DNA from: Gammaproteobacteria bacterium
Lineage (GTDB): Bacteria > Pseudomonadota > Gammaproteobacteria > JBCCGL01
Direction of reading: 5' to 3'
NCBI GenBank assembly: GCA_965277715.1
Contig: OZ255836.1
Span: 576,001-640,000, forward strand
DNA length: 64,000 nt
In this document: in pieces, positions 1 through 64,000 of the stretch
Position numbering within the stretch: the stretch's first letter is position 1
How the letters are laid out: each line of letters begins with the position of its first letter
Translations under genes and position numbers: made by a program
Notes under the pieces: generated by a model
Told to the model about the DNA's origin: nothing
Database searches by the model: none
What the model saw: the letters and a program-made list of their open reading frames with translations, nothing else

Positions 1-1256
1 ATACCAGTGACGGGTGTGCCAGCGCTGCCCTGCACGGTGAACCGGGTCTGTGCATTGTCTTTAACCACCACCGTATCTTCCTGGTTAAAGCCGATAATGC
101 TGACGTTTTCCTGGAGTTCCACGCTGTTTTTCAGGATATAGGCGGGTCGGCCATTAAAGGTATTTTGTGGGTTATCGCCCATGCCGCCCCAGGCGCCACT
201 GGCAATATCCGAGCCGATAAAGGGCGTGGTGATGGCAAAGCTGTCGGTAGTCACATCGCTAATGGTGTAGGTGCCGCTGTAGTAACGGCTCTGGCCGATC
301 AACACAGTCGTATTGTCACTCAGGCCGTGACCGGCAGAGGTGCAGACCACCTTGGCGCCGGTTTCAGTCGCTGAGTCGGCAAAGGCGCTAATGGCGCTAT
401 AACTTGTGGTGCCCCATTTGGCCGTACCATCGGCAATAAAGTGGGCATTGATATCAAAGCCGTTGGCGGTGACATTGCTGATGCTGTAGTGACCGTTGTG
501 ATGGGCGCTTTGGGTAATCACAATCTGGGTGCCGTCGTCGAGTCCGTGGGCGGCGGCGGTACAGGTGACTTTGGTATTCGGTGAGTTGGTGGCGTTGGCA
601 AAGGCGGTGATTGCCTGCAACACCTGCCAGCGACCGCTATCGTTTGGCTCGTAGGCACCCTGGATGGGGCTGAGGGCTATGGTGCTGTTGGCGGCAATGA
701 CCGTGTCGGTGCCGAGGTTAAACACCTGGTCGAATTCCGCCTGGCTGTGAATTTTAACCGTGTTGGGGCCGAGCAGCAGGGTGTCCCTGGCCGCCGGGGC
801 CTCCAGCTTGCCGCTGCCATCGATAACGATATCGCCCGCATCGGCCCCAGAGAAAGTCAGGTCGAAGGCCAGCATGAAATCGGTGCTCGCTACCTTCTCG
901 GCCAGTTTTTCATCATTGGCGGCGTAAAGGGCAAAGAGTTCGCCGGTTTCCAGAAAAAAGCCGATTTCGTAGATGGGGTAAACATTGGGCACATCGGTGC
1001 CCTCGTCTTGCAATATGGCGGTTAAATGTAACTGGTTTTGCCGGTTGCCGATCAGTTCACCACCGGCAACGACAACCCGCTGGATTTCGTGTTTGAGCGC
1101 CGTCATGTCTTGGCTGGCGGTATAGGGGCCACTGCCCGCGCCGGCTTGACCATCGCCCACCGCCACCTCGGCGATGCGTGCAGACATGCCACGGTTTTTG
1201 GCATCGATCAGGGCGGTGATGCCCGCGTCGGTAATTATTGGGGTTAGTGTGCTCAT
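1..1256 (-). CDS. Tail fibre protein, copy 3 (5' part only; runs off the window)
   Basis: ATG at 1256 (MSTLTPIITDAG...). Bases 1-1256 match 4950-6205 at offset 4949 with scattered substitutions (e.g. TAILQDEGTDVPNVY vs TATLQDEGADVPSVY). Absent from the ORF track because no stop lies in the window. Confidence 0.9.
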   Translation of the reverse strand, partial: MSTLTPIITDAGITALIDAKNRGMSARIAEVAVGDGQAGAGSGPYTASQDMTALKHEIQRVVVAGGELIGNRQNQLHLTAILQDEGTDVPNVYPIYEIGFFLETGELFALYAANDEKLAEKVASTDFMLAFDLTFSGADAGDIVIDGSGKLEAPAARDTLLLGPNTVKIHSQAEFDQVFNLGTDTVIAANSTIALSPIQGAYEPNDSGRWQVLQAITAFANATNSPNTKVTCTAAAHGLDDGTQIVITQSAHHNGHYSISNVTANGFDINAHFIADGTAKWGTTSYSAISAFADSATETGAKVVCTSAGHGLSDNTTVLIGQSRYYSGTYTISDVTTDSFAITTPFIGSDIASGAWGGMGDNPQNTFNGRPAYILKNSVELQENVSIIGFNQEDTVVVKDNAQTRFTVQGSAGTPVTG

Positions 1257-1330
1257 TGGTTTATCTTTTCTGTTGGGGAACAGGAGGTTGTTTGGGATCG
1301 GGATGGTGTTATATGGTTATATGGTTATAT

Positions 1331-1405
1331 GGTTTGCACCAGACTCAGGTTAAAGCGGTAGTGACTGCGCACTGGCTTGAGCGCATCGATGGCCTGGTGC
1401 AATTT
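1331..1405 (-). pseudogene. Remnant of the 3' end of the gpI-like baseplate gene
   Basis: Translates as KLHQAIDALKPVRSHYRFNLSLVQT, matching gpI KLHQVIDAVKPVRSHYSFSLSLVQT at 11256-11330. Confidence 0.8.
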
Positions 1406-1500
1406 AGTGTGAAAACTGGACGATGAGTTTGCCTGCCGGTAATGGCAGAGTTTGCTGTCGCATACCTTGAAACAAGGCAATCACTGTCCCTAATCAACCA

Positions 1501-2106
1501 TTAGAGCAGAACAGGGCCAACAAGAGAGAATAGATAGGCGCTGCCGGCACTAGTCCCTCCCGTGTCTTCAAGATGAGCCCCAACGAGGGCGTGATCATCA
1601 CTGAGAGATACCGAAATACCGAAATAATCGGAGGTCTGTTTGTCATCCGCCTGTAGCTTATGCTCTTGTGCCCAGGTATTACCCTCCCGGCGGAAAATAT
1701 AGGCACTGCCGGCATGAGCCTCTCCCGTATCTTCAAGATAAGCCCCAACGAGGGCGCGATCACCACTGAGAGACACCGAATAACCGAAATAATCGCCGGC
1801 CTGTTTGTCATCCGCCTGCAGTTTATACTCGGGTACCCAGGTACTACCCTCCCGGCGGAAAATATAGGCACTGCCGGCATTATCCTCTCCCGCATCTTCA
1901 CGATAAGCCCCAACGAGGGCGCGATCACCACTGAGAGACACCGAACGACCGAAATAACCACTGAGCTGTTTGTCACCCGACAGCAGTTTATACTCTTGTA
2001 CCCAGACATAACCCACCCGGCGGAAAATATAGGCACTGCCGGCATCAGCCTCTCCCGCATCTTCACGATAAGCCCCAACGAGGGCGCGATCACCACTGAG
2101 AGACAC
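1501..2106 (-). CDS. FG-GAP repeat beta-propeller fragment, probably the severed C-terminus of fibre 2
   Basis: About four 55-aa (165-bp) repeats of FGxSVSLSGDRALVGA...AGSAYIF. Starts mid-repeat at a GTG. A fifth homologous repeat lies inside fibre 2 at ~2525-2690. Confidence 0.75.
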   Translation of the reverse strand: MSLSGDRALVGAYREDAGEADAGSAYIFRRVGYVWVQEYKLLSGDKQLSGYFGRSVSLSGDRALVGAYREDAGEDNAGSAYIFRREGSTWVPEYKLQADDKQAGDYFGYSVSLSGDRALVGAYLEDTGEAHAGSAYIFRREGNTWAQEHKLQADDKQTSDYFGISVSLSDDHALVGAHLEDTGGTSAGSAYLFSLVGPVLL

Positions 2107-2257
2107 CGAATCGAAGTACCATTCCTAGTTCATATGGCCGGGGTTTATCCAAGTTACCAGGTAATGTCCTTTGCGGTGAGATATCGCCCCTGACGGCACA
2201 GTATCTCGCCCTCTGTATCGGACCACACCCGCCAACGGGACCCGTGACCGCTAATAG

Positions 2258-5200
2258 TCATCTTGGTCTCTTATACCGAATCAATACTCCATTCCTGGTA
2301 TCTGCCGTACCGGCGTTTAAATTACGCCATGTTATAACTACCGGCTTCCAATGCCAGTGCGCGTTTACGGTGAGATTTCCTTCTATGACCGCATTGCCAT
2401 CTACCTCTAGATTATCATCACCGGGATCCGAATTGCCGCCTATATGCACACCGCCGTTGACCGCTAATTTTGCAGCGGGGCTGGCGGTGCCGATACCGAC
2501 TTTGCCCTCTTTAATCACCCCCTGCAGTTGATACTCGTGTACCCAGGTACTACCCTCCCGGCGGAAAATATAGGCACTGCCGGTATTAGGCCCTTCCGTA
2601 TTTTCACCATGAGCCCCAACGAGGGCGCGATCACCATCGATAGACACCGAATAACCGAAACATTCGTTGACCTGTGCTTTAATCGCCTGCAGTTTCTGTT
2701 GCGTAGCGTTAACGACACTGGTATCAAGCCTACCGATGATTGATCCACTGATCGTGCCACTCACCGACAGGTCGCCACTAATATGGATATTGCCAGCGCT
2801 ATCAACCGTTAACGCTGCCGTGCCATCCTCTTTGTATAATTGCAAAGCACCCCCGTCAGTAATACTGATACGGTTGGTGCCACCGGCATCTTTTAAGGTT
2901 AAATTACCGTTATCCGGCAGGCTGATACGGGCAGTGCCATCGGCATCTTTGATATCGCCGCCACTGACCTTCAGATCACCCGTAACTGTGGCATCGCCAT
3001 CCACCTCTAAATTATTATCGCCGGGATTTGAAACGCCGCCTATATGTACACCCCCGTCGACCGCTAATTTTGCAGCGGGGCTAGCAGTGCCGATACCGAC
3101 GTTGCCATTTTTAATCACCATCTGGACGGTGCCGCCAGTACCGGCGTTCAATGCACCATCGTTATGGCTACCGCCCTTAAACCACGCGAAGTTATAGGCA
3201 GTTCTAAAATATTGGGTGTGACTCTGTATTCCTATACCGTAATCGGTGCCCCACATGTCAATCATCTGACTCGTATTTTGGTCGAAGCCCATCTTACCAC
3301 TCACCACCAAGTCACCACTGAGGTCGATATTGCCAGAGGTATTAACCGTTAACGCCGCAGTGCCACCGTCCTCGTGCAATTGCAAGGCACCCCCGTCAGC
3401 AATACTGATACGGCTGGTGCCACCGGCATCTTTTAAGGTTAAATTACCGTTATCCGGCAGGCTGATACGGGCAGTGCCGCCGGTATCTTTGATATCGCCG
3501 CCACTGACTTGCAGGTCACCCGTGACGGTGGCATCGCCACTCACCGCCAGGTCACCACTGAGGCCGACATTACCTGTGCTATCAACTGTTAACGCCGCCG
3601 TGCCACCGTCCTCGTGTAATTGCAAGGCACCCCCGTCAGCAATACTGATACGGCTGGTGCCACCGGCATCTTTTAAGGTTAAATTACCGTTATCCGGCAG
3701 GCTGATACGGGCAGTGCCATCGGCATCTTTGATATCGCCGCCACTGACCTTCAGATCACCCGTGACGGTGGCATCGCCATCCACCACTAATTTTGCATCG
3801 GGGTTAGTGGTGCCGATACCGACATTGCCCTCTTCAATCACCATCTGGACGGTGCCGCCAGTACCGGCGTTGAATTTTGCATCGTTATGGCTACCGCCCT
3901 TAAACCACGCGAAATTGTGCTCGGTTCTAAAATATTGAGTATGAGTCTGTACTCCAATACCGAACACAGTATTCCACAAGTTAATCATTTGTCGCACAGT
4001 TGCGCCGAAGCTCGCCTTGCCATTAGCCACCGACAGGTCACCACTGAGGCCGACATTACCTGTGCTATCAACCGTTAACGCCGCCGTGCCACCGTCCTCG
4101 TGTAATTGCAAGGCACCCCCGTCAGCAATACTGATACGGTTGGTGCCACCGGCATCCTTTAAGGTTAGATTACCGTTATCCGGCAGGCTGATACGGGCAG
4201 TGCCGCCGGTATCTTTGATATCGCCGCCACTGACTTGCAGGTCACCACTGAGGCTGACATTACCTGTGCTATCAACCGTTAACGCCGCTGTGCCACCGTC
4301 CTCGTGTAATTGCAAGGCACCCCCGTCGGCAATACTGATACGGTTGGTGCCACCGGCATCCTTTAAGGTTAGATTACCGTTATCCGGCAGGCTGATACGG
4401 GCAGTGCCGCCGGTATCTTTGATATCGCCGCCACTGACCTTCAGATCACCCGTGACGGTGGCATCGCCACTCACCGCCAGGTCACCACTGAGATCGACAT
4501 TGCCCGTACTATCCACCGTTAACGCTGCCGTGCCATCATTTTTGTTCAACTGCAAAACGTCGCCATCGGGCATTATCTGGCTGTTGCTACAATTCTCTGC
4601 CGTGCAGTTAAACAACCGCAGCAGTGCCTTGTCGCAACTGTGCGCGCCGCTGCCGCTGGCAGTGGCGATGCAGTCGTAAACAGTCAAGGTGGAGTGGTCG
4701 CATTGATACACCCCGCCGCCATTGGCCGCTTTGTTGTGGTGCAGTTGGGTGGCGGTGATCTGGGTGACATTATTGGCACCATACAGGCCACCACCATTGG
4801 CGCTGGTGTGATGATTAATGATTTTGCAGTTCAGTTCAGACTGTTCGCAGTAGTCCAGAAAAAAAGCGCCGCCCTGGTCAGTGCCGGTTAAGGCACCGCC
4901 CAAACCATTAACCCCACCACGGCCATCAAAACTCCAGCCACGCAACTGAATACCAGTGACGGGTGTGCCAGCGCTGCCCTGCACGGTGAACCGGGCCTGT
5001 GCATTGTCTTTAACCACCACCGTATCTTCCTGGTTAAAGCCGATAATGCTGACGTTTTCCTGGAGTTCCACGCTGTTTTTCAGGATATAGGCGGGGCGGC
5101 CATTAAAGGTATTCTCCGGGTTATCGCCCATGCCACCCCAGGCGCCACTGGCAATATCCGAGCCGATAAAGGGCGTGGTGATGGCAAAGCTGTCGGTAGT

Positions 5201-6205
5201 CACATCGCTAATAGTGTAGGTGCCGCTGTAGTAACGGCTCTGGCTGATCAACACAGTTGTATTGTCACTCAGGCCGTGACCGGCAGAGGTGCAGACCACC
5301 TTGGCGCCGGTTTCAGTCGCTGAGTCGGCAAAGGCGCTAATGGCGCTATAACTTGTGGTGCCCCATTTGGCCGTACCATCGGCAATAAAGTGGGCGTTGA
5401 TATCAAAGCCGTTGGCGGTGACATTGCTGATGCTGTAGTGACCGTTGTGATGGGCGCTTTGGGTAATCACAATCTGGGTGCCGTCGTCGAGTCCGTGGGC
5501 GGCGGCGGTACAGGTGACTTTGGTATTCGGTGAGTTGGTGGCGTTGGCAAAGGCGGTGATTGCCTGCAACACCTGCCAGCGACCGCTATCGTTTGGCTCG
5601 TAGGCACCCTGGATGGGGCTGAGGGCTATGGTACTGTTGGCGGCAATGACTGTGTCGGTGCCGAGGTTAAACACCTGGTCGAATTCCGCCTGGCTGTGAA
5701 TTTTAACCGTGTTGGGGCCGAGCAGCAGGGTGTCCCTGGCCGCCGGGGCCTCCAGCTTGCCGCTGCCATCGATGACGATATCGCCCGCATCGGCCCCAGA
5801 GAAAGTCAGGTCGAAGGCCAGCAGGAAGTCTGTGCCCGCTACCTTCTCGGCCAGCTTTTCATCATTGGCGGCGTAAAGGGCAAAGAGTTCGCCGGTTTCC
5901 AGAAAAAAGCCGATTTCGTAGATGGGGTAGACGCTGGGTACATCGGCGCCCTCGTCTTGCAATGTGGCGGTTAAATGTAACTGGTTTTGCCGGTTGCCGA
6001 TCAGTTCACCACCGGCAATGACAACCCGCTGGATTTCGTGTTTGAGGGCTGTCATATCCTGGGTGGCGGTATAGGGGCCACTGCCCGCGCCGGTTTGACC
6101 ATCGCCCACCGCCACCTCGGCGATGCGTGCAGACATGCCACGGTTTTTGGCATCGATCAGGGCGGTGATGCCCGCGTCGGTAATTATTGGGGTTAGTGTG
6201 CTCAT
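2258..6205 (-). CDS. Tail fibre protein, copy 2 (1315 aa)
   Basis: P2 gpH-like baseplate-anchoring N-terminus (ITDAG...AVGDG...YEIGFF), GG-rich beta-helix-like region, GNVGIGT-type shaft repeats, one FG-GAP repeat near the C-terminus. Confidence 0.88.
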   Translation of the reverse strand: MSTLTPIITDAGITALIDAKNRGMSARIAEVAVGDGQTGAGSGPYTATQDMTALKHEIQRVVIAGGELIGNRQNQLHLTATLQDEGADVPSVYPIYEIGFFLETGELFALYAANDEKLAEKVAGTDFLLAFDLTFSGADAGDIVIDGSGKLEAPAARDTLLLGPNTVKIHSQAEFDQVFNLGTDTVIAANSTIALSPIQGAYEPNDSGRWQVLQAITAFANATNSPNTKVTCTAAAHGLDDGTQIVITQSAHHNGHYSISNVTANGFDINAHFIADGTAKWGTTSYSAISAFADSATETGAKVVCTSAGHGLSDNTTVLISQSRYYSGTYTISDVTTDSFAITTPFIGSDIASGAWGGMGDNPENTFNGRPAYILKNSVELQENVSIIGFNQEDTVVVKDNAQARFTVQGSAGTPVTGIQLRGWSFDGRGGVNGLGGALTGTDQGGAFFLDYCEQSELNCKIINHHTSANGGGLYGANNVTQITATQLHHNKAANGGGVYQCDHSTLTVYDCIATASGSGAHSCDKALLRLFNCTAENCSNSQIMPDGDVLQLNKNDGTAALTVDSTGNVDLSGDLAVSGDATVTGDLKVSGGDIKDTGGTARISLPDNGNLTLKDAGGTNRISIADGGALQLHEDGGTAALTVDSTGNVSLSGDLQVSGGDIKDTGGTARISLPDNGNLTLKDAGGTNRISIADGGALQLHEDGGTAALTVDSTGNVGLSGDLSVANGKASFGATVRQMINLWNTVFGIGVQTHTQYFRTEHNFAWFKGGSHNDAKFNAGTGGTVQMVIEEGNVGIGTTNPDAKLVVDGDATVTGDLKVSGGDIKDADGTARISLPDNGNLTLKDAGGTSRISIADGGALQLHEDGGTAALTVDSTGNVGLSGDLAVSGDATVTGDLQVSGGDIKDTGGTARISLPDNGNLTLKDAGGTSRISIADGGALQLHEDGGTAALTVNTSGNIDLSGDLVVSGKMGFDQNTSQMIDMWGTDYGIGIQSHTQYFRTAYNFAWFKGGSHNDGALNAGTGGTVQMVIKNGNVGIGTASPAAKLAVDGGVHIGGVSNPGDNNLEVDGDATVTGDLKVSGGDIKDADGTARISLPDNGNLTLKDAGGTNRISITDGGALQLYKEDGTAALTVDSAGNIHISGDLSVSGTISGSIIGRLDTSVVNATQQKLQAIKAQVNECFGYSVSIDGDRALVGAHGENTEGPNTGSAYIFRREGSTWVHEYQLQGVIKEGKVGIGTASPAAKLAVNGGVHIGGNSDPGDDNLEVDGNAVIEGNLTVNAHWHWKPVVITWRNLNAGTADTRNGVLIRYKRPR

Positions 6206-6224
6206 TGGTTTATCTTTTCTGTTG
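4370..6224. repeat. Long direct repeat (constant fibre 5' region); other copies at ~9300-11157 and 1-1275
   Basis: Near-identical by eye at offsets +4933 and -4949, and includes the upstream leader (TTGGTTTATCTTTTCTGTTGG on the + strand). Confidence 0.9.
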
Positions 6225-6314
6225 GAGGGGCAGGGGGTGGTTGGATTGCTGAGTAGCTGCTTGCCTCGTTTTCTGCGGGTGTCTTTATAGCAATTTGCTC
6301 TTGATAAGCGCTAA

Positions 6315-9300
6315 TTAGCTTTTCAAGTCGGCGTAATATTGCTCCAGGCGTTCGATTTTGCTTTCCAGAACGGTTTTTTCGCGGTGTCCCTCTTGGATGG
6401 CGCTGATGCATAGCATCAACACACTGTCATAATCAATGGAGCGGAAATCATCGACCTGTTTGCCGTAGACAAAGACTTTGTCCACGGGGGTTTTCCAGTC
6501 GCTCACAGTAAATGAGTATGCGTCCTCAACCGCAATAATGTCTTTGTCCACTTGGCCTTGTTCGTCGACGATCAGTCTGATCTTGTCGCCTACTTGCAGG
6601 TTATGGGGGGCAGTCAGGTAGAGGCTTAAGCGCGATTGATCCGCGTGGTAGTCGATGGCAGAGGCAAGGGTATAAATATCGGGAATAAAATCTGTCGACT
6701 GTTGTACTGCCTGAGGAAAGACCGTTTCAAGCTGCTGGGCAATTAGACCTTTTTTCTCATCGCTGCCCTTTTGCACGGTATCGATATAAGCGTAATCCGT
6801 CACCTCTATATTAAGTAGTTTGGTTACATCCGCCGCCGCATTGGAGCGCTGTTTAATCTGCTTGATTCTTTGGTCTGACACGGCTTGAAACTCGGTAGAT
6901 CTGATGGCGTTATCTGCTTTTATGCTGACATCCCAAGTACTGGTAACACGGCCTATACTACCGCTGCTAGACAAGTATCCATAAGTAGCGCGTGACGAAG
7001 TACCACCCGCCACATGCAGTGGAAAACCAGGGCTAGTGGTGCCGATACCGACTTTGCTACCTTTAATCACCATCTGGACGGTGCCGCCAGTACCGGCGTC
7101 TAACTCGTCACCGTTATGGCTACCACCCTTAAACCACGCGAAATTATACTCGGTTCTAAAGTATTGGGTATGATGCTGTACTCCGATACTGTACTGAGTA
7201 CTCCACAAATCAATCATCTGGCGCGTGGTTGTGCCGAAGTCCATCTTGCCACCCACCCGCAAATTATTATCGCCAGGATCCGAGTCGCCGCCTATATGCA
7301 CCCCCCCGTTGACCGCTAATTTTGCAGCGGGGCTGGCGGTGCCGATACCGACATTGCCCTCGCTGTCAACCGTTAACGCCGCCGTGCCACCGTCCTCGTG
7401 TAATTGCAAAGCACCCCCGTCAGCAATGCTGATACGGCTGGTGCCACCGGCATCTTTTAAGGTTAGATTACCGTTATCCGGCAGGCTGATACGGGCAGTG
7501 CCGCCGGTATCTTTGATATCGCCGCCACTGACCTTCAGATCACCCGTGACTGTGGCATCGCCATCCACTACTAATTTTGCATCGGGGCTAGCAGTGCCGA
7601 TACCGACGTTGCCATCTTTAATCACCATCTGTACGGTGCCGCCAGTACCAGCGTTGAACTGGTCATCGTTATGGCTACCGCCCTTAAACCACGCGAAGTT
7701 AAGCGCAGTTCTAAAATATTGGGTGTGATACTGTATTCCTATACCGTAATCGGTGCCCCACATGTCAATCATCTGACTCAGATTTTCGTCGAAGTCCATC
7801 TTACCACTCACCACCAAGTCACCACTGAGGTCGATATTGCCAGAGGTATTAACCGTTAACGCCGCAGTGCCACCGTCCTCGTGCAATTGCAAGGCACCCC
7901 CGTCAGCAATGCTGATACGGCTGGTGCCACCGGCATCTTTTAAGGTTAAATTACCGTTATCCGGCAGGCTGATACGGGCAGTGCCATCGGCATCTTTGAT
8001 ATCGCCGCCACTGACCTTCAGATCACCCGTGACGGTGGCATCGCCATCCACCACTAATTTTGCATCGGGGTTAGTGGTGCCGATACCGACGTTGCCCTCT
8101 TCAATCACCATCTGGACGGTGCCGCCAGTACCGGCGTTGAATTTTGCATCGTTATGGCTACCGCCCTTAAACCACGCGAAATTATGCTCGGTTCTAAAAT
8201 ATTGAGTATGAGTCTGTACTCCAATACCGAACACAGTATTCCACAAGTTAATCATTTGTCGCACAGTTGCGCCGAAGCTCGCCTTGCCATTAGCCACCGA
8301 CAGGTCACCACTGAGGCCGACATTACCTGTGCTATCAACTGTTAACGCCGCCGTGCCACCGTCCTCGTGTAATTGCAAGGCACCCCCGTCAGCAATGCTG
8401 ATACGGCTGGTGCCACCGGCATCCTTTAAGGTTAGATTACCGTTATCCGGCAGGCTGATACGGGCAGTGCCGCCGGTATCTTTGATATCGCCGCCACTGA
8501 CTTGCAGGTCACCACTGAGGCTGACATTACCTGTGCTATCAACCGTTAACGCCGCCGTGCCACCATCCTTGTGTAATTGCAAGGCACCCCCGTCGGCAAT
8601 GCTGATACGGCTGGTGCCACCGGCATCTTTGATATCACCACCACTGACCTTCAGATCACCCGTGACGGTGGCATCGCCATCCACTACTAATTTTGCATCG
8701 GGGCTGGCGGTGCCGATACCGACGTTGCCATCTTTAATCACCATCTGGACGGTGCCGCCAGTACCGGCGTTCAATGCACCATCGTTATGGCTGCCGCCCT
8801 TAAACCACGCGAAGTTAACCCCAGTTCTAAAGTATTGGGTGCTACTTTGAATTCCTATACCGTACCCGGTGCCCCACATGTCAATCATCTGACTCAGATT
8901 TTCGTCGAAGCCCACCTTGCCACTCACTGCCAGGTCACCACTGAGATCGACATTGCCCTCGCTGTCAACCGTTAACGCCGCCGTGCCACCGTCCTCGTGC
9001 AATTGCAAGGCACCCCCGTCAGCAATACTGATACGGTTGGTGCCACCGGCATCTTTTAAGGTTAGATTACCGTTATCCGGCAGGCTGATACGGGCAGTGC
9101 CGCCGGTATCTTTGATATCGCCGCCACTGACTTGCAGGTCACCCGTGACGGTGGCATTGCCACTCACCGCCAGGTCACCACTGAGGTCGATATTGCCAGC
9201 GGTATCAACCGTTAACGCCGCTGTGCCACCGTCCTCGTGTAATTGCAAGGCACCCCCGTCGGCAATACTGATACGGCTGGTGCCACCGGCATCCTTTAAG

Positions 9301-11138
9301 GTTAGATTACCGTTATCCGGCAGGCTGATACGGGCAGTGCCACCGGTATCTTTGATATCGCCGCCACTGACCTTCAGATCACCCGTAACGGTGGCATCGC
9401 CACTCACCGCCAGGTCACCACTGAGATCGACATTGCCCGTACTATCCACCGTTAACGCTGCCGTGCCATCATTTTTGTTCAACTGCAAAACGTCGCCATC
9501 GGGCATTACCTGGCTGTTACTACAGTGCTGTGCCGTGCAGTTAAACAACCGCAGCAGTGCCTTGTCGCAACTGTGCGCGCCGCTGCCGCTGGCAGTGGCG
9601 ATGCAGTCGTAAACAGTCAAGGTGGAATGGTCGCATTGATACACTCCGCCGCCATTGGCCGCCTTGTTGTGGTGCAGTTGGGTGGCGGTGATCTGGGTGA
9701 CATTATTGGCACCATACAGACCACCACCATTGGCGCTGGTGTGATGATTAATGATTTTGCAGTTCAGTTCAGATTGTTCGCAGTAGTCCAGAAAAAAAGC
9801 GCCGCCCTGGTCAGTGCCGGTTAAGGCACCGCCCAAACCATTAACCCCACCACGGCCATCAAAACTCCAGCCACGCAACTGAATACCAGTGACGGGTGTG
9901 CCAGCGCTGCCCTGCACGGTGAACCGGGCCTGTGCATTGTCTTTAACCACCACCGTATCTTCCTGGTTAAAACCGATAATGCTGACGTTTTCCTGGAGTT
10001 CCACGCTGTTTTTCAGGATATAGGCGGGGCGGCCATTAAAGGTATTCTCCGGGTTATTGCCCATGCCACCCCAGGCGCCACTGGCAATATCCGAGCCGAT
10101 AAAGGGCGTGGTGATGGCAAAGCTGTCGGTAGTCACATCGCTAATAGTGTAGGTGCCGCTGTAGTAACGGCTCTGGCTGATCAACACAGTTGTATTGTCA
10201 CTCAGGCCGTGACCGGCAGAGGTGCAGACCACCTTGGCGCCGGTTTCAGTCGCTGAGTCGGCAAAGGCGCTAATGGCGCTATAACTTGTGGTGCCCCATT
10301 TGGCCGTACCATCGGCAATAAAGTGGGCGTTGATATCAAAGCCGTTGGCGGTGACATTGCTGATGCTGTAGTGACCGTTGTGATGGGCGCTTTGGGTAAT
10401 CACAATCTGGGTGCCGTCGTCGAGTCCGTGGGCGGCGGCGGTACAGGTGACTTTGGTATTCGGTGAGTTGGTGGCGTTGGCAAAGGCGGTGATTGCCTGC
10501 AACACCTGCCAGCGACCGCTATCGTTTGGCTCGTAGGCACCCTGGATGGGGCTGAGGGCTATGGTACTGTTGGCGGCAATGACTGTGTCGGTGCCGAGGT
10601 TAAACACCTGGTCGAATTCCGCCTGGCTGTGAATTTTAACCGTGTTGGGGCCGAGCAGCAGGGTGTCCCTGGCCGCCGGGGCCTCCAGCTTGCCGCTGCC
10701 ATCGATGACGATATCGCCCGCATCGGCCCCAGAGAAAGTCAGGTCGAAGGCCAGCAGGAAGTCTGTGCCCGCTACCTTCTCGGCCAGCTTTTCATCATTG
10801 GCGGCGTAAAGGGCAAAGAGTTCGCCGGTTTCCAGAAAAAAGCCGATTTCGTAGATGGGGTAGACGCTGGGTACATCGGCGCCCTCGTCTTGCAATGTGG
10901 CGGTTAAATGTAACTGGTTTTGCCGGTTGCCGATCAGTTCACCACCGGCAATGACAACCCGCTGGATTTCGTGTTTGAGGGCTGTCATATCCTGGGTGGC
11001 GGTATAGGGGCCACTGCCCGCGCCGGTTTGACCATCGCCCACCGCCACCTCGGCGATGCGTGCAGACATGCCACGGTTTTTGGCGTCGATCAGGGCGGTG
11101 ATGCCCGCGTCGGTAATTATTGGGGTTAGTGTGCTCAT
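6315..11138 (-). CDS. Tail fibre protein, copy 1 (1607 aa), with C-terminal peptidase S74 intramolecular chaperone
   Basis: Same N-terminus as copy 2, modular repeats, C-terminal SDQRIK...KKGLIAQQLETVFPQAV...IDYDSV...SAIQE typical of S74/ICA domains. Confidence 0.9.
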   Translation of the reverse strand: MSTLTPIITDAGITALIDAKNRGMSARIAEVAVGDGQTGAGSGPYTATQDMTALKHEIQRVVIAGGELIGNRQNQLHLTATLQDEGADVPSVYPIYEIGFFLETGELFALYAANDEKLAEKVAGTDFLLAFDLTFSGADAGDIVIDGSGKLEAPAARDTLLLGPNTVKIHSQAEFDQVFNLGTDTVIAANSTIALSPIQGAYEPNDSGRWQVLQAITAFANATNSPNTKVTCTAAAHGLDDGTQIVITQSAHHNGHYSISNVTANGFDINAHFIADGTAKWGTTSYSAISAFADSATETGAKVVCTSAGHGLSDNTTVLISQSRYYSGTYTISDVTTDSFAITTPFIGSDIASGAWGGMGNNPENTFNGRPAYILKNSVELQENVSIIGFNQEDTVVVKDNAQARFTVQGSAGTPVTGIQLRGWSFDGRGGVNGLGGALTGTDQGGAFFLDYCEQSELNCKIINHHTSANGGGLYGANNVTQITATQLHHNKAANGGGVYQCDHSTLTVYDCIATASGSGAHSCDKALLRLFNCTAQHCSNSQVMPDGDVLQLNKNDGTAALTVDSTGNVDLSGDLAVSGDATVTGDLKVSGGDIKDTGGTARISLPDNGNLTLKDAGGTSRISIADGGALQLHEDGGTAALTVDTAGNIDLSGDLAVSGNATVTGDLQVSGGDIKDTGGTARISLPDNGNLTLKDAGGTNRISIADGGALQLHEDGGTAALTVDSEGNVDLSGDLAVSGKVGFDENLSQMIDMWGTGYGIGIQSSTQYFRTGVNFAWFKGGSHNDGALNAGTGGTVQMVIKDGNVGIGTASPDAKLVVDGDATVTGDLKVSGGDIKDAGGTSRISIADGGALQLHKDGGTAALTVDSTGNVSLSGDLQVSGGDIKDTGGTARISLPDNGNLTLKDAGGTSRISIADGGALQLHEDGGTAALTVDSTGNVGLSGDLSVANGKASFGATVRQMINLWNTVFGIGVQTHTQYFRTEHNFAWFKGGSHNDAKFNAGTGGTVQMVIEEGNVGIGTTNPDAKLVVDGDATVTGDLKVSGGDIKDADGTARISLPDNGNLTLKDAGGTSRISIADGGALQLHEDGGTAALTVNTSGNIDLSGDLVVSGKMDFDENLSQMIDMWGTDYGIGIQYHTQYFRTALNFAWFKGGSHNDDQFNAGTGGTVQMVIKDGNVGIGTASPDAKLVVDGDATVTGDLKVSGGDIKDTGGTARISLPDNGNLTLKDAGGTSRISIADGGALQLHEDGGTAALTVDSEGNVGIGTASPAAKLAVNGGVHIGGDSDPGDNNLRVGGKMDFGTTTRQMIDLWSTQYSIGVQHHTQYFRTEYNFAWFKGGSHNGDELDAGTGGTVQMVIKGSKVGIGTTSPGFPLHVAGGTSSRATYGYLSSSGSIGRVTSTWDVSIKADNAIRSTEFQAVSDQRIKQIKQRSNAAADVTKLLNIEVTDYAYIDTVQKGSDEKKGLIAQQLETVFPQAVQQSTDFIPDIYTLASAIDYHADQSRLSLYLTAPHNLQVGDKIRLIVDEQGQVDKDIIAVEDAYSFTVSDWKTPVDKVFVYGKQVDDFRSIDYDSVLMLCISAIQEGHREKTVLESKIERLEQYYADLKS

Positions 11139-11183
11139 TGGTTTATCTTTTCTGTTGGGGAACAGGAGGTTGTTTTGAGTTGT

Positions 11184-12119
11184 TTATAATGAAGCCGCCA
11201 TATTAAACCGCTTATAACTAACCGCCTTGCTACTGACAGCCAGCCGCATATAACCGGTTTGCACCAAACTTAAGCTAAAGCTGTAGTGGCTGCGCACTGG
11301 CTTGACCGCATCGATAACCTGGTGCAGTTTATTGTTGAGCGCCGCCGTACCCGCACCAGGGGTGCTGGCGTTGACCAGAAACTCCAGGTGAAAGGTGTGG
11401 GGCAGACCCCTGGGCGTCTGCTGCCACCATTCGGTGAGGGTGATGCTGATATAGGCAAAGGAGCGTTCAAGCGCATTTTGTACACTGGCCCGGGTGCCTT
11501 TGTGTTGATGAATAAAGGCGCTTTTGCGGATCAGGTTCCGGCGGCGGATGGATTCTTCCACCGGGTCATTGGCATTGCTGAACCAGGTATCACCGGAGGT
11601 GGCCCAGGCCAGCCAGGGCAGTAAGGCCTGTGGGCAGCGAGAAGGGTCCCACAGGCTGTCGATCAGTACCGGTAACTGGTTCAGGCGGTCACCCGTCAGC
11701 GACAGTTGCCGCTCCAATCTGCTGGCATTGGGGGGCAGCAGATGCACCTCGCTTTTTAAGGGGCGACTGGCGTACAGGCGTTGGCTTTGTGTGGTATCAG
11801 TCACCCACACCAGCAGGTGACTGGCACCGTCTGGAATGACGGTATTGTCAAACCGATGGAACAGCGGCCGCTGGTAGGTATAGACAGGTGCCTCCTTGGT
11901 ACCGGTATTCAGGGAACTGTATTCGGCAATTTTACTGTGAACGGCCAGCTTTTCCTGTGCGTTGCGCCCCCAGTGGAGTTCGATAACACGCAGGTTCCGG
12001 TGACTGTGATCGTGACAGAGGATCAACGGCCCATTGAGCACACCGGTGCGGGTGGCCGTATTCACAAAGGCAATGGTATCGACCTTCTGGTTAAGGGGCA
12101 CAGTGGCGGTTATCGACAT
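11184..12119 (-). CDS. Phage P2 gpI-like tail/baseplate protein with extra N-terminal domain
   Basis: LLPPNASRLERQL...LWDPSRCPQALLPWLAW...HQHKGT...EWWQ...DAVKPVRSH motifs after a ~120-aa extension. Confidence 0.9.
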   Translation of the reverse strand: MSITATVPLNQKVDTIAFVNTATRTGVLNGPLILCHDHSHRNLRVIELHWGRNAQEKLAVHSKIAEYSSLNTGTKEAPVYTYQRPLFHRFDNTVIPDGASHLLVWVTDTTQSQRLYASRPLKSEVHLLPPNASRLERQLSLTGDRLNQLPVLIDSLWDPSRCPQALLPWLAWATSGDTWFSNANDPVEESIRRRNLIRKSAFIHQHKGTRASVQNALERSFAYISITLTEWWQQTPRGLPHTFHLEFLVNASTPGAGTAALNNKLHQVIDAVKPVRSHYSFSLSLVQTGYMRLAVSSKAVSYKRFNMAASL

Positions 12120-12227
12120 GAGAACTCACTTTTCAGATTGGGTTGAAATAAGACCGCTGGCCCCGAATTAAACACGCCAGAAAAACACACAAGGGCCAAG
12201 CCCTCCAGCCGTATAGCCATATAACAA

Positions 12228-13631
12228 TTAATCAATAGAAACACTCACCCCATACAACATTTCACCAAATTCATTTTTGCTAAAAGCAATCAGATGCGTG
12301 GCCCCGGTGGGCACTGGGGTATTGGCCGCAAAGTGATGGGTCAGTGCACTGCCTTTAACGATTTCGGCAATGGGCGGCAGTGCATAACGAACACTGACCT
12401 GGGTATCGTTCAGCGTATTGTTGGTGGCTGTGACCACACCGGTGGTATTGTCCAGGCTGTAATCCTTACCTTTCAGGTAGATAATTTTACCGTCGTTACT
12501 GGTGATCAACAGGGAGGCGACCGGCTGGTGGTCGAGGGTAAACGTGTCCGTTGCAAAGGTGTAGTTTTTAGCGCCCCTGGGCAGTTTTTCGGCATTGTTG
12601 GCACCCCAGTAAAGGATGTAGTGGGTAATATCATAGTCAATATCGGCGGCGGTGAGGGTCACAGTGCCTTCAATCTCGCCGGATGTACCACTATTGGTAA
12701 AGGCGATAGCCTCGACCATATTGTTTGGCGTACTGTAGGGGTGTTCCTGGTAATCAATGGCACCCAGGGTGCCGTAGGGGGCCTGGTAGCGCTCAATCAG
12801 CAGATCGGTGGTAGGCTGGTGCAGTTCGACATTTTGCACACCCGGCTGGTAAAAGGCGGCAAATAAACCCGCGCGGGTAATATCGATGCCGATACCATGG
12901 TGTTTGTCGAGAAAAGCCTGGGCGACCGTACTGGCAGCGGTCAGGACTTCATCCGCCCCGACACCGGGGAACATCTGCACGGTGGCGTCGACGGTAAAGG
13001 GGATAATCTCTGCCGAACTGACCCGAATCTGATCGGTAATGGGGCGTATTTTATCGTGGTTAAGGGCCGCACTGACCGTATCGACTAAATCGGCCGCATT
13101 GCCATTGCCTTCTTTGCTGAGCAGTCGTACATCCACAATACCCGGCGATTCGGAGTAGACGGATACGTCTTTGACCAGGGCTGAGGCCGACAGGGCATGA
13201 AACACATAGGCGCCCTCGGGACCGGCGGTGGAAAAGCCTTCAAAAGCCAGTTGGGTGCGGGTGCGCAGGTGTTCGTCGTCTTCATAGGTGGGCGCTATCG
13301 GTGGCGAGGCGTCGGGGTCGCCGGGGTCGGTTTGCAGGCGACCGATATTCACCAGCGCCGCCAGGTTATCCAGGTTGCTGCCACTGGCGGTGGCCAGCAT
13401 TACCCCGCGTGCGGCCTCGTTGATGCGCTGGCGCAGGTGCATTTCCCGGTAGGCGACAACTTCCAGCAGTTTACTGATGGGGTCGCTTTCGGGCAGGTCG
13501 TTGACGATTAATTCCGGTGCCAGGTTCTGCAGCTCGGTTTTGGTCGCCGCCAGCAGGGTTTCGTAATCCAGCGTCTCGATGATGCTGGGGGGCGGGAGTT
13601 TGGAGAGGTCGATGGTGGTGAACAGGCTCAT
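12228..13631 (-). CDS. Phage P2 gpJ-like baseplate protein with C-terminal extension
   Basis: IDLSKLPPP, ESDPISKLLE..AYRE, FEGFSTAGPEGAYVFHALSA, IRPITD motifs plus ~170 extra C-terminal residues. Confidence 0.92.
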   Translation of the reverse strand: MSLFTTIDLSKLPPPSIIETLDYETLLAATKTELQNLAPELIVNDLPESDPISKLLEVVAYREMHLRQRINEAARGVMLATASGSNLDNLAALVNIGRLQTDPGDPDASPPIAPTYEDDEHLRTRTQLAFEGFSTAGPEGAYVFHALSASALVKDVSVYSESPGIVDVRLLSKEGNGNAADLVDTVSAALNHDKIRPITDQIRVSSAEIIPFTVDATVQMFPGVGADEVLTAASTVAQAFLDKHHGIGIDITRAGLFAAFYQPGVQNVELHQPTTDLLIERYQAPYGTLGAIDYQEHPYSTPNNMVEAIAFTNSGTSGEIEGTVTLTAADIDYDITHYILYWGANNAEKLPRGAKNYTFATDTFTLDHQPVASLLITSNDGKIIYLKGKDYSLDNTTGVVTATNNTLNDTQVSVRYALPPIAEIVKGSALTHHFAANTPVPTGATHLIAFSKNEFGEMLYGVSVSID

Positions 13632-13765
13632 GGGAACCCCTGGTTAGTTGTTGGTTGTCAATTGTTATATTGCTATATGGCTATATTGCTGGGCGTCACT
13701 GTCCTACTTTGATTGCTACGTAGGCTGGTATCCAGCACATGAAAGCAGGGTGAACCACCTTGCCA

Positions 13766-13792
13766 CTGGATTCCCGCATTTGTGGGAATGAC
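13766..13792. repeat. REP/dRS3-like palindrome
   Basis: CTGG-ATTCCC-gcatttgt-GGGAAT-GAC (ATTCCC-N8-GGGAAT) in the intergenic region upstream of gpJ. Confidence 0.55.
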
Positions 13793-13820
13793 GGCTGGGG
13801 ATAGGCCCAGAATGGCGAAT

Positions 13821-14333
13821 TTAAGCCGATGTGAATACAGCCTCCTCACCCTGTCCATGCTGTTGAACTTTCCAGGTGCCGGATTTCATCAGCAGGAGGT
13901 CGGGCACAGGTGGGGAACCGATCGGTGGTGGCGGTAGCGCCATCATCGCAGGTACCGTCGCGGTAACGGTAAATGAACCACTGGCATTATCTAAAACAAC
14001 GCCTTGCGATAGAGTTGAAGATTTCTCGGATGCCTTGAGGCCACTTAAGGTAACTTTCAACAAGGTGCCATCCACACCGCCAACCTTAGGTGCTACCGTC
14101 GAAAATGCGCCATGGGTCATTGTGTGATAAGAATCGGTAACACTGTCCATGGCCGTGATGATATCCGACACCAACACGGCGGCTTTGCTGCCGCCAACCG
14201 TTAATTTGCTGCCCGAACCATTGATCTCAACGTCAAAAGAGTTGGCGGTACCGGCGGGGGGGCTGGTTCCCCAGCCCCAATCCGCCGCTGCGGTTAAGCG
14301 TATAATCGCACCCTTTACCAAGACGTTAGCCAT
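13821..14333 (-). CDS. Putative contractile injection system spike-tip (PAAR-equivalent) protein
   Basis: Coupled directly behind gpV, 170 aa, beta-rich, with a PAM..PPPP..PPVPD..SGTW segment reminiscent of CIS spike-tip proteins. The call rests mainly on position. Confidence 0.5.
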   Translation of the reverse strand: MANVLVKGAIIRLTAAADWGWGTSPPAGTANSFDVEINGSGSKLTVGGSKAAVLVSDIITAMDSVTDSYHTMTHGAFSTVAPKVGGVDGTLLKVTLSGLKASEKSSTLSQGVVLDNASGSFTVTATVPAMMALPPPPIGSPPVPDLLLMKSGTWKVQQHGQGEEAVFTSA

Positions 14334-15280
14334 CAGCTGACATCCAGGGTGCCGGTCACTTTGACATCGCCTTCGATGGCAATGTTCTTGGCGGTGATGT
14401 TGAGATCCTGCTGGTCGGCATTAATCTTGACAGCCCCATTTTGATTAATCGTGATTATCGTAGACCCCGCACTGAACTCTATTTTTTTATTTCGATTAAT
14501 CGTGACCTCCGTAGCCCCCGCACTGAGCACCATTTTTTCCTCATCTTTAGCACTGGCATCAATCAGCACTTTAACTTTGGGGTCACTCGCCGAACCGGCA
14601 ATCAGGGTGGTTTTTGCTTTTGACACCAGTTGTAACTCGCCGCCCTTACCACTGGTGGTGTCGATCTCAAGGGCGATATCCGGCTCTGTTGTGCTGCCCA
14701 CTTTTAAGGCCAGCCTGGCGGTGCCTTCGCTGCTGCCCTCGGGGTCCATGATCGCGGTAAGGTTCAGGGACTTTTCAGCCTTTGGGCTGCTTTTGATTTC
14801 CAACCCCAGTTCGTGTTTGCTGCGGTCGTAGTGAATGTGGGTGCCGTCTTTATAGAAGCGTTGGTGAATGAGTGCATCTGTGTCCTTGGGAAAAAGGTCT
14901 CGTTTTATTACCCCGCTGGCGTTTTCACCGTCGAAGGTAACGCTGGCCCGGTACAGGGCACCTATCACAATACCCAATGCCAGGTCACCCGAGGGTGCCA
15001 CGACCAGTACCTGTTCGTGCAGTTCCGGCTGCCACCACTCGCCATCGTATCCGGCGCGCAGGGTTACCCAGGGCATCCAGTTGCGGGTAAAGCTGTCTGC
15101 TGTTTTACCGCCCACCTGCACCAGTACGTGGGGCACATCTATTGGTGCCTTGCTGTCATCAGGGCCTTTTTCGACGATTTTGCCGGTATGCACTATGCCA
15201 CTGAGCATGGTGTTGTGCCGACTGAGCGCACCTTCCATTTCAAGGGAGGACTGCTCGACCGTATCGTCAATAAGTGGCAT
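14333..15280 (-). CDS. Baseplate assembly protein V (gpV/VgrG-like spike)
   Basis: WMPWVTLRAG..WWQPELHEQVLVVAPSGD..GIVIGALY OB-fold motif, DGTHIHYD, beta-strand repeat C-terminus. Confidence 0.9.
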   Translation of the reverse strand: MPLIDDTVEQSSLEMEGALSRHNTMLSGIVHTGKIVEKGPDDSKAPIDVPHVLVQVGGKTADSFTRNWMPWVTLRAGYDGEWWQPELHEQVLVVAPSGDLALGIVIGALYRASVTFDGENASGVIKRDLFPKDTDALIHQRFYKDGTHIHYDRSKHELGLEIKSSPKAEKSLNLTAIMDPEGSSEGTARLALKVGSTTEPDIALEIDTTSGKGGELQLVSKAKTTLIAGSASDPKVKVLIDASAKDEEKMVLSAGATEVTINRNKKIEFSAGSTIITINQNGAVKINADQQDLNITAKNIAIEGDVKVTGTLDVS

Positions 15281-15383
15281 GGGCGTTTACTCTTGTTAGT
15301 GACTGATGAACACTGCTAAAAATTGGCATTTCCGCCTCTGCGGGCGTCACGAAAGATACATTTTTAGTGCTGCGCTGATGGTG

Positions 15384-15722
15384 TTATTGGATGGTCAGAT
15401 TTTCCAGGCGGATAATCCGATTGTCCGGCAGGTAGTGCCCTTCAATGGTGAAGTCAATACGCCCCTCGGCCACGTCGTTAACGGCCACCTGGCTCAATTT
15501 TAAACGCGGTTCGTAATACCCCAGGGCTTCGGTAATGGCCACCTGGATAGTCGCCACCAGGTTTTCGTTAACGGGTTGATCCAGTAGGTACATCAGCCGT
15601 GATCCATAGCTGCGGCGCATAATACGGGTGCCAATAGGGGTTGACAGGATGTCTTTGATGGATTGTTCCAGGTGCTTCATGCCATTGAGAACTTTACCTG
15701 TTTGCGCGTGCATGCCTTTCAT
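15384..15722 (-). CDS. Baseplate protein W (gpW/gp25 family)
   Basis: GMHAQTGK..HLEQSIKDILSTPIGTRIMRRSYGS..YEPRL; ATG at 15722 chosen. Confidence 0.92.
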   Translation of the reverse strand: MKGMHAQTGKVLNGMKHLEQSIKDILSTPIGTRIMRRSYGSRLMYLLDQPVNENLVATIQVAITEALGYYEPRLKLSQVAVNDVAEGRIDFTIEGHYLPDNRIIRLENLTIQ

Positions 15723-15756
15723 TGGGAATGTCTCTGTGTGGGGGTTGGTGCGGTGC

Positions 15757-16284
15757 TTATGCGCTGACAGGCGCAATATAGCTGGCCGGAAGCACCAGCC
15801 TGGATCGCTCGCCCAGCATGTCCAACAGGATAATCACCCGTTCTTTACTGGTGAATGCCATCAGGATTCCCTGGTAGTGTTGCATTGGCCCATCGGTTAT
15901 CTGTACTGCATCGCCCGACTTGAGCCGGGACTTCAGCATGCATTGAACCCTGTGTTCATTTTCATTGTTTATAAATGCCGACACTAATAAATCCGGCACT
16001 TTGGCGGGAGTATGGTCGAAACTCACAATGCTGGAAACGCCGATTGTCGAGCGTATGGGTGACCAGTTGTCCTGCGTTGTGTCCAGGTGGATAAATAAGT
16101 AACGTGGAAACAGTGGTTCTATGGACACGATGTCCTTTGACCGGTGCCGACGTTTCTGGCTGATTAATGGCAGGTATGTCTGGTAACCCTGGCGTTTCAG
16201 GTTTTCCTCGGCAGATCGTTCTTTGTGGGGCTTGCTGTGAATGAGGTACCAGGATTTATTGTTTTCTTTCTGTTCCGCTGGCAT
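15757..16284 (-). CDS. rfaH: RfaH-like (NusG paralogue) transcription antiterminator
   Basis: WYLIHSKPHKE..AEENLKRQGY..EPLFPRYLF..WSPIRSTIGVS NGN domain and KOW (GDAVQITDGP); ops element upstream. Confidence 0.9.
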   Translation of the reverse strand: MPAEQKENNKSWYLIHSKPHKERSAEENLKRQGYQTYLPLISQKRRHRSKDIVSIEPLFPRYLFIHLDTTQDNWSPIRSTIGVSSIVSFDHTPAKVPDLLVSAFINNENEHRVQCMLKSRLKSGDAVQITDGPMQHYQGILMAFTSKERVIILLDMLGERSRLVLPASYIAPVSA

Positions 16285-16409
16285 TGTATTTTTCTCTAAA
16301 ATATTGGCCAAAAAAATACTGGGGGTACTGATGCGTCACCCCTGGATTATTGGAAAAGGAGGGGTGAGGCAGGTCAGTGTGCGTTGTGGTTTCTGTTTTT
16401 CATAGAAAC

Positions 16410-16421
16410 CACGCTACCGCC
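16410..16421 (-). promoter_or_regulatory. ops element (RfaH loading site) in a JUMPstart-like leader
   Basis: Minus strand reads GGCGGTAGCGTG, preceded by hairpin TGCGA-ttgtat-TCGCA. Confidence 0.88.
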
Positions 16422-16564
16422 CTGCGAATACAATCGCATAAGAATAAAAAATTTATTTCTGTCCGTGATTAAAAAATCGCGGAGAGTGCAAACTACCCAG
16501 CCAATCTTTTAAAGCGCCTGTATATTGTGTTGTTGCGCGATGTTTATCTGCCTGGTTGATTTAA

Positions 16565-16628
16565 ATTATATGCAGTTATGATTTTAGTACTTCATGTTTT
16601 GTCATTTTTTTTTTCAAATTTTGTCATT
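16565..16628 (-). promoter_or_regulatory. Putative activator-dependent promoter for the rfaH/baseplate operon
   Basis: TATAAT at 16565-16570 (minus), weak -35, two direct AATGACAAAAnnTGAA boxes with 22-bp period. Confidence 0.55.
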
Positions 16629-16898
16629 TATTTGTTCGTAAATAGCATCAGGTAAAAATATACGATGGAGAATTCTAAAAAATCGTCATCGGGTCTCCTC
16701 TGGCGATATCAGGAATTTACCTTTTTTCTATGTGGGCAGCGCAGGTTGTTATGGAACAGGCACGAAGTAATTTATACTTCTATAAGGTTTAAATAATACG
16801 CTGTGTGTTAATAACACGATCAGCCAACTCAGTTATAAAGTTAATCGATGCATTTGTGAACCCCGAAAATTATTTCGTGCACGTTACTTAATGATTGA

Positions 16899-17661
16899 TT
16901 ATCGAGTGTATTTTTTTCGATATTTACCCGGTGGTAAATTAAAATATTTTTTAAAGGCGTCAGAGAAATAGTTGGGATTTTTGTAGCCAACCCGATAGCC
17001 AATATTCTCAATGGGCAGCCCGGTTTTCCTACAGAGCCTTTCGGCTTCTTTCATGCGCTTCTCAACTAACCACTGGTGAATACCCATACCCAATATGTTT
17101 TTAGAAGCTTGCGCCAGTGTATTCCGATTAGTCCCTATTTTATGGGCCAGGTCTTTCTGAGAGCAGTTTAACGATAGATCGACTAACAGATGCTGGCAGG
17201 CTTTTTGTACTAGTTTTTGCTCGGCGTTCTGTGTCTTTTTCTCTACACTATCCGCTGCAGAAATATAATTCTGCGCAATTGATCTGCTGCCCTCCCGGTG
17301 GTTCCGGGTGTTATGGCGGCTGAGGCAGGATCTAACCCGAATAAGCCATTCGGGGGAAACAACAGGGTACGCAATGTAATCCCATACATCGAGGGAGAAA
17401 ACACGCTCTCTCGATTCCAGGTTATCAATTAGCGCCAGAATAGCCGTGCTATCAGGTTTTTTCCTTGTTATTGAAACTAACGGGTCAAAATTTCTCAAGC
17501 AATCGACAATGATCAAATCATTTTTTTTTTTCAGGCTTGGCATCCCAATCCGTCAAAGTACAACGAAGCACCTCATACCCTTGTTTGCGTAACAACACTG
17601 GCATTAGTGTTTCTTCGCTATTTTCATCACTAACGATTAAAATATTGTATTTTTTATTCAT
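16899..17661 (-). pseudogene. Receiver-like + AraC HTH regulator, frameshifted at an A11 tract
   Basis: The 5' frame MNKKYNILIVSDE..LLRKQGYEV..KPEKKK* (17661-17518) joins DLIIVD..AraC HTH (VGYKNPNYFSDAFKKYFNLPPGKYRK) if the A-run at 17521-17531 has 10 instead of 11 bases. Confidence 0.8.
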
Positions 17662-17929
17662 AATTATTATTTTTACAACCTTACTGCCAGTAGATTAAAA
17701 ATACTAACCACGCCCCAGGAGCATGGAAAGATTCGAGACTCTGGCCTTAAACGCCTACCTATTATTGTTTGTATAATAAATCAGAGTGATTCGATAGGGC
17801 TAAACTCCTTAATAATAAAAACAGATACGAAGTTATAATTAAAAGGTGTTACCTGTCCTGATTTAAACGGGCATCAGTAAACTTAATTCTGGATCAAGGG
17901 TGTTTTTATTCGCAGGCGTTAGCCCTACG

Positions 17930-18195
17930 GTGAGTGAGTCAGTTTATTGTTTTCATGGAAATACGCTACCGCCCTACGAGTACAATCGTATAAAAATAAA
18001 AGCCATCCACACAGCCTTTTAAAGGTTATCCGCATTGCGTTGCTGTGTGGCACTCAATTGTTGAGTTGATTTAAAGTATATGTAGCCCGGTTTTTAGCAC
18101 TTCATTTTTTGTCATTGGTTTTTCATATTTTGTCATTTATTTATCTACAAATAACACCAGGGGGGAAATATGCCACGACAAGCTCTAAAAAATTA
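17930..18195 (-). repeat. Diverged duplicate of the rfaH promoter/leader (~16365-16685)
   Basis: Collinear shared blocks: ops, CTTTTAAAG, GTTGATTTAAA, -10 (TATACT at 18075-18080), two AATGACAAAAnnTGAA boxes with 21-bp period, TCTAAAAAAT. Confidence 0.85.
17962..17973 (-). promoter_or_regulatory. Second ops-like element
   Basis: GGCGGTAGCGTA on the minus strand, preceded by hairpin TACGA-ttgtac-TCGTA. Confidence 0.75.
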
Positions 18196-18365
18196 ATCTG
18201 AGATCAGGTGTAAAGGCATACCTGATAATAGTAGTACCATTTGGCGAAATGATGTGCAAAGCAGAGGGGAGGGGAAAGAGGTATAAAAAAGAGCCAAATT
18301 GGCTTTTCCACAGTAGATCAGTCCTGAACCCGACAGGCTCCTGATATGTATTAACCTGTAACTAA

Positions 18366-18614
18366 TTGTTTCAGAAGGTTTTTTCTAATGCATTAGCAAA
18401 ACTGAAGATCAACTGGGCGGAGAAACAGCGGAAACGGTGGGTAAAAAGTCAATGTCGGCATTTACGGGAAGGTAAGCATCATGGTGTTATTGATGCGATC
18501 AAATTGGTCTGTAAAGGCAGTCGAAGCAAGCTGTTGAAAAGAGAACGAGAGTGCTTTATCAAAAACCTACCAATATCGTGGGACAAACGGTTTTCAAGGT
18601 CGATCAGTAGGTAA
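18366..18614 (+). pseudogene. Transposase fragment (ISKra4/UPF0236-like)
   Basis: RKRWVK..LREGK..VIDAI..SKLLKRERECFIKNLPI resembles the C-terminal region of these transposases; short and lacking a catalytic core. Confidence 0.5.
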
Positions 18615-18715
18615 CGATAGCAGTTTGAACCACTACGGGGAAACCTGTTCAATACACTGAACTAAAATATGCTTTGGCTGCCTATCTGTGCTTATCATTG
18701 CAGGTGAGCAGTTAG

Positions 18716-19564
18716 GTGTTTTATCCAAAAAAATACGCTATGTGGTTGTTGACGGCGTTTATTGTGTTGTTTAACGGTGCTGTACTTGCAGTACCCGCTG
18801 CACAGTTGTGGGAACGGTGGAATCAGCATAACCCGGCATCAACTGAGACTATCGACCACAATGTGTGGGATGTTTTGCTCAAACGCTACGTTGGCGCGCA
18901 TCGGGATGGTATCAACCGCGTCGCGTATTCCAGGATTGGCAGCCACGATGCCGCTGTGTTAAAGACCTATATAAAGCAGCTTGGTAAAGTAAAAATCAGT
19001 CATTACAATCGCGACGAACAGCGCGCTTACTGGATTAACCTATACAACGCACTCACCGTTAGTGAAATTCTTGATCATTACCCCATCACCAGCATCCGCG
19101 ATATCCGCAGTGGTATTTTTACCTCGGGGCCGTGGCAAAAGGAATTGATAGAAGTGGAAGCTGAGGCACTCACACTGGATGATATTGAACACCGCATATT
19201 GCGGCCCATCTGGCGGGACCCGCGCCTCCACTATGCGGTAAACTGCGCCTCGCTGAGCTGCCCCAATTTACAGTTGCAGGCCTTTACCGCCGATAACACC
19301 GAGCAATTGCTGGAGCGCGGCGCACACGAATACGTGAATCACTCTCGCGGTGTCAATGCTACTCACAGGGCGTTGCAGGTATCCAGTATTTACGATTGGT
19401 TTGTTGCGGATTTTGGTGGCAGCGAGGCAGGTGTGATCGCACACATAAAAAAATATGCAGAACCGGCACTGTTGTCGAGGTTAAAAAACAATACCCGTAT
19501 CGATGATGATTTCTACGATTGGTCATTGAATGGTGTAAAGCGTGTAAGCGCAGAGCGCCGCTGA
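18716..19564 (+). CDS. DUF547 domain secreted protein
   Basis: Signal peptide, AYWINLYNALT, LDDIEHRILR, DPRLHYAVNCASLSCP, SSIYDWF. Confidence 0.9.
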   Translation: MFYPKKYAMWLLTAFIVLFNGAVLAVPAAQLWERWNQHNPASTETIDHNVWDVLLKRYVGAHRDGINRVAYSRIGSHDAAVLKTYIKQLGKVKISHYNRDEQRAYWINLYNALTVSEILDHYPITSIRDIRSGIFTSGPWQKELIEVEAEALTLDDIEHRILRPIWRDPRLHYAVNCASLSCPNLQLQAFTADNTEQLLERGAHEYVNHSRGVNATHRALQVSSIYDWFVADFGGSEAGVIAHIKKYAEPALLSRLKNNTRIDDDFYDWSLNGVKRVSAERR

Positions 19565-20487
19565 CAGGTCAGTTCAAAAACAGCCCGCAGTGCCACGGCG
19601 ATAATAATCAAGCTGCCACCGGCTACTGTCCAGATTGTTGGTGTTTCGCCGATAAAAACCCACACCCAAATTGGCCCCAGTGAAAACTCTAACAACATAA
19701 TCAAGGTAACTTCCGCCGCCGCCAGGTGTCGCGCAGCAATGATAAACATCCAGTTAACAAAACCGGCCAGGCAACCACCCCAAAACAGGCATAGCAGAAC
19801 ATCCTTCAGTGGAACAGCAATATCGCCCCCTTTTACCCACGCGGCGATGGCGATAATAAACAATGCTGACAGCAGCATTACCGGCAGCATTTCGGTTTGG
19901 CGTTTGTAACGCACGATCACCGCATACAAAGCAAAACTCAATGCGGTGATTAGCGCCATCGCATTGCCAAAACCCGAACCGATGCTGATTCCCTGAGCCA
20001 CCATAATACCCAGGCCGATAGCGGCACCGATCATGGTGATCAGTGTTGTACGGTGCAATTTTTCACCGAGAAACAGCCGGGCAAACAGCGCGGCAAAAAA
20101 GGGAATCGCACCGAGAATAAACAAGGCATTAGCGACAGTGGTATGGGTTAGTGCCTGGATAAAGGCAATCCCTGCAACAGCCGCCAGTGCGCCACCGAGC
20201 AGGCCCAGCCGACCGATACCGAAGGTGGTTTTTAACAGGCGACCACGAAAGCGAATGCTGACAATAAGCGCAACGGCCACGAACATCCCCAGTGCACGAT
20301 AGAAGCTGATCTGCCACGGATCAGCGGATTCGATATTGCGTTGAATCAGGCCACCGAAGCTAATAACCACTGACCCGGCGACCATCAGTAATACCGCATA
20401 GCGGTGGCGTGAATCGATTGCGTGGGGGAGAGTGATGTGAGTGGCCACCGGCGCAGTGTGCGCTTGCCTCAAGCGGGAAGCAAACAC
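19513..20487 (-). CDS. DMT/EamA family transporter
   Basis: About 10 TM helices in two EamA repeats; start uncertain; 3' end overlaps the convergent DUF547 gene. Confidence 0.85.
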   Translation of the reverse strand: MFASRLRQAHTAPVATHITLPHAIDSRHRYAVLLMVAGSVVISFGGLIQRNIESADPWQISFYRALGMFVAVALIVSIRFRGRLLKTTFGIGRLGLLGGALAAVAGIAFIQALTHTTVANALFILGAIPFFAALFARLFLGEKLHRTTLITMIGAAIGLGIMVAQGISIGSGFGNAMALITALSFALYAVIVRYKRQTEMLPVMLLSALFIIAIAAWVKGGDIAVPLKDVLLCLFWGGCLAGFVNWMFIIAARHLAAAEVTLIMLLEFSLGPIWVWVFIGETPTIWTVAGGSLIIIAVALRAVFELTCQRRSALTRFTPFNDQS

Positions 20488-20508
20488 TAATATCCACTAA
20501 ACCAAATT

Positions 20509-20563
20509 AACCTGAATTCCGCAGTTGAATCTACTGCGAGCACCTGATGCACTGAATATAAAA
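20509..20563. mobile_element. Partial MITE end (family of 49300-49478)
   Basis: AACCTGAATTCCGCAGTTGAATCTACTGCGAGCACCTGATGCACTGAAT matches the reverse complement of the right end of the 49.3-kb element. Confidence 0.7.
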
Positions 20564-20593
20564 TACCTTCACCCCTCTGTCTTCACTATTCAT

Positions 20594-21688
20594 TCAGGGC
20601 AATATATAAACACTATACGGTGACCAGGAAACCCATAACGGTATTTCTCCATCCAACGTAAAGCGGTCGATATCACGTTGTTGCTTCTGAATTTTGAGCT
20701 CTACGCCATCGCCGGTTTCTACCAGCAGCGTGACCACAGTGCCAATAAACGCTTCACTGACTACCGTACAACACACTTCATTGGCCTGGTTTTGGGCGGT
20801 GGTTGACAGTTCCAGGCTGTCGGCGCTGATAACCAGTTCCACGGTTTGGCCAATGGCTAATCCCCTGTTTTCAGGCTGTTGTGCCTGTACGTCACCGAGT
20901 GGTGTTGTTACGGTTATTTTACTTTCCGCCATTGCTGCTACTGTGCCGGTAAGGATGTTGTTTGAACCGACAAACTCCGCGACAAACCGACTGGCAGGTT
21001 GTCGGTATACGGCGCGTGGCGCGCCCACCTGTTCGATCTTGCCCTGGCTCATAATCACCACGCGATCCGCCATCGCAAAGGCTTCTGACTGGCTATGGGT
21101 GACGTAGACAAAGGTGATGCCGAGGTCTTTTTGCAAACGCGATAACACGCCCTGCATACGCACGACAAGGTTGGCATCCAGTGCGCTTAATGGTTCATCC
21201 AGCAGTAACACAGGCGGCTCGGTGACCAGCGCACGGGCGAGGGCGACACGCTGCTTTTGCCCTCCCGACAATTGCTCTATACGGCGCTCGGCGAATTCGC
21301 CAATTTCCATTCGATCCAGCCATATTTGCGCTTTTTTGCGGCTTTCATCTGCCGCTATGCCGCGCATTTTGAGGCCGTATTGCACATTTTCGATGACATT
21401 TAAAAAGGGAAACAACGCCAGTGACTGCCAGACTAGTGGGGTATTGCGCTGTGCCGGTTTGAGTTCGTTAATGCGTTTGCCATTGAGCCTGATCTCGCCT
21501 TCTGATGGTGTTTCCAGCCCGGCCAGCATCCTGAGTGTGGTGGTTTTTCCGCAGCCACTGGAACCCATAATCGCCAGGAACTCACCTTGCTGAATTTCAA
21601 GGTTCATTTGCGCCACGGCCACGCTTTCGCCGAAGCATTTGACGATATTGTCGAAAACTATTTGTGATTCTGGTTGCGGTTCTGGCAT
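20594..21688 (-). CDS. ABC transporter ATP-binding protein (PotA-like, TOBE domain)
   Basis: GSSGCGKTT, LSGGQKQRVALARAL, LLLDEP, VTHSQSEA. Confidence 0.93.
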   Translation of the reverse strand: MPEPQPESQIVFDNIVKCFGESVAVAQMNLEIQQGEFLAIMGSSGCGKTTTLRMLAGLETPSEGEIRLNGKRINELKPAQRNTPLVWQSLALFPFLNVIENVQYGLKMRGIAADESRKKAQIWLDRMEIGEFAERRIEQLSGGQKQRVALARALVTEPPVLLLDEPLSALDANLVVRMQGVLSRLQKDLGITFVYVTHSQSEAFAMADRVVIMSQGKIEQVGAPRAVYRQPASRFVAEFVGSNNILTGTVAAMAESKITVTTPLGDVQAQQPENRGLAIGQTVELVISADSLELSTTAQNQANEVCCTVVSEAFIGTVVTLLVETGDGVELKIQKQQRDIDRFTLDGEIPLWVSWSPYSVYILP

Positions 21689-21733
21689 GAATGAGGTCTT
21701 TTACTGGGCGTTTTTATCGGTTAATGCTGTCAG

Positions 21734-22540
21734 TCAGTCGACTTTATTGCGAGCGGGTTTGCTACGAACAACAAAAAATACCTGAGCAATGATAATCAGG
21801 GTCATGGACGTAACGAATACAAAGGTGCCAATGGCATTGATTTGTGGGTCGATGTTGCCTTGCAGAATTTCGAGAATCAGTACGGGAATGGTTTTATTCA
21901 ACCCGGAGACAAACCAGGCGACGGCAAACTCATCGAATGAGACGGCCATTGTCAGGCACAGTGAAGAAATTAAAGCGGGCCGGACAAAAGGCACGACGAC
22001 CGTTTTCATGGCAGCCCATTCAGAGGCGCCCAGGTTCCAGGCCGCCGCTTCGAGGTCGGCGTCCATTTGCTGTAAACGCAGGCGAACAATGGCCATGGCA
22101 AACGGCGCGCACAAAACGGTGTGGGCAATAATAATCGAACCAATATGCCCGGAGACGCCGATTCGTGAGAACCAGGCGAGCATCGCCAGAGCCAGAATAA
22201 TCAGTGGAATGGTCGGTGGCAGTAGCGACAATGCCAGGTAGGCGCCCTTGAAGCGGAACTGGTAGCGATAATCGGTATACGCGGTACAGAAACCGATAAA
22301 GGTAGCCAGTATGCCGGTACACAGCGAAACCAGGAGGCTGGTTTTCGCCGCGTCCCACACATCCGGGTCATTTAAAATGGTTTGATACCATTTGAATGTA
22401 AAACTGCCCAGCGGCAGGGTGGGGAAACGGTCTGAGTTAAAGGAAAAAATAACACTGGTAATAATCGGGGTAAATACAAAGCAGAATACCATTGCCAGGT
22501 AAACCCACAGAGACCATTTAATCAGGCGATCGCTATTCAT
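21734..22540 (-). CDS. ABC permease (PotC-like)
   Basis: TM helices and EAA loop LEAAAWNLGAS; start MNSDRL at 22540 overlaps the upstream stop. Confidence 0.9.
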   Translation of the reverse strand: MNSDRLIKWSLWVYLAMVFCFVFTPIITSVIFSFNSDRFPTLPLGSFTFKWYQTILNDPDVWDAAKTSLLVSLCTGILATFIGFCTAYTDYRYQFRFKGAYLALSLLPPTIPLIILALAMLAWFSRIGVSGHIGSIIIAHTVLCAPFAMAIVRLRLQQMDADLEAAAWNLGASEWAAMKTVVVPFVRPALISSLCLTMAVSFDEFAVAWFVSGLNKTIPVLILEILQGNIDPQINAIGTFVFVTSMTLIIIAQVFFVVRSKPARNKVD

Positions 22541-23391
22541 GGTTTTTTGGGTTGCCGATAGGCCAGTGCAATAGCGCTGAATGCCGCAATGAGTAGGGTT
22601 ACCATCATCACCACCGCGACCACCGCTGCCCGTGGCCACTGCTGGCCCGATTTGGTGGTATCGATGATTAAAATCGGCAGCGTGGGTGGTTTCGAGCCAC
22701 CGAGGTAGTAAGGGGCCACAAAATCGCCAAATGAGAGAATAAAACAAAATACAGCGCCGATAATTAACCCGGTTTTCGCCGAGGGGATCACGACAGTGAT
22801 AATGGTGCGTACAGCGCCTGCCCCCAGGTTGTGCGCGGCTTCAATCAGGTTTTTATCGATGTTGGCCAGCGACAGGGTTTGCAGAATAATCACCAGTGGC
22901 AGGGTCAGGGTCATATAACCGACCATTGTGCCAAAGCGGGTGTTGAGCATGGTGTAAGGGCCGAGGCCGAGCGTTTCCAGCAAGGCATTGATGACCCCGG
23001 ATTCAGCGAGGATCACATACCAGGAAAAAGTGCGCACCAGGTAGCTGGTAAAAAACGGGATAATTAATAAAAAAATAAGCCAGCGGCGTGTGTTTTCTGA
23101 GACTTTAAAGGCAAGCCCGTAGGCGGCGGGAAACGCCAGGCAGGTTGCCAGCAGGGTGGCCGTCACTGCCAGCACCAGGGTGAGCAAGTAAGCGTCCCAA
23201 AAATACCCACGGCTGAACATTTTGGCCCAGTTGGCCATCTCGAACGCTTCGACCATGCGGTAGTTCTTTACCAGAAAGAACGACATCGCCAGCATAAACA
23301 ACAGCGGCCCGATAAAAAACAACAATTGCCACACGATCACCGGCAAGCGCCAGGTGAGTGCATAAAGATCAAGCCAGGATTGCGGTTTCAT
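22537..23391 (-). CDS. ABC permease (PotB-like)
   Basis: IPFFTSYLVRTFSW, LIEAAHNLGA, WPRAAV. Confidence 0.9.
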   Translation of the reverse strand: MKPQSWLDLYALTWRLPVIVWQLLFFIGPLLFMLAMSFFLVKNYRMVEAFEMANWAKMFSRGYFWDAYLLTLVLAVTATLLATCLAFPAAYGLAFKVSENTRRWLIFLLIIPFFTSYLVRTFSWYVILAESGVINALLETLGLGPYTMLNTRFGTMVGYMTLTLPLVIILQTLSLANIDKNLIEAAHNLGAGAVRTIITVVIPSAKTGLIIGAVFCFILSFGDFVAPYYLGGSKPPTLPILIIDTTKSGQQWPRAAVVAVVMMVTLLIAAFSAIALAYRQPKKP

Positions 23392-23512
23392 AGTGTAAAC
23401 ACCCCCCAGCCCTCTCTTTTGTAAAGAGGGGGAGTGGTTTCGATAAATTGGGTGTTGGGGGTGTTTGCAAGCGAAAACACAAAACCAAGTACCACCGTTT
23501 TCCTTTCACTTA

Positions 23513-24649
23513 TCAGGCGTTTTTATACTCTGACCAGAAATCATTCCAGTCTTCCAGCGATTGCTGGCGGGGAATGTCGCGGTAGTGAATACGGCCTTCT
23601 TTGATGAGAGTAATCGGGTTGTTGGCGACCCCCTCAATCTGGCCGGTGCGTTTGGCTTCAGCCGGGTGTGATTGGCGCAGGGCGGCAACCCCGGATTTTG
23701 TAATGCAGAATCCGGGGTAAGCGCGCATATTGGCCGAGCGTACCTGGCCTGCCGGGGTCAGCATGTACTGGATAAATTTATTGACTATATCGGCATGTTT
23801 CGAGCCTTTGCCTATGCAATAGGACTCTGTCCATTGAATACCACCTTGTTCCGGCACGACTGAGGCAACCGGAGCCCCGTCTTTTTCCAGCACGCCGGTG
23901 ATCCAGTCACCGATACCGCACATAGCCAGCATTTCGCCATTTTTGAGTGAGCTGAACGTGCCGCCATAATCAAAGAAACCACCGACTTGCGGGCGTAGGC
24001 TCATGGTGGTTTTCTGCACTGCCTGCCAGGCGTCGTCGTTAATATCAAACGGGCTGGGTGTATTGTTGCCGTTATTGAGGCTCATCATGCCAAGGCTGGG
24101 CAGGTGCCAGTCGAAGTGGCCAACCTTGCCTTTGAGTGATGGTTTCCAGAAACACTGATAGCTCATCGCCTCTTTTGCGGTTACGGCGTCTTTATTGTAA
24201 GAGACGCCGAGGTGGCCGAAGCGCACCATCGTGGAATACAGTTTGCCGTCGGCCCAATGGCCGGGGAACTGGCGGAAATCGTCATACAGAAAATCATCGA
24301 ACGGGTAGTCTTGCGGGTTGAGTTCTTCAATATAACCGGCGGCGTTCAATTGTTGTACGAATTCACCATCGGAAAGGATGACGTCGTAGGTGCCGGGTGG
24401 GGATTGGGCGATCAGGCCCAGCATATTGTCACCACCCGCGTAGTATTTAGGTTTGAATTTAACATTGTGTTGCGCCTCGAACTCTTCGACCATATCCGGC
24501 TCGCCGTGTCCGTACCAGGCCAGCATATTGATTTCGGTGGGGGCCGCCGAGGCTTTGCGCGAGATCAGCATTGGCGCTGCCAGCGCACCGGCTGCCACGG
24601 CAGTCGATTGGATAAATTGCCTGCGGGTGAAGTTTTTAGGGTTTGTCAT
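23513..24649 (-). CDS. Tat-exported PotD-like solute-binding protein
   Basis: Twin-arginine signal FTRRQFI..AAG; PotD/PotF-like motifs (FEAQHNVK, PEQGGIQWTE). Confidence 0.88.
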   Translation of the reverse strand: MTNPKNFTRRQFIQSTAVAAGALAAPMLISRKASAAPTEINMLAWYGHGEPDMVEEFEAQHNVKFKPKYYAGGDNMLGLIAQSPPGTYDVILSDGEFVQQLNAAGYIEELNPQDYPFDDFLYDDFRQFPGHWADGKLYSTMVRFGHLGVSYNKDAVTAKEAMSYQCFWKPSLKGKVGHFDWHLPSLGMMSLNNGNNTPSPFDINDDAWQAVQKTTMSLRPQVGGFFDYGGTFSSLKNGEMLAMCGIGDWITGVLEKDGAPVASVVPEQGGIQWTESYCIGKGSKHADIVNKFIQYMLTPAGQVRSANMRAYPGFCITKSGVAALRQSHPAEAKRTGQIEGVANNPITLIKEGRIHYRDIPRQQSLEDWNDFWSEYKNA

Positions 24650-24752
24650 TGTATTTTCCTCCAGGTGGATTAAATATTGTGTGTTATTGGCCATTGGGTT
24701 TTATTTAACCACGAGGTCTGTATTTATGGCTGTATTTTATGGAACCTGTGTT

Positions 24753-26226
24753 TTATGGAACTTGGGTTATAGAGGGGGAGCCTATAACAGGAAAACAGTC
24801 TTCAGGCTTGAAATGCGCAAAGCTGTCGAGTGTTTGCCGGTTGCACTGTTCCTGAATGGCCGACCCGGGCTGTACGCAAGCGGATAATTTATAGCGGCTG
24901 CGCATAATGCGCGAGGCGTCAGTATCTTCGATACACACTGCCGCGATGCCCGCGACAATACCCCCTTGGCGTTCGACCAGGGCAACCCCGGCATTCATCG
25001 TACCACCGGTTTCGATCCATTGATCGACTAGCAGAACCCGCGTACCGGGTGCAAACGCAGGTTTGCGCATTTCCATCGTTTGGGTTTGGCCGGAATAGTT
25101 ACTCATATCGACTACATCGTAATCCACCGGGATCTTGCCGCCTTTGCGAATAGTCAAAAAGCCTTTGCCCAGCCGCACTGCCATACCGGCACCCAGCACA
25201 AACCCGGCGGCGTCGAAACCGGCGACGACATCAATCTCATCCCCGGTAAACGGTGCCAGCAGATCATCGAGCATAGCGTGAAAGCTGCGTGCATTGATAT
25301 AAGCGGAAGAGGGGTCTAGCCAGGCGTACTTCTCTCCACGTGAACGGGGTGCCATAGTGGCCAGGTAGTGGCGTTCGCTCTGCTCAATGGGGGGTTGCGT
25401 ATTTGCAGTGCCAAGGCTGGCAGATCGGCAGTAACGCACCAGGCGGGTCAGCCGTTGTGGGTCTATATTGTAGAAATCATTCGGTAAATTAATGCCGGTG
25501 GCGACCAGTACGGCATCCACATCCTGTGCGTAATGAACGATATTCTCCGGGGTAATGCCCGATGCCAGGGCCAGTGGTGATGGGGGCAGGGGCGCCGCGT
25601 CGAGAGCATCGCGAAATGTGCGTATTTTTGCCGTGTCAGCCCGCTGACCCGTGGCGATGCCCGAGGTGGTTACCACGTCCATATACTGTGCACCGAGTGC
25701 CGCAGACTGCGCATAGTCTGCCGGGTCTACCGTGCGTTGTTTCTTGAAGGCGATGCCGCCGAAGTACATACCCTGCCAGGTCTACCGTGCGTTGTTTCTT
25801 GAAGGCGATGCCGCCGAAGTACATACCCTGCCAGCCACAGCGCTGTTTGACGTTGTTTATTGCCTGCGCCGCGTATTGCTGTGTGGTATCAGATGACTCA
25901 TCAATACAGGCATCATCGGCCCAGTAAGCATCGACCGTACATCCGTCCTGCTGTAGCCTGGCGAGTATCGGGAAAGCCTCGCGACCGGTCACTGCCAGAA
26001 AATTGATGCCCAGCCAGAGCGCGGGAAAACGCTGGCGCGTAGCGTGGATAATCGGCAGAAACCGATCCACGGAAAAGTCGTGATTGATCAGGAATACCCC
26101 CTGGGCGCCACACTGCATCGCGGTGTTTACGTTACGTGTGACCTGATCAACGTCGACCACGTGAATGACCGGCAATACCGCAGGCCCTGTGCTCTTGAAA
26201 AATTTGCGAAATTCAGTGCGATTCAT
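24753..26226 (-). pseudogene. BtpA/SgcQ-like TIM barrel fused to adenine phosphoribosyltransferase, frameshifted by a 55-bp tandem duplication
   Basis: N-part VLPVIHV..GVFLINHD..WLGINFL..TTSGIATG..LALASGITPEN; C-part GFDAAGF..IRKGGKIP..RVLLVDQWIETGGT (PRT motif). Removing one repeat unit gives a 472-aa ORF. Confidence 0.82.
25724..25833. repeat. Exact 55-bp tandem duplication
   Basis: 25724-25778 equals 25779-25833. Confidence 0.95.
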
Positions 26227-26245
26227 TATCTGGACACCTAAAGGG

Positions 26246-26719
26246 TTAAACCGTCTCATTACCGGCAATATCCTCAAACCAAATGGCCGGTTGCTCGGCG
26301 ATAAAGCGCGCCATCAGGGCTTTACATTCGGCATCATCGACCAGCACCACCTCGACACCGTGCTGTTTGAGGAAATCGATATTGCCGGGAAAATTGACAT
26401 TTTCCCCCACCACCACGCGTTTAATGCCGAAATGGAGAATGGCACCGGTACACATCATGCAGGGGCTGAGGGTGGTATACAGATCAATCCCGGCATAATC
26501 ATCGCGCAGACCCGCGCTGCGCAGGCAATCGGTCTCGCCGTGCATCACTGCATCGCCCTCCTGGATGCGCTTATTTCTGCCACGGGCGATGACTTCGCCG
26601 TTTTTAACCATAACCGCACCAATCGGCAGGCCGCCTTGTTCAAATCCCTCGCGAGCTTCGTTGTAGGCCTGTTTGAGGAAGTCGAGATCGGCTTGCCGGG
26701 TGTCGGTTGGTTTTATCAT
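26246..26719 (-). CDS. Nucleoside/cytosine deaminase (CDA fold, FCY1-like)
   Basis: HGETDC and TTLSPCMMC zinc motifs, VVGENVNF, WFEDI. Confidence 0.9.
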   Translation of the reverse strand: MIKPTDTRQADLDFLKQAYNEAREGFEQGGLPIGAVMVKNGEVIARGRNKRIQEGDAVMHGETDCLRSAGLRDDYAGIDLYTTLSPCMMCTGAILHFGIKRVVVGENVNFPGNIDFLKQHGVEVVLVDDAECKALMARFIAEQPAIWFEDIAGNETV

Positions 26720-27165
26720 AATGGTTGAGTGGATTGATTATCCGTTGCCAGGGATTGACAGCCTGTGTGCGCGATAAATGTAATGGCTACCTGTTTTTCC
26801 CGGAGCAGGGATAAACCGGGTGGTTTTTCCCGGTCGTCTGCCTGCGCGTGCATTGGTGTATTCAGGGGGGGCAGGCCAATCACGATGTGGCCGATAGAAA
26901 ACTGCAAAATCGTACCGACACTGAGTCTGTCCGGGTAGCGGGTGGTATACAACGTGAGCGCGGCCTGGTCATTGCGGCGACCGGCCCGGCGGATACAATC
27001 CAGCTCGGCAACTGCCACCGGATCATTGAGCGCCCGCCTGCGGTCATGGCTTTGTGCCACTACCTCACCGGCCTTTACCAGCACGGCCCCCACCGCCGAT
27101 TCACCTTGTGCCTGTGCTTGTTTTGCTTCGTTGCAGGCGATATCGAGAAATGTCTGGTGTGTCAT
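26716..27165 (-). CDS. Degenerate deaminase paralogue lacking zinc ligands
   Basis: CDA-like fold ([14 protein letters not shown]) but HxE reads VAE and PCxxC reads PDRLS. Confidence 0.75.
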
Positions 27166-27284
27166 GTCGTTTTTTTTCTATGTGCCCTGTTTATCTGCAC
27201 GGGGTTGACCGTGCAGGCAATTATTTGTCAGGCATCAGTGGTTGCTGTAGAGTCGGCGGCAAAGATAACAGCAATCAAAGTGCA

Positions 27285-27911
27285 ATGAAAATACAAATTG
27301 TTGACCACCCTTTAATCCAACACAAACTCTCCTTAATGCGGCGCAAAGACACTTCGATTCGCACCTTTCGCGAACTGGTCAATGAAATCGCCATGCTGTT
27401 GGGCTATGAAGTCAGCCGCGACCTGAAACTGACTCTGGAAACCATCGAAACACCGATGGAGACCATGCAGGCGCCCGTTATCGAAGGGAAAAAGCTGTGC
27501 TTTGTGTCTATTTTGCGTGCGGGCAATGGTTTGCTGGATGGTTTGCTCAGGCTAATGCCATCGGCCAGAGTCGGGCATGTCGGCCTCTACCGTGACCCGC
27601 AAACACTGCAAGCCGTGGAGTACTACTACAAAGTGCCGTCTGATATAGGTGAGCGTTTAACCATCGTTGTCGACCCCATGTTGGCCACGGCAAATTCGGC
27701 GATTGCCGCTGTCGAGCGGCTTAAACGAGGGGGTGCCAAAAGCATGAAATTTGTTTGCCTGCTGGCGGCGCCTGAAGGTGTTGAGGCTTTTAATCAGGCA
27801 CACCCGGATGTGGAACTATTCACCGCTGCGGTTGATCGTGAGCTGAACGATCACGGGTATATATTGCCGGGGTTGGGGGATGCCGGGGATAGGATTTATG
27901 GGACGCGGTAG
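27285..27911 (+). CDS. upp: Uracil phosphoribosyltransferase
   Basis: [43 protein letters not shown]. Confidence 0.97.
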
Positions 27912-28273
27912 CAGTTTCTTCAGCGCGAATACTTTGGCTTAGGAACGTGCACGAAATAAATTCCGGGATTCGTCAATGCACCAATTTACCTTATATTTGA
28001 GTTAGCTGAGCGTGTTATCAACACATAGAGCATACAGTGGTGTTGTAGTGCAATTGCCCTGGGTGTTGTTAGGTTTCACTCGCGATGTTTTAGTGTATTT
28101 CTCTGTAAGTAACCAAACCCGAATACCTGTTGGCGTGTCGAAACCAAATTGACAAGACATCAGAACCAGGGGCGGGAGGTACAACTGGGATAAGTCTGTG
28201 CGTGAATGCCGAATGCGGCGCAGGCGGTGTCCGGCATACAGTGTCCGCGACTGTGTATCAGGCTTTTTGTTTT

Positions 28274-28314
28274 AACCTAAATTCCGCAGTAGATTCAACT
28301 TAGGAATTTAGGTT
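28274..28314. mobile_element. Internally deleted mini-MITE
   Basis: AACCTAAATTCC-gcagtagattcaactta-GGAATTTAGGTT; same terminal inverted repeat as 49300-49478; overlaps the stop of the SWIM gene. Confidence 0.7.
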
Positions 28315-29286
28315 TAACCGCCTGTTTGCCTGGGTAGGTGTCAAGCCCACCACTTTTTCTAATTTATCCCGGCTTCTCTGTTGCAGTGTGAGTTTACCCC
28401 GCTGGCTTTCCCAGTTAACCACGCTTACCTGGCTGACGCCGAGCAGCCGGGCAAAGTCGGACTGTGTCATTGCCAGGCTTTTTCGCAGCCTTTTTACTGA
28501 TGCGGCGGTCGCACTGAAGGGTTTTTCTTTTGCAATCCGCTTTTTCGTGGTTTTTTTGCTGCGCTGTACCTGTATCGGTGCTTCAGTATCGACTTCAATG
28601 TCAAATAGCGCGCCGAGGTCTTGCCCGGCCAGACGACGACCACTGCTTGCTTTGCCGGTGGCAATATCCAGCTCGGTATCGACTAATTCCTGGTGGTCGA
28701 CGCCGCGCAGTTTAAACAGCAGCTCCGGTTGGTTGTCCAGCCTGGCGCCAACGGCGTATAGCACGGCCGCCAGGTGTTTGCACAGGTGTGCCCCGTCAGG
28801 GCAGTCACAGTCGAGTGTAATTTCGCTGGGCTTGGGAAACAACCCGGTTTTTATGTCGGTGATGATGGTCATTATATGGCGGGAGAAACGCCCTTGTAGC
28901 AATTCCAGCATGGAGCCGATCTGCCCGCTACAGGCTTTTTTTACCTCGCACCATTTGTTCTTTGATAGCGATTTTATTGCAATCCTTATGCGGTAAATAT
29001 CTGACCCACTCACGTAGGCGTCGATGAGACCTGCGGATATACCCAGGTGGCAGACTGAGCCATTGCGCACGTAGGTTCTACCGCGTGGCAGGCGGTTGTC
29101 GTAGTCGCTGAATGTTTCCAGGTTTTCACACCAGGCGGCGCCCCAGAAGGTTTTGGCAATTTTGCGCCCGGTGATTTCTACAGGCTCTATCTTTTCGCCT
29201 TTCTTTTTTAGTTTTGCCATGGCTTTTGTGGCTTTGGCGCGCCGTTTGGCAACAGGCACATAGGGGGGCCAGTAGCTGTATGACAT
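28300..29286 (-). CDS. SWIM zinc-finger protein with C-terminal XRE-type HTH
   Basis: RLPRGRTYVRNGSV, CDCPDGAHLCKHLAAV; C-terminal LRKSLAMTQSDFARLLGVSQVSVVNWE. Confidence 0.88.
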   Translation of the reverse strand: MSYSYWPPYVPVAKRRAKATKAMAKLKKKGEKIEPVEITGRKIAKTFWGAAWCENLETFSDYDNRLPRGRTYVRNGSVCHLGISAGLIDAYVSGSDIYRIRIAIKSLSKNKWCEVKKACSGQIGSMLELLQGRFSRHIMTIITDIKTGLFPKPSEITLDCDCPDGAHLCKHLAAVLYAVGARLDNQPELLFKLRGVDHQELVDTELDIATGKASSGRRLAGQDLGALFDIEVDTEAPIQVQRSKKTTKKRIAKEKPFSATAASVKRLRKSLAMTQSDFARLLGVSQVSVVNWESQRGKLTLQQRSRDKLEKVVGLTPTQANRRLNLNS

Positions 29287-29299
29287 AACAGGTCTCTAA

Positions 29300-31999
29300 T
29301 TACTCGGTGTTGGCTTTGTCGATATCGAGTGATACCAGATGCATGATCTCATCGTTGCTCATTTCGGTGAGTGACATTTCACCACCGCCTTCGAGAATGT
29401 CAGCGGCCAGGGCGCTTTTCTCGTTGAGCATGGTATCGATTTTTTCTTCTATCGTACCGCGACAAACAAACTTATGCACCAGCACGTTGTTTTTCTGGCC
29501 AATGCGAAAAGCGCGGTCGGTCGCCTGGTTTTCCACGGCGGGGTTCCACCAGCGGTCGAAGTGGATCACATGGGATGCTTGGGTCAGATTCAGGCCGGTG
29601 CCGCCCGCCTTAATGGACAGTACAAAAAAGGGCGGGCCTTCCTCGCGCTGAAAGTCGTCGACGCGTTTTTGTCGCTGCTTCACCGGCGTACCGCCGTGCA
29701 GGATTAAACCGGGCCGGGCGAACACGCTCTGCAGATAATCGGCCAGTGCGCCGGTTAGCTCGCGGAACTGGGTGAATATCAGCACTTTTTCCTGGCGTGA
29801 GGCAATCTCTTCACAAATTTCTGCCAGCCGTAAAAACTTGCCGCTGTCTTTGGGGGTATAACTATCACCACCAGTCATTTGGGCCGGGTGATTGCATATC
29901 TGCTTGAAGCGTTGCATATACGCTAACACCAGGCCGCGCCGTTTTATGTCGTCCTGGGGTTGCAAAGCTGCGTGTAGTTCTCTGACAGAGCGTTGATAGA
30001 GTGCCGCCTGTCGTTTGCTCAATCCGCAGTAGGCGTGTATTTCGGTCTTATCCGGCAAATCGTCGATGATTGAGCGGTCTGTCTTCAAGCGACGCAAAAT
30101 GTAGGGCTGTACCAGTTTACGCAAGGGGGCGTATGGGTTGTCATCGCGGCTGGCGAGTGCTTTGGTAAATGTTTTGAAGCGACCTGCCGAGCCGAGTAAC
30201 CCCGGGTTGATAAAATCGAACAGTGACCAGAGATCGCCAAGGCGGTTTTCCACTGGGGTGCCGGTGAGCGCTATGCGCGCATGGGCGTTGAGTCGTTTGA
30301 CCATCTTAGTCTGGCGGGTGGCGGGGTTTTTGATTGCCTGGGCTTCATCGAGTACCACCAGGTGCCACTGCTGATCGTGCAGGTACGATTGCCCGGCGAG
30401 GGTGGTGTAGGTGGTGAGCACGGCGTCGATAGTGGCGAGTGATATGGCGGTATTGGTGGCGAGTTTTGCCATGCTTGCTTTATCCATTTCGCTGCTGTGA
30501 ACAAATAGGCAGCGCAATGAAGGGGCAAAACGCGCCAACTCCAGTTTCCAGTTGGATAGCAGTGAGGCTGGTAATACCAACAGTGACGGGGTTTTTTGTT
30601 TTTCCCGTTGCTGTGCTTTTTTGATTAATAACAACAGGGTAATGACCTGTATGGTTTTGCCCAGGCCCATGTCATCGGCAAGGCAGGTGCCCAGCCCCAG
30701 GCGGGAGAGCATCCACAGCCAATTGACGCCCTGCTGTTGATAGGGCCGCAGGGTGGCTTTGAGCACCTTGCCGGGTTTGGCGTCTTGTATGGCGGCGGGG
30801 GAACGCAATTGCTCAAGTAGTGTTCCCAACCATTTCCCGGGCGTGATAAACGACCAGTCTGGCGATGTTGCCTCGGTGTCTTTGCCGCTGAGATCAGCGG
30901 GGGCGCCAGCCAATAAACGCATGCCCTCAATAAACGACAGGCCACTACGGGCCAGGTCGGTGGCCACGGTTTCCCAGTGGTTCAGTGCCTCTTGCAGTTT
31001 GGCCTGGTCGACCTCTACCCACTGGCCTTTGAAGTTGACCAGCCCGGCATCCATTTCCATCAGTTGCTGTAGTTCCTGTCTGCTCAGTGATTGTTCGCCC
31101 AGGGCAATATCGAGTTTGAAATCCAACAGGGCGTTGGCACCCACTGCCGATTGTTTTTTGTCACCCAGGGTGATGCCGACTTTGGGGCGTGGGCGCTGTT
31201 GCCACCAGTTTGGCAGGCGCAGCAAAATGCCACTGGATTCGTAGTGGGGGGTTTCTTTTAAAAAGCGGTATGCCTCATCGGCGCGCCAGGCGAGTGGGTG
31301 GTATAAATCGCCGCTATCATAAAGCGCTGTAATCAATGGGCTATTTTCTGCGGCCCGGCTAACGGGTGATAACAGCTTGATCATCGCCTGTCGGTTTTTG
31401 CTGCCCGCGTACTCCTGTAGCGCATGGCTTAACGGTCGGTAGCGTAGTTTGCCGTGGTTGGTGACTGCCTGTGAGTAGGTTGCCATAAAGGCGAAGGGGT
31501 AGTCCGGGTCATTTTTGTTTTCTGCCAGGTGAAAGCAAACACGCCCCACCTGGTGCCATTGCGGGGCTTTATCGGCGAGAAAGGCGCTCAAGCCGCCAGC
31601 GGGAAGCTGCTCCAGCAGCCAGTCGTCTAGCTGCCGCCACAGGGCTTGCAGGCTGTCGGCACACAGGTATTCGACGCCCTGCATGGGTGGGGCAGTGTCC
31701 AGCAATGTGTTGATCTGGGCTTCGTCCAATAGGTCCAGCGGGGCTATGCCGTCCTGTTCTGGCGTATTCAGGCAGCGCGCTTTGAGATAGTGTGTAGCAA
31801 AGTTGCGCCAGTATATAAAAGTTACTGGCCATGTTGTTGACAGTGCTTTGCCTTTGATGGCCAGGTGAAATAAACCTTCAGCGGGGTGGTGGCTGAAGGC
31901 GGTGGTTATCTGTTGTTCAATCGCGGTATTATCGCCGCCTTCAGCGCGTGGGTAACAGTGAAGATGCCCGGAGGGCAGCAGCCCGATTTCGTAGTTCAT
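29300..31999 (-). CDS. SNF2-family helicase/ATPase
   Basis: LRPYQ, LADDMGLGKT, DEAQ, LTGTPVEN, GGTGLNLT, DRWWNPAVENQATDRAFRIGQ. Confidence 0.95.
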   Translation of the reverse strand: MNYEIGLLPSGHLHCYPRAEGGDNTAIEQQITTAFSHHPAEGLFHLAIKGKALSTTWPVTFIYWRNFATHYLKARCLNTPEQDGIAPLDLLDEAQINTLLDTAPPMQGVEYLCADSLQALWRQLDDWLLEQLPAGGLSAFLADKAPQWHQVGRVCFHLAENKNDPDYPFAFMATYSQAVTNHGKLRYRPLSHALQEYAGSKNRQAMIKLLSPVSRAAENSPLITALYDSGDLYHPLAWRADEAYRFLKETPHYESSGILLRLPNWWQQRPRPKVGITLGDKKQSAVGANALLDFKLDIALGEQSLSRQELQQLMEMDAGLVNFKGQWVEVDQAKLQEALNHWETVATDLARSGLSFIEGMRLLAGAPADLSGKDTEATSPDWSFITPGKWLGTLLEQLRSPAAIQDAKPGKVLKATLRPYQQQGVNWLWMLSRLGLGTCLADDMGLGKTIQVITLLLLIKKAQQREKQKTPSLLVLPASLLSNWKLELARFAPSLRCLFVHSSEMDKASMAKLATNTAISLATIDAVLTTYTTLAGQSYLHDQQWHLVVLDEAQAIKNPATRQTKMVKRLNAHARIALTGTPVENRLGDLWSLFDFINPGLLGSAGRFKTFTKALASRDDNPYAPLRKLVQPYILRRLKTDRSIIDDLPDKTEIHAYCGLSKRQAALYQRSVRELHAALQPQDDIKRRGLVLAYMQRFKQICNHPAQMTGGDSYTPKDSGKFLRLAEICEEIASRQEKVLIFTQFRELTGALADYLQSVFARPGLILHGGTPVKQRQKRVDDFQREEGPPFFVLSIKAGGTGLNLTQASHVIHFDRWWNPAVENQATDRAFRIGQKNNVLVHKFVCRGTIEEKIDTMLNEKSALAADILEGGGEMSLTEMSNDEIMHLVSLDIDKANTE

Positions 32000-32073
32000 T
32001 GTGTAGGGAATCTCAATTGCATGGGGCTTAAAGCCCCAGTGTATCGTTTTATATATTTTGGAGAGCGTATTTT

Positions 32074-32721
32074 GTGTCTATATCCCAAGCGGTAGAACGC
32101 AATCTGATAGAGGGCCGACCGGCGCTGATTGTCGTGGATATTCTGGTTTCGAGTGTTGTCGAGCAAAAAAATGAGGCGCATTCGATTCCTCATATGGCAA
32201 ATTATGCAGGGCGGATGCGCAAAGCCCGGTTACTTGTCGATAAAGCGCGTGACTGCGGTATACCCGTGATTTTTATTCAGGAAGTGCACCGGCCCGATCT
32301 GGTTGACTTTGGCCGTGAGCTGGATGGCAGTGAGGATATTCACTGCCTTGAAGACAATCCCGACACCGAAATAGCCAAGGAGGTGCTGGGTTTTTTGCCA
32401 AATGATTATGTGATTAAAAAGCGGCGCTACTCGGCCTTTTTTGGGACTGATTTTGAAATATTGCTGCGGGGTCTGCGAGTGGACACACTGCTACTCTGTG
32501 GTGGCCTGACGGATGTGTGTGTCCACTACACTTTTGTCGATGCTCATCAATCTGATTATTTCTGCCGGGTGATCGAAGACTGTGTTGCAGGGTCCAGCGA
32601 TGAGGCACACGAAAGCGCTCTGCGGGCGATGCAGTACCTGCAACGGGGGGCACGCCGTTCGCTGGAGGAAGTGTTGACGGCAATGGATGGCTTTCAGGGT
32701 TTACCCTCTTCGGCCACATGA
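32074..32721 (+). CDS. Isochorismatase-family cysteine hydrolase
   Basis: ALIVVD, KRRYSAFFGT, GGLTDVCV. Confidence 0.9.
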   Translation: MSISQAVERNLIEGRPALIVVDILVSSVVEQKNEAHSIPHMANYAGRMRKARLLVDKARDCGIPVIFIQEVHRPDLVDFGRELDGSEDIHCLEDNPDTEIAKEVLGFLPNDYVIKKRRYSAFFGTDFEILLRGLRVDTLLLCGGLTDVCVHYTFVDAHQSDYFCRVIEDCVAGSSDEAHESALRAMQYLQRGARRSLEEVLTAMDGFQGLPSSAT

Positions 32722-32865
32722 CAAAATGCCCTGCATTATTTTCCAGGTTTAGCCGCAGGGCTTTCTGTTTCTGCCCCTTCGCGCAGCACTGTACATTGTC
32801 TGTGGATCGTATAGACTCGTCACCTAACGATAAAAGCAACCGTTTACACGGATAATAATCAGCAC

Positions 32866-33648
32866 GTGACTTCCCCTGAAAAAACATCGGCCCTGGTGGT
32901 TGAGGATTTACATAAGCGCTTCGGCCAGGTCGATGTGCTAAAAGGCGTGAACCTCAATGCGCATGAAGGTGATGTGATTTCGATGCTCGGTGCCTCGGGT
33001 TCCGGGAAAAGTACTTTTCTGCGTTGTATTAACCTTCTTGAAACACCCAATAGTGGCCGTGTCACCGTGCAGGGTGAAACCATCCGTATGCACAAAGATA
33101 AATATGGATTACAGGTGCCTGAAGATATGGTTCAGGTTATCCGGTTGCGCGCCAAGTTGGGCATGGTCTTTCAGGGTTTTAATCTGTGGGCGCATATGAC
33201 CGTCTTGCAAAATGTTACCGAAGCGCTGTTGCACGTACTTCAATTGCCTCGTGCAGAAGCACATGAGCGGGCCGAGGCGGTGTTACATAAGGTCGGTATG
33301 TATGACCGGCGCGAATACTATCCGTCGCATATTTCCGGTGGGCAGCAGCAGAGGGCGGCCATCGCCCGGGCGTTGGCGATGCAGCCTGATGTGATGTTAT
33401 TTGATGAACCGACATCGGCCCTCGACCCCGAGTTAGTGGGTGAGGTGTTGAAAGTCATGCGCAATCTCGCTGATGAGGGCACGACGATGATTGTGGTTAC
33501 CCATGAAGTCAATTTTGCCCGTGATGTGTCGAGTAAAGTTATTTTTCTGCACGAAGGCCTGATCGAGGCAGAAGGCCCTCCGCAGCAAATGTTTGGTCAT
33601 TCGGAATCGGAGCGGTTTCGCCAGTTTCTGGCGCGAACAGCGCACTGA
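32866..33648 (+). CDS. Polar amino-acid ABC ATPase (HisP-like)
   Basis: GASGSGKST, SGGQQQR, FDEPTSALDPELVGEVL. Confidence 0.93.
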   Translation: MTSPEKTSALVVEDLHKRFGQVDVLKGVNLNAHEGDVISMLGASGSGKSTFLRCINLLETPNSGRVTVQGETIRMHKDKYGLQVPEDMVQVIRLRAKLGMVFQGFNLWAHMTVLQNVTEALLHVLQLPRAEAHERAEAVLHKVGMYDRREYYPSHISGGQQQRAAIARALAMQPDVMLFDEPTSALDPELVGEVLKVMRNLADEGTTMIVVTHEVNFARDVSSKVIFLHEGLIEAEGPPQQMFGHSESERFRQFLARTAH

Positions 33649-33727
33649 TAAGCATGACTGCAAAAAAAACCGGATCGATAAGTGAGCCGGAATTGTCACA
33701 ATGAAACCTTTAGGAGGTAAATATATT

Positions 33728-34495
33728 ATGAGTATGAAAAAACTGTTGGGTCTGTTTTTTGCCATGGCTGTGGTCAGTGCTTCAGCGCAGGCAGATGCAC
33801 TGCGTGTCGGTGTCGAGGGCGCTTATCCCCCTTTTTCCTGGAAAGAGGCAGATGGCACACTGAAAGGCTTTGATATCGATATTGCTTACGAGGTCTGCAA
33901 GCGGCTCAATCGGGAGTGTGTGCTTGTCGAGCAGGAGTGGGACGGCATGATCCCGGCACTGCTGGCGAAGAAATACGACACGATCATCGCCTCGATGTCG
34001 ATCACCGAAGAACGTAAAAAGAAAGTTGATTTCACCGATAAATACTACAACACACCTCCCGCTATTGTGGCCAGATCAGACGCTGACTTTACTTCCACTA
34101 ATGCCAGTATGAAAGGTAAAAAGTTGGGCCTTCAGCGAGCTACCACTCATCAGTGCACCGCAGAAAAAATGTTCCCGGACGCAGAGCTGGTGCTGTATGC
34201 CTCTCAGGATGAAGTTTTCCAGGATTTAGCCAATGGCCGCCTCGATGCCCAGATCTCTGATTCATTACAGGCATTAGAAGGCTTCCTCAAGCAGGATATG
34301 GGTAAAGGCTTCGCTTTTCTTGGCGATATGATCGACGATGTAGAGTGCCAGGGTGTGGGTGCCGGGTTTGCCGTGCGCAAGCAGGACACCGAACTGCGTG
34401 ATGCCATGAGTACCGCGATTAAAGCCATACGTGCTGACGGTACTTACAAAACCATTAACGACAAATATTTCGAAATCGATATTTACGGCGGTTAG
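33728..34495 (+). CDS. Polar amino-acid solute-binding protein (HisJ/ArgT-like)
   Basis: Signal peptide, EGAYPPFS, GFDIDIA, WDGMIPAL, SMSITEERKK; exact start uncertain. Confidence 0.92.
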   Translation: MSMKKLLGLFFAMAVVSASAQADALRVGVEGAYPPFSWKEADGTLKGFDIDIAYEVCKRLNRECVLVEQEWDGMIPALLAKKYDTIIASMSITEERKKKVDFTDKYYNTPPAIVARSDADFTSTNASMKGKKLGLQRATTHQCTAEKMFPDAELVLYASQDEVFQDLANGRLDAQISDSLQALEGFLKQDMGKGFAFLGDMIDDVECQGVGAGFAVRKQDTELRDAMSTAIKAIRADGTYKTINDKYFEIDIYGG

Positions 34496-34527
34496 TCGTT
34501 GTCTTTGCGTACTTGCTGTTTACCAGT

Positions 34528-34562
34528 AACCGACCTGATCCCCTTTGGTGATCAGGTCGGTT
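34528..34562 (+). terminator. Intergenic stem-loop (mRNA stabiliser or attenuator)
   Basis: AACCGACCTGATC-N9-GATCAGGTCGGTT, a perfect 13-bp stem between the SBP and permease genes; no long U tract. Confidence 0.6.
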
Positions 34563-34573
34563 GACGCGTTCTT

Positions 34574-35266
34574 ATGGGTACTCTCTGGGAATACCGCAAT
34601 CTGTTGTTTGAAGGCACTGTTGTCACGGTGCAACTGGCGATTGGGTCACTGTTTTTATCAGTGTTGCTGGGTTTGATTGGGGCGCTGGCGAAGCTGTCAT
34701 CAAACCGGCTCTGGCAAAAACTGGCCGATCTTTATACAACACTGATTCGTGGCGTGCCGGATCTGGTGTTGATGATGCTGTTGTTTTACGGTGGGCAACA
34801 GGTATTGAACGATTTAGGCGAATTGACCGGGTGGTGGGACTACCTTGAGCTAAACCAGTTTACCGCCGGGGTTTTTTCAATTGGTTTTGTTTTTGGCGCC
34901 TATATGACCGAGACATTTCGCGGCGCCATCCTGGCGATTCCACGCGGGCAGATTGAGGCGGGCATCGCCTGTGGCATGACGCCGATGAAGATATTCCAAC
35001 GCATTACCTGGCCACAGATGGTGCGCTTTGCATTGCCCAGCTTTACCAATAACTGGCTGGTATTAATCAAGGCGACAGCGCTTGTGTCTGTGATCGGCCT
35101 GCACGATCTGGTCTGGAATGCATCGACTGCCGGTCGGTCAGTGCGCGAACCGTTTACCTTTATGTTTGCGGTTTTAGTTATCTACCTGATAATGACGGCG
35201 GTTTCCGATGTGGGTTTGCGTTGGCTTGACCGGCGGTATTCAGCCGGTGTGAGAAAGGTCAGCTGA
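34574..35266 (+). CDS. Amino-acid ABC permease (HisQ-like)
   Basis: YTTLIRGVPDLV, AYMTETFRGA, GQIEAG. Confidence 0.92.
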   Translation: MGTLWEYRNLLFEGTVVTVQLAIGSLFLSVLLGLIGALAKLSSNRLWQKLADLYTTLIRGVPDLVLMMLLFYGGQQVLNDLGELTGWWDYLELNQFTAGVFSIGFVFGAYMTETFRGAILAIPRGQIEAGIACGMTPMKIFQRITWPQMVRFALPSFTNNWLVLIKATALVSVIGLHDLVWNASTAGRSVREPFTFMFAVLVIYLIMTAVSDVGLRWLDRRYSAGVRKVS

Positions 35267-36033
35267 TGGAAACAGAAGAAGACCGCACGTTCTGGGAATA
35301 TCTGGCGTATATCAGTGAACACCATTCACCGCTCGATTTTGTTCTGGTCTGGGATCATATCGATCGGTTTTTGTGGGGCGCATTACTCACCCTCGAAATT
35401 ACTGTCCTGGCGTTGTTTCTCGGTGGCATATTGGCCGTGCCAATGGCGATTGCACGCGCTTACAAACACCGCTGGCTGAATGGGCCTATCTGGTGCTTTA
35501 CCTATGTTTTCCGGGGGTCACCCCTGCTGGTGCAAACCTACCTGATTTACTATGGGCTCGCGCAGTTTGTCTGGATACGTGAGAGCTTTTTATGGGACCC
35601 GGTTTTGTCCAGTGCCTGGTGGTGCGCGATGATTGCATTTACGCTAAATACGGCGGGGTATACCACTGAATTTCTACGCGGATCGATTGAAAACACGCCC
35701 AGTGGTGAAATTGAAGCGGCGCGTGCCTGTGGCATGTCACCGTTTGTGATGGTGCGCCGGATTGTATTGCCCAGCGCGTTTCGGCGCGCACTGCCCGCCT
35801 ATTCCAATGAAGTTATTTTTATGTTGCACGGCTCGGTGGTATTAAGCACGATAACATTACAGGATTTATTGGGTGCCGGGCGCTGGCTGAATGGGCGTTA
35901 CTACCTCGCTTACGAGGGGTTTATTACCGCCATGTTGTTTTATATGGTGCTGGTTTTTATTATCAGCCGTGGGTTTCGTTGGTGGGAAAAGCGCTGGTTG
36001 GCACACCTTCGGCCTGTAGATGACTCGGCTTGA
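35266..36033 (+). CDS. Amino-acid ABC permease (HisM-like)
   Basis: FRGSPLLVQ, LNTAGYTTE, GEIEAARACGM, ALPAYSNE. Confidence 0.92.
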   Translation: METEEDRTFWEYLAYISEHHSPLDFVLVWDHIDRFLWGALLTLEITVLALFLGGILAVPMAIARAYKHRWLNGPIWCFTYVFRGSPLLVQTYLIYYGLAQFVWIRESFLWDPVLSSAWWCAMIAFTLNTAGYTTEFLRGSIENTPSGEIEAARACGMSPFVMVRRIVLPSAFRRALPAYSNEVIFMLHGSVVLSTITLQDLLGAGRWLNGRYYLAYEGFITAMLFYMVLVFIISRGFRWWEKRWLAHLRPVDDSA

Positions 36034-36069
36034 GCTACGGTGGTTAAACCGAAAAGGGTAGAGTTAACG

Positions 36070-36450
36070 ATGAAAAGTACACTGAAATATTTGATCTTGG
36101 CGGGATTTGTTTTAGCTGCACCCACTGCGCTCGCCGATGAAGAGGATAAGTCGTGGTGGCAACTGACCAAGGATTATGTCAGCAAGACACTCGATATTGC
36201 CAGTGATGAGTCCAAAGGGGTTGGCAATGATGTGGCCGATGGCTCCAAAGAACTGCTGGACGAGGCACAAGAAAGCAGCGGAAAACTTTGGGAAAAGAGT
36301 AAAGAAGTATCTAGCGATGCCTGGCAGGATATAAAAAAAGGTTCTAAATCAGCTGTGGATAGTGCCAGGGAGGCGGGCAGTGATCTTCTGGATAAAACCA
36401 CTGAGATATTGCAATCAGATGAAAAAACGGCAAAACAACCTTCTATTTGA
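36070..36450 (+). CDS. Secreted helical hypothetical protein (LEA/apolipoprotein-like repeats)
   Basis: Signal peptide ending ALA; amphipathic 11-mer-like pattern (WEKSKEVSSDAWQDIKKGS). Confidence 0.7.
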   Translation: MKSTLKYLILAGFVLAAPTALADEEDKSWWQLTKDYVSKTLDIASDESKGVGNDVADGSKELLDEAQESSGKLWEKSKEVSSDAWQDIKKGSKSAVDSAREAGSDLLDKTTEILQSDEKTAKQPSI

Positions 36451-36699
36451 TTTTAAGCCAAAAAGTGTAGTGCTTTAGGGCACCTTTTCATGCCTTGGTA
36501 ATTTTCATCGGTAAAGGCAATTGGGTGGCCGGTCTCCCAGTCAAAAATCGACCTATCGGTTTTCGACAACGGGCCAGTATAGACGTGCGATGTCGAATAA
36601 CCGGCGAATTGATTGGCTGGGTGTGCATGATCGTGCTGCAGTACTTGCATCCGTTACAAATTGATCGAAGGAAAACGTCATTTTCTTGGTTTCACGTTG

Positions 36700-38262
36700 C
36701 TATGGTAAGGGGAAAACCACCCGAAACCCCAGGTCTTCACTGGTGTAATTCGGTGGGGCTTCACCAGATTGGTTGATCTGTCCCCCTTCTTCTGGCATAA
36801 AAAAACTCCCGCCCTTTATCACTAACGTAAACGCGCTGCCGTGTAAAACGGTGGTGTTGGTCCATTCAGCCACATTGCCGGCAAACCCTAAAATACTGTC
36901 TTTACTCGGATCATTAGAGGCATCGACGGCCAGTGCTTGCCAATGTGCTTGAGGCGTGTTGCGGTCAATCGCACGCTGTGGTTGGTATGTGTTGCCATAG
37001 GGGAAACGGGTGAGTGCTGCGCCCGCCAGTGCCTGCCATTCATTAGCTGAGGGTAAGCGCCCGCCTGCCCACTTGGCAAATGCCCAGGCGCTCCACCAGC
37101 TTATCCGGGTGACCGGGTGGTGTGGCTGATCGATGATGGTGGGCCAGTTTTCAGGCCTATGCCCGATGGTGTGCGGTTGTCTGGCGTGGTTGTAGAACCC
37201 CAGTTTTACCAAAGGGTCGCGTAGAAACTGTGCGTACAGGGCGCGGGTGACTTCGTGGCGCATAACGTGCAAGTTTAACGCTATCGGCTCGATGGCAAAG
37301 TGTTCGATAACGCGCAGTTGTTGATCGTCCAGGTGGCGCAACAGTGCGGGAATTTTCGCCTCGGCGGGCGCGCCTATTTTGAGGGCTTGCCTGTCAATGC
37401 TGACTACCTGTGCAGCGTCACCCCAGGGAATGTGAGGTATATGCATATATGCCTCCGGGCCACGGTCGTAAACACAGCGAAAGCCGGTGTAGTGCGAGCG
37501 GTAATCGGCGGGGGCAGGGCGGCGGATGCTGTTGAGCGCGTGCAGTGCCACCGGGCGGTTGTAGGCATTGCCGCCCATCAGTACAGGTTCATTTTGCAGG
37601 GTCGTCCATTCGAGCAGGCTGCTGCCCATATCGTGAATACCCTCGGGGGTATCGGTATCGGGAGAGGCGGCACAGTGTTTGGGGATATTCAGCGATGGGT
37701 CTCTGTGTTGCCAGGGGCTGTCGATAAACACATTACCCCAGGGGTAGAGCCGTTGTTGTGCACCGCTGGCGATGGCTTCAAATTCCTGACTGGTGGGCAG
37801 CCGACCACCGGCAGCGTGGCAATAGGCCCAGGCGTCGTAAAAACTCAACCCGCCCGCCGGTACGGTTAATTGCCCCAGCAGTGTGTGATCTTGGCTTTGG
37901 CTTTTGTACATCCACCCTTCAGGTTGTTTGGGGTGGGGCAGTGGGGGATTAACCTGTACGGCGTACCAGTGGCTGAAGCGGCGAAAATCCCCCTGGCTGA
38001 CCTCACAACGATCGACCCATAACTCGCCCAGCGAGAAGTTTTCTGGTTCGCGCCTGAATTGGGTCAGTAGTGCGGTGTTTGAAGTTAAGGCAGACAGGTT
38101 GTTTTGCAGTACGCTATCCAGCGGGTGTGCGGCAACCGTGTGTTGATAGTGTACCGTGACGGTATCCAAATCGCTGGGTGGCAGGTATATCCAGCGCCAC
38201 CAGAGCGCAGCCAACAGGCCGATGATGGCCGTTATCAGTGTAATAGATAACGTGCGTTTCAT
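36700..38262 (-). CDS. Membrane-anchored protein with two FGE-sulfatase (SUMF1) domains
   Basis: N-terminal TM; the pattern EV(S/T)..AWA(Y/F)..GGRLP..E..P(W/Y)G..EWT..GG..GFRxV occurs twice. Confidence 0.85.
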   Translation of the reverse strand: MKRTLSITLITAIIGLLAALWWRWIYLPPSDLDTVTVHYQHTVAAHPLDSVLQNNLSALTSNTALLTQFRREPENFSLGELWVDRCEVSQGDFRRFSHWYAVQVNPPLPHPKQPEGWMYKSQSQDHTLLGQLTVPAGGLSFYDAWAYCHAAGGRLPTSQEFEAIASGAQQRLYPWGNVFIDSPWQHRDPSLNIPKHCAASPDTDTPEGIHDMGSSLLEWTTLQNEPVLMGGNAYNRPVALHALNSIRRPAPADYRSHYTGFRCVYDRGPEAYMHIPHIPWGDAAQVVSIDRQALKIGAPAEAKIPALLRHLDDQQLRVIEHFAIEPIALNLHVMRHEVTRALYAQFLRDPLVKLGFYNHARQPHTIGHRPENWPTIIDQPHHPVTRISWWSAWAFAKWAGGRLPSANEWQALAGAALTRFPYGNTYQPQRAIDRNTPQAHWQALAVDASNDPSKDSILGFAGNVAEWTNTTVLHGSAFTLVIKGGSFFMPEEGGQINQSGEAPPNYTSEDLGFRVVFPLP

Positions 38263-40079
38263 TGGCGTTGCCGCCTAACGCGTAAGCGGTAACGAAATAG
38301 CAGTAACACAATGCCCACAAATGCCAATAACCATACCCAGGCCAACAGGCGGTGACCGTGGTCGCGTTCGCTGAGTAAGGGATTTGCCACAGGCAGTTTG
38401 TTGAGGCGCAGTTGGTTGACACCGGCGCTCAATAGTAATTGCTGACCTTCCAGGCCCGCGTGCACAAATCCCAGGCTGATGTCGTTTAGTTGTGCATCGA
38501 ATACGGCGATTGGGCGCCACTGGGTGTGGGGGTGGGTAAATTCATCCGGGTGTATCAGTAGCGTATAGCCTTTGGGTACTTCCAGTCGTTCGCCTTTGAA
38601 CAGGCTGGGGTAGAGCCGCAGCAGAAACCCCGGCTGCACTTGTTCTGCCTGGCTGAGTGGTTGTAGCCAGGGGGTGGGTTGATGCAGTTCAAGCGTTGCC
38701 GATGGCAATACTGTGTTGGTATCCAGCCGCAATTGGTTCTGGCTGGCGGTGGTTGTCAGTAAGGTGTCTTTTAGAGGGGGGTGTCTGTGCGCAATCTGTG
38801 CGCTAATTTGCTGGGCGAGCCGGTCAACCAGATTGCGGTGCGGGAAGTTTGTGACGTTATCGGTATCGAGTGCGTAGAAAGCGAGCCACTCTGGGGCGCT
38901 GGGTAGTTGCAGGGTTTTTTCAGTGCGTGCTACCTCCAGCAGTTTTAGCAGGTAGGTGATGATGGTTTGTCTGTACTGCAATGGCGTCAGTTCAATACGC
39001 TGGCTGTTTTGATCGGCAGAATTGGTTTCGAGTAATTCGGCATTGGGAACATTCAGGCGCAGGGTGCCCTGGACGTTTTCGGTACGGCGGTCGCCGCCTT
39101 TTTGCCCATTGCCACCAGACCAGGGGCCGCCAGACCTGGGGCCGCCCGACCCCGCCACCATGCCGATAAGTGCTTCAAACAAGGTGCCGGGTTTTTGCTG
39201 TCCGTTATTGGGGGCTTGTGGCTCACCGCTATTGAAAAAAGGGCTGGATGGCCTTTTGCCAAATGCTGATTGGGCCGCCTCAAAGCGGGGGGGAAGCAAT
39301 GTATCGTATTGCAGGGTGTCGAGTGTTTGTGCATCGGCCTGTTGTGTCGATGCCAGAAATTGTGCGGTAGCTGAGCTCTTGCTATCGCCTGGTGGATTGT
39401 CGTTCGTCTGTTCTGCCCCGGTCTGCCCCGATCCGGGTTGTCCTGCCTGTTGGTCGGCTGTGTCATTGTCGGTGTCAGTCGGTTGCTCCGGTGGTTGGTC
39501 ATCGTGTTGTTCGAAAGCATTATTTTTAAGCGGGGGAACACTTTCCCCCAGATAGTGCCAGTGGTGAACGTTTACATTGTTTTCCTGGAGAATGGCCATC
39601 GTTAGGTAGTACTCGCTGACGGCGTGTACATCCAGGCGGATATGGTTGCGTTGATCGGTGTCGAGTGAACGCAGGTAGGTGTCCAGGGCATTATCCTGGC
39701 GCAGTAGCGCACGGCGGTATATGCGTGTGTTGGTATTGAAAATACGGATATGGCCGTTGAGCATTTCAATGACCGGGTAGCGCATCGGGTTGCAGTCGTG
39801 CTCGATGGTGCAGGCGTGGTAGTCGTGCAATTGCGCAGGCGGGCTTGAGGGCAGGTCGTTGTAGACCAGTGTGGTCGATAACTGCCGTGAGAGCAGGGTG
39901 GTGATATTGGTGCTCTTTTCAAGCTCTTCCTGGGCGTGCTGTTCCTGTACGCTCAGGGTGACGGCGATCAGGATTAAAATAACAGCGACACTGTTGGCGA
40001 GAATATCGGCGAGTGCCACGCCACCCAATCCGAGCAGGGAGGTGGAACGCTTTCTGCGGTGTGTGGGTGACGATGCCAT
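38259..40079 (-). CDS. Large membrane protein with ExbD/TolR-like N-terminal TM
   Basis: ATG at 40079 coupled to the upstream stop; ALADILANSVAVILILIAV TM with Asp; low-complexity linker; C-terminal TM. Confidence 0.65.
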   Translation of the reverse strand: MASSPTHRRKRSTSLLGLGGVALADILANSVAVILILIAVTLSVQEQHAQEELEKSTNITTLLSRQLSTTLVYNDLPSSPPAQLHDYHACTIEHDCNPMRYPVIEMLNGHIRIFNTNTRIYRRALLRQDNALDTYLRSLDTDQRNHIRLDVHAVSEYYLTMAILQENNVNVHHWHYLGESVPPLKNNAFEQHDDQPPEQPTDTDNDTADQQAGQPGSGQTGAEQTNDNPPGDSKSSATAQFLASTQQADAQTLDTLQYDTLLPPRFEAAQSAFGKRPSSPFFNSGEPQAPNNGQQKPGTLFEALIGMVAGSGGPRSGGPWSGGNGQKGGDRRTENVQGTLRLNVPNAELLETNSADQNSQRIELTPLQYRQTIITYLLKLLEVARTEKTLQLPSAPEWLAFYALDTDNVTNFPHRNLVDRLAQQISAQIAHRHPPLKDTLLTTTASQNQLRLDTNTVLPSATLELHQPTPWLQPLSQAEQVQPGFLLRLYPSLFKGERLEVPKGYTLLIHPDEFTHPHTQWRPIAVFDAQLNDISLGFVHAGLEGQQLLLSAGVNQLRLNKLPVANPLLSERDHGHRLLAWVWLLAFVGIVLLLFRYRLRVRRQRQ

Positions 40080-40612
40080 TAAGGGGGATCGATTGTGCGT
40101 TTGATACGGGCGGGCAGGGATTGCAGGTGCACTGTGGAGAGCAGGTCGCGATTGGCGATAATCCAGCCGATGCTGATGGCGTGTTGTGGCCAGCGCTGTA
40201 GCAGGCAATTGCGCGAGAGGGCCATAGTGCCAACCCCGCCTTCGGTAATTGCGAAGATCAGTTGTTGTTTTTCCGTCGTGTAAATTTTTTCGACGTAACG
40301 CATAAAGGCGCTGCCAGCCTGGCATATTTCGGCGCGGGGTATTTGCTCGTTGGTTTCGATAATGCGCAGTTTGTCGGGGAAACTGATAACCACCAGGCCC
40401 TCGCTGCCATCCTGCCAGGACACCTGGTATTTTGCGCCCTCGGTGGAGCGTTCCAGCATGGCGCGTATATCGCTGGAAACGATAAGATTAATCAGGATGA
40501 AAATAATAATCAGCAACGCCAGCGTACTGCCAAATACCTCCACCATGGGGGCGTCCAGTTCGTTGTCTGCGCGCTGCGGGCGCGAGTGTCTGAGTCGCTT
40601 TGGCATAGTCAA
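40079..40612 (-). CDS. ExbD/TolR-like single-TM protein
   Basis: Basic N-terminus, PMVEVFGSTLALLIIIFILI TM with an acidic residue; follows the MotA/ExbB gene. Confidence 0.65.
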   Translation of the reverse strand: MTMPKRLRHSRPQRADNELDAPMVEVFGSTLALLIIIFILINLIVSSDIRAMLERSTEGAKYQVSWQDGSEGLVVISFPDKLRIIETNEQIPRAEICQAGSAFMRYVEKIYTTEKQQLIFAITEGGVGTMALSRNCLLQRWPQHAISIGWIIANRDLLSTVHLQSLPARIKRTIDPP

Positions 40613-40658
40613 TCGGCTGGGTACTTAATGTGTGTCGGTAAAGCCGTGTCGGTAAAGC

Positions 40659-41687
40659 CTAGGCCAGCGTCTCTTCCAGCAATAATAGCTGGCGCTCTTC
40701 CCAGCGGTATAACAGGGTTTGCAGCAAACCCAGGACAACCGAGAGCGATAGCGCGATCAGCGTGGTGTCAAATGCGATGCCCAGTGGTGACAGCGCCGAG
40801 GCCAGTAGCTGGCTAAATTCTGCGCTGTTGTTGTTGAGGATAGCGCTCAAGCCCTCCGTTGCCAGGGAGATACCCAGCACGGTGCCAATAAAACCGAAAA
40901 TGGGAATGCTCCAGTTGATATAGCGTGGCAGCGAATAGAATGACTCGAACTGCTGCCAGATAATGGCGAATAACTCGTCGCGTTTTTTTACCGACTTACC
41001 TGCACGTTGGCGCGCCACCCGTAGTGGTGAATCCTCATCGTCGGTGTGTTTTAGCGCGTGCGCCATCAGCAGCCACTTACCGAGCAATAGCAAGGTGCCC
41101 CAAAAAAACAGAGTGAGAGTAATCGGGGGAATAACCCCGCGATCGAGCAGCTTAGGCGTGATAACGTCGAACAGCGGGTATTCACCAATTTGCAGCCACG
41201 TCATCAACAGGTCACAAAAAATCAGGCCAATGCAAAAGGCAATCGCTATGGCGGGGCCTTTGAGCGTATCTTCAACCAGTTCATTGAGGCTGGGTGATGC
41301 ACTGGGGGAAGTACTGTGCAGGTGCAGCAACTGGTTTGACGCGGCGAGAATCAACGCCAGAATCAGCACTAACAAATGTGTGGACAGATCGGTGTCCTGC
41401 CCCGTGAGCAGTGAGCGCCACAGATCGGCTGAAGCGATCAACACCAGCAGAAACAAGGCACCGATATTAGCCAGCATGGCCCATCGATAAAACAGACTGC
41501 GCCATACGCACAACAGGCTGGGCAAACCGGCCATCCCCCCGAGTAGCAACCACAGTGGAGACCACCCCCGTGCGATATACAACAGAGCAAAACACAATAC
41601 CGGGATCAGTGCACATAAAACCATTGCGGTTTTTGAGAGTAAATTTATGGAAGCGGAGGATTGTTGAGTATTTTGAGTTATCGGCAT
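40659..41687 (-). CDS. MotA/TolQ/ExbB proton-channel family protein with extra N-terminal TMs
   Basis: IPIFGFIGTVLGIS and LGIAFDTTLIAL motifs. Confidence 0.88.
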   Translation of the reverse strand: MPITQNTQQSSASINLLSKTAMVLCALIPVLCFALLYIARGWSPLWLLLGGMAGLPSLLCVWRSLFYRWAMLANIGALFLLVLIASADLWRSLLTGQDTDLSTHLLVLILALILAASNQLLHLHSTSPSASPSLNELVEDTLKGPAIAIAFCIGLIFCDLLMTWLQIGEYPLFDVITPKLLDRGVIPPITLTLFFWGTLLLLGKWLLMAHALKHTDDEDSPLRVARQRAGKSVKKRDELFAIIWQQFESFYSLPRYINWSIPIFGFIGTVLGISLATEGLSAILNNNSAEFSQLLASALSPLGIAFDTTLIALSLSVVLGLLQTLLYRWEERQLLLLEETLA

Positions 41688-41950
41688 GCTATTTCCTCTT
41701 TAGCCAGTATTGACGAAAGAATTATGGCGTAAGATTAACAGCATAACGTGTACTGCGGCCACCGTCAGGTGTTAAGGCTGTTAAGAGGCGTTCTCAATCC
41801 CCGCGAACAAACATTGCGCCCCTTTTGGACATCACCCGCCTACCTTCCACAGAAGCAGCCGGCGCCCACCTGTCTTGATTAGCAAGGTATTCTAATAACA
41901 TCCTACGCAACCTAGACAGAAACACCCACCAACCCAATAGAGAAGTAAAC

Positions 41951-42199
41951 TCAGACTTTATCCTGTTTGGCTGCCCACTCAGCAGCCGTATATGCCTTGA
42001 TCGTCAACGCATGAATTGCACCACTGGTAATATGTTCGTTGAGAATGGCATAAATCATCTTATGGCGTTTGATAATACTTTCACCGGCAAAGGCATCGCT
42101 GATAACCAATGCTTCAAATTTACTGCCATCACCGCTGACATCGGCCTTGGCACCAGGAATGCCTTTTTCTACCAGATCACTGAAATAATCCATTCGCAT
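41951..42199 (-). CDS. BolA/IbaG family protein
   Basis: GDGSKFEALVISDAFAG..KRHKMIY..IHALTIKAYT; start uncertain. Confidence 0.9.
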   Translation of the reverse strand: MRMDYFSDLVEKGIPGAKADVSGDGSKFEALVISDAFAGESIIKRHKMIYAILNEHITSGAIHALTIKAYTAAEWAAKQDKV

Positions 42200-42276
42200 A
42201 GGAATGTACCCGTACAATTTAAGTGTGCGGATTATATCGTGCCTGGTGAAGTGATGTTAGAGGGTGTCGGGAAACC

Positions 42277-43152
42277 TCACCCATGAACAACAAAATTATC
42301 GGCGCTTAATTCTACTTCATCGACACCGAGATAGGCCTCAATGGTCAGCATTGTACGGCTGATCTCAGCACCGACTTCCCGTGCGTGAAGCACCTCCTGG
42401 GTTATACCTTCACTCCAGCCGTAAATACTGTGAATCAACTCCTCGTCTGTGCGCACGTTATGTTGGATATCGTGCAGAATACGTGCAAATTCGCTCAATG
42501 TAGGCATAACGCCGATTTTGCTAAACAGTGCATGAAGTGCATTGATCACTGCCTGTATATCCGTTGCCAGATCGAAATCCTCGGCCCGGTAGGGTTGGCT
42601 GCTCATCGACGTTGCATTCACCCACACGCGAAAGCTGTGCTTCTGCAAGGAGTGATACAGTGGTTCTTCAGAAATCAGAAACATCAACAGCTTATCGCGA
42701 TTGGCAAAGAACTGCGTATCACTGGAATGCCACTCACCGCTGCGAATAAACTGATAAAGCTGAATATGCCTGGCAAATTGTGCTGCCTGCAATTGATCGA
42801 GGATAACAACCGTCTGCTCGCCTTCGCTAAACGCACAGGCGTCACTCATAACGTGATCGAATGCCGAAACAGGTGTTGGTGTCGTTAACGGCTCACCGTC
42901 ATCGTCGCTGACTGCTGGTGGGGTAGGTGGTATTGGTTGTTCATCACTAAAATCGTGATACAGCACATGCTGATATTCGAGCGAGGTCGCCAGGGCATTG
43001 GCGAAAGCGGTTTTACGCCGACCAGGGGCACCTTCAATATTGAGGCAGTGAATGTCGTCGCTGCGGCTGTTAAGCAGGCACTTGATGTGGTAGCTATAGT
43101 CGTCGTTGGATTCATAGCCATTGGCGGCCATTTTTTCAAGCAGGGTTGTCAT
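42277..43152 (-). CDS. Divergent AAA+/MoxR-like P-loop protein
   Basis: EGAPGRRKTAFA (atypical Walker A) and VVILDQL (Walker B with E to Q). Confidence 0.55.
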   Translation of the reverse strand: MTTLLEKMAANGYESNDDYSYHIKCLLNSRSDDIHCLNIEGAPGRRKTAFANALATSLEYQHVLYHDFSDEQPIPPTPPAVSDDDGEPLTTPTPVSAFDHVMSDACAFSEGEQTVVILDQLQAAQFARHIQLYQFIRSGEWHSSDTQFFANRDKLLMFLISEEPLYHSLQKHSFRVWVNATSMSSQPYRAEDFDLATDIQAVINALHALFSKIGVMPTLSEFARILHDIQHNVRTDEELIHSIYGWSEGITQEVLHAREVGAEISRTMLTIEAYLGVDEVELSADNFVVHG

Positions 43153-43287
43153 TGACAGCTCCAGAGATTTCTTGCCCTATTTTAACGGCTCTATAGAAGA
43201 AATTTGTACGGCATTGTTAGAATCCGGTGGGTGAAAAAAGTGATAGGATTTGATCTCGTTAGAAATCAATTGGATAAGGTACATTGC

Positions 43288-43881
43288 ATGTCTGTTGAAA
43301 CCATTGTATTTGTTGCTATTGCGATAGGCGTCATCTGGTTTTTTATCGCGGTTTACAATCGTTTAGTCGCGTTGCGCAATCAATTTAAAAATGCTTTTTC
43401 ACAAATCGATGTGCAGCTTACCCGTCGCTATGAGTTGATTCCCAACCTGGTCGAAACGGCCAAGGCTTATATGCAGCATGAACGTGAAACACTGGCATCG
43501 GTGATTCAAGCACGCAATAGTGCCGCGTCTGCGGCGACGGTTGCCAATGCAAATCCGGCAGATGCAGCGGCGATGCGTGCATTAGCGGGTGCTGAGGTGG
43601 TGCTAGGAGAGGCGATGGGGGGCTTTTTTGCGCTGACCGAGAGTTATCCCGATCTCAAAGCAGACGAGACTATGACACAGTTAATGGAAGCACTCAGCAC
43701 TAGCGAAAACCGTGTAGCGTTTTCCCGCCAGGCATTTAACGATGCCGTTATGTTGTACAACACCAGCCGGGAACAATTTCCCAATAATATCCTCGCCGGC
43801 TTTTTTAAATTCAAGGAAGCTGTGCACCTTGACATCGAACGGCCACAGATGCGTGAACCGATTAATGTTTCTTTCAACTGA
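43288..43881 (+). CDS. lemA: LemA family protein
   Basis: YNRLVALRN..AFSQIDVQLTRRYELIPNLVE, YPDLKAD, FPNNILA. Confidence 0.95.
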   Translation: MSVETIVFVAIAIGVIWFFIAVYNRLVALRNQFKNAFSQIDVQLTRRYELIPNLVETAKAYMQHERETLASVIQARNSAASAATVANANPADAAAMRALAGAEVVLGEAMGGFFALTESYPDLKADETMTQLMEALSTSENRVAFSRQAFNDAVMLYNTSREQFPNNILAGFFKFKEAVHLDIERPQMREPINVSFN

Positions 43882-43908
43882 TGTATCTGGGTTCGATCAG
43901 GTGCGCGG

Positions 43909-45849
43909 ATGAATTTCTTTCAGCATCAGGAGGGTGCGCGTCGTCAAACGCATAAACTAATCGGTTATTTTATATTCGCTGTATTGCTTATCGTGCTGGT
44001 AGTGAATGGGGTTGTCGGTTTAGTCGTCTTGATGGTGACAGAACAGCCTAATAACACGCTGTATCAATGGATTGAGCAACCCTGGTGGTGTGTGGTGTCT
44101 GTTATTACGCTGTTGGTGATTGTCGGTGGCAGTATCCGGCGGGTGCATCAATTGCGTGAGGGTGGTGATGCTATTGCCGAATGGGCGGGGGCAAAGCGAT
44201 TGGATATGTATTCGCGGAGACAACAAGATAAGGTGTTTATCAATGTTGCAGAGGAAATGGCTATCGCCTCAGGTATGCCATTGCCGAGTTTGTGGGTAAT
44301 GGAGCGAGAGGGTGGCATCAATGCTTTTGTCGCGGGTATGAGGCCAAGTGAAGCGGCGTTGGTGGTTACCCGAGGCTGTCTTGAACAACTGGATCGCGAT
44401 GAACTGCAAGGTGTGATAGGCCACGAATTTAGCCATATTTTTCATGGCGATATGCGCTTAAATATTTGGTTAATGGGTGTGCTGGCAGGTATTTTGGCCA
44501 TTGGTCAAATGGGTGGTTTGATGTTGCGTTCCACAGGGGCAGGCATCAGCTATCGTCGCAATGCGAAAACCCTCGGTGTGGTGTTGGTCACGGGTATAGC
44601 GTTGTTATTGGTGGGGGCGGTGGGTTTATTTTTTGGTCGACTGATCAAAGCCTCCGTTTCCCGACAGCGTGAATACCTGGCTGATGCAGCGGCGGTGCAA
44701 TACACACGCAATACCCACGGCATTGCCGGTGCCTTAGTGAAAATTCGCGACACCCATTATGGCTCACATTTAATAGGCGCACGTGCGGAGGAAATGAGTC
44801 ATATGTGTTTTGGTGCAACTTTGAGCGCACGTTTTGGTAAGCGCTTGGCGACGCACCCGCCACTGGATAAGCGCATTCAGCGTATTGATCCCTATTTTAT
44901 GGTGAAGGCGCGCAGTAGAGCGCGTGCCCGTCAGCTACAAGAAAATAGCGAAAAAGTACCCAACGATACACTGACTACCTCAAGGGGATTTGCAGCGCTA
45001 AGCCAGGATGTGGTCAGTATTCATGCCCGTGATGTGGTTGAAAGTATTGGTAACCCAGGCACAGGGCATATAGCTTATGCCCAGGCTTTGCACGCGGCGA
45101 TTCCCGTTCAGTTTAGCCTGGCACTGCATGAAAAAATGGGGGCAAAGTGGTTAGTAATGGCCATGTTACTGGGCAGCAAACAACCACACATCGACAAGCG
45201 TAAACAGATTATTAGCCTGTCGGAGGGAGTTGCTACTGCAGATAGTGTGGTCGAGTTGCATACTCTGGCACAGGCGCAGTGGCCGCGCCTGCGTTTGGCG
45301 GTAGTTGATCTGGCGTTGCCACAACTTAAAATGCTGTGTTTCGATGAACGCAAACAGTTTATGCGTACAGTGGGCGATTTGGTTGTTGCTGATGGCAAGA
45401 CATCACTATTTGAATTTACCTTACTGGCAATTTTGCGTCGGCATTTACCTTTTTCACCTGTCGTGGAAACCAGGCCTACATTTTTTACTTATAAGCCAGT
45501 GGAACAGGAAATTGCGTTATTGCTCTCATTGATGATTCGTGTCGGTGGTGATTCTGACGATGCGAATACGCGCTATACACAGCTGTTGCGTACATTCACT
45601 CGCAATGTCATTAATCGTCAGTCATTGCCCACCTTGGGCAGTAAAACACTCAATGTTGTGCTGGGTAAACTACAAAATCTGGCGCCAATCCTGAAAGCAT
45701 CTGTTATCGAGTCGCTCATTGAGTGTGTGCTACACAATGGGCATATAAAAATTCAAGAGGCAGAGCTATTGCGTGCGGTTGCAGAAATGTTGGATTGCCC
45801 GCTACCGCCGCTAATAGACACACATCAAAATACGGGGCAGTTAATTTAA
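43909..45849 (+). CDS. M48 (HtpX-like) zinc metallopeptidase with long C-terminal domain
   Basis: INAFVAG, HEFSH, SRQREYLADA, THPPL; LemA-associated. Confidence 0.92.
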   Translation: MNFFQHQEGARRQTHKLIGYFIFAVLLIVLVVNGVVGLVVLMVTEQPNNTLYQWIEQPWWCVVSVITLLVIVGGSIRRVHQLREGGDAIAEWAGAKRLDMYSRRQQDKVFINVAEEMAIASGMPLPSLWVMEREGGINAFVAGMRPSEAALVVTRGCLEQLDRDELQGVIGHEFSHIFHGDMRLNIWLMGVLAGILAIGQMGGLMLRSTGAGISYRRNAKTLGVVLVTGIALLLVGAVGLFFGRLIKASVSRQREYLADAAAVQYTRNTHGIAGALVKIRDTHYGSHLIGARAEEMSHMCFGATLSARFGKRLATHPPLDKRIQRIDPYFMVKARSRARARQLQENSEKVPNDTLTTSRGFAALSQDVVSIHARDVVESIGNPGTGHIAYAQALHAAIPVQFSLALHEKMGAKWLVMAMLLGSKQPHIDKRKQIISLSEGVATADSVVELHTLAQAQWPRLRLAVVDLALPQLKMLCFDERKQFMRTVGDLVVADGKTSLFEFTLLAILRRHLPFSPVVETRPTFFTYKPVEQEIALLLSLMIRVGGDSDDANTRYTQLLRTFTRNVINRQSLPTLGSKTLNVVLGKLQNLAPILKASVIESLIECVLHNGHIKIQEAELLRAVAEMLDCPLPPLIDTHQNTGQLI

Positions 45850-46328
45850 TGACGATAAGCAACGCTGTAAAATACCTCACTGGTCGATGCCAATGCGGGA
45901 ATATCCGCTACCAGATAAACGGTGAGCCACTCACCTTGTATGCATGCCATTGCCTGGATTGCCAAAAGCAATCGTCGAGTGCATTTGGATTGTCGATGTG
46001 GGTGTCGGTGGGGGATTTTATAGTGCTACAGGGCGCGCTTAAATTCTGGTCGACAACGGTTGATGATGGCAGTGAAAAGCGCTGTGCATTCTGCCCCGAA
46101 TGTGGCACCCGGATTTATCATGCGCTGGATGATACGCCTGAGATTTTCAGCTTGAAGGCCGGTACATTGGACGATACCTCAACGCTTGAGCCGGTTGCAC
46201 ATATTTGGGTCAAACGAGCACATCACTGGTTGAATTTAGCGCACGGTGAGGCTTTGTGTTACGACGCTGATCCAGTGTCTTTTAAACAGATACTCTCGGC
46301 CTGGTCTGTTCGTAACCGTGTGATGTAG
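45849..46328 (+). CDS. GFA/CENP-V family protein
   Basis: GRCQCG, CHCLDCQK, FCPECGT. Confidence 0.9.
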   Translation: MTISNAVKYLTGRCQCGNIRYQINGEPLTLYACHCLDCQKQSSSAFGLSMWVSVGDFIVLQGALKFWSTTVDDGSEKRCAFCPECGTRIYHALDDTPEIFSLKAGTLDDTSTLEPVAHIWVKRAHHWLNLAHGEALCYDADPVSFKQILSAWSVRNRVM

Positions 46329-46410
46329 TGTGTATTTGATTTTAGATGTGCTTTGTGCAACGATCATTCGCGCTATGCTACTGTAACTTTACTTAAAAAA
46401 GGATTAAACG

Positions 46411-47070
46411 ATGACAAATGATAATACTGTCTCGATTGAGGAGATAACATCTATTCAGGCAGAGAGCGCCCGTTTGCAAAGGGAAGTGCTTTCAATGCAG
46501 AAAGAAAATGCTCTGGAAATGCAGGAAATAAGTCGAAGGTTTGTTGAGACAGATCGCAAGTTTGTTGAGACAGATCGCAAATTCGCAGAGACGAAAGTGT
46601 ATTTGGATCAGGTGCTGGCACGGGCAGATAAGGTGTTTGCTATGGCGGGTAACTTGACCAACAATATTGGTGATGTCGCCGAGGAATTTTTCTATCAGGG
46701 TTTGTCCACCAGCATGGCGCTCGGCGGGATGCACTTCGATATGATCGACCGGCGGATTAAAAACCATGTCGGTACACTGCAGGGTGAATACGATTTAGTA
46801 CTCTATAATGGCAACAGTGTCGCCCTGGTTGAAGTCAAACACAAACTACACCCCAACGATGTAGACCGCTTCGCCAATAAAGCCCTGCCGAATTTTCGCC
46901 CTTTGTTTCCCGCTTACGCAGACCATCGAATATACGGTGCTGTCGCTGCGCTGTCAGTGCCGGAGGAGGCGGTTGAAAGAGCGATGGCCAACGGTTTGGG
47001 AATACTGACGCAGGCTGGAGAGGATATGCGCTTGCTCAATCCACCGGGGTTTAGCTTGCGCTGTTACTAA
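46411..47070 (+). CDS. Coiled-coil + PD-(D/E)XK-like (DUF3782-type) protein
   Basis: FVETDRK heptad repeats; GDVAEEFF..EYDLV..VEVKHKL. Confidence 0.7.
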   Translation: MTNDNTVSIEEITSIQAESARLQREVLSMQKENALEMQEISRRFVETDRKFVETDRKFAETKVYLDQVLARADKVFAMAGNLTNNIGDVAEEFFYQGLSTSMALGGMHFDMIDRRIKNHVGTLQGEYDLVLYNGNSVALVEVKHKLHPNDVDRFANKALPNFRPLFPAYADHRIYGAVAALSVPEEAVERAMANGLGILTQAGEDMRLLNPPGFSLRCY

Positions 47071-48506
47071 AGCTCAGCACCTAATCGCAATACCTCATCA
47101 ACCAATTGATCCGCCTGGACAAATTCAGTACGGGCGCCGATAAAACACGGGCGAATAACCAGTTTGCCATCAAGCAGGGTCGTGCTGGGCATGTTCTCAC
47201 CCGCACGAATCAACGCGCGGTGAATGCGCGTATTATGTGCATTTAAATCGCTGATAGCCTCATCGATATAGCGAAAGCAACAAATCGAGAGCGTTGGCTC
47301 CATCACCAGTTCCAGGTTGGGGTGTGCTTTGGCGCGCTCAGCGACATGCCGCGCCATATCGTTGTGGCGGCAGATACGGGCGCGCATACCCTCGCGACCA
47401 ATCTCGCGCAACAACCCCCACACGGTGATGCCACGGGGGGGTGCAGATAACTCCACACCATAATCACTGTATCGGTGGCCGGGGTTGTCGAGCGAGTGTT
47501 CGGCCTTGTCAAAATCGAAGGCGGTATCCAGGTAGGCCGCTGGTTCCTGGGTAAATGCCCGTTCTAAAATACTGCGGTCACGGACAAAGGTCGCGGCAAT
47601 GCCAGTGGCGGCACCCAGCCATTTATGGGGGTCGACGATGGCTGAATCGGCCAGCTCCAGACCGGCGTAGAGAGGGGCCACACGTTCATCGAGAATGCCG
47701 GGCAGGCCGTAGGCACCATCGACGTGAAACCAGATATTGTTGGCCGCCGCGATTTCACCCAGCGATTGTAAATCGTCGATTGAACCGGCGTTTGTTGTGC
47801 CCGCGTTAGCGATTACAGCGATGGGTATTTTGCCCGCCTGTAGATCGCATTCAATGGCTTTTTGCAACGCTTCTGGGCGCATACAGCCACGCGCATCGCA
47901 GTCGACGCCCAATACGGCATTCCTGCCCAAACCCAATACACCGGCGGCACGTTTGATCGTCTGGTGCGTGTGTGCCGAGGCGTAGAGTGCCACCGGCCCA
48001 TAAACACCATCGGCTGCCGGGTCGTGGCCGCGCAATTCGAAGGCGTGCTGACGCGCTGCACCAATAGCCAGCAGATTGGCGACTGAACCACCACTGCTAT
48101 AAACACCGCGCATGTGCTCAGCGAGGCCACAGAGTGTCGCCAGCCAGTGCAGCGATTGTTCCTCTAAAAAATTGCAGGGGGTCAATCCAAAACGCTGTGG
48201 GTTGGTAACGGTGGCCGCGAGTGAGGTCAAGGTGGCAATGGTTGCTGCACCGGTGGTGACAAAGCTGGTAAACCCCGGTTTGCACACTTGCGAACCATTA
48301 GGGATTAGCTGTTCACACAACTCGTTCACGGTGGCGTCGATACCCACGCCTTTTTCAGGCAGGGGGATGTTGAATACAGGGTGCCACTGTGTGTGATTTT
48401 GCATAGCGTCTGCGTGCTCAAATCGCAGATACTGCGTCAGTGCTGCGCCAACTTTGGTCAGAAGTGGCGCGATATTGCCTGTTTCGGCGTGTTCGCCTTT
48501 TTGCAT
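47067..48506 (-). CDS. Group II PLP-dependent amino-acid decarboxylase
   Basis: SGGSVANL, AGTTNAGSID, WFHVDGAYG, DPHKW. Confidence 0.92.
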   Translation of the reverse strand: MQKGEHAETGNIAPLLTKVGAALTQYLRFEHADAMQNHTQWHPVFNIPLPEKGVGIDATVNELCEQLIPNGSQVCKPGFTSFVTTGAATIATLTSLAATVTNPQRFGLTPCNFLEEQSLHWLATLCGLAEHMRGVYSSGGSVANLLAIGAARQHAFELRGHDPAADGVYGPVALYASAHTHQTIKRAAGVLGLGRNAVLGVDCDARGCMRPEALQKAIECDLQAGKIPIAVIANAGTTNAGSIDDLQSLGEIAAANNIWFHVDGAYGLPGILDERVAPLYAGLELADSAIVDPHKWLGAATGIAATFVRDRSILERAFTQEPAAYLDTAFDFDKAEHSLDNPGHRYSDYGVELSAPPRGITVWGLLREIGREGMRARICRHNDMARHVAERAKAHPNLELVMEPTLSICCFRYIDEAISDLNAHNTRIHRALIRAGENMPSTTLLDGKLVIRPCFIGARTEFVQADQLVDEVLRLGAEL

Positions 48507-48943
48507 TATTGCTCTTCCCCGTGTCGCTGTTGGCTGGCTTGCCTGCTGCGTTCAGCGGGGACAAACAGTTGTTCGATCAGGTAGGTTTTAAAATCGTCGG
48601 CGTAAGGCTGTTCATCCAGTGCTTTTTGCATGCACAGCAGCCAGGCGTCGCGCTCTTCTACACCAATCCTGAATTGCGAATGAAACACAGGGATACGAAT
48701 GGAGCCGTATTTTTCCTGGTATAGCATCGGGCCGCCCATCCAGCCACAGAGGAATAAGCTGAGCTTTTCACGCGGCAGTGTGAGATCTTTTGGGTGCATA
48801 CGGCGAATTGTTGCGGCCTGTGGCAGGGTGTCCATAAAACCGTAAAAATGATCGACCAACTGGCGGATGCCCGCCTCTCCACCAGCGGCGTTAAATGATG
48901 CCGGGCCATTGCCATAGTTGCTGCCAGGTTTGGTGATTTGCAT
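48506..48943 (-). CDS. Group II truncated haemoglobin
   Basis: GGEAGIRQLVDHFY, FLCGWMGGP, ERDAWLLCM. Confidence 0.9.
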   Translation of the reverse strand: MQITKPGSNYGNGPASFNAAGGEAGIRQLVDHFYGFMDTLPQAATIRRMHPKDLTLPREKLSLFLCGWMGGPMLYQEKYGSIRIPVFHSQFRIGVEERDAWLLCMQKALDEQPYADDFKTYLIEQLFVPAERSRQASQQRHGEEQ

Positions 48944-49087
48944 AGCGGTTATTGCTCGTTGTTTCAGTATAAATTCAACTGATTATTAAGGCGGGTGAAA
49001 GTGCGCTAGGGGTGATTAAAATACAGTGGGTAAAACCATACCGTGAACACATTTTTTCGGCAATCTTAAACGCGTTAAAAACCCCCA

Positions 49088-49237
49088 TTAACTCAGCCGC
49101 TCTTCCAGTGCACGCATCTGCTGACTGATCGCCGCTTGTGTCAGGTTCAATACCTGCGCGGCGCGGGTGAAACTAAGCAGGCGTGCCGCCGCTTCATAGG
49201 TCACCAGGGGTTCCAGTGGTGGTAGTTGGCTTTTTAG
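49088..49237 (-). pseudogene. LysR (GcvA-like) HTH remnant
   Basis: LPPLEPLVTYEAAARLLSFTRAAQVLNLTQAAISQQMRALEERLS*; no in-frame ATG and no substrate-binding domain. Confidence 0.85.
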
Positions 49238-49299
49238 TGGTATTAGAATTATTTATCGATTGCCACGAATGTAGCATTACAGTAGCTTATGTGAATATA

Positions 49300-49478
49300 A
49301 ACCTAAATTCCGCAGTTGGATCGTAGCGAGGGCGTCTAAGGTGCTGAAGATGAAGTGTTTTTACCAGCATTTTAGCCATCCTGTAGTGATTCTACAGGTG
49401 AAGCTGAAATGCTGGTAAAAACGCTTTAGATTCAGTGCATTAGGTGGTCGCAGTAGATTCAACTGAGGAATTTAGGGT
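49300..49478. mobile_element. MITE (~179 bp, non-coding, palindromic)
   Basis: Terminal inverted repeats AACCTAAATTCCGCAGTTG / CAACTGAGGAATTTAGGGT and internal nested inverted repeats (TTTTACCAGCATTT..AAATGCTGGTAAAA; CCTGTAG..CTACAGG). Confidence 0.78.
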
Positions 49479-49509
49479 AAATAATGCACCACGATGGGGA
49501 GACAATTTA

Positions 49510-50649
49510 ATGCATAAAAGCGTCCTTACATTTCAACCGGACGACTCACCCTTTACCCAAGGCCCTAATGAATCGTTTACCCTGCCTGCCCGTTACTACT
49601 ACGACAAAACGATTTACGAGGCGGAGAAGAGCGCTATTTTTTACCGTAGCTGGTGGTATGCCGGGCATAAGAGCCAGTTGCTGGAGGCGGGCAGTTATCT
49701 AACGGTAAAAATACACCAACAGAACGTCTTTGTGGTGCGTGATAAAGCGGGTGAATTGCGCGGGTTTTACAATGTGTGCCAGCACCGTGGCCATGAGCTG
49801 CTCAACGGCACCGGGAAGGCCACTCATATCGTCTGCCCATACCATGCCTGGACGTATGGTTTTGATGGCGAGCTGATTGCTGCGCGCAATAGCCAGCAGG
49901 TGAAGGGGTTTAATAAATGTGATTTCTCACTGAAGCCGGTTCGTGTCGAGCAGTTTTGTGGGTTGGTGTTTGTGAATCTGGATGCAGATGCAGTATCACT
50001 CAAACAACAATCGGGCAATCTTGAAGACGAGATTCGCCACTATTGCCCACGTGTCGATGAAATGGTGTTCGCGCAGCGCGATACCTATGATGTGGCGTGC
50101 AACTGGAAAACCATTGTCGATAATTTTCTGGAGTGTTACCACTGTCACGTAGCGCACAAGGACTTTGTCGATTTGGTCGACATGAACAGCTACCGAACCA
50201 AAACGCACGGCATTTATTCCGGCCAGATTTCCAGTGCGGTGCGCTCGGCAGATAACGCGGCGTTTACGGTTAAAAAAGGCGATGTCGATTTTGGTTATGC
50301 GGGCTGGTATCTGTGGCCCAATCTGACGATTTGGGCCTACCCTGGTGAGGCAAATTTATCCGTGTTGCAAATGACGCCCGCAGGCACTGAGCGCACCATT
50401 GAATTTCAGGATTGGTTCTTGCCCGGCACAACACCGAGCGAGCAGCAAAAAGCGGCGATGGACTACCAAAAAGAGGTACTACAACCTGAAGATATAGGGC
50501 TGTGCGAAAGTGTACAGCGGGGGCTGAGGTCTAACGGTTATAACCAGGGGCGGTTTATGGTCGATGAGGCGATGAGCGAACTGTCTGAGCACGCGGTACA
50601 CCATTTTCAGCGTTTGGTCATGCAGGCGATGGGCGTGGCAATGACGTGA
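49510..50649 (+). CDS. Rieske non-heme iron oxygenase alpha subunit (choline/carnitine monooxygenase-like)
   Basis: CQHRG..CPYHAW Rieske motif; NWKTIVDNFLECYHCHVAH; EDIGLCESVQRG. Confidence 0.92.
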   Translation: MHKSVLTFQPDDSPFTQGPNESFTLPARYYYDKTIYEAEKSAIFYRSWWYAGHKSQLLEAGSYLTVKIHQQNVFVVRDKAGELRGFYNVCQHRGHELLNGTGKATHIVCPYHAWTYGFDGELIAARNSQQVKGFNKCDFSLKPVRVEQFCGLVFVNLDADAVSLKQQSGNLEDEIRHYCPRVDEMVFAQRDTYDVACNWKTIVDNFLECYHCHVAHKDFVDLVDMNSYRTKTHGIYSGQISSAVRSADNAAFTVKKGDVDFGYAGWYLWPNLTIWAYPGEANLSVLQMTPAGTERTIEFQDWFLPGTTPSEQQKAAMDYQKEVLQPEDIGLCESVQRGLRSNGYNQGRFMVDEAMSELSEHAVHHFQRLVMQAMGVAMT

Positions 50650-50676
50650 TGGGCGCTCTGAAACCACCTCGTAGGC

Positions 50677-51426
50677 TTACTGTTTAATCGACGTTAAACT
50701 TAACCGCGCCACCAATGCCCCTTTCTTAAACTGCTCGATCTTTACCGGCACAAACCCCAGCGCCTTTGCATACCATATATGCACTTCACGGTTGCTGTTG
50801 CCGGTTCTGCGGACCACATGCCGGGCGGCGTAACGCCCCATGGGGGTTTCCACTGTTTCTGTGGTGGCAAATTTAAACTGTGTTATAGCCACCTTACCCC
50901 GGTTGAACAGAGACAGTTCAAGTGATGCGGGGTCGCTATTGGCCAATAGCTGCATGATATGAAACAGGCTCGATAATGGATCGTACACAGGCGGCGTACT
51001 GTTGAGCACGGTCTCGCTCTTATCGTCATTAGTGAGGGTGATTTGCCCTGTCGCGGGCCTGAATTTAGCGTTTTGATTGCGCCCCGGTTTTGCCTTTTGT
51101 TGAAAAAATGTGTAGTGCAGTGTTGTGAGCTGCGCCGCCTGATCTGAACCTGGCTGGCCCACTGCAAACAAGCTGGTTTCATGGGCATTGCCCCGGCTTA
51201 GCAGGCTGTATAACCCCGTGGGTTCCGTTGTCAATGCGGCCAGCCAATAGGCTTTTTTCCTGCTTAGTGACAAGCTGGCGTTGCCAACCGACTGTTGCCC
51301 GGTCGATACGGTGTAGTGCGCTTCAAAAGGGGTCAGAGTTGTTGCGTATGCCGGGCTGAATACGCCAGATAAACAACAAATCGACAGCAGGCATGTCAGC
51401 GGTAAGGGGTTAATTTTCATCTTCAT
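50677..51426 (-). CDS. DUF3108-like exported protein
   Basis: Signal peptide, YDPLS, ETVETPMG, IWYAKALGFVPVKIEQ; usual position after purN. Confidence 0.75.
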   Translation of the reverse strand: MKMKINPLPLTCLLSICCLSGVFSPAYATTLTPFEAHYTVSTGQQSVGNASLSLSRKKAYWLAALTTEPTGLYSLLSRGNAHETSLFAVGQPGSDQAAQLTTLHYTFFQQKAKPGRNQNAKFRPATGQITLTNDDKSETVLNSTPPVYDPLSSLFHIMQLLANSDPASLELSLFNRGKVAITQFKFATTETVETPMGRYAARHVVRRTGNSNREVHIWYAKALGFVPVKIEQFKKGALVARLSLTSIKQ

Positions 51427-52066
51427 TCAGACCGAGTGGATTGTGAATTGGTTCATCGTCGAGCCAGGCAAGCGTACCATCGCTGCGTAAACGCCCGGCG
51501 GTAAACCAACCGATAACTTTGGGGTAAATTCGGTGCTCTGCCTGCAACACACGGGTGGCCAGTGATTCAGCCGTATCGTTTGGTTCAATGTTTACGGCTG
51601 CCTGTATTATCAAAGGGCCACTATCTAATTGGGGGGTGACAAAATGAACCGTTGCGCCGTGTTGTGAAAAACCCTGATCGAGGGCACGCTGATGGGTGTC
51701 GAGCCCAGGGAGTGCAGGCAGCAGTGATGGGTGGATATTGATAATGCGCCCTGTGTAGTGTTGAACAAAACCGGCTGTCAATCGGCGCATAAATCCGGCT
51801 AACACCAACAAATCGGGGGTGTGCTGGTCGATGCATTCTCTCAGGGCGGCATCAAACGTTTCGCGGGTTTCGAAGTGGCTATTATCCAGCGTATATGTGG
51901 GAATGCCGGATCTTGCGGCGCGCTGTAAACCGTAAGCATCTGCCCGGTTGCTGATAACGGCTACAATAGTGGCATCGATTGCCGGTGTACTACAGTGATC
52001 GATGATCGACTGAAGATTGGAGCCGCCACCGGATATCAAGACAACAATGCGCGGTGGTTGGTTCAT
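51410..52066 (-). CDS. purN: Phosphoribosylglycinamide formyltransferase
   Basis: [33 protein letters not shown]. Confidence 0.97.
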
Positions 52067-53136
52067 CTGGAGATTATCGAGACACTGGGTGCGCTGTCAG
52101 CGTGTTCGGCCCGCTCGATAGTGCCGATGCGATAAGCTGTTTCGCCGCTGGCATTTAACCGCTCGATTGCCTGCCCTGCATCGCAGTCCGGGACGACGAT
52201 AACCATGCCAATACCACAATTGAGTGTGCGCAACATTTCGGTTTCGGCGATATTCCCCTGCACTTGTAGCCAGTCAAATAATTCACCACGCGGCCAGCTA
52301 CGCTGATCGATAACGGCCACACGCCCACGGGGCAGAGCGCGAGGCACATTTTCCAGAATACCACCGCCGGTAATATGCGCCAGTGCCCGTACAGTTACCG
52401 AACGCATTAGCGCCTGGAGCGGTTTGACGTAAATACGCGTCGGGGTGAGCAATGCCTCGCCGAGCGGGCGGTTATCGGTGGCGCCTGTAAAGGGCTTGTC
52501 GAGTGGGTGGTCGCCGGTGTCGAGTATTTTACGAATCAGCGAATAGCCATTGGAATGTGGGCCGCTCGATGCCAGGCCAATCAGGGTGTCGCCCACCGCA
52601 ATATCGCTACCATCGATAATCGCCTTTTTTTCGACAATGCCGACAGCAAACCCGGCCAGATCGTAATCACCCGCATTGTACATGCCCGGCATTTCAGCGG
52701 TTTCACCGCCAATCAGTGCCATCCCGGCCTGTCGGCAACCCTCGGCAATGCCCTCAATGACACCGCTGGCGGTATCGACATCCAGGGCACTGGTGGCATA
52801 GTAATCGAGGAAATACAGCGGCTCTGCGCCGGTGACGACAATATCATTGGCACACATCGCGACCAGATCAATGCCGATAGTATCGTGTTGGTCCAACATC
52901 ATCGCCAGTTTGAGCTTAGTGCCGACACCGTCGGTGCCGGATACTAACACCGGATTCTGGTAACCACTGGGGAGCTCGAACAAACCACCGAAACCACCGA
53001 TGCTGCCGAGAACCCCCGTTCGCAATGTGCTTCTAACACTGGGCTTTATACGCTCGACCAGTGCATTGCCCGCATCTATATCGACACCGGCATCGCGATA
53101 ACTAATGCCACTGGTGGGTGGGCTTGAGTCACTCAT
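52063..53136 (-). CDS. purM: AIR synthase
   Basis: [39 protein letters not shown]. Confidence 0.98.
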
Positions 53137-53236
53137 GGGGCTTCCTGTTTCTATGCAGCGGCCTATACGGCTGCAAGGCTACGAAAAAAGCTGTTATTGT
53201 ACACCTCCTGTGTTCTGGACTGATTTGATTTCACCC

Positions 53237-54346
53237 ATGTATTTATCATCTTTCATAATGCGCCGCTGTTTAGCGCTATCGGTATTGGTTTCAGCTACCG
53301 TATTGTGCTCGCCGGTGTTGCATTGCGCTACTGTCAACGGCCTTTACAGCGCAGATGTCGCTGTGGCCGGGCAGGGTGCTGAAGAGCGACAGCAAGGCTT
53401 TCGCCTGGCCCTGGAAGCCGTGTTGATTAAATTGACCGGCAACATGACCGTTGCGGCAGGCGATAAGCTGAATGACCTGCTAGGCAAATCGCGCACCTAT
53501 GTAGCGCAATACCGCTACCGGGTGTGGGACGCAGATGCACTGCTGTTGTCGACAACAACCGCCGAACCAACCCATATCCTTGAAGTCAGTTTTTCACCTG
53601 ACAGCCTTGACCGCGCACTAAACGGGCAAGGGTTAGCGCTATGGGGCGCTGATCGACCGGAGACATTATTGTGGCTGGCCGTGCAGGCAACGAATAACCA
53701 CTACATTCTCGGCAGTGATGGCTCACCGCAAATACTTGAGTCGTTGCTGGGATCGGCACAAAAGCGGGGTTTACCTGTGCTGTTGCCGTTGATGGACCTG
53801 CAGGATCAGAGCGCCGTCGACTTCGCCGATGTAAAGGGAGGGTTTAGCGGGCGCGTGCAGCAGGCATCGGAACGCTATGGCGTCGATGCCATCCTCACCG
53901 GCAGTGTGCGGCAAACGGCATCGGCCTGGGTTTCAGACTGGGTATTGCAACACGCCGGGCACACATATAACTGGCAGTCCACGGGTGAAAACATTGAGCG
54001 CGTGATTGACAGCAACATGGAGCACCTGGCCAGGCAACTGGTGGCAGCGTTTTCTGCCGATGCCAACCCCTCGCAGGTTTCGGTTATCCGTCTCCGTGTC
54101 GATCGTATTGATTCGCTGGACGATTACGCGCAGTTACTCAATTATCTCAATGGGCTGGCCGCCGTTGAGAAAGCCAGCCTTGACGGGGTAACGGCGACCA
54201 CCAACGATTTTCGGTTGATAGTACCCGGCGGTATCGACAGCCTGCGTAACGCGATTGCGCTCGATGTTCTGCTGCAGGCATCTGACAGCGGTCAGAGTGA
54301 CCTCGCGGGTGATGAACCGCTGCTGTATTATGAGTGGGTGCAATAG
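53237..54346 (+). CDS. DUF2066 domain exported protein
   Basis: Divergent from purM; LYSADVAV, VLIKLTG, WGADRP..LLWLAV, RGLPVLLPLMDLQD; start 53237 or 53258. Confidence 0.85.
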   Translation: MYLSSFIMRRCLALSVLVSATVLCSPVLHCATVNGLYSADVAVAGQGAEERQQGFRLALEAVLIKLTGNMTVAAGDKLNDLLGKSRTYVAQYRYRVWDADALLLSTTTAEPTHILEVSFSPDSLDRALNGQGLALWGADRPETLLWLAVQATNNHYILGSDGSPQILESLLGSAQKRGLPVLLPLMDLQDQSAVDFADVKGGFSGRVQQASERYGVDAILTGSVRQTASAWVSDWVLQHAGHTYNWQSTGENIERVIDSNMEHLARQLVAAFSADANPSQVSVIRLRVDRIDSLDDYAQLLNYLNGLAAVEKASLDGVTATTNDFRLIVPGGIDSLRNAIALDVLLQASDSGQSDLAGDEPLLYYEWVQ

Positions 54347-54361
54347 CCGCTGGCTGCCAGC

Positions 54362-55069
54362 TTGCGTACCATCAACCCACAATTGCCGTTAGTCGGTATC
54401 TCGCCGCGCATCGGCGAGCGGTTTAACAGCTTCTTCATCGGTGAAAACCACTTATTGGTAAGCCTGGCACGGGATATGGCTGAGCGGGGGAGCGAACAAC
54501 AACTGGGTATTTGGGGGGCGGCAGGTGTCGGTAAATCGCATTTGCTCAACGCTGTGTGCCATGCGGCCAGTGACTGTTCGCGCACCGCCACCTACCTGCC
54601 ATTAAGCGATTTGATCGATCGGGCGCCAGCGTTGTTGCAGGGGCTGGAAGGTGTCGATGTAATCGCCATCGATGACCTGGAGCGCTTACACGCCCGGCCT
54701 GAATGGCAGCGTGAATTGTTTAACCTGATTAACCGGGTTCGCCAGCAGGGCACCAGCGTTATTACTGCCTCGCAAAGCAACCCCGCCGCACTCGACTTAT
54801 TACCTGATCTGGTCTCGCGTCTGGTATGGGGGCCGGTTATGCGTTTGCAAAGCCCCAGCGGTGACACACTTGCCGATGCCCTACTGGCCAGGGCTGAATC
54901 ATTGGGGCTGACAATGCCTGTTGAAGTGGTGAACTACCTGTTGTCCCATTATTCCCGCGAACTGGGCCGGTTATTTACAGTGCTGGATGACCTCAATCGC
55001 GCTTCACTGGTTGAACAGCGCAGGTTGACTGTGCCGTTTGTGCGGTCAGTGTTGAGGGGTAATCGGTAG
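54362..55069 (+). CDS. hda: DnaA regulatory inactivator Hda
   Basis: QLPL clamp-binding motif, WGAAGVGKSHLL, LPDLVSRL, RRLTVPFV. Confidence 0.93.
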   Translation: MRTINPQLPLVGISPRIGERFNSFFIGENHLLVSLARDMAERGSEQQLGIWGAAGVGKSHLLNAVCHAASDCSRTATYLPLSDLIDRAPALLQGLEGVDVIAIDDLERLHARPEWQRELFNLINRVRQQGTSVITASQSNPAALDLLPDLVSRLVWGPVMRLQSPSGDTLADALLARAESLGLTMPVEVVNYLLSHYSRELGRLFTVLDDLNRASLVEQRRLTVPFVRSVLRGNR

Positions 55070-55527
55070 CGTTGATGTGTTTTATTGTATGTCGTTACGC
55101 ACTATTTTCCGGTGAGCGAATCGCATCGATCTGAACGATTCGTCAATCAGCGGCCTGTTGTCAGAATGCCGCCTGAAAAGGTCTGCGTTAATCCGGTGCG
55201 CGATGAGCCAGGTCATATTGACCACGATGCCTCTGTCAACTTCTGCAAGGTTGGCAGGCTTACTCAGTTACTCAATTAAATTACCTTCTGCATCATAAAA
55301 AGGATAGGGGCCTTCGTATTCACCAATAAAACTAAGATGCCCTACCAGGTGCGTACCGTTCCAATGTAGAAGCTTGATGGCTCTCGGTTCAAGCCTGAAA
55401 GCGGAAGGGCCAGAGGGGTTGATATCAAGCGCTATCGAATGACAGGGGCTGGGATCAAATCATCAAAAAGAAAATAAGCGTACTGATTGAAACCCGAAAG
55501 CTGCGCTTTCTACTGCCAGATGCCCGA

Positions 55528-56841
55528 TTAACCAATCGTATACACAAGCCCCGCTCCCAAAACAGAAGAAGCCGCTAATACCCGTGAAATTGACCAGCGC
55601 AGTTTGAAGATCATTACCGCGCAAAGTGTCGTCAGCACTATCACCCGTAGATCGATTGAGGTCAGATCGGGCTGCCACACGGTAAGCAGCCCGTATTGTT
55701 GTATCGATACAGATTTAAACACGACGTGCAGCGCAAACCAGATTGATAGGTTGAGTATGACACCCACCACCGCCGCTGATATAGCGGTAAGTGCACCCTT
55801 TAATCTGGGCCGGCTACAGATCCACTCGATATGGGGTGCACCTGCAAAGATCCACAGGAAGCAGGGCACAAACGTTGTCCATAGAGTGATGGCAGCGGCG
55901 GTAAGACCGAGCATTAAACCACCTTCCCGGTAGGCGGCGATAAAGCCGACAAATTCTGTTACTAGAATCAACGGCCCCGGTGTGGTTTCGGCAAGCCCTA
56001 ATCCATCCATCATTTCCCCGGTGGTTAACCAGCCATGCTCGCTCACCACCGCCTGCCCCATGTAGGCGAGTACTGCGTAGGCACCACCAAAGGTGACGAC
56101 TGCCAGGCGGGAGAAAAAAGTGCTTATTTCGAACAATATAGTTTGTGCGTAAAAGTAGTCGATAGCCACGAGCGGCAGTATCCAGATAGCCAGCCAGAGG
56201 GCGACTGTACTCGCCAACTGAGACCAGGATCGATTGGCTCGGTGGGTTTCGGTTTCTATATGGCTATCTACCGCCCCAGGTTTTAGAAAAAAACCAAACA
56301 TTGCCGCAGCCAACACAATCAGTGGGTAGGGTAATGACATAAAAAAGATACCGACGAATGCCATTGCCGCGATTACCCAGTAGGCCGCGCCTTTAAGTGC
56401 GCGCCTCGAAACACGCAGCAGTGCCTCAAGCACAATAATCAATACCGTGGCTTTGACGCCGAGAAACAGGGCATTGATCAGTGGCACATCACCCAACGTT
56501 ACATAGATGATAGCCAGGGTCAGCACGACTATTGCCCCTGGGAGAACAAACAGCAATCCGGCAAGCAGGCCGCCCAGCGTGCCATGCAAACGCCAGCCAG
56601 CGTAGGTGGCAAGCTGCATCGCCTCTGGCCCTGGCAGTAACATGCAGAAACTCAGGGCATTGAGAAATTTTTGTTCACTCAGCCAACGCTTGTGTTCGAC
56701 AAGCAATCGGTGCATTAAGGCTATTTGTGCCGCTGGGCCACCAAATGACAGGAACCCAATCTTTGCCCAAAGGTGCACCGCCTCGCGGAAGGTTGGCTTA
56801 CGGGCGCGCTCAGCACCCGCTTCTACGGTGGTATTGACCAT
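55528..56841 (-). CDS. chrA: Chromate efflux transporter
   Basis: SFGGPAAQI, LLPGPEA, TFGGAYAVL, ETTPGP. Confidence 0.95.
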   Translation of the reverse strand: MVNTTVEAGAERARKPTFREAVHLWAKIGFLSFGGPAAQIALMHRLLVEHKRWLSEQKFLNALSFCMLLPGPEAMQLATYAGWRLHGTLGGLLAGLLFVLPGAIVVLTLAIIYVTLGDVPLINALFLGVKATVLIIVLEALLRVSRRALKGAAYWVIAAMAFVGIFFMSLPYPLIVLAAAMFGFFLKPGAVDSHIETETHRANRSWSQLASTVALWLAIWILPLVAIDYFYAQTILFEISTFFSRLAVVTFGGAYAVLAYMGQAVVSEHGWLTTGEMMDGLGLAETTPGPLILVTEFVGFIAAYREGGLMLGLTAAAITLWTTFVPCFLWIFAGAPHIEWICSRPRLKGALTAISAAVVGVILNLSIWFALHVVFKSVSIQQYGLLTVWQPDLTSIDLRVIVLTTLCAVMIFKLRWSISRVLAASSVLGAGLVYTIG

Positions 56842-56858
56842 TGTTTAGCACCTCACCA

Positions 56859-57671
56859 CTACTTAGAGGGTGCAGGCCAGTCATGCCTCTCGCCTGTTGC
56901 ATCACGGCACCACCGGTAAAAGGCGTCATACAGCATCATGCTCGCATTGAGTTGGGTTAAGTCGTCCCGGTACATACGGGATAAACCCAGGGATGCGGCA
57001 AGCAGGCCCGCCGACTGAGGTGTCAGGTTATGCCGGTCTGTGTCTGCACCGCGTACCACGGCGGCAAGGCGTTGCAGTGGTTCAGTGTCGAGTCCAAATT
57101 CTTCAATCATAGTGTCAAACGTGCATTGATCCCCCCGGTGTGTCCAGAACACGCCTTCGACATCGAAGGGGGCTGCGTTGAATTTGTCTGCGACAGCCAG
57201 GACTTCAGCGGGTGCCACAAATAAAAATTGGGCGTTGGGATCGATGAAACGGCGAATCAGCCAGGGGCAGGCAATGCGGTCAATTTTTGGCCGGTGCCGG
57301 GTGACCCATACGGTGCGGTTGTGTGCATTGACCGGTGGTAGCTTTGCCTGGGGCACTAATGGCAGGCCAGCATCCCGCCAGCCAAAATGGCCACCTACCA
57401 GACTTTCTGTTTGAATGCCGTGATCCCTCAGTAGCGCGGCTGCGCCCTGGCTGATTTTTTTGCCTTTTTGGCAATACACCACCACAGATTTACCCGTCAG
57501 CGCGGGCGCTAATGCCTCGACATCGCGAAAAGGGTGTCGAAATGCGGTGGGGAGTAATTGTGGATCGTCGTCAAAATCCCCGTCGATACGGACATCGATA
57601 AGGGTGGGGGCGGTAGGGGTGCCGATAAGACGGGCGAGTTGAGAAACAGTAATGTCAGTGGGTGATGGCAA
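56859..57671 (-). CDS. chrB: Chromate resistance protein (rhodanese + ChrB C-terminal domain)
   Basis: WVTRHRPKIDRIACPWLIRRFID, CTFDT, YDAFYRW. Confidence 0.92.
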   Translation of the reverse strand: MPSPTDITVSQLARLIGTPTAPTLIDVRIDGDFDDDPQLLPTAFRHPFRDVEALAPALTGKSVVVYCQKGKKISQGAAALLRDHGIQTESLVGGHFGWRDAGLPLVPQAKLPPVNAHNRTVWVTRHRPKIDRIACPWLIRRFIDPNAQFLFVAPAEVLAVADKFNAAPFDVEGVFWTHRGDQCTFDTMIEEFGLDTEPLQRLAAVVRGADTDRHNLTPQSAGLLAASLGLSRMYRDDLTQLNASMMLYDAFYRWCRDATGERHDWPAPSK

Positions 57672-57712
57672 GATGCATCCTCCTTATTTAAGGTAAATAA
57701 AGGTTAATGTTG

Positions 57713-57765
57713 GATGCGAAACTTGAGCTGGCGCCTCACGGGGTGGTCGCAACCCCATGCGGTGA
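57713..57765 (-). ncRNA. Candidate chrB-associated cis-regulatory RNA
   Basis: Hairpin CAUGGGGU-ugcgacc-ACCCCGUG followed by AGGCGCCAGCUCAAGUUUCG in the chrB leader; chrB-a/chrB-b RNA motifs are known in this position, but the match was not computed. Confidence 0.45.
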
Positions 57766-57791
57766 ATAGTGCATCAGTCCTGTGTTGTCTG

Positions 57792-58121
57792 TCAACCGAC
57801 CCAGCTCACTATCACTGACAAACTGACACTGCCGGCTAAAACCCCTGCAAATAACATGCGCCGAAAAACGAAATAAGCGATAAATGCAATGGCGATTGCA
57901 GTACAGCGAATCGGGAGTGAGACGTTGGCCAGTTCGCTTTCTGGCATGATCAACATGCGAAATATCAACCCCGCGACCATTGCGTAGGAGACGCAGGTAA
58001 TCCATTCAAAAACAGCACCGTCCGGGTCGATTTTTTTTACCGCAACAGCGGCCAAAAAACGCCAGAAAAAGGTCGCTGCCGAACACCCCAAAACAATCAA
58101 CCATAATGTTTCGCTGTTCAT
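57792..58121 (-). CDS. AzlD-family membrane protein
   Basis: 109 aa hydrophobic, ATFFWRF; coupled to the AzlC-like gene. Confidence 0.8.
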   Translation of the reverse strand: MNSETLWLIVLGCSAATFFWRFLAAVAVKKIDPDGAVFEWITCVSYAMVAGLIFRMLIMPESELANVSLPIRCTAIAIAFIAYFVFRRMLFAGVLAGSVSLSVIVSWVG

Positions 58122-58840
58122 GACAGTACGCGTTTTATTGTGGGTATTCTGCTCAGAAAGAACCCCAGGCTTCCCCCCACAACGCCGGTAAGCAGTAGGT
58201 CGATGGAGGGAAAATATTTGTGGGCCAGTGGTACTGTCAGGCAGCCAAGCAATAGTGCCGCCCGCTCTCCGGGTTTGGAGGCTGAGGATAATACCAATGC
58301 AAAAAATAGCGGGCTTAAAAAAATCAACCCCAATATCACAGATGGAGGCAGTACCGCCGAGGCGTGATAGCCGAGTAAAGTGCCGATAATAGCGGCGCTC
58401 AAAATTGTTGTAGCGAACACCACGTAGTACAAAGGGCGGTATGCCGGGGCCACTTCTGGAAATTGTCGCAGGCACATTGCCCAGGAATTAATCGACAGCA
58501 ATTGCGCGTATAAAATTAATGCGGGGAGCCTGGTTTTTTCGCGTGTCATCGCCGGTATGAACGATACCACCATGGGAAAGAAACGGGCGTTAGCGAGTGA
58601 GCAGGCAAAGATAATTGCGATGGTGTTTTGCCCTGTTGCGGTGAGCTCCAGCATGGCAAGCTGGCCGGGTAAACCCCAGATTAGAGCGGTGGCCAGTGCC
58701 GCCATTTCAGGGGCAAAACCAACGCTGCGTGCCAGTGAGCCAAACCCCATCATTGTTGCCAGTAAAATAAAGGCGGGCAGCGAGAGGGCGGCTACAATGG
58801 CTTTTAGAAAGACGTGGCCAGTGCCACTGGTTTGCATCAT
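58118..58840 (-). CDS. AzlC-family permease
   Basis: GFGSLA, IWGLPGQLAM, NARFFPM. Confidence 0.85.
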   Translation of the reverse strand: MMQTSGTGHVFLKAIVAALSLPAFILLATMMGFGSLARSVGFAPEMAALATALIWGLPGQLAMLELTATGQNTIAIIFACSLANARFFPMVVSFIPAMTREKTRLPALILYAQLLSINSWAMCLRQFPEVAPAYRPLYYVVFATTILSAAIIGTLLGYHASAVLPPSVILGLIFLSPLFFALVLSSASKPGERAALLLGCLTVPLAHKYFPSIDLLLTGVVGGSLGFFLSRIPTIKRVLS

Positions 58841-59038
58841 AAGTGTGTCTACTGTGTGTTACCGATGGAAAGAGGCGGGTGGTGTATGGAATGGCTTGAG
58901 GGGGTAAATATCCAGCAAGTATAGCCTCAGGTTGAAGGCAGTAGGTATAGTGGTTTATCTGGGTTCTGTTTTTATATAGGTAGTGTCGGGTGTTATGAGG
59001 TTTCGCTGGGGATGTTTTGGTGTATCTCTTTTCGTATT

Positions 59039-59054
59039 TGGCATATCAATTGCT
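59039..59054 (+). promoter_or_regulatory. Sigma54 -24/-12 promoter
   Basis: TGGCAT-N5-TTGCT, 35 bp upstream of fliK. Confidence 0.7.
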
Positions 59055-59089
59055 CTTGCTAAGACCATACAAACCAGTGTCCAGTTTAC

Positions 59090-60703
59090 GTGCAGCCACA
59101 AGTATTATTTAATTTAGAGACTTTACCCACTATAACGGCGGTGCCAGTCGCGCCGCAGTCGGTGGTGCCTGGCGCGCATTTTTCAAGCCAACTCCAGGTA
59201 ATAATCGATCAGCAAACGGCTGATTTAAGTGAAGTTTCCCCAGATTCTCCCACGAATATTGATAATGTGGCCAACAGTCAGCGCCCCATTTTTCTATCTC
59301 AAGTTGCAAAGGAAATACCGCGACAATCAACATTGCCTACGGAGGGAGGTGGGCAGCACCCACCATTATCCTCTACGTTGATACAGCCTCGACATGGAAG
59401 TGATTTGCCGCCGCAAGATCAGGATTTGCCTGGTTCTGTATTTTCTGGCGTAACCGTTTCGCCACATTTGAATGCGACGCTGGCGCAAGTCAAGCTAGAG
59501 AGGGTAGGCCCAGAGCCGGTTGTTCTAGAAAGAGTGGGGGCAGGTGTAAAAGAAGGGCGGCAGAGCCCACTCGATCATCGCTTGCTCGCTGAAACCGCTT
59601 TTTATCAGCCGACAACGAATATTGCTGCGGATGGTGACGGCCTGCCCATAGCTCAAGAGGTGGCGGTAAAACCGTCGAATGTGCCGCTGGAGGGCACTCA
59701 CTCGTTGGTTCTACAACAGAGAGTACCGCAGGTTGTGCAAATGCGTAGCACAACAATTAGGCATGATAGTGTGAGTGGCAATGAGCCTGCCGTAACAACG
59801 GGCCTTCATGTGCCGGATGTACAGGTACGATTAGAGCAACTTCAACAACCGCGACAAACGACACAAGAGGCAATGCAGCCTGTTTATCAAAAACCAATTG
59901 AAACACCGCCTGTTGTGTCGCGCCAACTCGATGATATACCACAGAGAATACCGCAGGTTGTGCAAACGCGTAGCACAGCAATTAGGCGTGATAATGTGAG
60001 TGGCAATGAGCCTGCCGTAACAACGGGCTTTCGTGCGCCGGGTGTACAGGTACGATCAGAGCAACTTCAACAACCGCGACAAACGACACAAGCGGCAACA
60101 CCGCCTATTGTGTTGCGCCAACTTAATGATATGCCACGTGTGCAAAAAACCATTGATACAACTGCATCGGTAGAAATTGATACCAGTGGGTTTGAGGCGG
60201 GCAACAATACACTGTCGCCACATCGTGGCCTGGCCAGTACCTCTCAGATACCACAACTATCGTTAGGTAGCCGCCTGGAGAGTGTCGATTGGTCGAATAA
60301 TTTTGCCGACAAGGTTCAGCAGATTTTAAAGGGGGATTTTAAGCAGGCGGAAATTCGTCTGGATCCGCCACACCTTGGCAAGATTGATGTGCGGATTGAT
60401 CTTAACAGTGACCGCACAGCGATTATTTTTCATGCCGATCAAGCGGTGGTACGCGAGGCGATTGATCATTCGGCTACGCGTTTGCGCGAGCAATTGGCAA
60501 CGGCGGGCTTTGGTAATATTGAGTTGGGTATTTCTTCAGGTGATGCCCAGAAAAATCAGCGGGGTCGGCGTGATGGAAATGGCGGGGGTGCAGGGCAGTA
60601 TGCTGTTGATGATGAGGGTGTCGATGGGGATATTGTCAGTGATTCACAGGTGGCCCGGTTGGCATTAAATGAAAGGGCTGGGTCGGTTAATGTGTACGCA
60701 TAA
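59090..60703 (+). CDS. fliK: Flagellar hook-length control protein
   Basis: Long P/Q/T-rich disordered region; C-terminal W..FADKV..AEIRLDPPHLGKIDVRI..VREAI..RLREQL; ends VNVYA. Confidence 0.85.
   Translation: MQPQVLFNLETLPTITAVPVAPQSVVPGAHFSSQLQVIIDQQTADLSEVSPDSPTNIDNVANSQRPIFLSQVAKEIPRQSTLPTEGGGQHPPLSSTLIQPRHGSDLPPQDQDLPGSVFSGVTVSPHLNATLAQVKLERVGPEPVVLERVGAGVKEGRQSPLDHRLLAETAFYQPTTNIAADGDGLPIAQEVAVKPSNVPLEGTHSLVLQQRVPQVVQMRSTTIRHDSVSGNEPAVTTGLHVPDVQVRLEQLQQPRQTTQEAMQPVYQKPIETPPVVSRQLDDIPQRIPQVVQTRSTAIRRDNVSGNEPAVTTGFRAPGVQVRSEQLQQPRQTTQAATPPIVLRQLNDMPRVQKTIDTTASVEIDTSGFEAGNNTLSPHRGLASTSQIPQLSLGSRLESVDWSNNFADKVQQILKGDFKQAEIRLDPPHLGKIDVRIDLNSDRTAIIFHADQAVVREAIDHSATRLREQLATAGFGNIELGISSGDAQKNQRGRRDGNGGGAGQYAVDDEGVDGDIVSDSQVARLALNERAGSVNVYA
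59716..60092 (+). repeat. Internal direct repeat in fliK (225-bp period)
   Basis: 59716-59867 closely matches 59941-60092. Confidence 0.88.
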
Positions 60704-60836
60704 AAGACGCCAAAGCAAGAAGTGGTTGGCGCTGAATTTCTCCTATTGTTTTACACCGCCTACCTTGTATTGACGGGTTCAGCGTTGCGCTGTACTAGGT
60801 TTAGCCTAAATGGATGGGCCTATCTTAAAACCCTGT

Positions 60837-62678
60837 CTATTTTTCGGTATAGAGGTTATTTACCACCGCTGCGATCTGGCTGCCTTTAAATACAGGTAAT
60901 GAACAGGCCTTATCAGAGCAGGCAAAGGCGGCGGCACGGTCGAGCTGTGGGTAGGTGACGTCGGCATTGGGCAGCGGGCCTTCGCGTTTGTCCCACCAGT
61001 CGATACGCAGGTAACTGCCGGGGTAGGCGCGTGCAGCGGCGTGCAATGCGCTGGCGGCCGGGTCATCTTTGGCACCGACGATGGTGATATGTGCCGGTTC
61101 GTGGGTGAGCTCGTAGTCGGCCAATAGGATATCCGGTTGGAAAATAAACTCTTCGCTTAATTCCGGTGCGGCAAGATAACGCATGGCGTGTTCTGCGATG
61201 GCGCGCAGGCGTGGTTCCCCTGTGTAATATGAGGCGATATTGGCGGTGCGTGCCAGAGCGGCAATTTCATCAATTTGTTTAATGGGTTTGCTGAATACAC
61301 CGGTTGAGGCGGGTTCTTTGGCGGCGCTGTTGTAACCACCACGGTTGTCTTTGAAAGTACGCTCGATAAAGTCCAGTGTGGTCGTTGCCTTTTCCAGCCA
61401 ATGGCGTTCACCACTGCTTTGATAAAGGGCGATAAATGCCTGTGCCATAGCCTGGTTATCACTGAGATATGGACCGCCTGCGTCGTTGCTGCCGTGGCTG
61501 AATCCACCACCCGGCAGGCTGCGCTCGCTGAGGATAAAGTGCGCCGAGGCAAGTGCCCGCTCGCGTGCCGTTTCAAGCCCACTGGCGTTGTACAGACTGA
61601 GCAGGGCGCGAATTGCCCAGCCGTTTTCGCGTGCATAGATATTGGTATCGATACGTGGCATGCCCTTGGCACGACGCTGCTGATCGTTGAGTGGAAAGTA
61701 ATCGTGTCCGTCGACCTCAATGCTGAGGTCGGCATCCTGGCTGGTGTAAAACCCACCACTGGGCGCGAGTAGAAATGTTTCCAGGTAGTTATAAATTTGC
61801 AGCGCGGCACTGAGGTGGTCGGCCTGTTGCCAGCGCGCATAGGCGAGGGCGTAGAGGCGCAGGTTTTCAGCCTGGTAAAACATGATTTTTTCAAAGTGGG
61901 GTGATAGCCAGTCCTTTTGGTCTGAATACTGGTAAACACCCCCCCATTGCGGGTCGATTAAATTGAGGCCATTGTGCAGGGTAAGCCGTGCCATTAGTGC
62001 GTATTGCGACCTGCCGAGGCGGGATTGTTCAAGTGAGTATTCGGTGGCGGGCGCGTTGACAAATTTGTGCACATTGCCCCAACCGCCATATTCTGCATCG
62101 TAGAAGTCATTAAATGTTGCCTGTAGTTTTTTCCTCAGTGTCTCGCTGAGTGCCGCCTGATTGGCAGGGGTCGCCTCTGGCTCTGCGAATACCGAAGGGC
62201 CGGGGCTGGGATCGTCAATAATGGCTTGCAACATGGCGACCATACCGATAGTGGGGATATAGCCACGGCGTTTGACTATTTCCTCTCCCTGGGCTGAGAA
62301 GACGATAGTGGCTGGCCAACCCCATCGGCCATAGCGGCTGGCCATATCCGGGTTGGCATCGGCGTCGACCCGCACGGGGATGTAGTGTGCGTTGATTAGC
62401 GCGATCACCTTTGGGTCACTGTAGGTTTTTGCTTCCATGACATGGCACCAGTGACACCATACGGCTTCAAGATCTAAGATAACAAAACGCTGTTGCTGTT
62501 GGGCGCGGGTGAATAAATCATCCTGCCAGCTTTGCCACTGGATGCCCTTCTTGTGGCTGCTCTGATTGTCGGCAGCATGGGCATGAGATATAACGATTGC
62601 CAACAGCAACAAAACGGATGACAATAGGTGCACAATTGATAAGGTTTTTTTATGTAAGGGTATACAGAAGCTTTTCAT
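60837..62678 (-). CDS. Exported thioredoxin/DUF255 (YyaL-like) protein
   Basis: Signal peptide, WCHWCHVME, GWPAT, PHFEK, GGFYTSQDAD. Confidence 0.88.
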   Translation of the reverse strand: MKSFCIPLHKKTLSIVHLLSSVLLLLAIVISHAHAADNQSSHKKGIQWQSWQDDLFTRAQQQQRFVILDLEAVWCHWCHVMEAKTYSDPKVIALINAHYIPVRVDADANPDMASRYGRWGWPATIVFSAQGEEIVKRRGYIPTIGMVAMLQAIIDDPSPGPSVFAEPEATPANQAALSETLRKKLQATFNDFYDAEYGGWGNVHKFVNAPATEYSLEQSRLGRSQYALMARLTLHNGLNLIDPQWGGVYQYSDQKDWLSPHFEKIMFYQAENLRLYALAYARWQQADHLSAALQIYNYLETFLLAPSGGFYTSQDADLSIEVDGHDYFPLNDQQRRAKGMPRIDTNIYARENGWAIRALLSLYNASGLETARERALASAHFILSERSLPGGGFSHGSNDAGGPYLSDNQAMAQAFIALYQSSGERHWLEKATTTLDFIERTFKDNRGGYNSAAKEPASTGVFSKPIKQIDEIAALARTANIASYYTGEPRLRAIAEHAMRYLAAPELSEEFIFQPDILLADYELTHEPAHITIVGAKDDPAASALHAAARAYPGSYLRIDWWDKREGPLPNADVTYPQLDRAAAFACSDKACSLPVFKGSQIAAVVNNLYTEK

Positions 62679-62916
62679 TGAGCAGACCTGTTTGTAACAA
62701 CAGCGGCTTGGATAACTATAACGGGTTGAAGTTCAGGAATTATGCTAAAACAACGCTGAAGAATTTCTTGTATCGTCTATATTACTACCCTAAAAAAACT
62801 TAAATTTAGAACTGCCTGTTAACATTACCTGAAAGAGATGTTTTGCCTCATAAGGGTTGTTTTGACAGGCTTAAATATTTATCGTCACTCTATAAGTAGC
62901 ACAAAATAGGGCGTGT

Positions 62917-64000
62917 GTGTTGACACCGATTAGTCAAATTATTGAAAAACTCCGATCCGGCAAGCTGAGCAGTGTTGCTTTGGTTGAGAGTTGCATCGCG
63001 GCGGCAGAGCGTAGTGATGCGGTATTTATTACTCTGAATGCCGATCAGGCCATTGCCCAGGCGACGCGGGTCGATAATGCCCGTCGCTCGCATGGCGCAT
63101 TGCCACCCTATGCCGGTATTCCCATTACATTGAAGGATTTATTTGATGTGCAGGGTGAGGTGACGACTGCCGGTTCACGTGCATTGGCTTTCGATCCGCC
63201 CGCGACTCAGGATGCCACTGTTGTGCAACGTTTGCGCGATGCGGGGTTTATCTTTCTCGGTCGCGTCAATATGAGCGAATTTGCCTTTTCCGGTATGGGA
63301 ACCAATCCACATTATGGTACACCGCTGTCGATTTGGGATCGACAGATGCAGCGCCTGCCGGGTGGTTCTTCTTCAGGCAGTGGGGTCAGTGTTGCCGAGG
63401 GTATCGTGCCCGGCTCTATCGGTTCAGATACCGCCGGTTCCACGCGTGTTCCTGCGGCGTTTAATGGTGTGGTGGGGTTTAAACCGAGCTATGGCCGGTT
63501 TCCACTCGATGGGATGTTTCCATTGTCACCGACGACTGATGCACCTGGCCCGTTAGCCAGTACAGTCGAGTGTTGTTACCTATTGGATGCCGCGATGGAT
63601 GGCGATCTGCGCCCGGCACAACTAATAACCAAACCGGCAAAGGATATAAAGCTATTACTGCCGCGTGCCAATGTGATGAGAAATCTCGATCCTGTCGTCA
63701 GCCGGACATTTGAACAGGCAATAAACAGTTTGCGCACGGCTGGATTGCGTATCGAGTCAACGCCGGTGCCCGCGTTGGATGGCTTGTTGGCGTTGTTTCA
63801 GAAGAGACCGTTAGCCACGTATGAAGCCTGGAGGGCGCACCGCAAACGGATTGCCGAATGCGGTTATGAATATGATCCATTTGTGCGTTTACGTATTAGT
63901 GGTGGTGCCGATATAAGTGATGATGATTATAAGAAAACCCATAGCCAGCGGCGTATGTTGATTAAAGAGCTGGCAAAATCAATGCAGGGATATGATGGCA
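62917..64000 (+). CDS. Amidase-signature family amidase (3'-truncated by the window)
   Basis: GIPITLKDLFDV, GGSSSGS, GSDTAGSTRVPAAFNGVVGFKPS; GTG/TTG start at 62917/62920. Confidence 0.9.
   Translation, partial: MLTPISQIIEKLRSGKLSSVALVESCIAAAERSDAVFITLNADQAIAQATRVDNARRSHGALPPYAGIPITLKDLFDVQGEVTTAGSRALAFDPPATQDATVVQRLRDAGFIFLGRVNMSEFAFSGMGTNPHYGTPLSIWDRQMQRLPGGSSSGSGVSVAEGIVPGSIGSDTAGSTRVPAAFNGVVGFKPSYGRFPLDGMFPLSPTTDAPGPLASTVECCYLLDAAMDGDLRPAQLITKPAKDIKLLLPRANVMRNLDPVVSRTFEQAINSLRTAGLRIESTPVPALDGLLALFQKRPLATYEAWRAHRKRIAECGYEYDPFVRLRISGGADISDDDYKKTHSQRRMLIKELAKSMQGYDG

Follow-up and report, generated by a model that had tools for sequence, protein, structure and literature searches.

The closest described counterparts of the locus analysed here are the tail module of R-pyocins and phage P2 (V-W-J-I-H-G, FI-FII-E-T-U-D) and the eCIS exemplified by Afp and PVC. 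A third group, the Tail_P2_I eCIS (eBAP3/eBAP5), has been catalogued in PMC12923769; in the excerpted text of that source, loci are scored by DUF4157, Pvc16_N, and CIS_tube. The same text describes loci with several fibres, including evolved duplicates, and fibres that bear S74 chaperone domains and beta-propeller modules. Tail_P2_I eCIS, multi-fibre loci, and RfaH/ops control have each been published already.

The locus occupies positions 1-18195 of a 64-kb stretch of DNA (the window) and is the front half of a headless, phage-tail-like contractile-particle operon that carries an RfaH-type switch of its own and three tail fibres related to one another. Its host is a sponge-associated relative of a bryozoan symbiont. 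The particle is a blend of two known particle kinds and not a wholly new one: the tail is of the P2 lineage with eCIS accessories, as indicated by the gene content of relatives, the matches on contigs of equal size, and the Pvc10-like fold of the spike tip.

Like R-pyocins and P2, the locus holds no head genes, its W, V, J, and I proteins are 31-42% identical to those of P2, and its relatives carry FI, FII, an E-type chaperone, U, X, and D in the same order. However, W precedes V here, and the Pvc10-like tip has a gene of its own; gpJ and gpI are approximately 180 and 125 residues longer, respectively; the fibre N-terminus is of the tail-collar type (PF12571) rather than of the P2 gpH type, with no H match; and gpD is followed in the relatives by a Pvc15-type ATPase and DUF4157 proteins. 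Control by RfaH/ops and AraC replaces that by Ogr or SOS, and gpR, gpS, and lysis genes have no matches here. With Afp and PVC, the locus shares the tip, a leader ops, and an operon-linked RfaH homologue resembling AnfA1 of Afp (PMC6748792, in excerpt), while its relatives share the WHD+AAA Pvc15-type ATPase and the DUF4157 proteins. Contrary to these eCIS, the tubes of the relatives are of the P2 FII type and not of the T4_gp19/CIS_tube type, the hub gpD and the spike gpV are separate instead of fused in a VgrG, the cluster lacks a Pvc16_N terminator, and the gene order is P2-like. The sheath is 30% identical to P2 FI, versus 22-23% to the sheaths of other ATPase-bearing loci. Compared with the Tail_P2_I eCIS, as the excerpts of PMC12923769 present them, the position of the fibre genes downstream of the Tail_P2_I gene is the same, but here the whole tail core, and not the adaptor alone, is of the P2 type. 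Since such systems are already catalogued there, the term "undescribed" used in the original prediction applies at most to this particular combination.

Gene content of the window and fibre array

The genes from the regulator to the fibres share one orientation, as predicted (Table 1), although the fibres amount to two complete genes and one truncated by the window edge. The reading frames of W, V, the tip, J, I, and both complete fibres are uninterrupted. A tblastn search of the whole window with 31 P2 proteins matched W, V, J, and I only, with no match to head, terminase, integrase, lysis, or replication proteins, and on the right flank, which comprises about 35 large ORFs, all 20 that were scanned are of host type. 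The anticipated P2-type baseplate module, free of capsid, terminase, and integrase genes and bordered by ordinary host genes, is thus borne out within the window. Promoter-like sites are scarce in 1-15400 (2 versus 12.6 expected), and both lie on the opposite strand. The stretch occurs in no RNA run.

Table 1. Features of positions 1-18195, listed in minus-strand order.
Feature	Position	Strand	Remarks
Leader/promoter copy 1, 5' of regulator	17960..18195	-	two ATGACAAAA direct repeats and ops
ops 11-mer GGCGGTAGCGT in leader copy 1	17973..17963	-	
Regulator N-terminal piece, 47 aa	17518..17661	-	stop directly after A11 run
A11 homopolymer (T11 on + strand)	17521..17531	-	junction of regulator pieces
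Regulator C-terminal piece, 214-aa ORF	16899..17543	-	rest of receiver-like domain and AraC-type HTH
Leader/promoter copy 2, 5' of rfaH	16400..16683	-	two ATGACAAAA repeats, A10 tract between them, exact ops
A10 tract between ATGACAAAA repeats, leader copy 2	16614..16605	-	
Exact ops GGCGGTAGCGTG	16421..16410	-	12-mer, single exact occurrence
RfaH paralogue, 175 aa from ATG	15757..16284	-	start in ORF list: TTG 16311
gpW/gp25 sheath-initiator wedge	15384..15722	-	PF04965 60.9 bits; phrog_43
gpV spike, 315 aa	14333..15280	-	TIGR01644; repeat-bearing C-terminal extension
Spike tip, Pvc10/CIS_spike_tip kind	13821..14333	-	PF19267-type, fold match
gpJ baseplate wedge	12228..13631	-	PF04865 73.9 bits; ~180-aa C-terminal extension
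gpI	11184..12119	-	PF09684 (Tail_P2_I) 126.5 bits; TIGR01634 113.6 bits; ~125-aa N-terminal extension
Fibre A, 1607 aa	6315..11138	-	collar-type N-terminus, repeated shaft and knob modules, C-terminal Peptidase_S74 chaperone
Fibre B, 1315 aa	2258..6205	-	differing C-terminus with one FG-GAP repeat
FG-GAP-like fragment, four 55-aa repeats	1494..2096	-	no proper start; begins mid-repeat after stop
gpI 3'-end remnant, 80 nt, ahead of fibre C	1331..1410	-	86% to 11256-11335
Fibre C, N-terminal at least 418 aa	3..1256	-	runs off window

Among the baseplate proteins, gpW is 41% identical to P2 gpW, and residues 4-291 of gpJ are 42% identical to P2 gpJ. The spike gpV scores 60.3 bits with TIGR01644 (cut-off 46.75) and matches the PDB entries 3qr8 (P2 gpV) and 4s37; its gene bears a 51-nt tandem repeat. 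The tip of the window itself reaches 15.9 bits with PF19267 (E 0.012), and a homologue 69% identical to it clears the threshold (30.2 versus 24.1 bits). An AF2 model of the tip (pLDDT 75.5) had a single Foldseek match in the PDB at E<=0.001, Pvc10 of PVC (6p22_D, E 4.3e-5, TM 0.57/0.68), and the fold is accordingly predicted to be Pvc10-like. Full-length matches to gpJ occur in 3 of the 201 genomes of the bacterial family; in viral contigs, neither the long gpJ form nor, with two queries, the particle family was found.

The multi-fibre array is real, and its N-termini are common to all fibres (97-99% identical). The first 1968 nt of fibre B are 98.8% identical to fibre A, and fibre C, which shares their ribosome-binding region, is 97.3-97.5% identical to both over 1256 nt. 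The FG-GAP-like fragment consists of 165-nt tandem repeats and matches no Pfam family at E<=0.01. That contractile tails of this type normally carry one main fibre gene, as had been assumed, is an overstatement, since tailocin and eCIS loci with several fibres have been published (PMC10598620, PMC12923769, and PMC6629978).

Relatives and the probable remainder of the operon

The closest relative is Ca. Endobugula sertula. Its C58 holds AraC, an exact ops, RfaH, W, and V, and its C9 holds the tip, J, I, a DUF4157 protein, a fibre, the sheath, two FII tubes, TMP, U, X, D, and the ATPase, with a second DUF4157 protein further downstream. In G023, a single contig extends from W through D to the ATPase and a DUF4157 protein. 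In both, the ATPase lies directly 3' of gpD and is followed by non-phage genes. It belongs to the eCIS type of ATPase: its identity to the ATPases of certain loci is 36-41%, versus just 22-23% for the sheaths of those loci, and the single locus of this group that was scanned has its ATPase adjoining Pvc16_N, which is absent from the clusters of the relatives.

The gpJ and gpI of the window lie on a contig of 4,294,796 bp, and a contig of this size gives the best non-self matches to the sheath (P0004, 86%) and the ATPase (P0129, 64%) of Ca. E. sertula; at least five further sheath/ATPase pairs lie on equal-size contigs. Together, the two relatives and the equal contig size suggest that sheath, tube, ATPase, and DUF4157 genes adjoin the operon of the window. 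The tailocin/eCIS hybrid proposed there gains from the ATPase and DUF4157 proteins after gpD in the relatives and from the Pvc10-like tip, with the sheath and tube absent from the window.

A plain R-type tailocin, which would puncture the membranes of related bacteria without any payload, the ATPase and DUF4157 genes of the relatives being unrelated to it, is the alternative that survives best, although we consider it unlikely. All structural genes seen are of the P2/R-pyocin type in nearly the R-pyocin order, the FII-type tubes, the separate gpD and gpV, and the missing Pvc16_N agree with it, multi-fibre tailocins are known (PMC10598620, in excerpt), and canonical eCIS present elsewhere in these genomes could own the accessories. 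Nevertheless, the ATPase stands straight after gpD in both relatives, DUF4157 and p221 genes stay linked to P2-type genes in three differing arrangements (L005/L006, L027, and L045), and the further sheath/ATPase pairs recur on equal-size contigs. The Pvc10-like tip, control by RfaH/ops as in Afp and PVC (excerpted text of PMC6748792), and the failure to find an SOS-type or lysis cassette with the queries used also argue against it.

Control region and its variation among strains

The predicted linkage of an AraC-type regulator, an RfaH paralogue, and ops to the operon is confirmed and kept in Ca. E. sertula, where the order AraC-ops-RfaH-W-V is the same. The RfaH paralogue scores 157 bits with TIGR01955 (cut-off 144.5), ranks E. 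coli RfaH (6e-17) above NusG (1e-7) among PDB sequences, and is 61% identical to the product of the Ca. E. sertula gene adjoining W-V. The RfaH module is not shared by the whole family: the 766 nt ahead of W in L044 contain none, and G023 and G161 have no close paralogue.

The two leaders are approximately 80% identical and 1510-1552 nt apart. They contain the only two copies of the ops 11-mer GGCGGTAGNNT in the 64 kb, both on the coding strand (0.40 expected by chance; two copies were reached in 6 of 100 shuffles). The only A/T runs of at least nine in the window, A11 and A10, also belong to this region. The A11 run splits the regulator. Its C-terminal piece (HTH_18 72.6 bits; HTH_AraC 46.3 bits) is 49.5% identical to the Ca. 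E. sertula orthologue, and the N-terminal piece is 33% identical to its counterpart over 42 aa (E 1.9e-4). Pfam detects no receiver domain in the regulator; an intact paralogue of 250 aa is 46% identical to the C-terminal piece, and the in-frame paralogue has an A7 run and a receiver fold at the N-terminus (TM 0.81-0.84). The Ca. E. sertula regulator has an A9 run at the equivalent codon, with a register shift in the same direction. This poly-A-split regulator, in the same register in both species, is new here. It resembles MxiE of Shigella, an AraC-family protein that activates an injection apparatus. MxiE is encoded in two overlapping frames that meet at a homopolymer run and, according to the excerpted text of PMC1088944, is made by transcriptional slippage. 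By contrast, the candidate slippage run (A9-A12) lies here in the receiver-like N-terminal domain, and the tract also varies at the DNA level between strains.

Both tracts vary among metagenome strains: A11 has gained one base in X4, and A10 has lost one in X4, X6, and X7. Leader copy 1 has a 21-nt deletion at 18107 in X4, a 19-nt deletion in X4 and X7 reaches into the ops of leader 2, turning it into GGCGGTAC..., and rfaH has a 199-nt deletion in X6. Because of these ops and rfaH deletions, the control module may be decaying. A relic, in which the cluster is unexpressed and the damage to regulator, ops, rfaH, and gpI represents stages of erosion in host-associated bacteria, would extend this to the whole locus. 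None of the four tract-covering sequences (window/X1 A11, X6 A11, X4 A12, and E. sertula A9) has an in-frame regulator, the fibre array contains a fibre fragment and a gpI remnant, the gpI of Ca. E. sertula has an in-frame stop, and the L045 contig has lost J, I, and the fibre. This reading is nonetheless rather improbable. The structural genes of the window are open, 11146-15776 is free of frame-breaking indels in X4 and X6, and the 43 gap letters in the X4 contig fall without exception at or past 16396. Furthermore, 29 of the 37 listed coding differences between strains are synonymous and 8 are not, both regulator halves are open and conserved in two species whose regulators are about 50% identical, and the fibre N-termini have been held nearly identical.

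An ordinary P2-like prophage, of which this would be the tail half with the head, terminase, and integrase genes immediately to the left, is very improbable: the window edge does fall inside the fibre array, and short-gpJ P2-like prophages are common in the bacterial family (24 of 27 genomes with a gpJ match), but both relatives run from fibre to sheath, D, ATPase, and non-phage genes, 50 kb of Ca. E. sertula and 40 kb of G023 hold no matches to P2 head, terminase, integrase, lysis, or replication proteins, the right edge is a host-type regulator with the RfaH module instead of R/S or lysis genes as in P2, and the long gpJ is not found among viral contigs.

Proposed working of the system

A headless P2-lineage particle with eCIS accessories, an RfaH/ops circuit, homopolymer gating, and three competing fibres is jointly the best explanation, with a probability of approximately 0.6. 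On this view, the window holds the control region of a single long operon and the half of it that encodes baseplate and fibres, with W, V, J, I, and the fibres as its P2-lineage parts, and with the sheath, FII tubes, E, T, U, X, and D presumably to the left. The Pvc10-like tip, the Pvc15-type AAA ATPase, and the DUF4157 proteins would have been gained in a small gammaproteobacterial family, and point to a protein-loading injector rather than to a plain membrane-puncturing tailocin; the particle would accordingly load a payload.

The receiver-AraC activator is expected to bind paired ATGACAAAA repeats in each of two near-identical promoters, one driving its own gene and the other rfaH and the structural genes. 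Because ops is present on both transcripts, the RfaH paralogue of the operon would load onto RNA polymerase, carry it through a promoter-poor operon of at least 30 kb, and reinforce its own synthesis. The slippage-prone A11 and A10 tracts, the first within the activator gene and the second separating the activator sites, may hold the circuit off in most cells, through DNA tract-length changes, transcriptional slippage, or both. The three fibres, with a common baseplate-binding N-terminus and proximal shaft and differing distal parts, would all be used and compete for the same sites, thereby widening or varying the target range.

The gene run and its fibre array

Contractile particles are usually classed either as payload-free R-type tailocins, which descend from P2 or other phages, or as eCIS of the Afp/PVC type, which possess their own tube, VgrG, terminator and loading ATPase. 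The element considered here is a single co-oriented run on the minus strand of the window (1–18195), called from the ORF list and three profile libraries. Its baseplate set of gpW, gpV, gpJ and gpI is complete, with Pfam and NCBIfam matches above their cut-offs. When 31 phage P2 proteins (record AF063097) were compared with the 64 kb by tblastn at E ≤ 0.01, W, V, J and I were matched with E values of 3e-21, 4e-12, 1e-67 and 3e-23 and 31–42% identity, while the P2 portal, terminase, scaffold, capsid, R, S, integrase and replication proteins gave no match. The P2 lysis proteins Y, K, LysA and LysB found no counterpart in the window or in the loci of its relatives, in a search that divergent lysis genes would escape. 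To the right of the run, the 20 large ORFs scanned out of approximately 35 are all of host type (DUF547, EamA, PotA/D, phosphoribosyltransferases, helicase, HtpX and others). The original prediction had described a run of regulator, rfaH, W, V, tip, J, I and fibres in a headless window with a host right flank, and this description is borne out by the ORFs, the profiles and the P2 search.

Genes and gene pieces of the contractile-tail run, with window coordinates
Feature	Coordinates	Strand	Basis or remark
Regulator, two pieces	17661..17518 (47 aa) and 17543..16899 (214 aa)	minus	HTH_18, 72.6 bits
RfaH paralogue	16284..15757	minus	TIGR01955, 157 bits (cut-off 144.5)
gpW	15722..15384	minus	ORF list and profile libraries
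gpV	15280..14333	minus	TIGR01644 above cut-off; matches PDB 3qr8 (P2 gpV) and 4s37
Spike tip, 170 aa	14333..13821	minus
gpJ	13631..12228	minus
gpI	12119..11184	minus
Fibre A, 1607 aa		minus
Fibre B, 1315 aa		minus
Fibre C, first 418 aa		minus	continues past the window edge

A long gpJ (residues 1–466) occurs in three of 201 sampled genomes of this bacterial family, and the gpJ matches of 24 other genomes are shorter or partial, many of them spanning residues 1–288 as in P2. Among viral contigs, the gpV profile yielded only two weak matches (32% over approximately 95 aa), a 45-mer of gpJ yielded none, and none of 88 pattern matches to the gpJ profile was confirmed. Within the host flank, an 899-aa SNF2-type helicase (SCO1167/SCO6262 model, 573 bits, under the cut-off; weaker matches to ZorD and DrmD) adjoins a 328-aa protein with SWIM and HTH domains at 28300–31999, and the two may form a defence-type pair.

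The fibre genes are close copies of each other at their 5' ends: the first 1968 nt of A and B are 98.8% identical, the visible 1256 nt of C are 97.3–97.5% identical to both, and the ribosome-binding region of 23 nt is the same in all three. Past residue 650, the fibres are built from two alternating modules, the same pair in differing copy numbers, and they end differently, fibre A in a Peptidase_S74 chaperone domain and fibre B in an FG-GAP repeat followed by a different tail. The gap between B and C holds four more FG-GAP repeats lacking a start, together with 80 nt of the 3' end of gpI, which read as scars of a duplication or capture at the I–fibre junction. A fibre switch of the invertase type was rejected, given that the fibre region contains no inverted repeats of at least 20 nt; variation would arise instead by unequal recombination or gene conversion. 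Fibres A and B found no match at E ≤ 0.01 in a PDB sequence search. In all four public runs whose contigs were compared with the window, the depth of the fibre N-terminus is 2–3 times that of the neighbouring single-copy contig, a ratio that is not a copy number and that hints at an array not much longer than three. One fibre gene is visible in each relative, whole in Ca. Endobugula sertula and G023 (two related genomes described below), and cut by contig ends in G161 and at L044, a further relative genome and locus. Multi-fibre tailocin and eCIS loci have already been published (PMC10598620, PMC12923769, PMC6629978), and the available text of the first two also describes S74 domains and propellers on eCIS fibres, as well as eCIS baseplates of the Tail_P2_I type that accommodate several fibres. 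The array is an example of this known theme rather than a novelty.

Relatives and affinity to eCIS

The bryozoan symbiont Ca. E. sertula was the sole close relative by gpJ (79%) in one scan of species genomes, and its locus is broken across two contigs, C58 and C9, in its assembly. Contig C58 carries the AraC regulator, an exact ops, RfaH (61% identical), W and V. On C9 follow the tip, J, I, a DUF4157/eCIS_core protein, a 117-aa ORF, one 1261-aa fibre, the sheath, two FII tubes, the tape measure, U, X, D and a 695-aa WHD+AAA ATPase, with a second DUF4157 protein farther downstream than the ATPase. The gpI gene of this contig (17081–18013 of the stretch L005), 55% identical, has one in-frame stop in a reading frame that is otherwise full-length. 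Similarly, one contig of G023 (Marinibactrum halimedae in one source) encodes W, V, tip, J, I, fibre, sheath, tube, tube, an E-type chaperone, TMP, U, X, D, ATPase, a 221-aa protein and a DUF4157 protein. P2 head, terminase and integrase queries found nothing in 50 kb of Ca. E. sertula or 40 kb of G023. The sheath of these relatives is 30% identical to P2 FI (E 5e-57), their tubes belong to PF04985 (Phage_tube FII, 187.5 and 133.6 bits), and gpU, gpX and gpD are separate genes of P2 type. A rearranged metagenome contig of 7173 nt (L045) holds the DUF4157 protein, the 221-aa protein, a partial V, W, the C-terminal part of the sheath, a tube and the chaperone; J, I and fibre are absent from it.

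A single 4,294,796-bp contig is the recorded location of both gpJ and gpI of the window, and the best non-self matches to the Ca. E. sertula sheath (P0004, 86%) and ATPase (P0129, 64%, WHD+AAA) are recorded on a contig of the same size. On the basis of this equal size, the genome of the window probably encodes both proteins, and synteny in the relatives would place them directly to the left of the window.

The N-terminal 480 aa of the ATPase have matches in 10 of 399 sampled Gammaproteobacteria. At five such loci, the ATPases are 36–41% identical, four of the five have a sheath match at merely 22–23% identity and the fifth has none, P2 tube, U, X and D match at none of them, and a Pvc16_N protein (172.5 bits) adjoins the ATPase at the one locus that was profile-scanned. 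Judged by these comparisons, the ATPase is of the eCIS kind.

The available portion of PMC6899500 (Chen et al.) gives the eCIS core set as Afp1/5, 2/3/4, 7, 8, 9, 11, 15 and 16. Of this set, the locus family lacks Afp16, the Afp1/5 tube and the fused VgrG (Afp8), and possesses Afp15, gp25, J and a LysM-type X; it also carries the DUF4157 marker of Geller et al. (PMC8213781, as far as its accessible text goes). The DUF4157 proteins are seen in the relatives only, not in the window, and the Afp15/Pvc15-type AAA ATPase is present in the loci of Ca. E. sertula and G023. Unlike Afp and PVC, with their fused VgrG, the clusters of the relatives have separate gpD and gpV genes. PF14065 (Pvc16_N, the Afp16-type tail terminator) does not occur in the P2-type clusters; Ca. 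E. sertula, G023 and G161 have their matches to it elsewhere, on contigs C2, C47 and C396, respectively. On C2 of Ca. E. sertula, two further sheath matches (105656–111546) lie near the Pvc16_N match, which suggests a second, canonical eCIS in this symbiont; the ATPase query matched only the P2-linked copy in that genome.

The tip is rare, with 12 relatives among 1.84 billion representatives. A homologue 69% identical to it passes Pfam CIS_spike_tip (PF19267), the window tip itself scoring 15.9 bits. Since an AlphaFold model from a 3-sequence alignment was unusable (pLDDT 31.8), a 13-sequence alignment was used (pLDDT 75.5, pTM 0.74). In a Foldseek comparison of this model with the PDB, one of 142 listed matches reached E ≤ 0.001, namely 6p22_D, PVC Pvc10 on a gp5 helix (E 4.3e-5, TM 0.57/0.68). 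The PDB sequence search with the tip returned nothing meaningful. The family homologue and the predicted fold support the view that the window tip is a Pvc10-type, and hence eCIS-type, part. The tips that occupy this slot in Ca. E. sertula and G023 show no detectable relationship to the tip family of the window (hhalign probability 3%).

The original prediction had proposed a tailocin/eCIS hybrid, combining a P2-type baseplate with AraC/RfaH/ops control and a multi-fibre array. Its hybrid character is upheld through the relatives and the fold of the tip, while its full novelty is not. Because a P2-type core is combined with an ATPase of the eCIS kind, DUF4157 proteins and a Pvc10-like tip, we file the element as one that would work like a cargo-loading eCIS built on a P2-type tail, and not as a member of Afp/PVC in the strict sense.

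The split regulator and the ops-bearing leaders

An A11 run interrupts the regulator of the window. Its Ca. E. sertula orthologue (approximately 50% identical) is interrupted at the matching codon by an A9 run, and the frame is displaced in the same direction in the two genes. These are the only two orthologues available for comparison, and in each of them the upstream piece reads open from a start codon up to the run, and the downstream piece stays open through to its end. Ca. E. sertula has in addition a 250-aa paralogue, intact and not linked to the locus, with an A7 in frame at that position; it is encoded in a housekeeping neighbourhood on C14 (1489–2241 of the stretch L041). Although Pfam Response_reg was not detected in the regulator or in this paralogue, the Atlas model of the first 125 residues of the paralogue resembles Response_reg folds (TM 0.81–0.84). 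The 47-aa piece has no significant BLASTP match to the intact paralogue, and it is identified as the N-terminus of the regulator because of its match to the Ca. E. sertula orthologue and its position.

Only two A/T runs of at least 9 nt exist in the window, the A11 of the regulator and, in the rfaH promoter, an A10 that separates the activator-site repeats, and the A9 of the regulator is the only such run in 50 kb of Ca. E. sertula. Both window tracts vary in length across metagenome strains, and the coding tract is in frame in none of the four sequences that cover it. The split could be that of an old pseudogene, against which the conservation of both regulator halves argues. A slippage-prone gate, acting through variation of the DNA tract, transcriptional slippage or both, would fit the two orthologues better than a pseudogene. 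Its closest parallel is mxiE of Shigella, which is subject to transcriptional slippage and where, like in the split regulator, the frames overlap at a homopolymer run (PMC1088944, from its available text); two overlapping frames at an A/T run of at least about 9 nt, kept in orthologues, are likewise found here (n = 2 orthologues). A slippage gate would be fitting if, as is probable, the producing cell dies on releasing the product. No RNA run is among the public runs that contain the window stretch.

With NF006534, the second RfaH equivalog model besides TIGR01955, the RfaH paralogue scores 103.4 bits, below the cut-off of 124, and 55.2 with NusG TIGR00922, and among PDB sequences it matches E. 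coli RfaH best (6e-17, versus 1e-7 for NusG). An exact ops 12-mer, GGCGGTAGCGTG, lies at 16421..16410, 126 nt upstream of the rfaH ATG, and recurs upstream of rfaH in Ca. E. sertula. The 11-mer GGCGGTAGNNT, which is the ops form used for PVC operons (PMC6748792, available text), has two copies in the 64 kb, both on the coding strand, one in the leader of the regulator and one in that of rfaH; 0.40 would be expected, and at least two copies appeared in 6 of 100 shuffles. These leaders, of approximately 280 nt and 80% identity, precede the regulator (~18190–17960) and rfaH (~16683–16400), and both contain a pair of ATGACAAAA repeats at a distance of 21 nt and a TATAAT-like box, which ops follows after ~100 nt.

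Promoter-like sites are depleted between gpW and the window edge, where 12.6 would be expected and 2 occur, neither of them on the operon strand. A terminator-like hairpin with a T-rich tail lies within the operon on the minus strand (12191–12210), in the 109 nt that separate gpJ from gpI. The depletion and the hairpin fit an operon in need of a processivity factor. Scans of the control region for sigma-70 promoters and terminators remained at chance level (9 versus 7.4 and 3 versus 3.8, respectively), and an Rfam scan of 15300–18800 gave no JUMPstart-type match, the best being a chance-level viral UTR (E 0.75).

The same role as that of the RfaH paralogue is played in Afp by AnfA1, an operon-linked RfaH homologue with ops, so the RfaH/ops layout is already known for eCIS from the accessible part of PMC6748792. 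Within the particle family of the window, RfaH/ops control is not general: the locus L044 has neither RfaH nor ops within 766 nt upstream of W, and no close RfaH paralogue was found in G023 or G161. A 40-residue fragment on C14 of Ca. E. sertula (32822–32938) is 49% identical to the N-terminus of the RfaH paralogue and lies approximately 8 kb from the 250-aa regulator paralogue. In the window, an 85-nt dispersed repeat (16804–16888 and 27941–28025, 81% identical, inverted) has one copy between the regulator stop and the rfaH leader. Contig depth also rises at 16723–16757 and 18305–18387, with many loose ends in all four runs, which indicates that short repeats flank the regulator cassette.

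Combined reading and strain variation

Three features appear most original on sequence grounds: the union of a complete P2-type core with a Pvc15 ATPase, DUF4157 proteins and a Pvc10-type tip; the swapping of the tip between close relatives; and the conserved poly-A split of an activator within a duplicated, ops-bearing leader. The literature covered, which did not extend to the supplementary locus tables of PMC12923769, PMC8213781 and PMC6899500, contains no description of this locus or of a P2-core particle with a Pvc15 ATPase.

Taken together, the observations allow a tentative reading, to which we give a probability of about 30%. A tail of P2 lineage would have been turned independently into a cargo-loading injector by means of a Pvc15-type ATPase, DUF4157 proteins and a Pvc10-type tip. 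In the clade of sponge and bryozoan symbionts, two hypermutable or slippage-prone poly-A tracts would act as a contingency switch, gating a self-reinforcing loop of receiver-AraC, RfaH and ops. Only rare cells would then fire, releasing particles with a mix of three fibres, possibly against cells of the animal host.

A P2-type tail core bearing an eCIS ATPase, DUF4157 proteins and a Pvc10-type tip would show that such accessories are portable between tail lineages, which bears on both the evolution and the engineering of injectors. PVC expression is heterogeneous from cell to cell, a behaviour left unexplained in the available text of PMC6748792, and for such heterogeneity in eCIS the poly-A split conserved in the activator supplies a mechanism that can be tested. 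The locus is carried by a bacterium associated with a sponge and by the Bugula symbiont linked to bryostatin. Microscopy has shown phage-tail-like structures in symbionts of bryozoans, without a genetic basis in the part of PMC7794531 at hand.

Eight public runs from four studies contain the stretch, seven of them with at least half of the sampled words; five are labelled sponge metagenome, and the other three may include the source of the window itself. Strains were compared through the contigs of four runs (X1, X4, X6 and X7) over 9500–18700. Forty substitutions were listed and 134 further ones counted. Of the listed ones, 39 were classified (18417, outside genes, was left out) as 2 intergenic and 37 coding, the latter 29 synonymous and 8 non-synonymous, with 28 rows from the fibre N-terminus that may mix paralogous copies; gpI and gpJ alone account for 6 synonymous and 3 non-synonymous. 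Over 11126–16086, X6 differs only by an 8-nt intergenic insertion and by a replacement of 95 letters by 98 in the gpV repeats that keeps the frame.

All 43 gap letters of X4 fall at or beyond 16396. In X4 and X7, ops is changed to GGCGGTAC... by a deletion of 19 nt, a 21-nt deletion in X4 removes one promoter repeat, and a 199-nt deletion in X6 removes the start of rfaH. By these patterns, purifying selection acts on the structural genes and the switch is unstable or eroding, which counts against simply reading the locus as a ready weapon. Two joints in X1 (16885/18527 and 16890/18341) were not trusted, as their sides measure merely 21–29 nt.

At the right edge of the locus, a basic 82-aa ORF with no Pfam match lies on the opposite strand (18366–18614). 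Contig depth is raised and contigs branch over this stretch in all runs, and the ORF may be the remnant of a repeated element.

Follow-up and report, generated by a model that had tools for sequence, protein, structure and literature searches.

The window analyzed here is a 64-kb stretch of DNA from a sponge-associated gammaproteobacterium. It contains a minus-strand operon of contractile-tail genes headed by rfaH, and an AraC-type regulator gene lies immediately upstream on the same strand. The genes and gene-level features of this region are as follows.

3..15776, minus strand: P2-like contractile-tail baseplate and fiber genes (gp25/W, V, a 170-aa gene, J, I and three giant fiber genes)
15757..16284, minus strand: rfaH, the first gene of the operon, whose stop codon overlaps the start of gpW
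16723..16890, no strand assigned: dispersed repeat between the regulator stop codon and the rfaH-side cassette described below
16899..17661, minus strand: receiver-AraC (YesN-type) regulator gene, read as ORFs 17661-17518 (47 aa) and 17543-16899 (214 aa)
17531-17521, minus strand: A11 run at which the regulator frame breaks, the longest homopolymer in the window

The product of rfaH scored 157.3 bits against the RfaH-specific NCBIfam model TIGR01955 (cut-off 144.5) and contains the Pfam NusG NGN domain (1.6e-23). The NusG model gave 55.4 bits, which is below its cut-off of 135.7. A homologue that is 99% identical (P0001) begins at the same start codon. Neither rfaH nor any of the tail ORFs in the window is interrupted; the set includes ORFs of 1607 and 1315 aa. 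Genes for a sheath, tube, or ATPase were not seen in the window, beyond whose edge the operon continues. Comparison of the region with phages by blastn gave no match, and tblastn of RfaH against phages returned generic relatives only, the best of which was 33% identical.

The original prediction held that one and the same architecture lies upstream of the AraC gene and upstream of rfaH, and both the alignment and the motif matches bear this out. Local alignment of the minus strand pairs 16389-16683 with 17942-18193 at 80.5% identity (190/236 ungapped columns; 75 of 311 columns are gapped), with a score of 112 compared to 21.4 ± 2.0 (maximum 28) in 200 shuffles. The shared unit is a cassette of ~250 bases in which a pair of activator-type boxes is combined with a promoter and with ops, the site of RfaH loading. 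Copy 1 is located upstream of the frame-broken receiver-AraC gene and copy 2 upstream of rfaH. Inspection of the alignment by eye revealed three conserved islands, namely the boxes (30/32 positions), the -10 block (17/18), and a block composed of a T-run, hairpin, and ops (35/39). The sequence between the islands is diverged and rich in indels, and conservation of the islands amid this background suggests constraint on both copies. The elements of the two copies and their surroundings are listed below.

18292..18304, minus strand: terminator-like hairpin and T run upstream of the regulator-side cassette
18137-18122 and 18116-18101, minus strand: two exact AATGACAAAAnnTGAA boxes with a 21-bp period, regulator side
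18080-18075, minus strand: -10 hexamer TATACT, 20 nt past the proximal box, regulator side
17990-17975, minus strand: 5-bp hairpin TACGA-N6-TCGTA, one base before ops, regulator side
17973-17962, minus strand: ops, 11/12 positions with A instead of G at position 12, regulator side
17708..17726, minus strand: terminator-like hairpin, its T tail interrupted, located ~50 nt upstream of the regulator start
16628-16613 and 16606-16591, minus strand: two exact AATGACAAAAnnTGAA boxes with a 22-bp period, rfaH side
16570-16565, minus strand: -10 hexamer TATAAT, 20 nt past the proximal box, rfaH side
16438-16423, minus strand: 5-bp hairpin TGCGA-N6-TCGCA, one base before ops, rfaH side
16421-16410, minus strand: ops, 12/12 positions (GGCGGTAGCGTG), rfaH side
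16386..16412, minus strand: 9-bp stem-loop that overlaps the last 3 nt of ops, in the rfaH-side copy only
16321..16398, minus strand: C-rich, G-poor leader tract (31 C and 11 G in 78 nt)

The boxes are rare in the window. Exact AATGACAAAAnnTGAA occurs only four times in 64 kb and one further match carries two mismatches; chance would yield 0.48 matches, and none of 100 shuffles reached five. Each box is bipartite and consists of TGAC, six bases, and TGAA. Activators of the AraC/XylS family use bipartite direct repeats of this kind, with a 21/22-bp period that overlaps the -35 position. If transcription starts near 18068 and 16558, the boxes would span approximately -69 to -33 on the regulator side and -70 to -33 on the rfaH side. 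The hexamer located 17-18 nt upstream of each -10 matches TTGACA at only 1-2 of six positions by eye, and a sigma-70 scan called no promoter on either the TATAAT or the TATACT hexamer. The latter lies within the block that is 17/18 identical between copies. A good -10 without a usable -35 and without a scan call fits an activator-dependent promoter. This assignment is supported by the overall geometry, in which two direct repeats with a 21/22-bp period end at the -35 position ahead of a good -10. The predicted combination of two boxes, a weak -35, and a TATAAT or TATACT -10 is present in both copies. The predicted period holds in the window (21 on the regulator side, 22 on the rfaH side), but the rfaH-side value becomes 21 in two sequencing runs, X6 and X4 (the latter a 99%-identical sponge-metagenome strain), in whose spacers one A is missing and another is replaced by C. 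In the window, an A10 run (16614-16605) separates the two rfaH-side boxes.

Exact copies of the 16-nt box were absent from three related genomes, in which sequences with at most one mismatch numbered 4, 2, and 5, roughly the frequency of a control pattern (1, 5, and 3). The ATGAC core is the only part of the box that recurs upstream of ops in relatives. Because the full box was not found there, any link of the boxes to the regulator is putative and derives from the promoter geometry and this core. The hairpin and T run at 18292..18304 may insulate the regulator-side cassette from upstream transcription. The element at 17708..17726 is a weak candidate for a site of RfaH read-through, since the region contains three terminator-like elements and 3.2 ± 1.8 are expected, which is not above chance. 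Within the dispersed repeat, 16801-16888 is 80.7% identical to 28028-27941, and short high-depth contigs correspond to 16723-16757 and 16859-16890. The 211-nt repeat region and the 321-nt regulator leader fold no better than shuffled sequences.

An ops element had been predicted in both leaders and is present in each. The exact 11-mer GGCGGTAGCGT is found in the 64-kb window only at 16421-16411 and 17973-17963, in both cases in gene orientation, with the motif in the coding (non-template) strand. Judged from this sequence arrangement, both sites would lie in transcribed leaders. The hairpins ahead of ops exist as predicted, TGCGA/TCGCA in one copy and TACGA/TCGTA in the other, but neither the pairing nor the compensatory change claimed for it has statistical support. 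Across five sequences, 23 of 25 cells pair with one double-sided change, a result equalled by 199 of 500 shuffles, and the folding energies are no better than those of shuffled sequences (z = -0.8 and +0.2). The Rfam JUMPstart covariance model gave no match in a cmscan of 15700-18700 at E <= 1, which returned one unrelated weak hit. The stem-loop at 16386..16412 is stable (-14.3 kcal/mol, z = -3.0; 1/200 shuffles as stable). The leader tract behind ops has a C/G ratio of 2.82, and fewer than 2% of minus-strand 78-nt windows reach 2.5; its composition makes it a candidate Rho entry site. A leader peptide that would begin at the ATGAAAA following ops in both copies was rejected because relatives lack an ATG at that position. 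Searches for the hairpin-ops DNA pattern yielded one match in metagenome contigs, which lies inside a coding region on the opposite strand and was taken as chance, and none in viral contigs.

The gene upstream of rfaH had been described as an AraC gene. It does encode a C-terminal double helix-turn-helix (HTH_18, 3.3e-20; HTH_AraC, 4.4e-12), but the protein is a receiver-AraC hybrid and its frame is shifted within the A11 run. The full-length homologue at the related locus L001 (255 aa) contains HTH_18 and HTH_AraC and scores 22.9 bits for Response_reg, for which the cut-off is 30.2. By eye, the receiver retains the phospho-acceptor aspartate but has lost the conserved Thr and Lys as well as one member of the acidic pair. 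The best matches among solved structures are of the YesN type (6swi, 3lsg, and 12aw). The close subfamily is small: a search of 1.84 billion proteins gave 11 cluster representatives at E <= 1e-30. The regulator has no uninterrupted reading frame; its two ORFs (47 and 214 aa) both align to full-length homologues, which leaves a single lesion. The A11 run at the junction of these overlapping ORFs, which encode one protein, exceeds a homopolymer length of ~9. A/T runs of at least 9 occur only twice in 64 kb (A11 and A10), both inside the module, and both have other lengths in X4.

The frame break recurs in the family. Homologous A-runs carry one extra base and are out of frame in three of the six assessable copies (the window, L002, and L027) and are in frame in L001, L004, and L028. 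This recurrence points to recurrent decay, to slippage, or to phase gating of the kind known for MxiE. A programmed +1 ribosomal shift from the stop codon that follows the run was set aside, since that stop arises automatically from AAT GAT or AAT AAT once an A is added. Alignment of the regulator family to viral contigs identified one locus, 28% identical in the HTH domain only, and tblastn of the regulator against plasmids returned generic relatives with at most 30% identity. A regulator-family profile matched 35 of 301 genomes in the family of G1017. Ten of 23 newly fetched loci from that family were inspected; all ten are canonical receiver-AraC genes, none has an A run at that site, and they were rejected as a different subfamily. 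One of the ten has an unrelated GGCGGTAG 1.5 kb upstream.

The only relatives that we found are Candidatus Endobugula sertula (L002) and one Pseudomonadales MAG (which includes locus L001). A search for RfaH in 401 genomes from the order of G002, 277 from the family of G002, and 20 from the family of G001 identified only the Endobugula protein as close (61% identity), with next-best matches at 46% and 42%. A protein scan of genome contigs for RfaH gave 58 pattern matches, none of which was confirmed. Endobugula retains the order regulator, hairpin-ops, rfaH, gpW, of which remnants persist at L001, and the regulator gene is the immediate neighbor in every related locus. In four related loci, the hairpin-ops leader is found only downstream of the regulator, and none occurs in the available DNA upstream of it. 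This placement between regulator and rfaH indicates that the second copy is lineage-specific. Elsewhere in the Endobugula and MAG genomes, the exact ops 11-mer occurs only inside coding DNA and at control frequency; the RfaH paralog thus looks dedicated to this locus.

The arrangement of the cassettes, judged from sequence, fits a self-reinforcing switch. We prefer, with confidence somewhat short of even, to read the locus as the regulatory head of a tailocin-type tail cluster in a sponge-associated gammaproteobacterium, equipped with a duplicated self-reinforcing cassette. In such a locus, an activator-dependent sigma-70 promoter would drive the leader from two boxes that run into the -35 position, with no -35 hexamer and a good -10. 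Approximately 140 nt into the leader, RNA polymerase would meet the short hairpin and then ops, at which the operon's own RfaH would load. With RfaH bound, polymerase would traverse the C-rich, presumably Rho-prone leader and then over 16 kb of genes for the baseplate and giant fibers. Because rfaH is the first gene behind its own ops, RfaH can fairly be expected to reinforce its own synthesis. In this lineage only, the promoter-leader cassette appears to have been copied to a position ~300 nt upstream of the receiver-AraC gene. With the cassette in front of both units, whatever binds the boxes should co-control both. The receiver-AraC protein itself is the most probable binder, and its binding would close a second feedback loop. 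This step corresponds to the predicted activation of the regulator gene and rfaH by the regulator. The prediction is supported in part: the promoter geometry fits, but the 16-nt box is not conserved in relatives and the regulator is out of frame. Since the frame breaks at a hypermutable A run, full-length activator would be produced only by DNA or RNA slippage. Dependence on slippage would make the switch rarely ON; alternatively, the switch may be in early decay.

Several explanations compete with this reading, beginning with the frame break itself. That it is a homopolymer sequencing or assembly error, with an intact regulator and feedback that operates without gating, is very improbable. 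Homopolymer lengths are error-prone, and the run-length calls come from contigs only (those of X3 and X6 do not span the run). However, X1, the likely source assembly of the window (depth 183), repeats A11, and the independent X4 contig (depth 20.7) has A12, which is also out of frame; two distant homologues (L002 and L027) are out of frame at the same site. Neither of the two strains of this species that span the run has it in frame. This last result is consistent with decay, in which the regulator would be a recent pseudogene hit first at its A run, the extra cassette a neutral leftover of duplication, and the rfaH-side leader at most the one that works, with no feedback. We consider this rather unlikely, though the most probable of the rivals. 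The module multiplies and erodes elsewhere: the MAG has three regulator copies, rfaH and gpW are stubs at L001, ops is degenerate at L003, a second, eroded leader with an rfaH stub lies at L008 in Endobugula, and the main Endobugula rfaH is frameshifted near codon 14. Within the species, X4 and X6 both carry a deletion of 19 nt that takes out positions 8-12 of the ops before rfaH, and 21 nt are missing upstream of the regulator in X4, which leaves a single box. These deletions mean that neither loop is intact even within the species. In E. coli, the G8C substitution in ops is reported to abolish RfaH recruitment by itself (PMC5995543). Against decay, the boxes, -10, and hairpin-ops are near intact in both copies despite their diverged, indel-rich surroundings; no second regulator or rfaH remnant was found beside the extra copy; rfaH and every tail ORF of the window remain open; and the regulator has one lesion and differs from X4 by three substitutions in 763 nt, two of them synonymous. 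If the regulator is dead, the locus is simply a tail cluster in ordinary early decay.

The boxes may also serve a different master. Another factor, or another sigma factor or UP-like function, could act through them, so that an outside signal switches both units and the receiver-AraC protein does not regulate its own gene. The regulator family extends to the relatives but the exact box is confined to this species, and the receiver lacks canonical residues by eye and scores weakly in Pfam. Moreover, each box holds ATGACA, a 5/6 match to the -35 consensus, and the scan offers a promoter (9/12) that uses the ATGACA of the proximal box as -35 with a 16-nt spacer and AATCAT. However, the regulator-side copy lacks that alternative -10, and the TGAC-six bases-TGAA structure, 21/22-bp period, and -35 overlap are AraC/XylS in style. 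The adjacency of the regulator in every related locus also argues against this explanation, which we consider improbable. It is tempting to extend the preferred reading, that of a duplicated self-reinforcing cassette, to a slippage-gated, self-amplifying ON switch. A rare activator would fire both cassettes and raise its own mRNA together with RfaH, which would antiterminate both leaders and commit a few cells in an all-or-none fashion; the frame break in 3/6 copies would then be a trait of the family rather than decay. This extension is speculative, and we regard it as unlikely.

Comparison with known systems places individual parts of the circuit in context. The ops 12-mer upstream of rfaH is identical to that of E. 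coli, and the protein passes the RfaH model. The available text of a study of E. coli RfaH lists K10, H20, R23, and R73 (also R16) as residues that contact ops (PMC5995543). We compared the protein with the solved structures 5OND and 2OUG. Similarity to chain 5ond_A is low (64.8 bits); the equivalents of K10, R23, and Q24 are kept, whereas R16 is replaced by S and two members of the E. coli ops-contact quartet differ, with N in place of H20 and I in place of R73. An Arg that is invariant across the five-member RfaH clade occupies the position of N70. E. coli rfaH is not itself known to lie behind an ops. With this locus, the range of exact ops elements of the enterobacterial type, here following a conserved T-run and hairpin, grows to include symbionts of marine invertebrates. 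UpxY of Bacteroides capsule operons and LoaP are NusG paralogs that are encoded at or beside the operon they antiterminate. The present locus resembles these systems in that a specialized NusG paralog heads its own long operon in cis, but UpxY and LoaP belong to other subfamilies and use other recruitment signals, and the protein scored 84.3 (cut-off 100) and 44.8 (cut-off 125), respectively.

The regulator recalls YesN, with which it shares a receiver followed by an AraC HTH in the same domain order; its receiver, unlike that of YesN, is degenerate. Shigella MxiE is an AraC-family activator produced from two overlapping ORFs by transcriptional slippage, and the accessible part of its description gives runs of about 9 as the slippage-prone length (PMC1088944). 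Like MxiE, the regulator would be an AraC-type activator of an injection-type apparatus, and both are encoded in two frames with a long A/T run. In MxiE the frame is restored by gain of one base, whereas here loss of one base or gain of two would be needed, and slippage is putative. The strain-to-strain difference in run length makes phase variation at the DNA level, or decay, as possible as slippage.

Tail-like particles such as tailocins and eCIS are costly and often lethal to the producer, and they are typically made by few cells. RfaH-type control of such particles is already known from AnfA1/Afp and PVC; as far as the available text of these reports goes, Afp and PVC are under linked RfaH-type control (PMC6748792; PMC8213781), and inspection of the PVC promoter gave no clue to cell heterogeneity (PMC6748792). 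The locus described here shares with them a phage-tail-like cluster, an ops (GGCGGTAGNNT) in the leader, and a dedicated, linked RfaH-type factor. It differs in that the tail genes follow P2/R-tailocin order (W, V, J, I, fibers); the eCIS gene set and order of Afp and PVC (sheath/tube first, AAA+ ATPase, 3' effectors) does not occur within the window. It further differs in three features that the available portions of the Afp and PVC reports do not describe, namely the position of rfaH behind ops as the first operon gene, the inclusion of a receiver-AraC gene in the module, and the duplication of the promoter-ops cassette. Together, these would form a compact circuit in which a single cis cassette serves two units, RfaH is encoded in the operon downstream of its own ops, and the frame of the activator sits on a hypermutable run, with natural variants that carry an ops deletion or a one-box promoter.

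The minus strand carries all of the genes concerned. A control cassette of about 250 bases, which comprises two 16-nt boxes, a -10 hexamer, a hairpin, and ops (the 12-nt loading element for RfaH), precedes both the regulator, a receiver-AraC gene with a broken frame, and rfaH.

Features of the control region and tail operon
18304-18292 (-), terminator-like hairpin, first element 5' of cassette copy 1 (terminator scan)
18137-18101 (-), boxes of cassette copy 1 (sequence)
18080-18075 (-), -10 hexamer of copy 1 (sequence)
17990-17975 (-), hairpin of copy 1 (sequence)
17973-17962 (-), ops of copy 1 (sequence)
17726-17708 (-), terminator-like hairpin within the 300-nt regulator leader (terminator scan)
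17661-17518 and 17543-16899 (-), regulator gene, two split ORFs (ORFs)
16890-16723, dispersed repeat, between the regulator stop and copy 2 (repeat comparison)
16628-16591 (-), boxes of cassette copy 2 (sequence)
16570-16565 (-), -10 hexamer of copy 2 (sequence)
16438-16423 (-), hairpin of copy 2 (sequence)
16421-16410 (-), ops of copy 2 (sequence)
16412-16386 (-), 9-bp stem-loop after copy 2 ops
16398-16321 (-), C-rich tract in the rfaH leader
16284-15757 (-), rfaH
15776-15384 (-), gp25/W, overlapping the rfaH stop (Pfam, PHROGs)
After gp25/W (-), V, a 170-aa gene, J, I, and three giant fibre genes leaving the window (Pfam, PHROGs)

The operon leaves the 64-kb window, within which no sheath or tube gene was found. 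On the opposite side of the module, a DUF547 gene and transporter genes stand alone. The three fibre genes at 3-11138 (1607, 1315, and >418 aa) have a common P2 tail-collar N-terminus. They also contain FG-GAP and DUF5649 repeats, with an S74 intramolecular chaperone domain in one, and as a set they suggest more than one receptor specificity. Two of them share a stretch of about 34 nt that is present in four identical occurrences (coding strand; 3165-3175, 3888-3898, 7672-7682, and 8155-8165, minus strand); it holds ops positions 1-9 after AAGG, the same as in the leader, and encodes a recurring ..FAWFKGGSHND.. motif. These ops-like repeats may be coincidence or an internal site for RfaH re-loading. 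Part of the dispersed repeat (16801-16888) recurs in inverted orientation at 28028-27941 with 80.7% identity. At 16723-16757 and 16859-16890, short contigs reach 1.2 to 2.7 times the local depth, so the genome probably contains more copies.

The original prediction held that one promoter-ops architecture had been duplicated, and alignment bears this out: 16389-16683 aligns with 17942-18193 at 190 of 236 identical ungapped columns, with a score of 112 compared to 21.4 ± 2.0 in shuffles. The two boxes in each copy account for all four exact boxes in the 64 kb, just as the two leaders contain the only two exact ops 11-mers. By eye, the cassette copies are identical at 30/32 positions of the boxes, 17/18 of the -10 block, and 35/39 of the block formed by the T-run, hairpin, and ops, while the interval between the -10 and the hairpin contains many indels, one of 38 nt. 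Confinement of identity to islands suggests that both copies are under constraint; patchy gene conversion could also generate this pattern.

A weak -35 had likewise been proposed. Inspection by eye reveals 1-2 matches out of 6 bases at that position, which is exactly where the proximal box terminates; a promoter scan called no canonical sigma-70 promoter using the TATAAT or TATACT hexamer. The compensatory change claimed for the hairpin stood in part: the single change is real but is not significant among five sequences. Shuffled sequence folds as stably as the stem, and the Rfam JUMPstart model did not match the cassette region. The 3' stem base lies 12 nt upstream of ops U11, about the spacing of pause-stabilising RNA hairpins, and such a role is conceivable for this stem. 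An A10 run (16605-16614) between the copy 2 boxes fixes their period at 22 bp. In X4 and X6, two sequencing runs with contigs nearly identical to the window, this spacer is one A shorter and carries an A-to-C change, which brings the period to the 21 bp of the regulator-side copy; promoter variation based on box spacing is conceivable. ATGAAAA occurs 5-6 nt after ops in both copies (16404-16375 and 17957-17940, minus strand) and opens short reading frames, of 9 and 5 codons respectively. Relatives have YTGRAA and no ATG at this site, which makes a leader peptide unlikely.

A search with the regulator alignment identified four loci in two genomes: L002 in Ca. Endobugula sertula and L001, L003, and L004, all three in one Pseudomonadales MAG. 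The order in L002 is regulator, hairpin-ops, rfaH, gpW, and V. L001 contains an intact regulator and a perfect hairpin-ops, followed by stubs of rfaH and gpW (23 and 35 codons) and giant collar-domain proteins. In L003, a truncated regulator precedes a degenerate hairpin-ops and giant fibre-like genes. Endobugula contains a second, intact regulator copy, L028. It follows from these loci that the arrangement of regulator, hairpin-ops, rfaH, and tail module is ancestral, and that parts of the module multiply and erode. Two of the MAG regulator copies precede a (degenerate) hairpin-ops and giant LVIVD, DUF6519, laminin-G, and tail-collar proteins, with no complete tail genes after these two copies; RfaH was not found in this MAG with the query used. 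Endobugula also has an eroded second T-run/ops-like leader that precedes a 35-codon rfaH stub (L008, contig C14); the L028 regulator (in-frame A7) is encoded on that strand too, some 7.7 kb further upstream.

Across species, only the block of T-run, hairpin, and ops can be aligned; elsewhere in Endobugula and the MAG, the exact ops 11-mer occurs only in coding DNA, at the frequency of control patterns. The cassette 5' of the regulator was unseen outside the window's species in upstream DNA of 702 nt (L001), about 900 nt (L002), and about 840 nt (L004). The 16-nt box is not conserved across the three related genomes, which contain no exact copy and matches with at most one mismatch at control level. 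Only its ATGAC core recurs, four times in the three related 260-nt leaders versus about 0.6 expected from window frequency, and it lies 32 nt before a TATAT-type hexamer in L001 and L002 (35 nt in the window). About 325 nt upstream of the L028 regulator start, on the minus strand, 13 nt are identical to the window's proximal box (AAATGACAAAACA). This single match sits in an imperfect inverted repeat, overlaps the 5' end of a divergent coding sequence, and may be chance.

The C-terminal part of the regulator is an AraC-type double HTH, and YesN-type regulators are its best solved-structure matches; the full-length L001 homologue (255 aa) also matches a receiver domain, weakly. The close subfamily is small: a word-indexed search gave two close hits, and an exhaustive one gave 11 cluster representatives at E <= 1e-30. 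Both regulator ORFs align to full-length homologues, and the A run is the sole lesion. This A11 run and the A10 run of the copy 2 box spacer are the only A/T runs of at least 9 in the window, and both differ in length in X4.

A run in six assessable regulator copies
Window: A11, out of frame, one extra base
L002: A9, out of frame, one extra base
L027 (third genome, 37% identity, 876-nt contig): A7, out of frame, one extra base
L001: A9, in frame
L004: A7, in frame
L028: A7, in frame

The frame is thus broken in three of six copies, each by the same one extra base, and at the protein level four further cluster representatives (P0130, P0131, P0133, and P0169) start exactly past the A-run site. 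Runs of about 9 are slippage-prone, and AraC-type MxiE is produced by slippage (PMC1088944). The recurrent break fits a slippage-prone contingency site. Repeated mutation of a hot spot where selection has relaxed would account for it equally well, and decay is favoured in Endobugula because its main rfaH is frameshifted too.

Eight listed runs, drawn from 4 studies, contain near-identical DNA, and five of them are labelled sponge metagenome; strains were compared in 4 of the 8 runs, all four of which gave contigs. X1 does not differ from the window over the entire stretch and may be the assembly from which the window derives. In X4 (9352 nt), the regulator A run is one base longer. X4 and X6 lack 19 nt at 16396, and X4 alone lacks 21 nt at 18107, leaving one box before the regulator. 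Otherwise X4 shows 3 substitutions (2 synonymous) across the 763 nt of the regulator and a single R-to-Q substitution in RfaH. The 19-nt deletion retains ops positions 1-7 and replaces 8-12, placing C at position 8. In E. coli, ops G8C abolishes RfaH recruitment, whereas G12C loses the pause and retains recruitment (PMC5995543). By analogy, the X4/X6-type ops before rfaH should fail to load RfaH because position 8 is C, and the window's regulator-side ops should pause less because position 12 is A.

The rfaH product, a NusG paralog, scores above the RfaH equivalog model. Its alignment with E. coli RfaH retains equivalents of K10, R23, and Q24 and replaces H20, R73, and R16, residues whose roles are described in the same source (PMC5995543). 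Membership is thus good at the family level, with a mixed residue match at the predicted ops contacts. Among 120 listed relatives, the closest are one at 99% identity (P0001) and four at 59-64%, the others being <=53%. Endobugula encodes a second RfaH-like protein (33% identity) and NusG.

These features suggest a model in which a box-bound activator would bring RNA polymerase to a -35-less promoter, a geometry comparable to the AraC I1-I2 and XylS sites. Polymerase is predicted to pause at ops, where operon-encoded RfaH would load and suppress termination through the observed C-rich leader and more than 16 kb beyond. Because rfaH is located behind ops, RfaH would feed back on its own expression, and the duplicated cassette, evident in the layout, would give the regulator gene and rfaH a common input. 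The regulator itself is a candidate for that input, and its frame break may either gate the circuit or kill it. Every functional step linking cassette, RfaH, and regulator is a prediction from sequence.

UpxY and LoaP are NusG paralogs whose genes head their own operons. eCIS operons are said to be controlled by adjacent RfaH genes (PMC8213781 and PMC12961389). The PVC and Afp operons have ops leaders in front of them, and a linked RfaH homologue, AnfA1, controls Afp (PMC6748792). The portions available of the literature on RfaH with tailocins or contractile injection systems contained neither a duplicated cassette nor a receiver-AraC partner. Whereas ops leaders and a linked RfaH homologue are thus known for PVC/Afp, in the window rfaH itself lies behind its own ops; this placement is new, as are the receiver-AraC gene as constant neighbour, the promoter-ops cassette employed twice, and the recurrent frame break at the A run.
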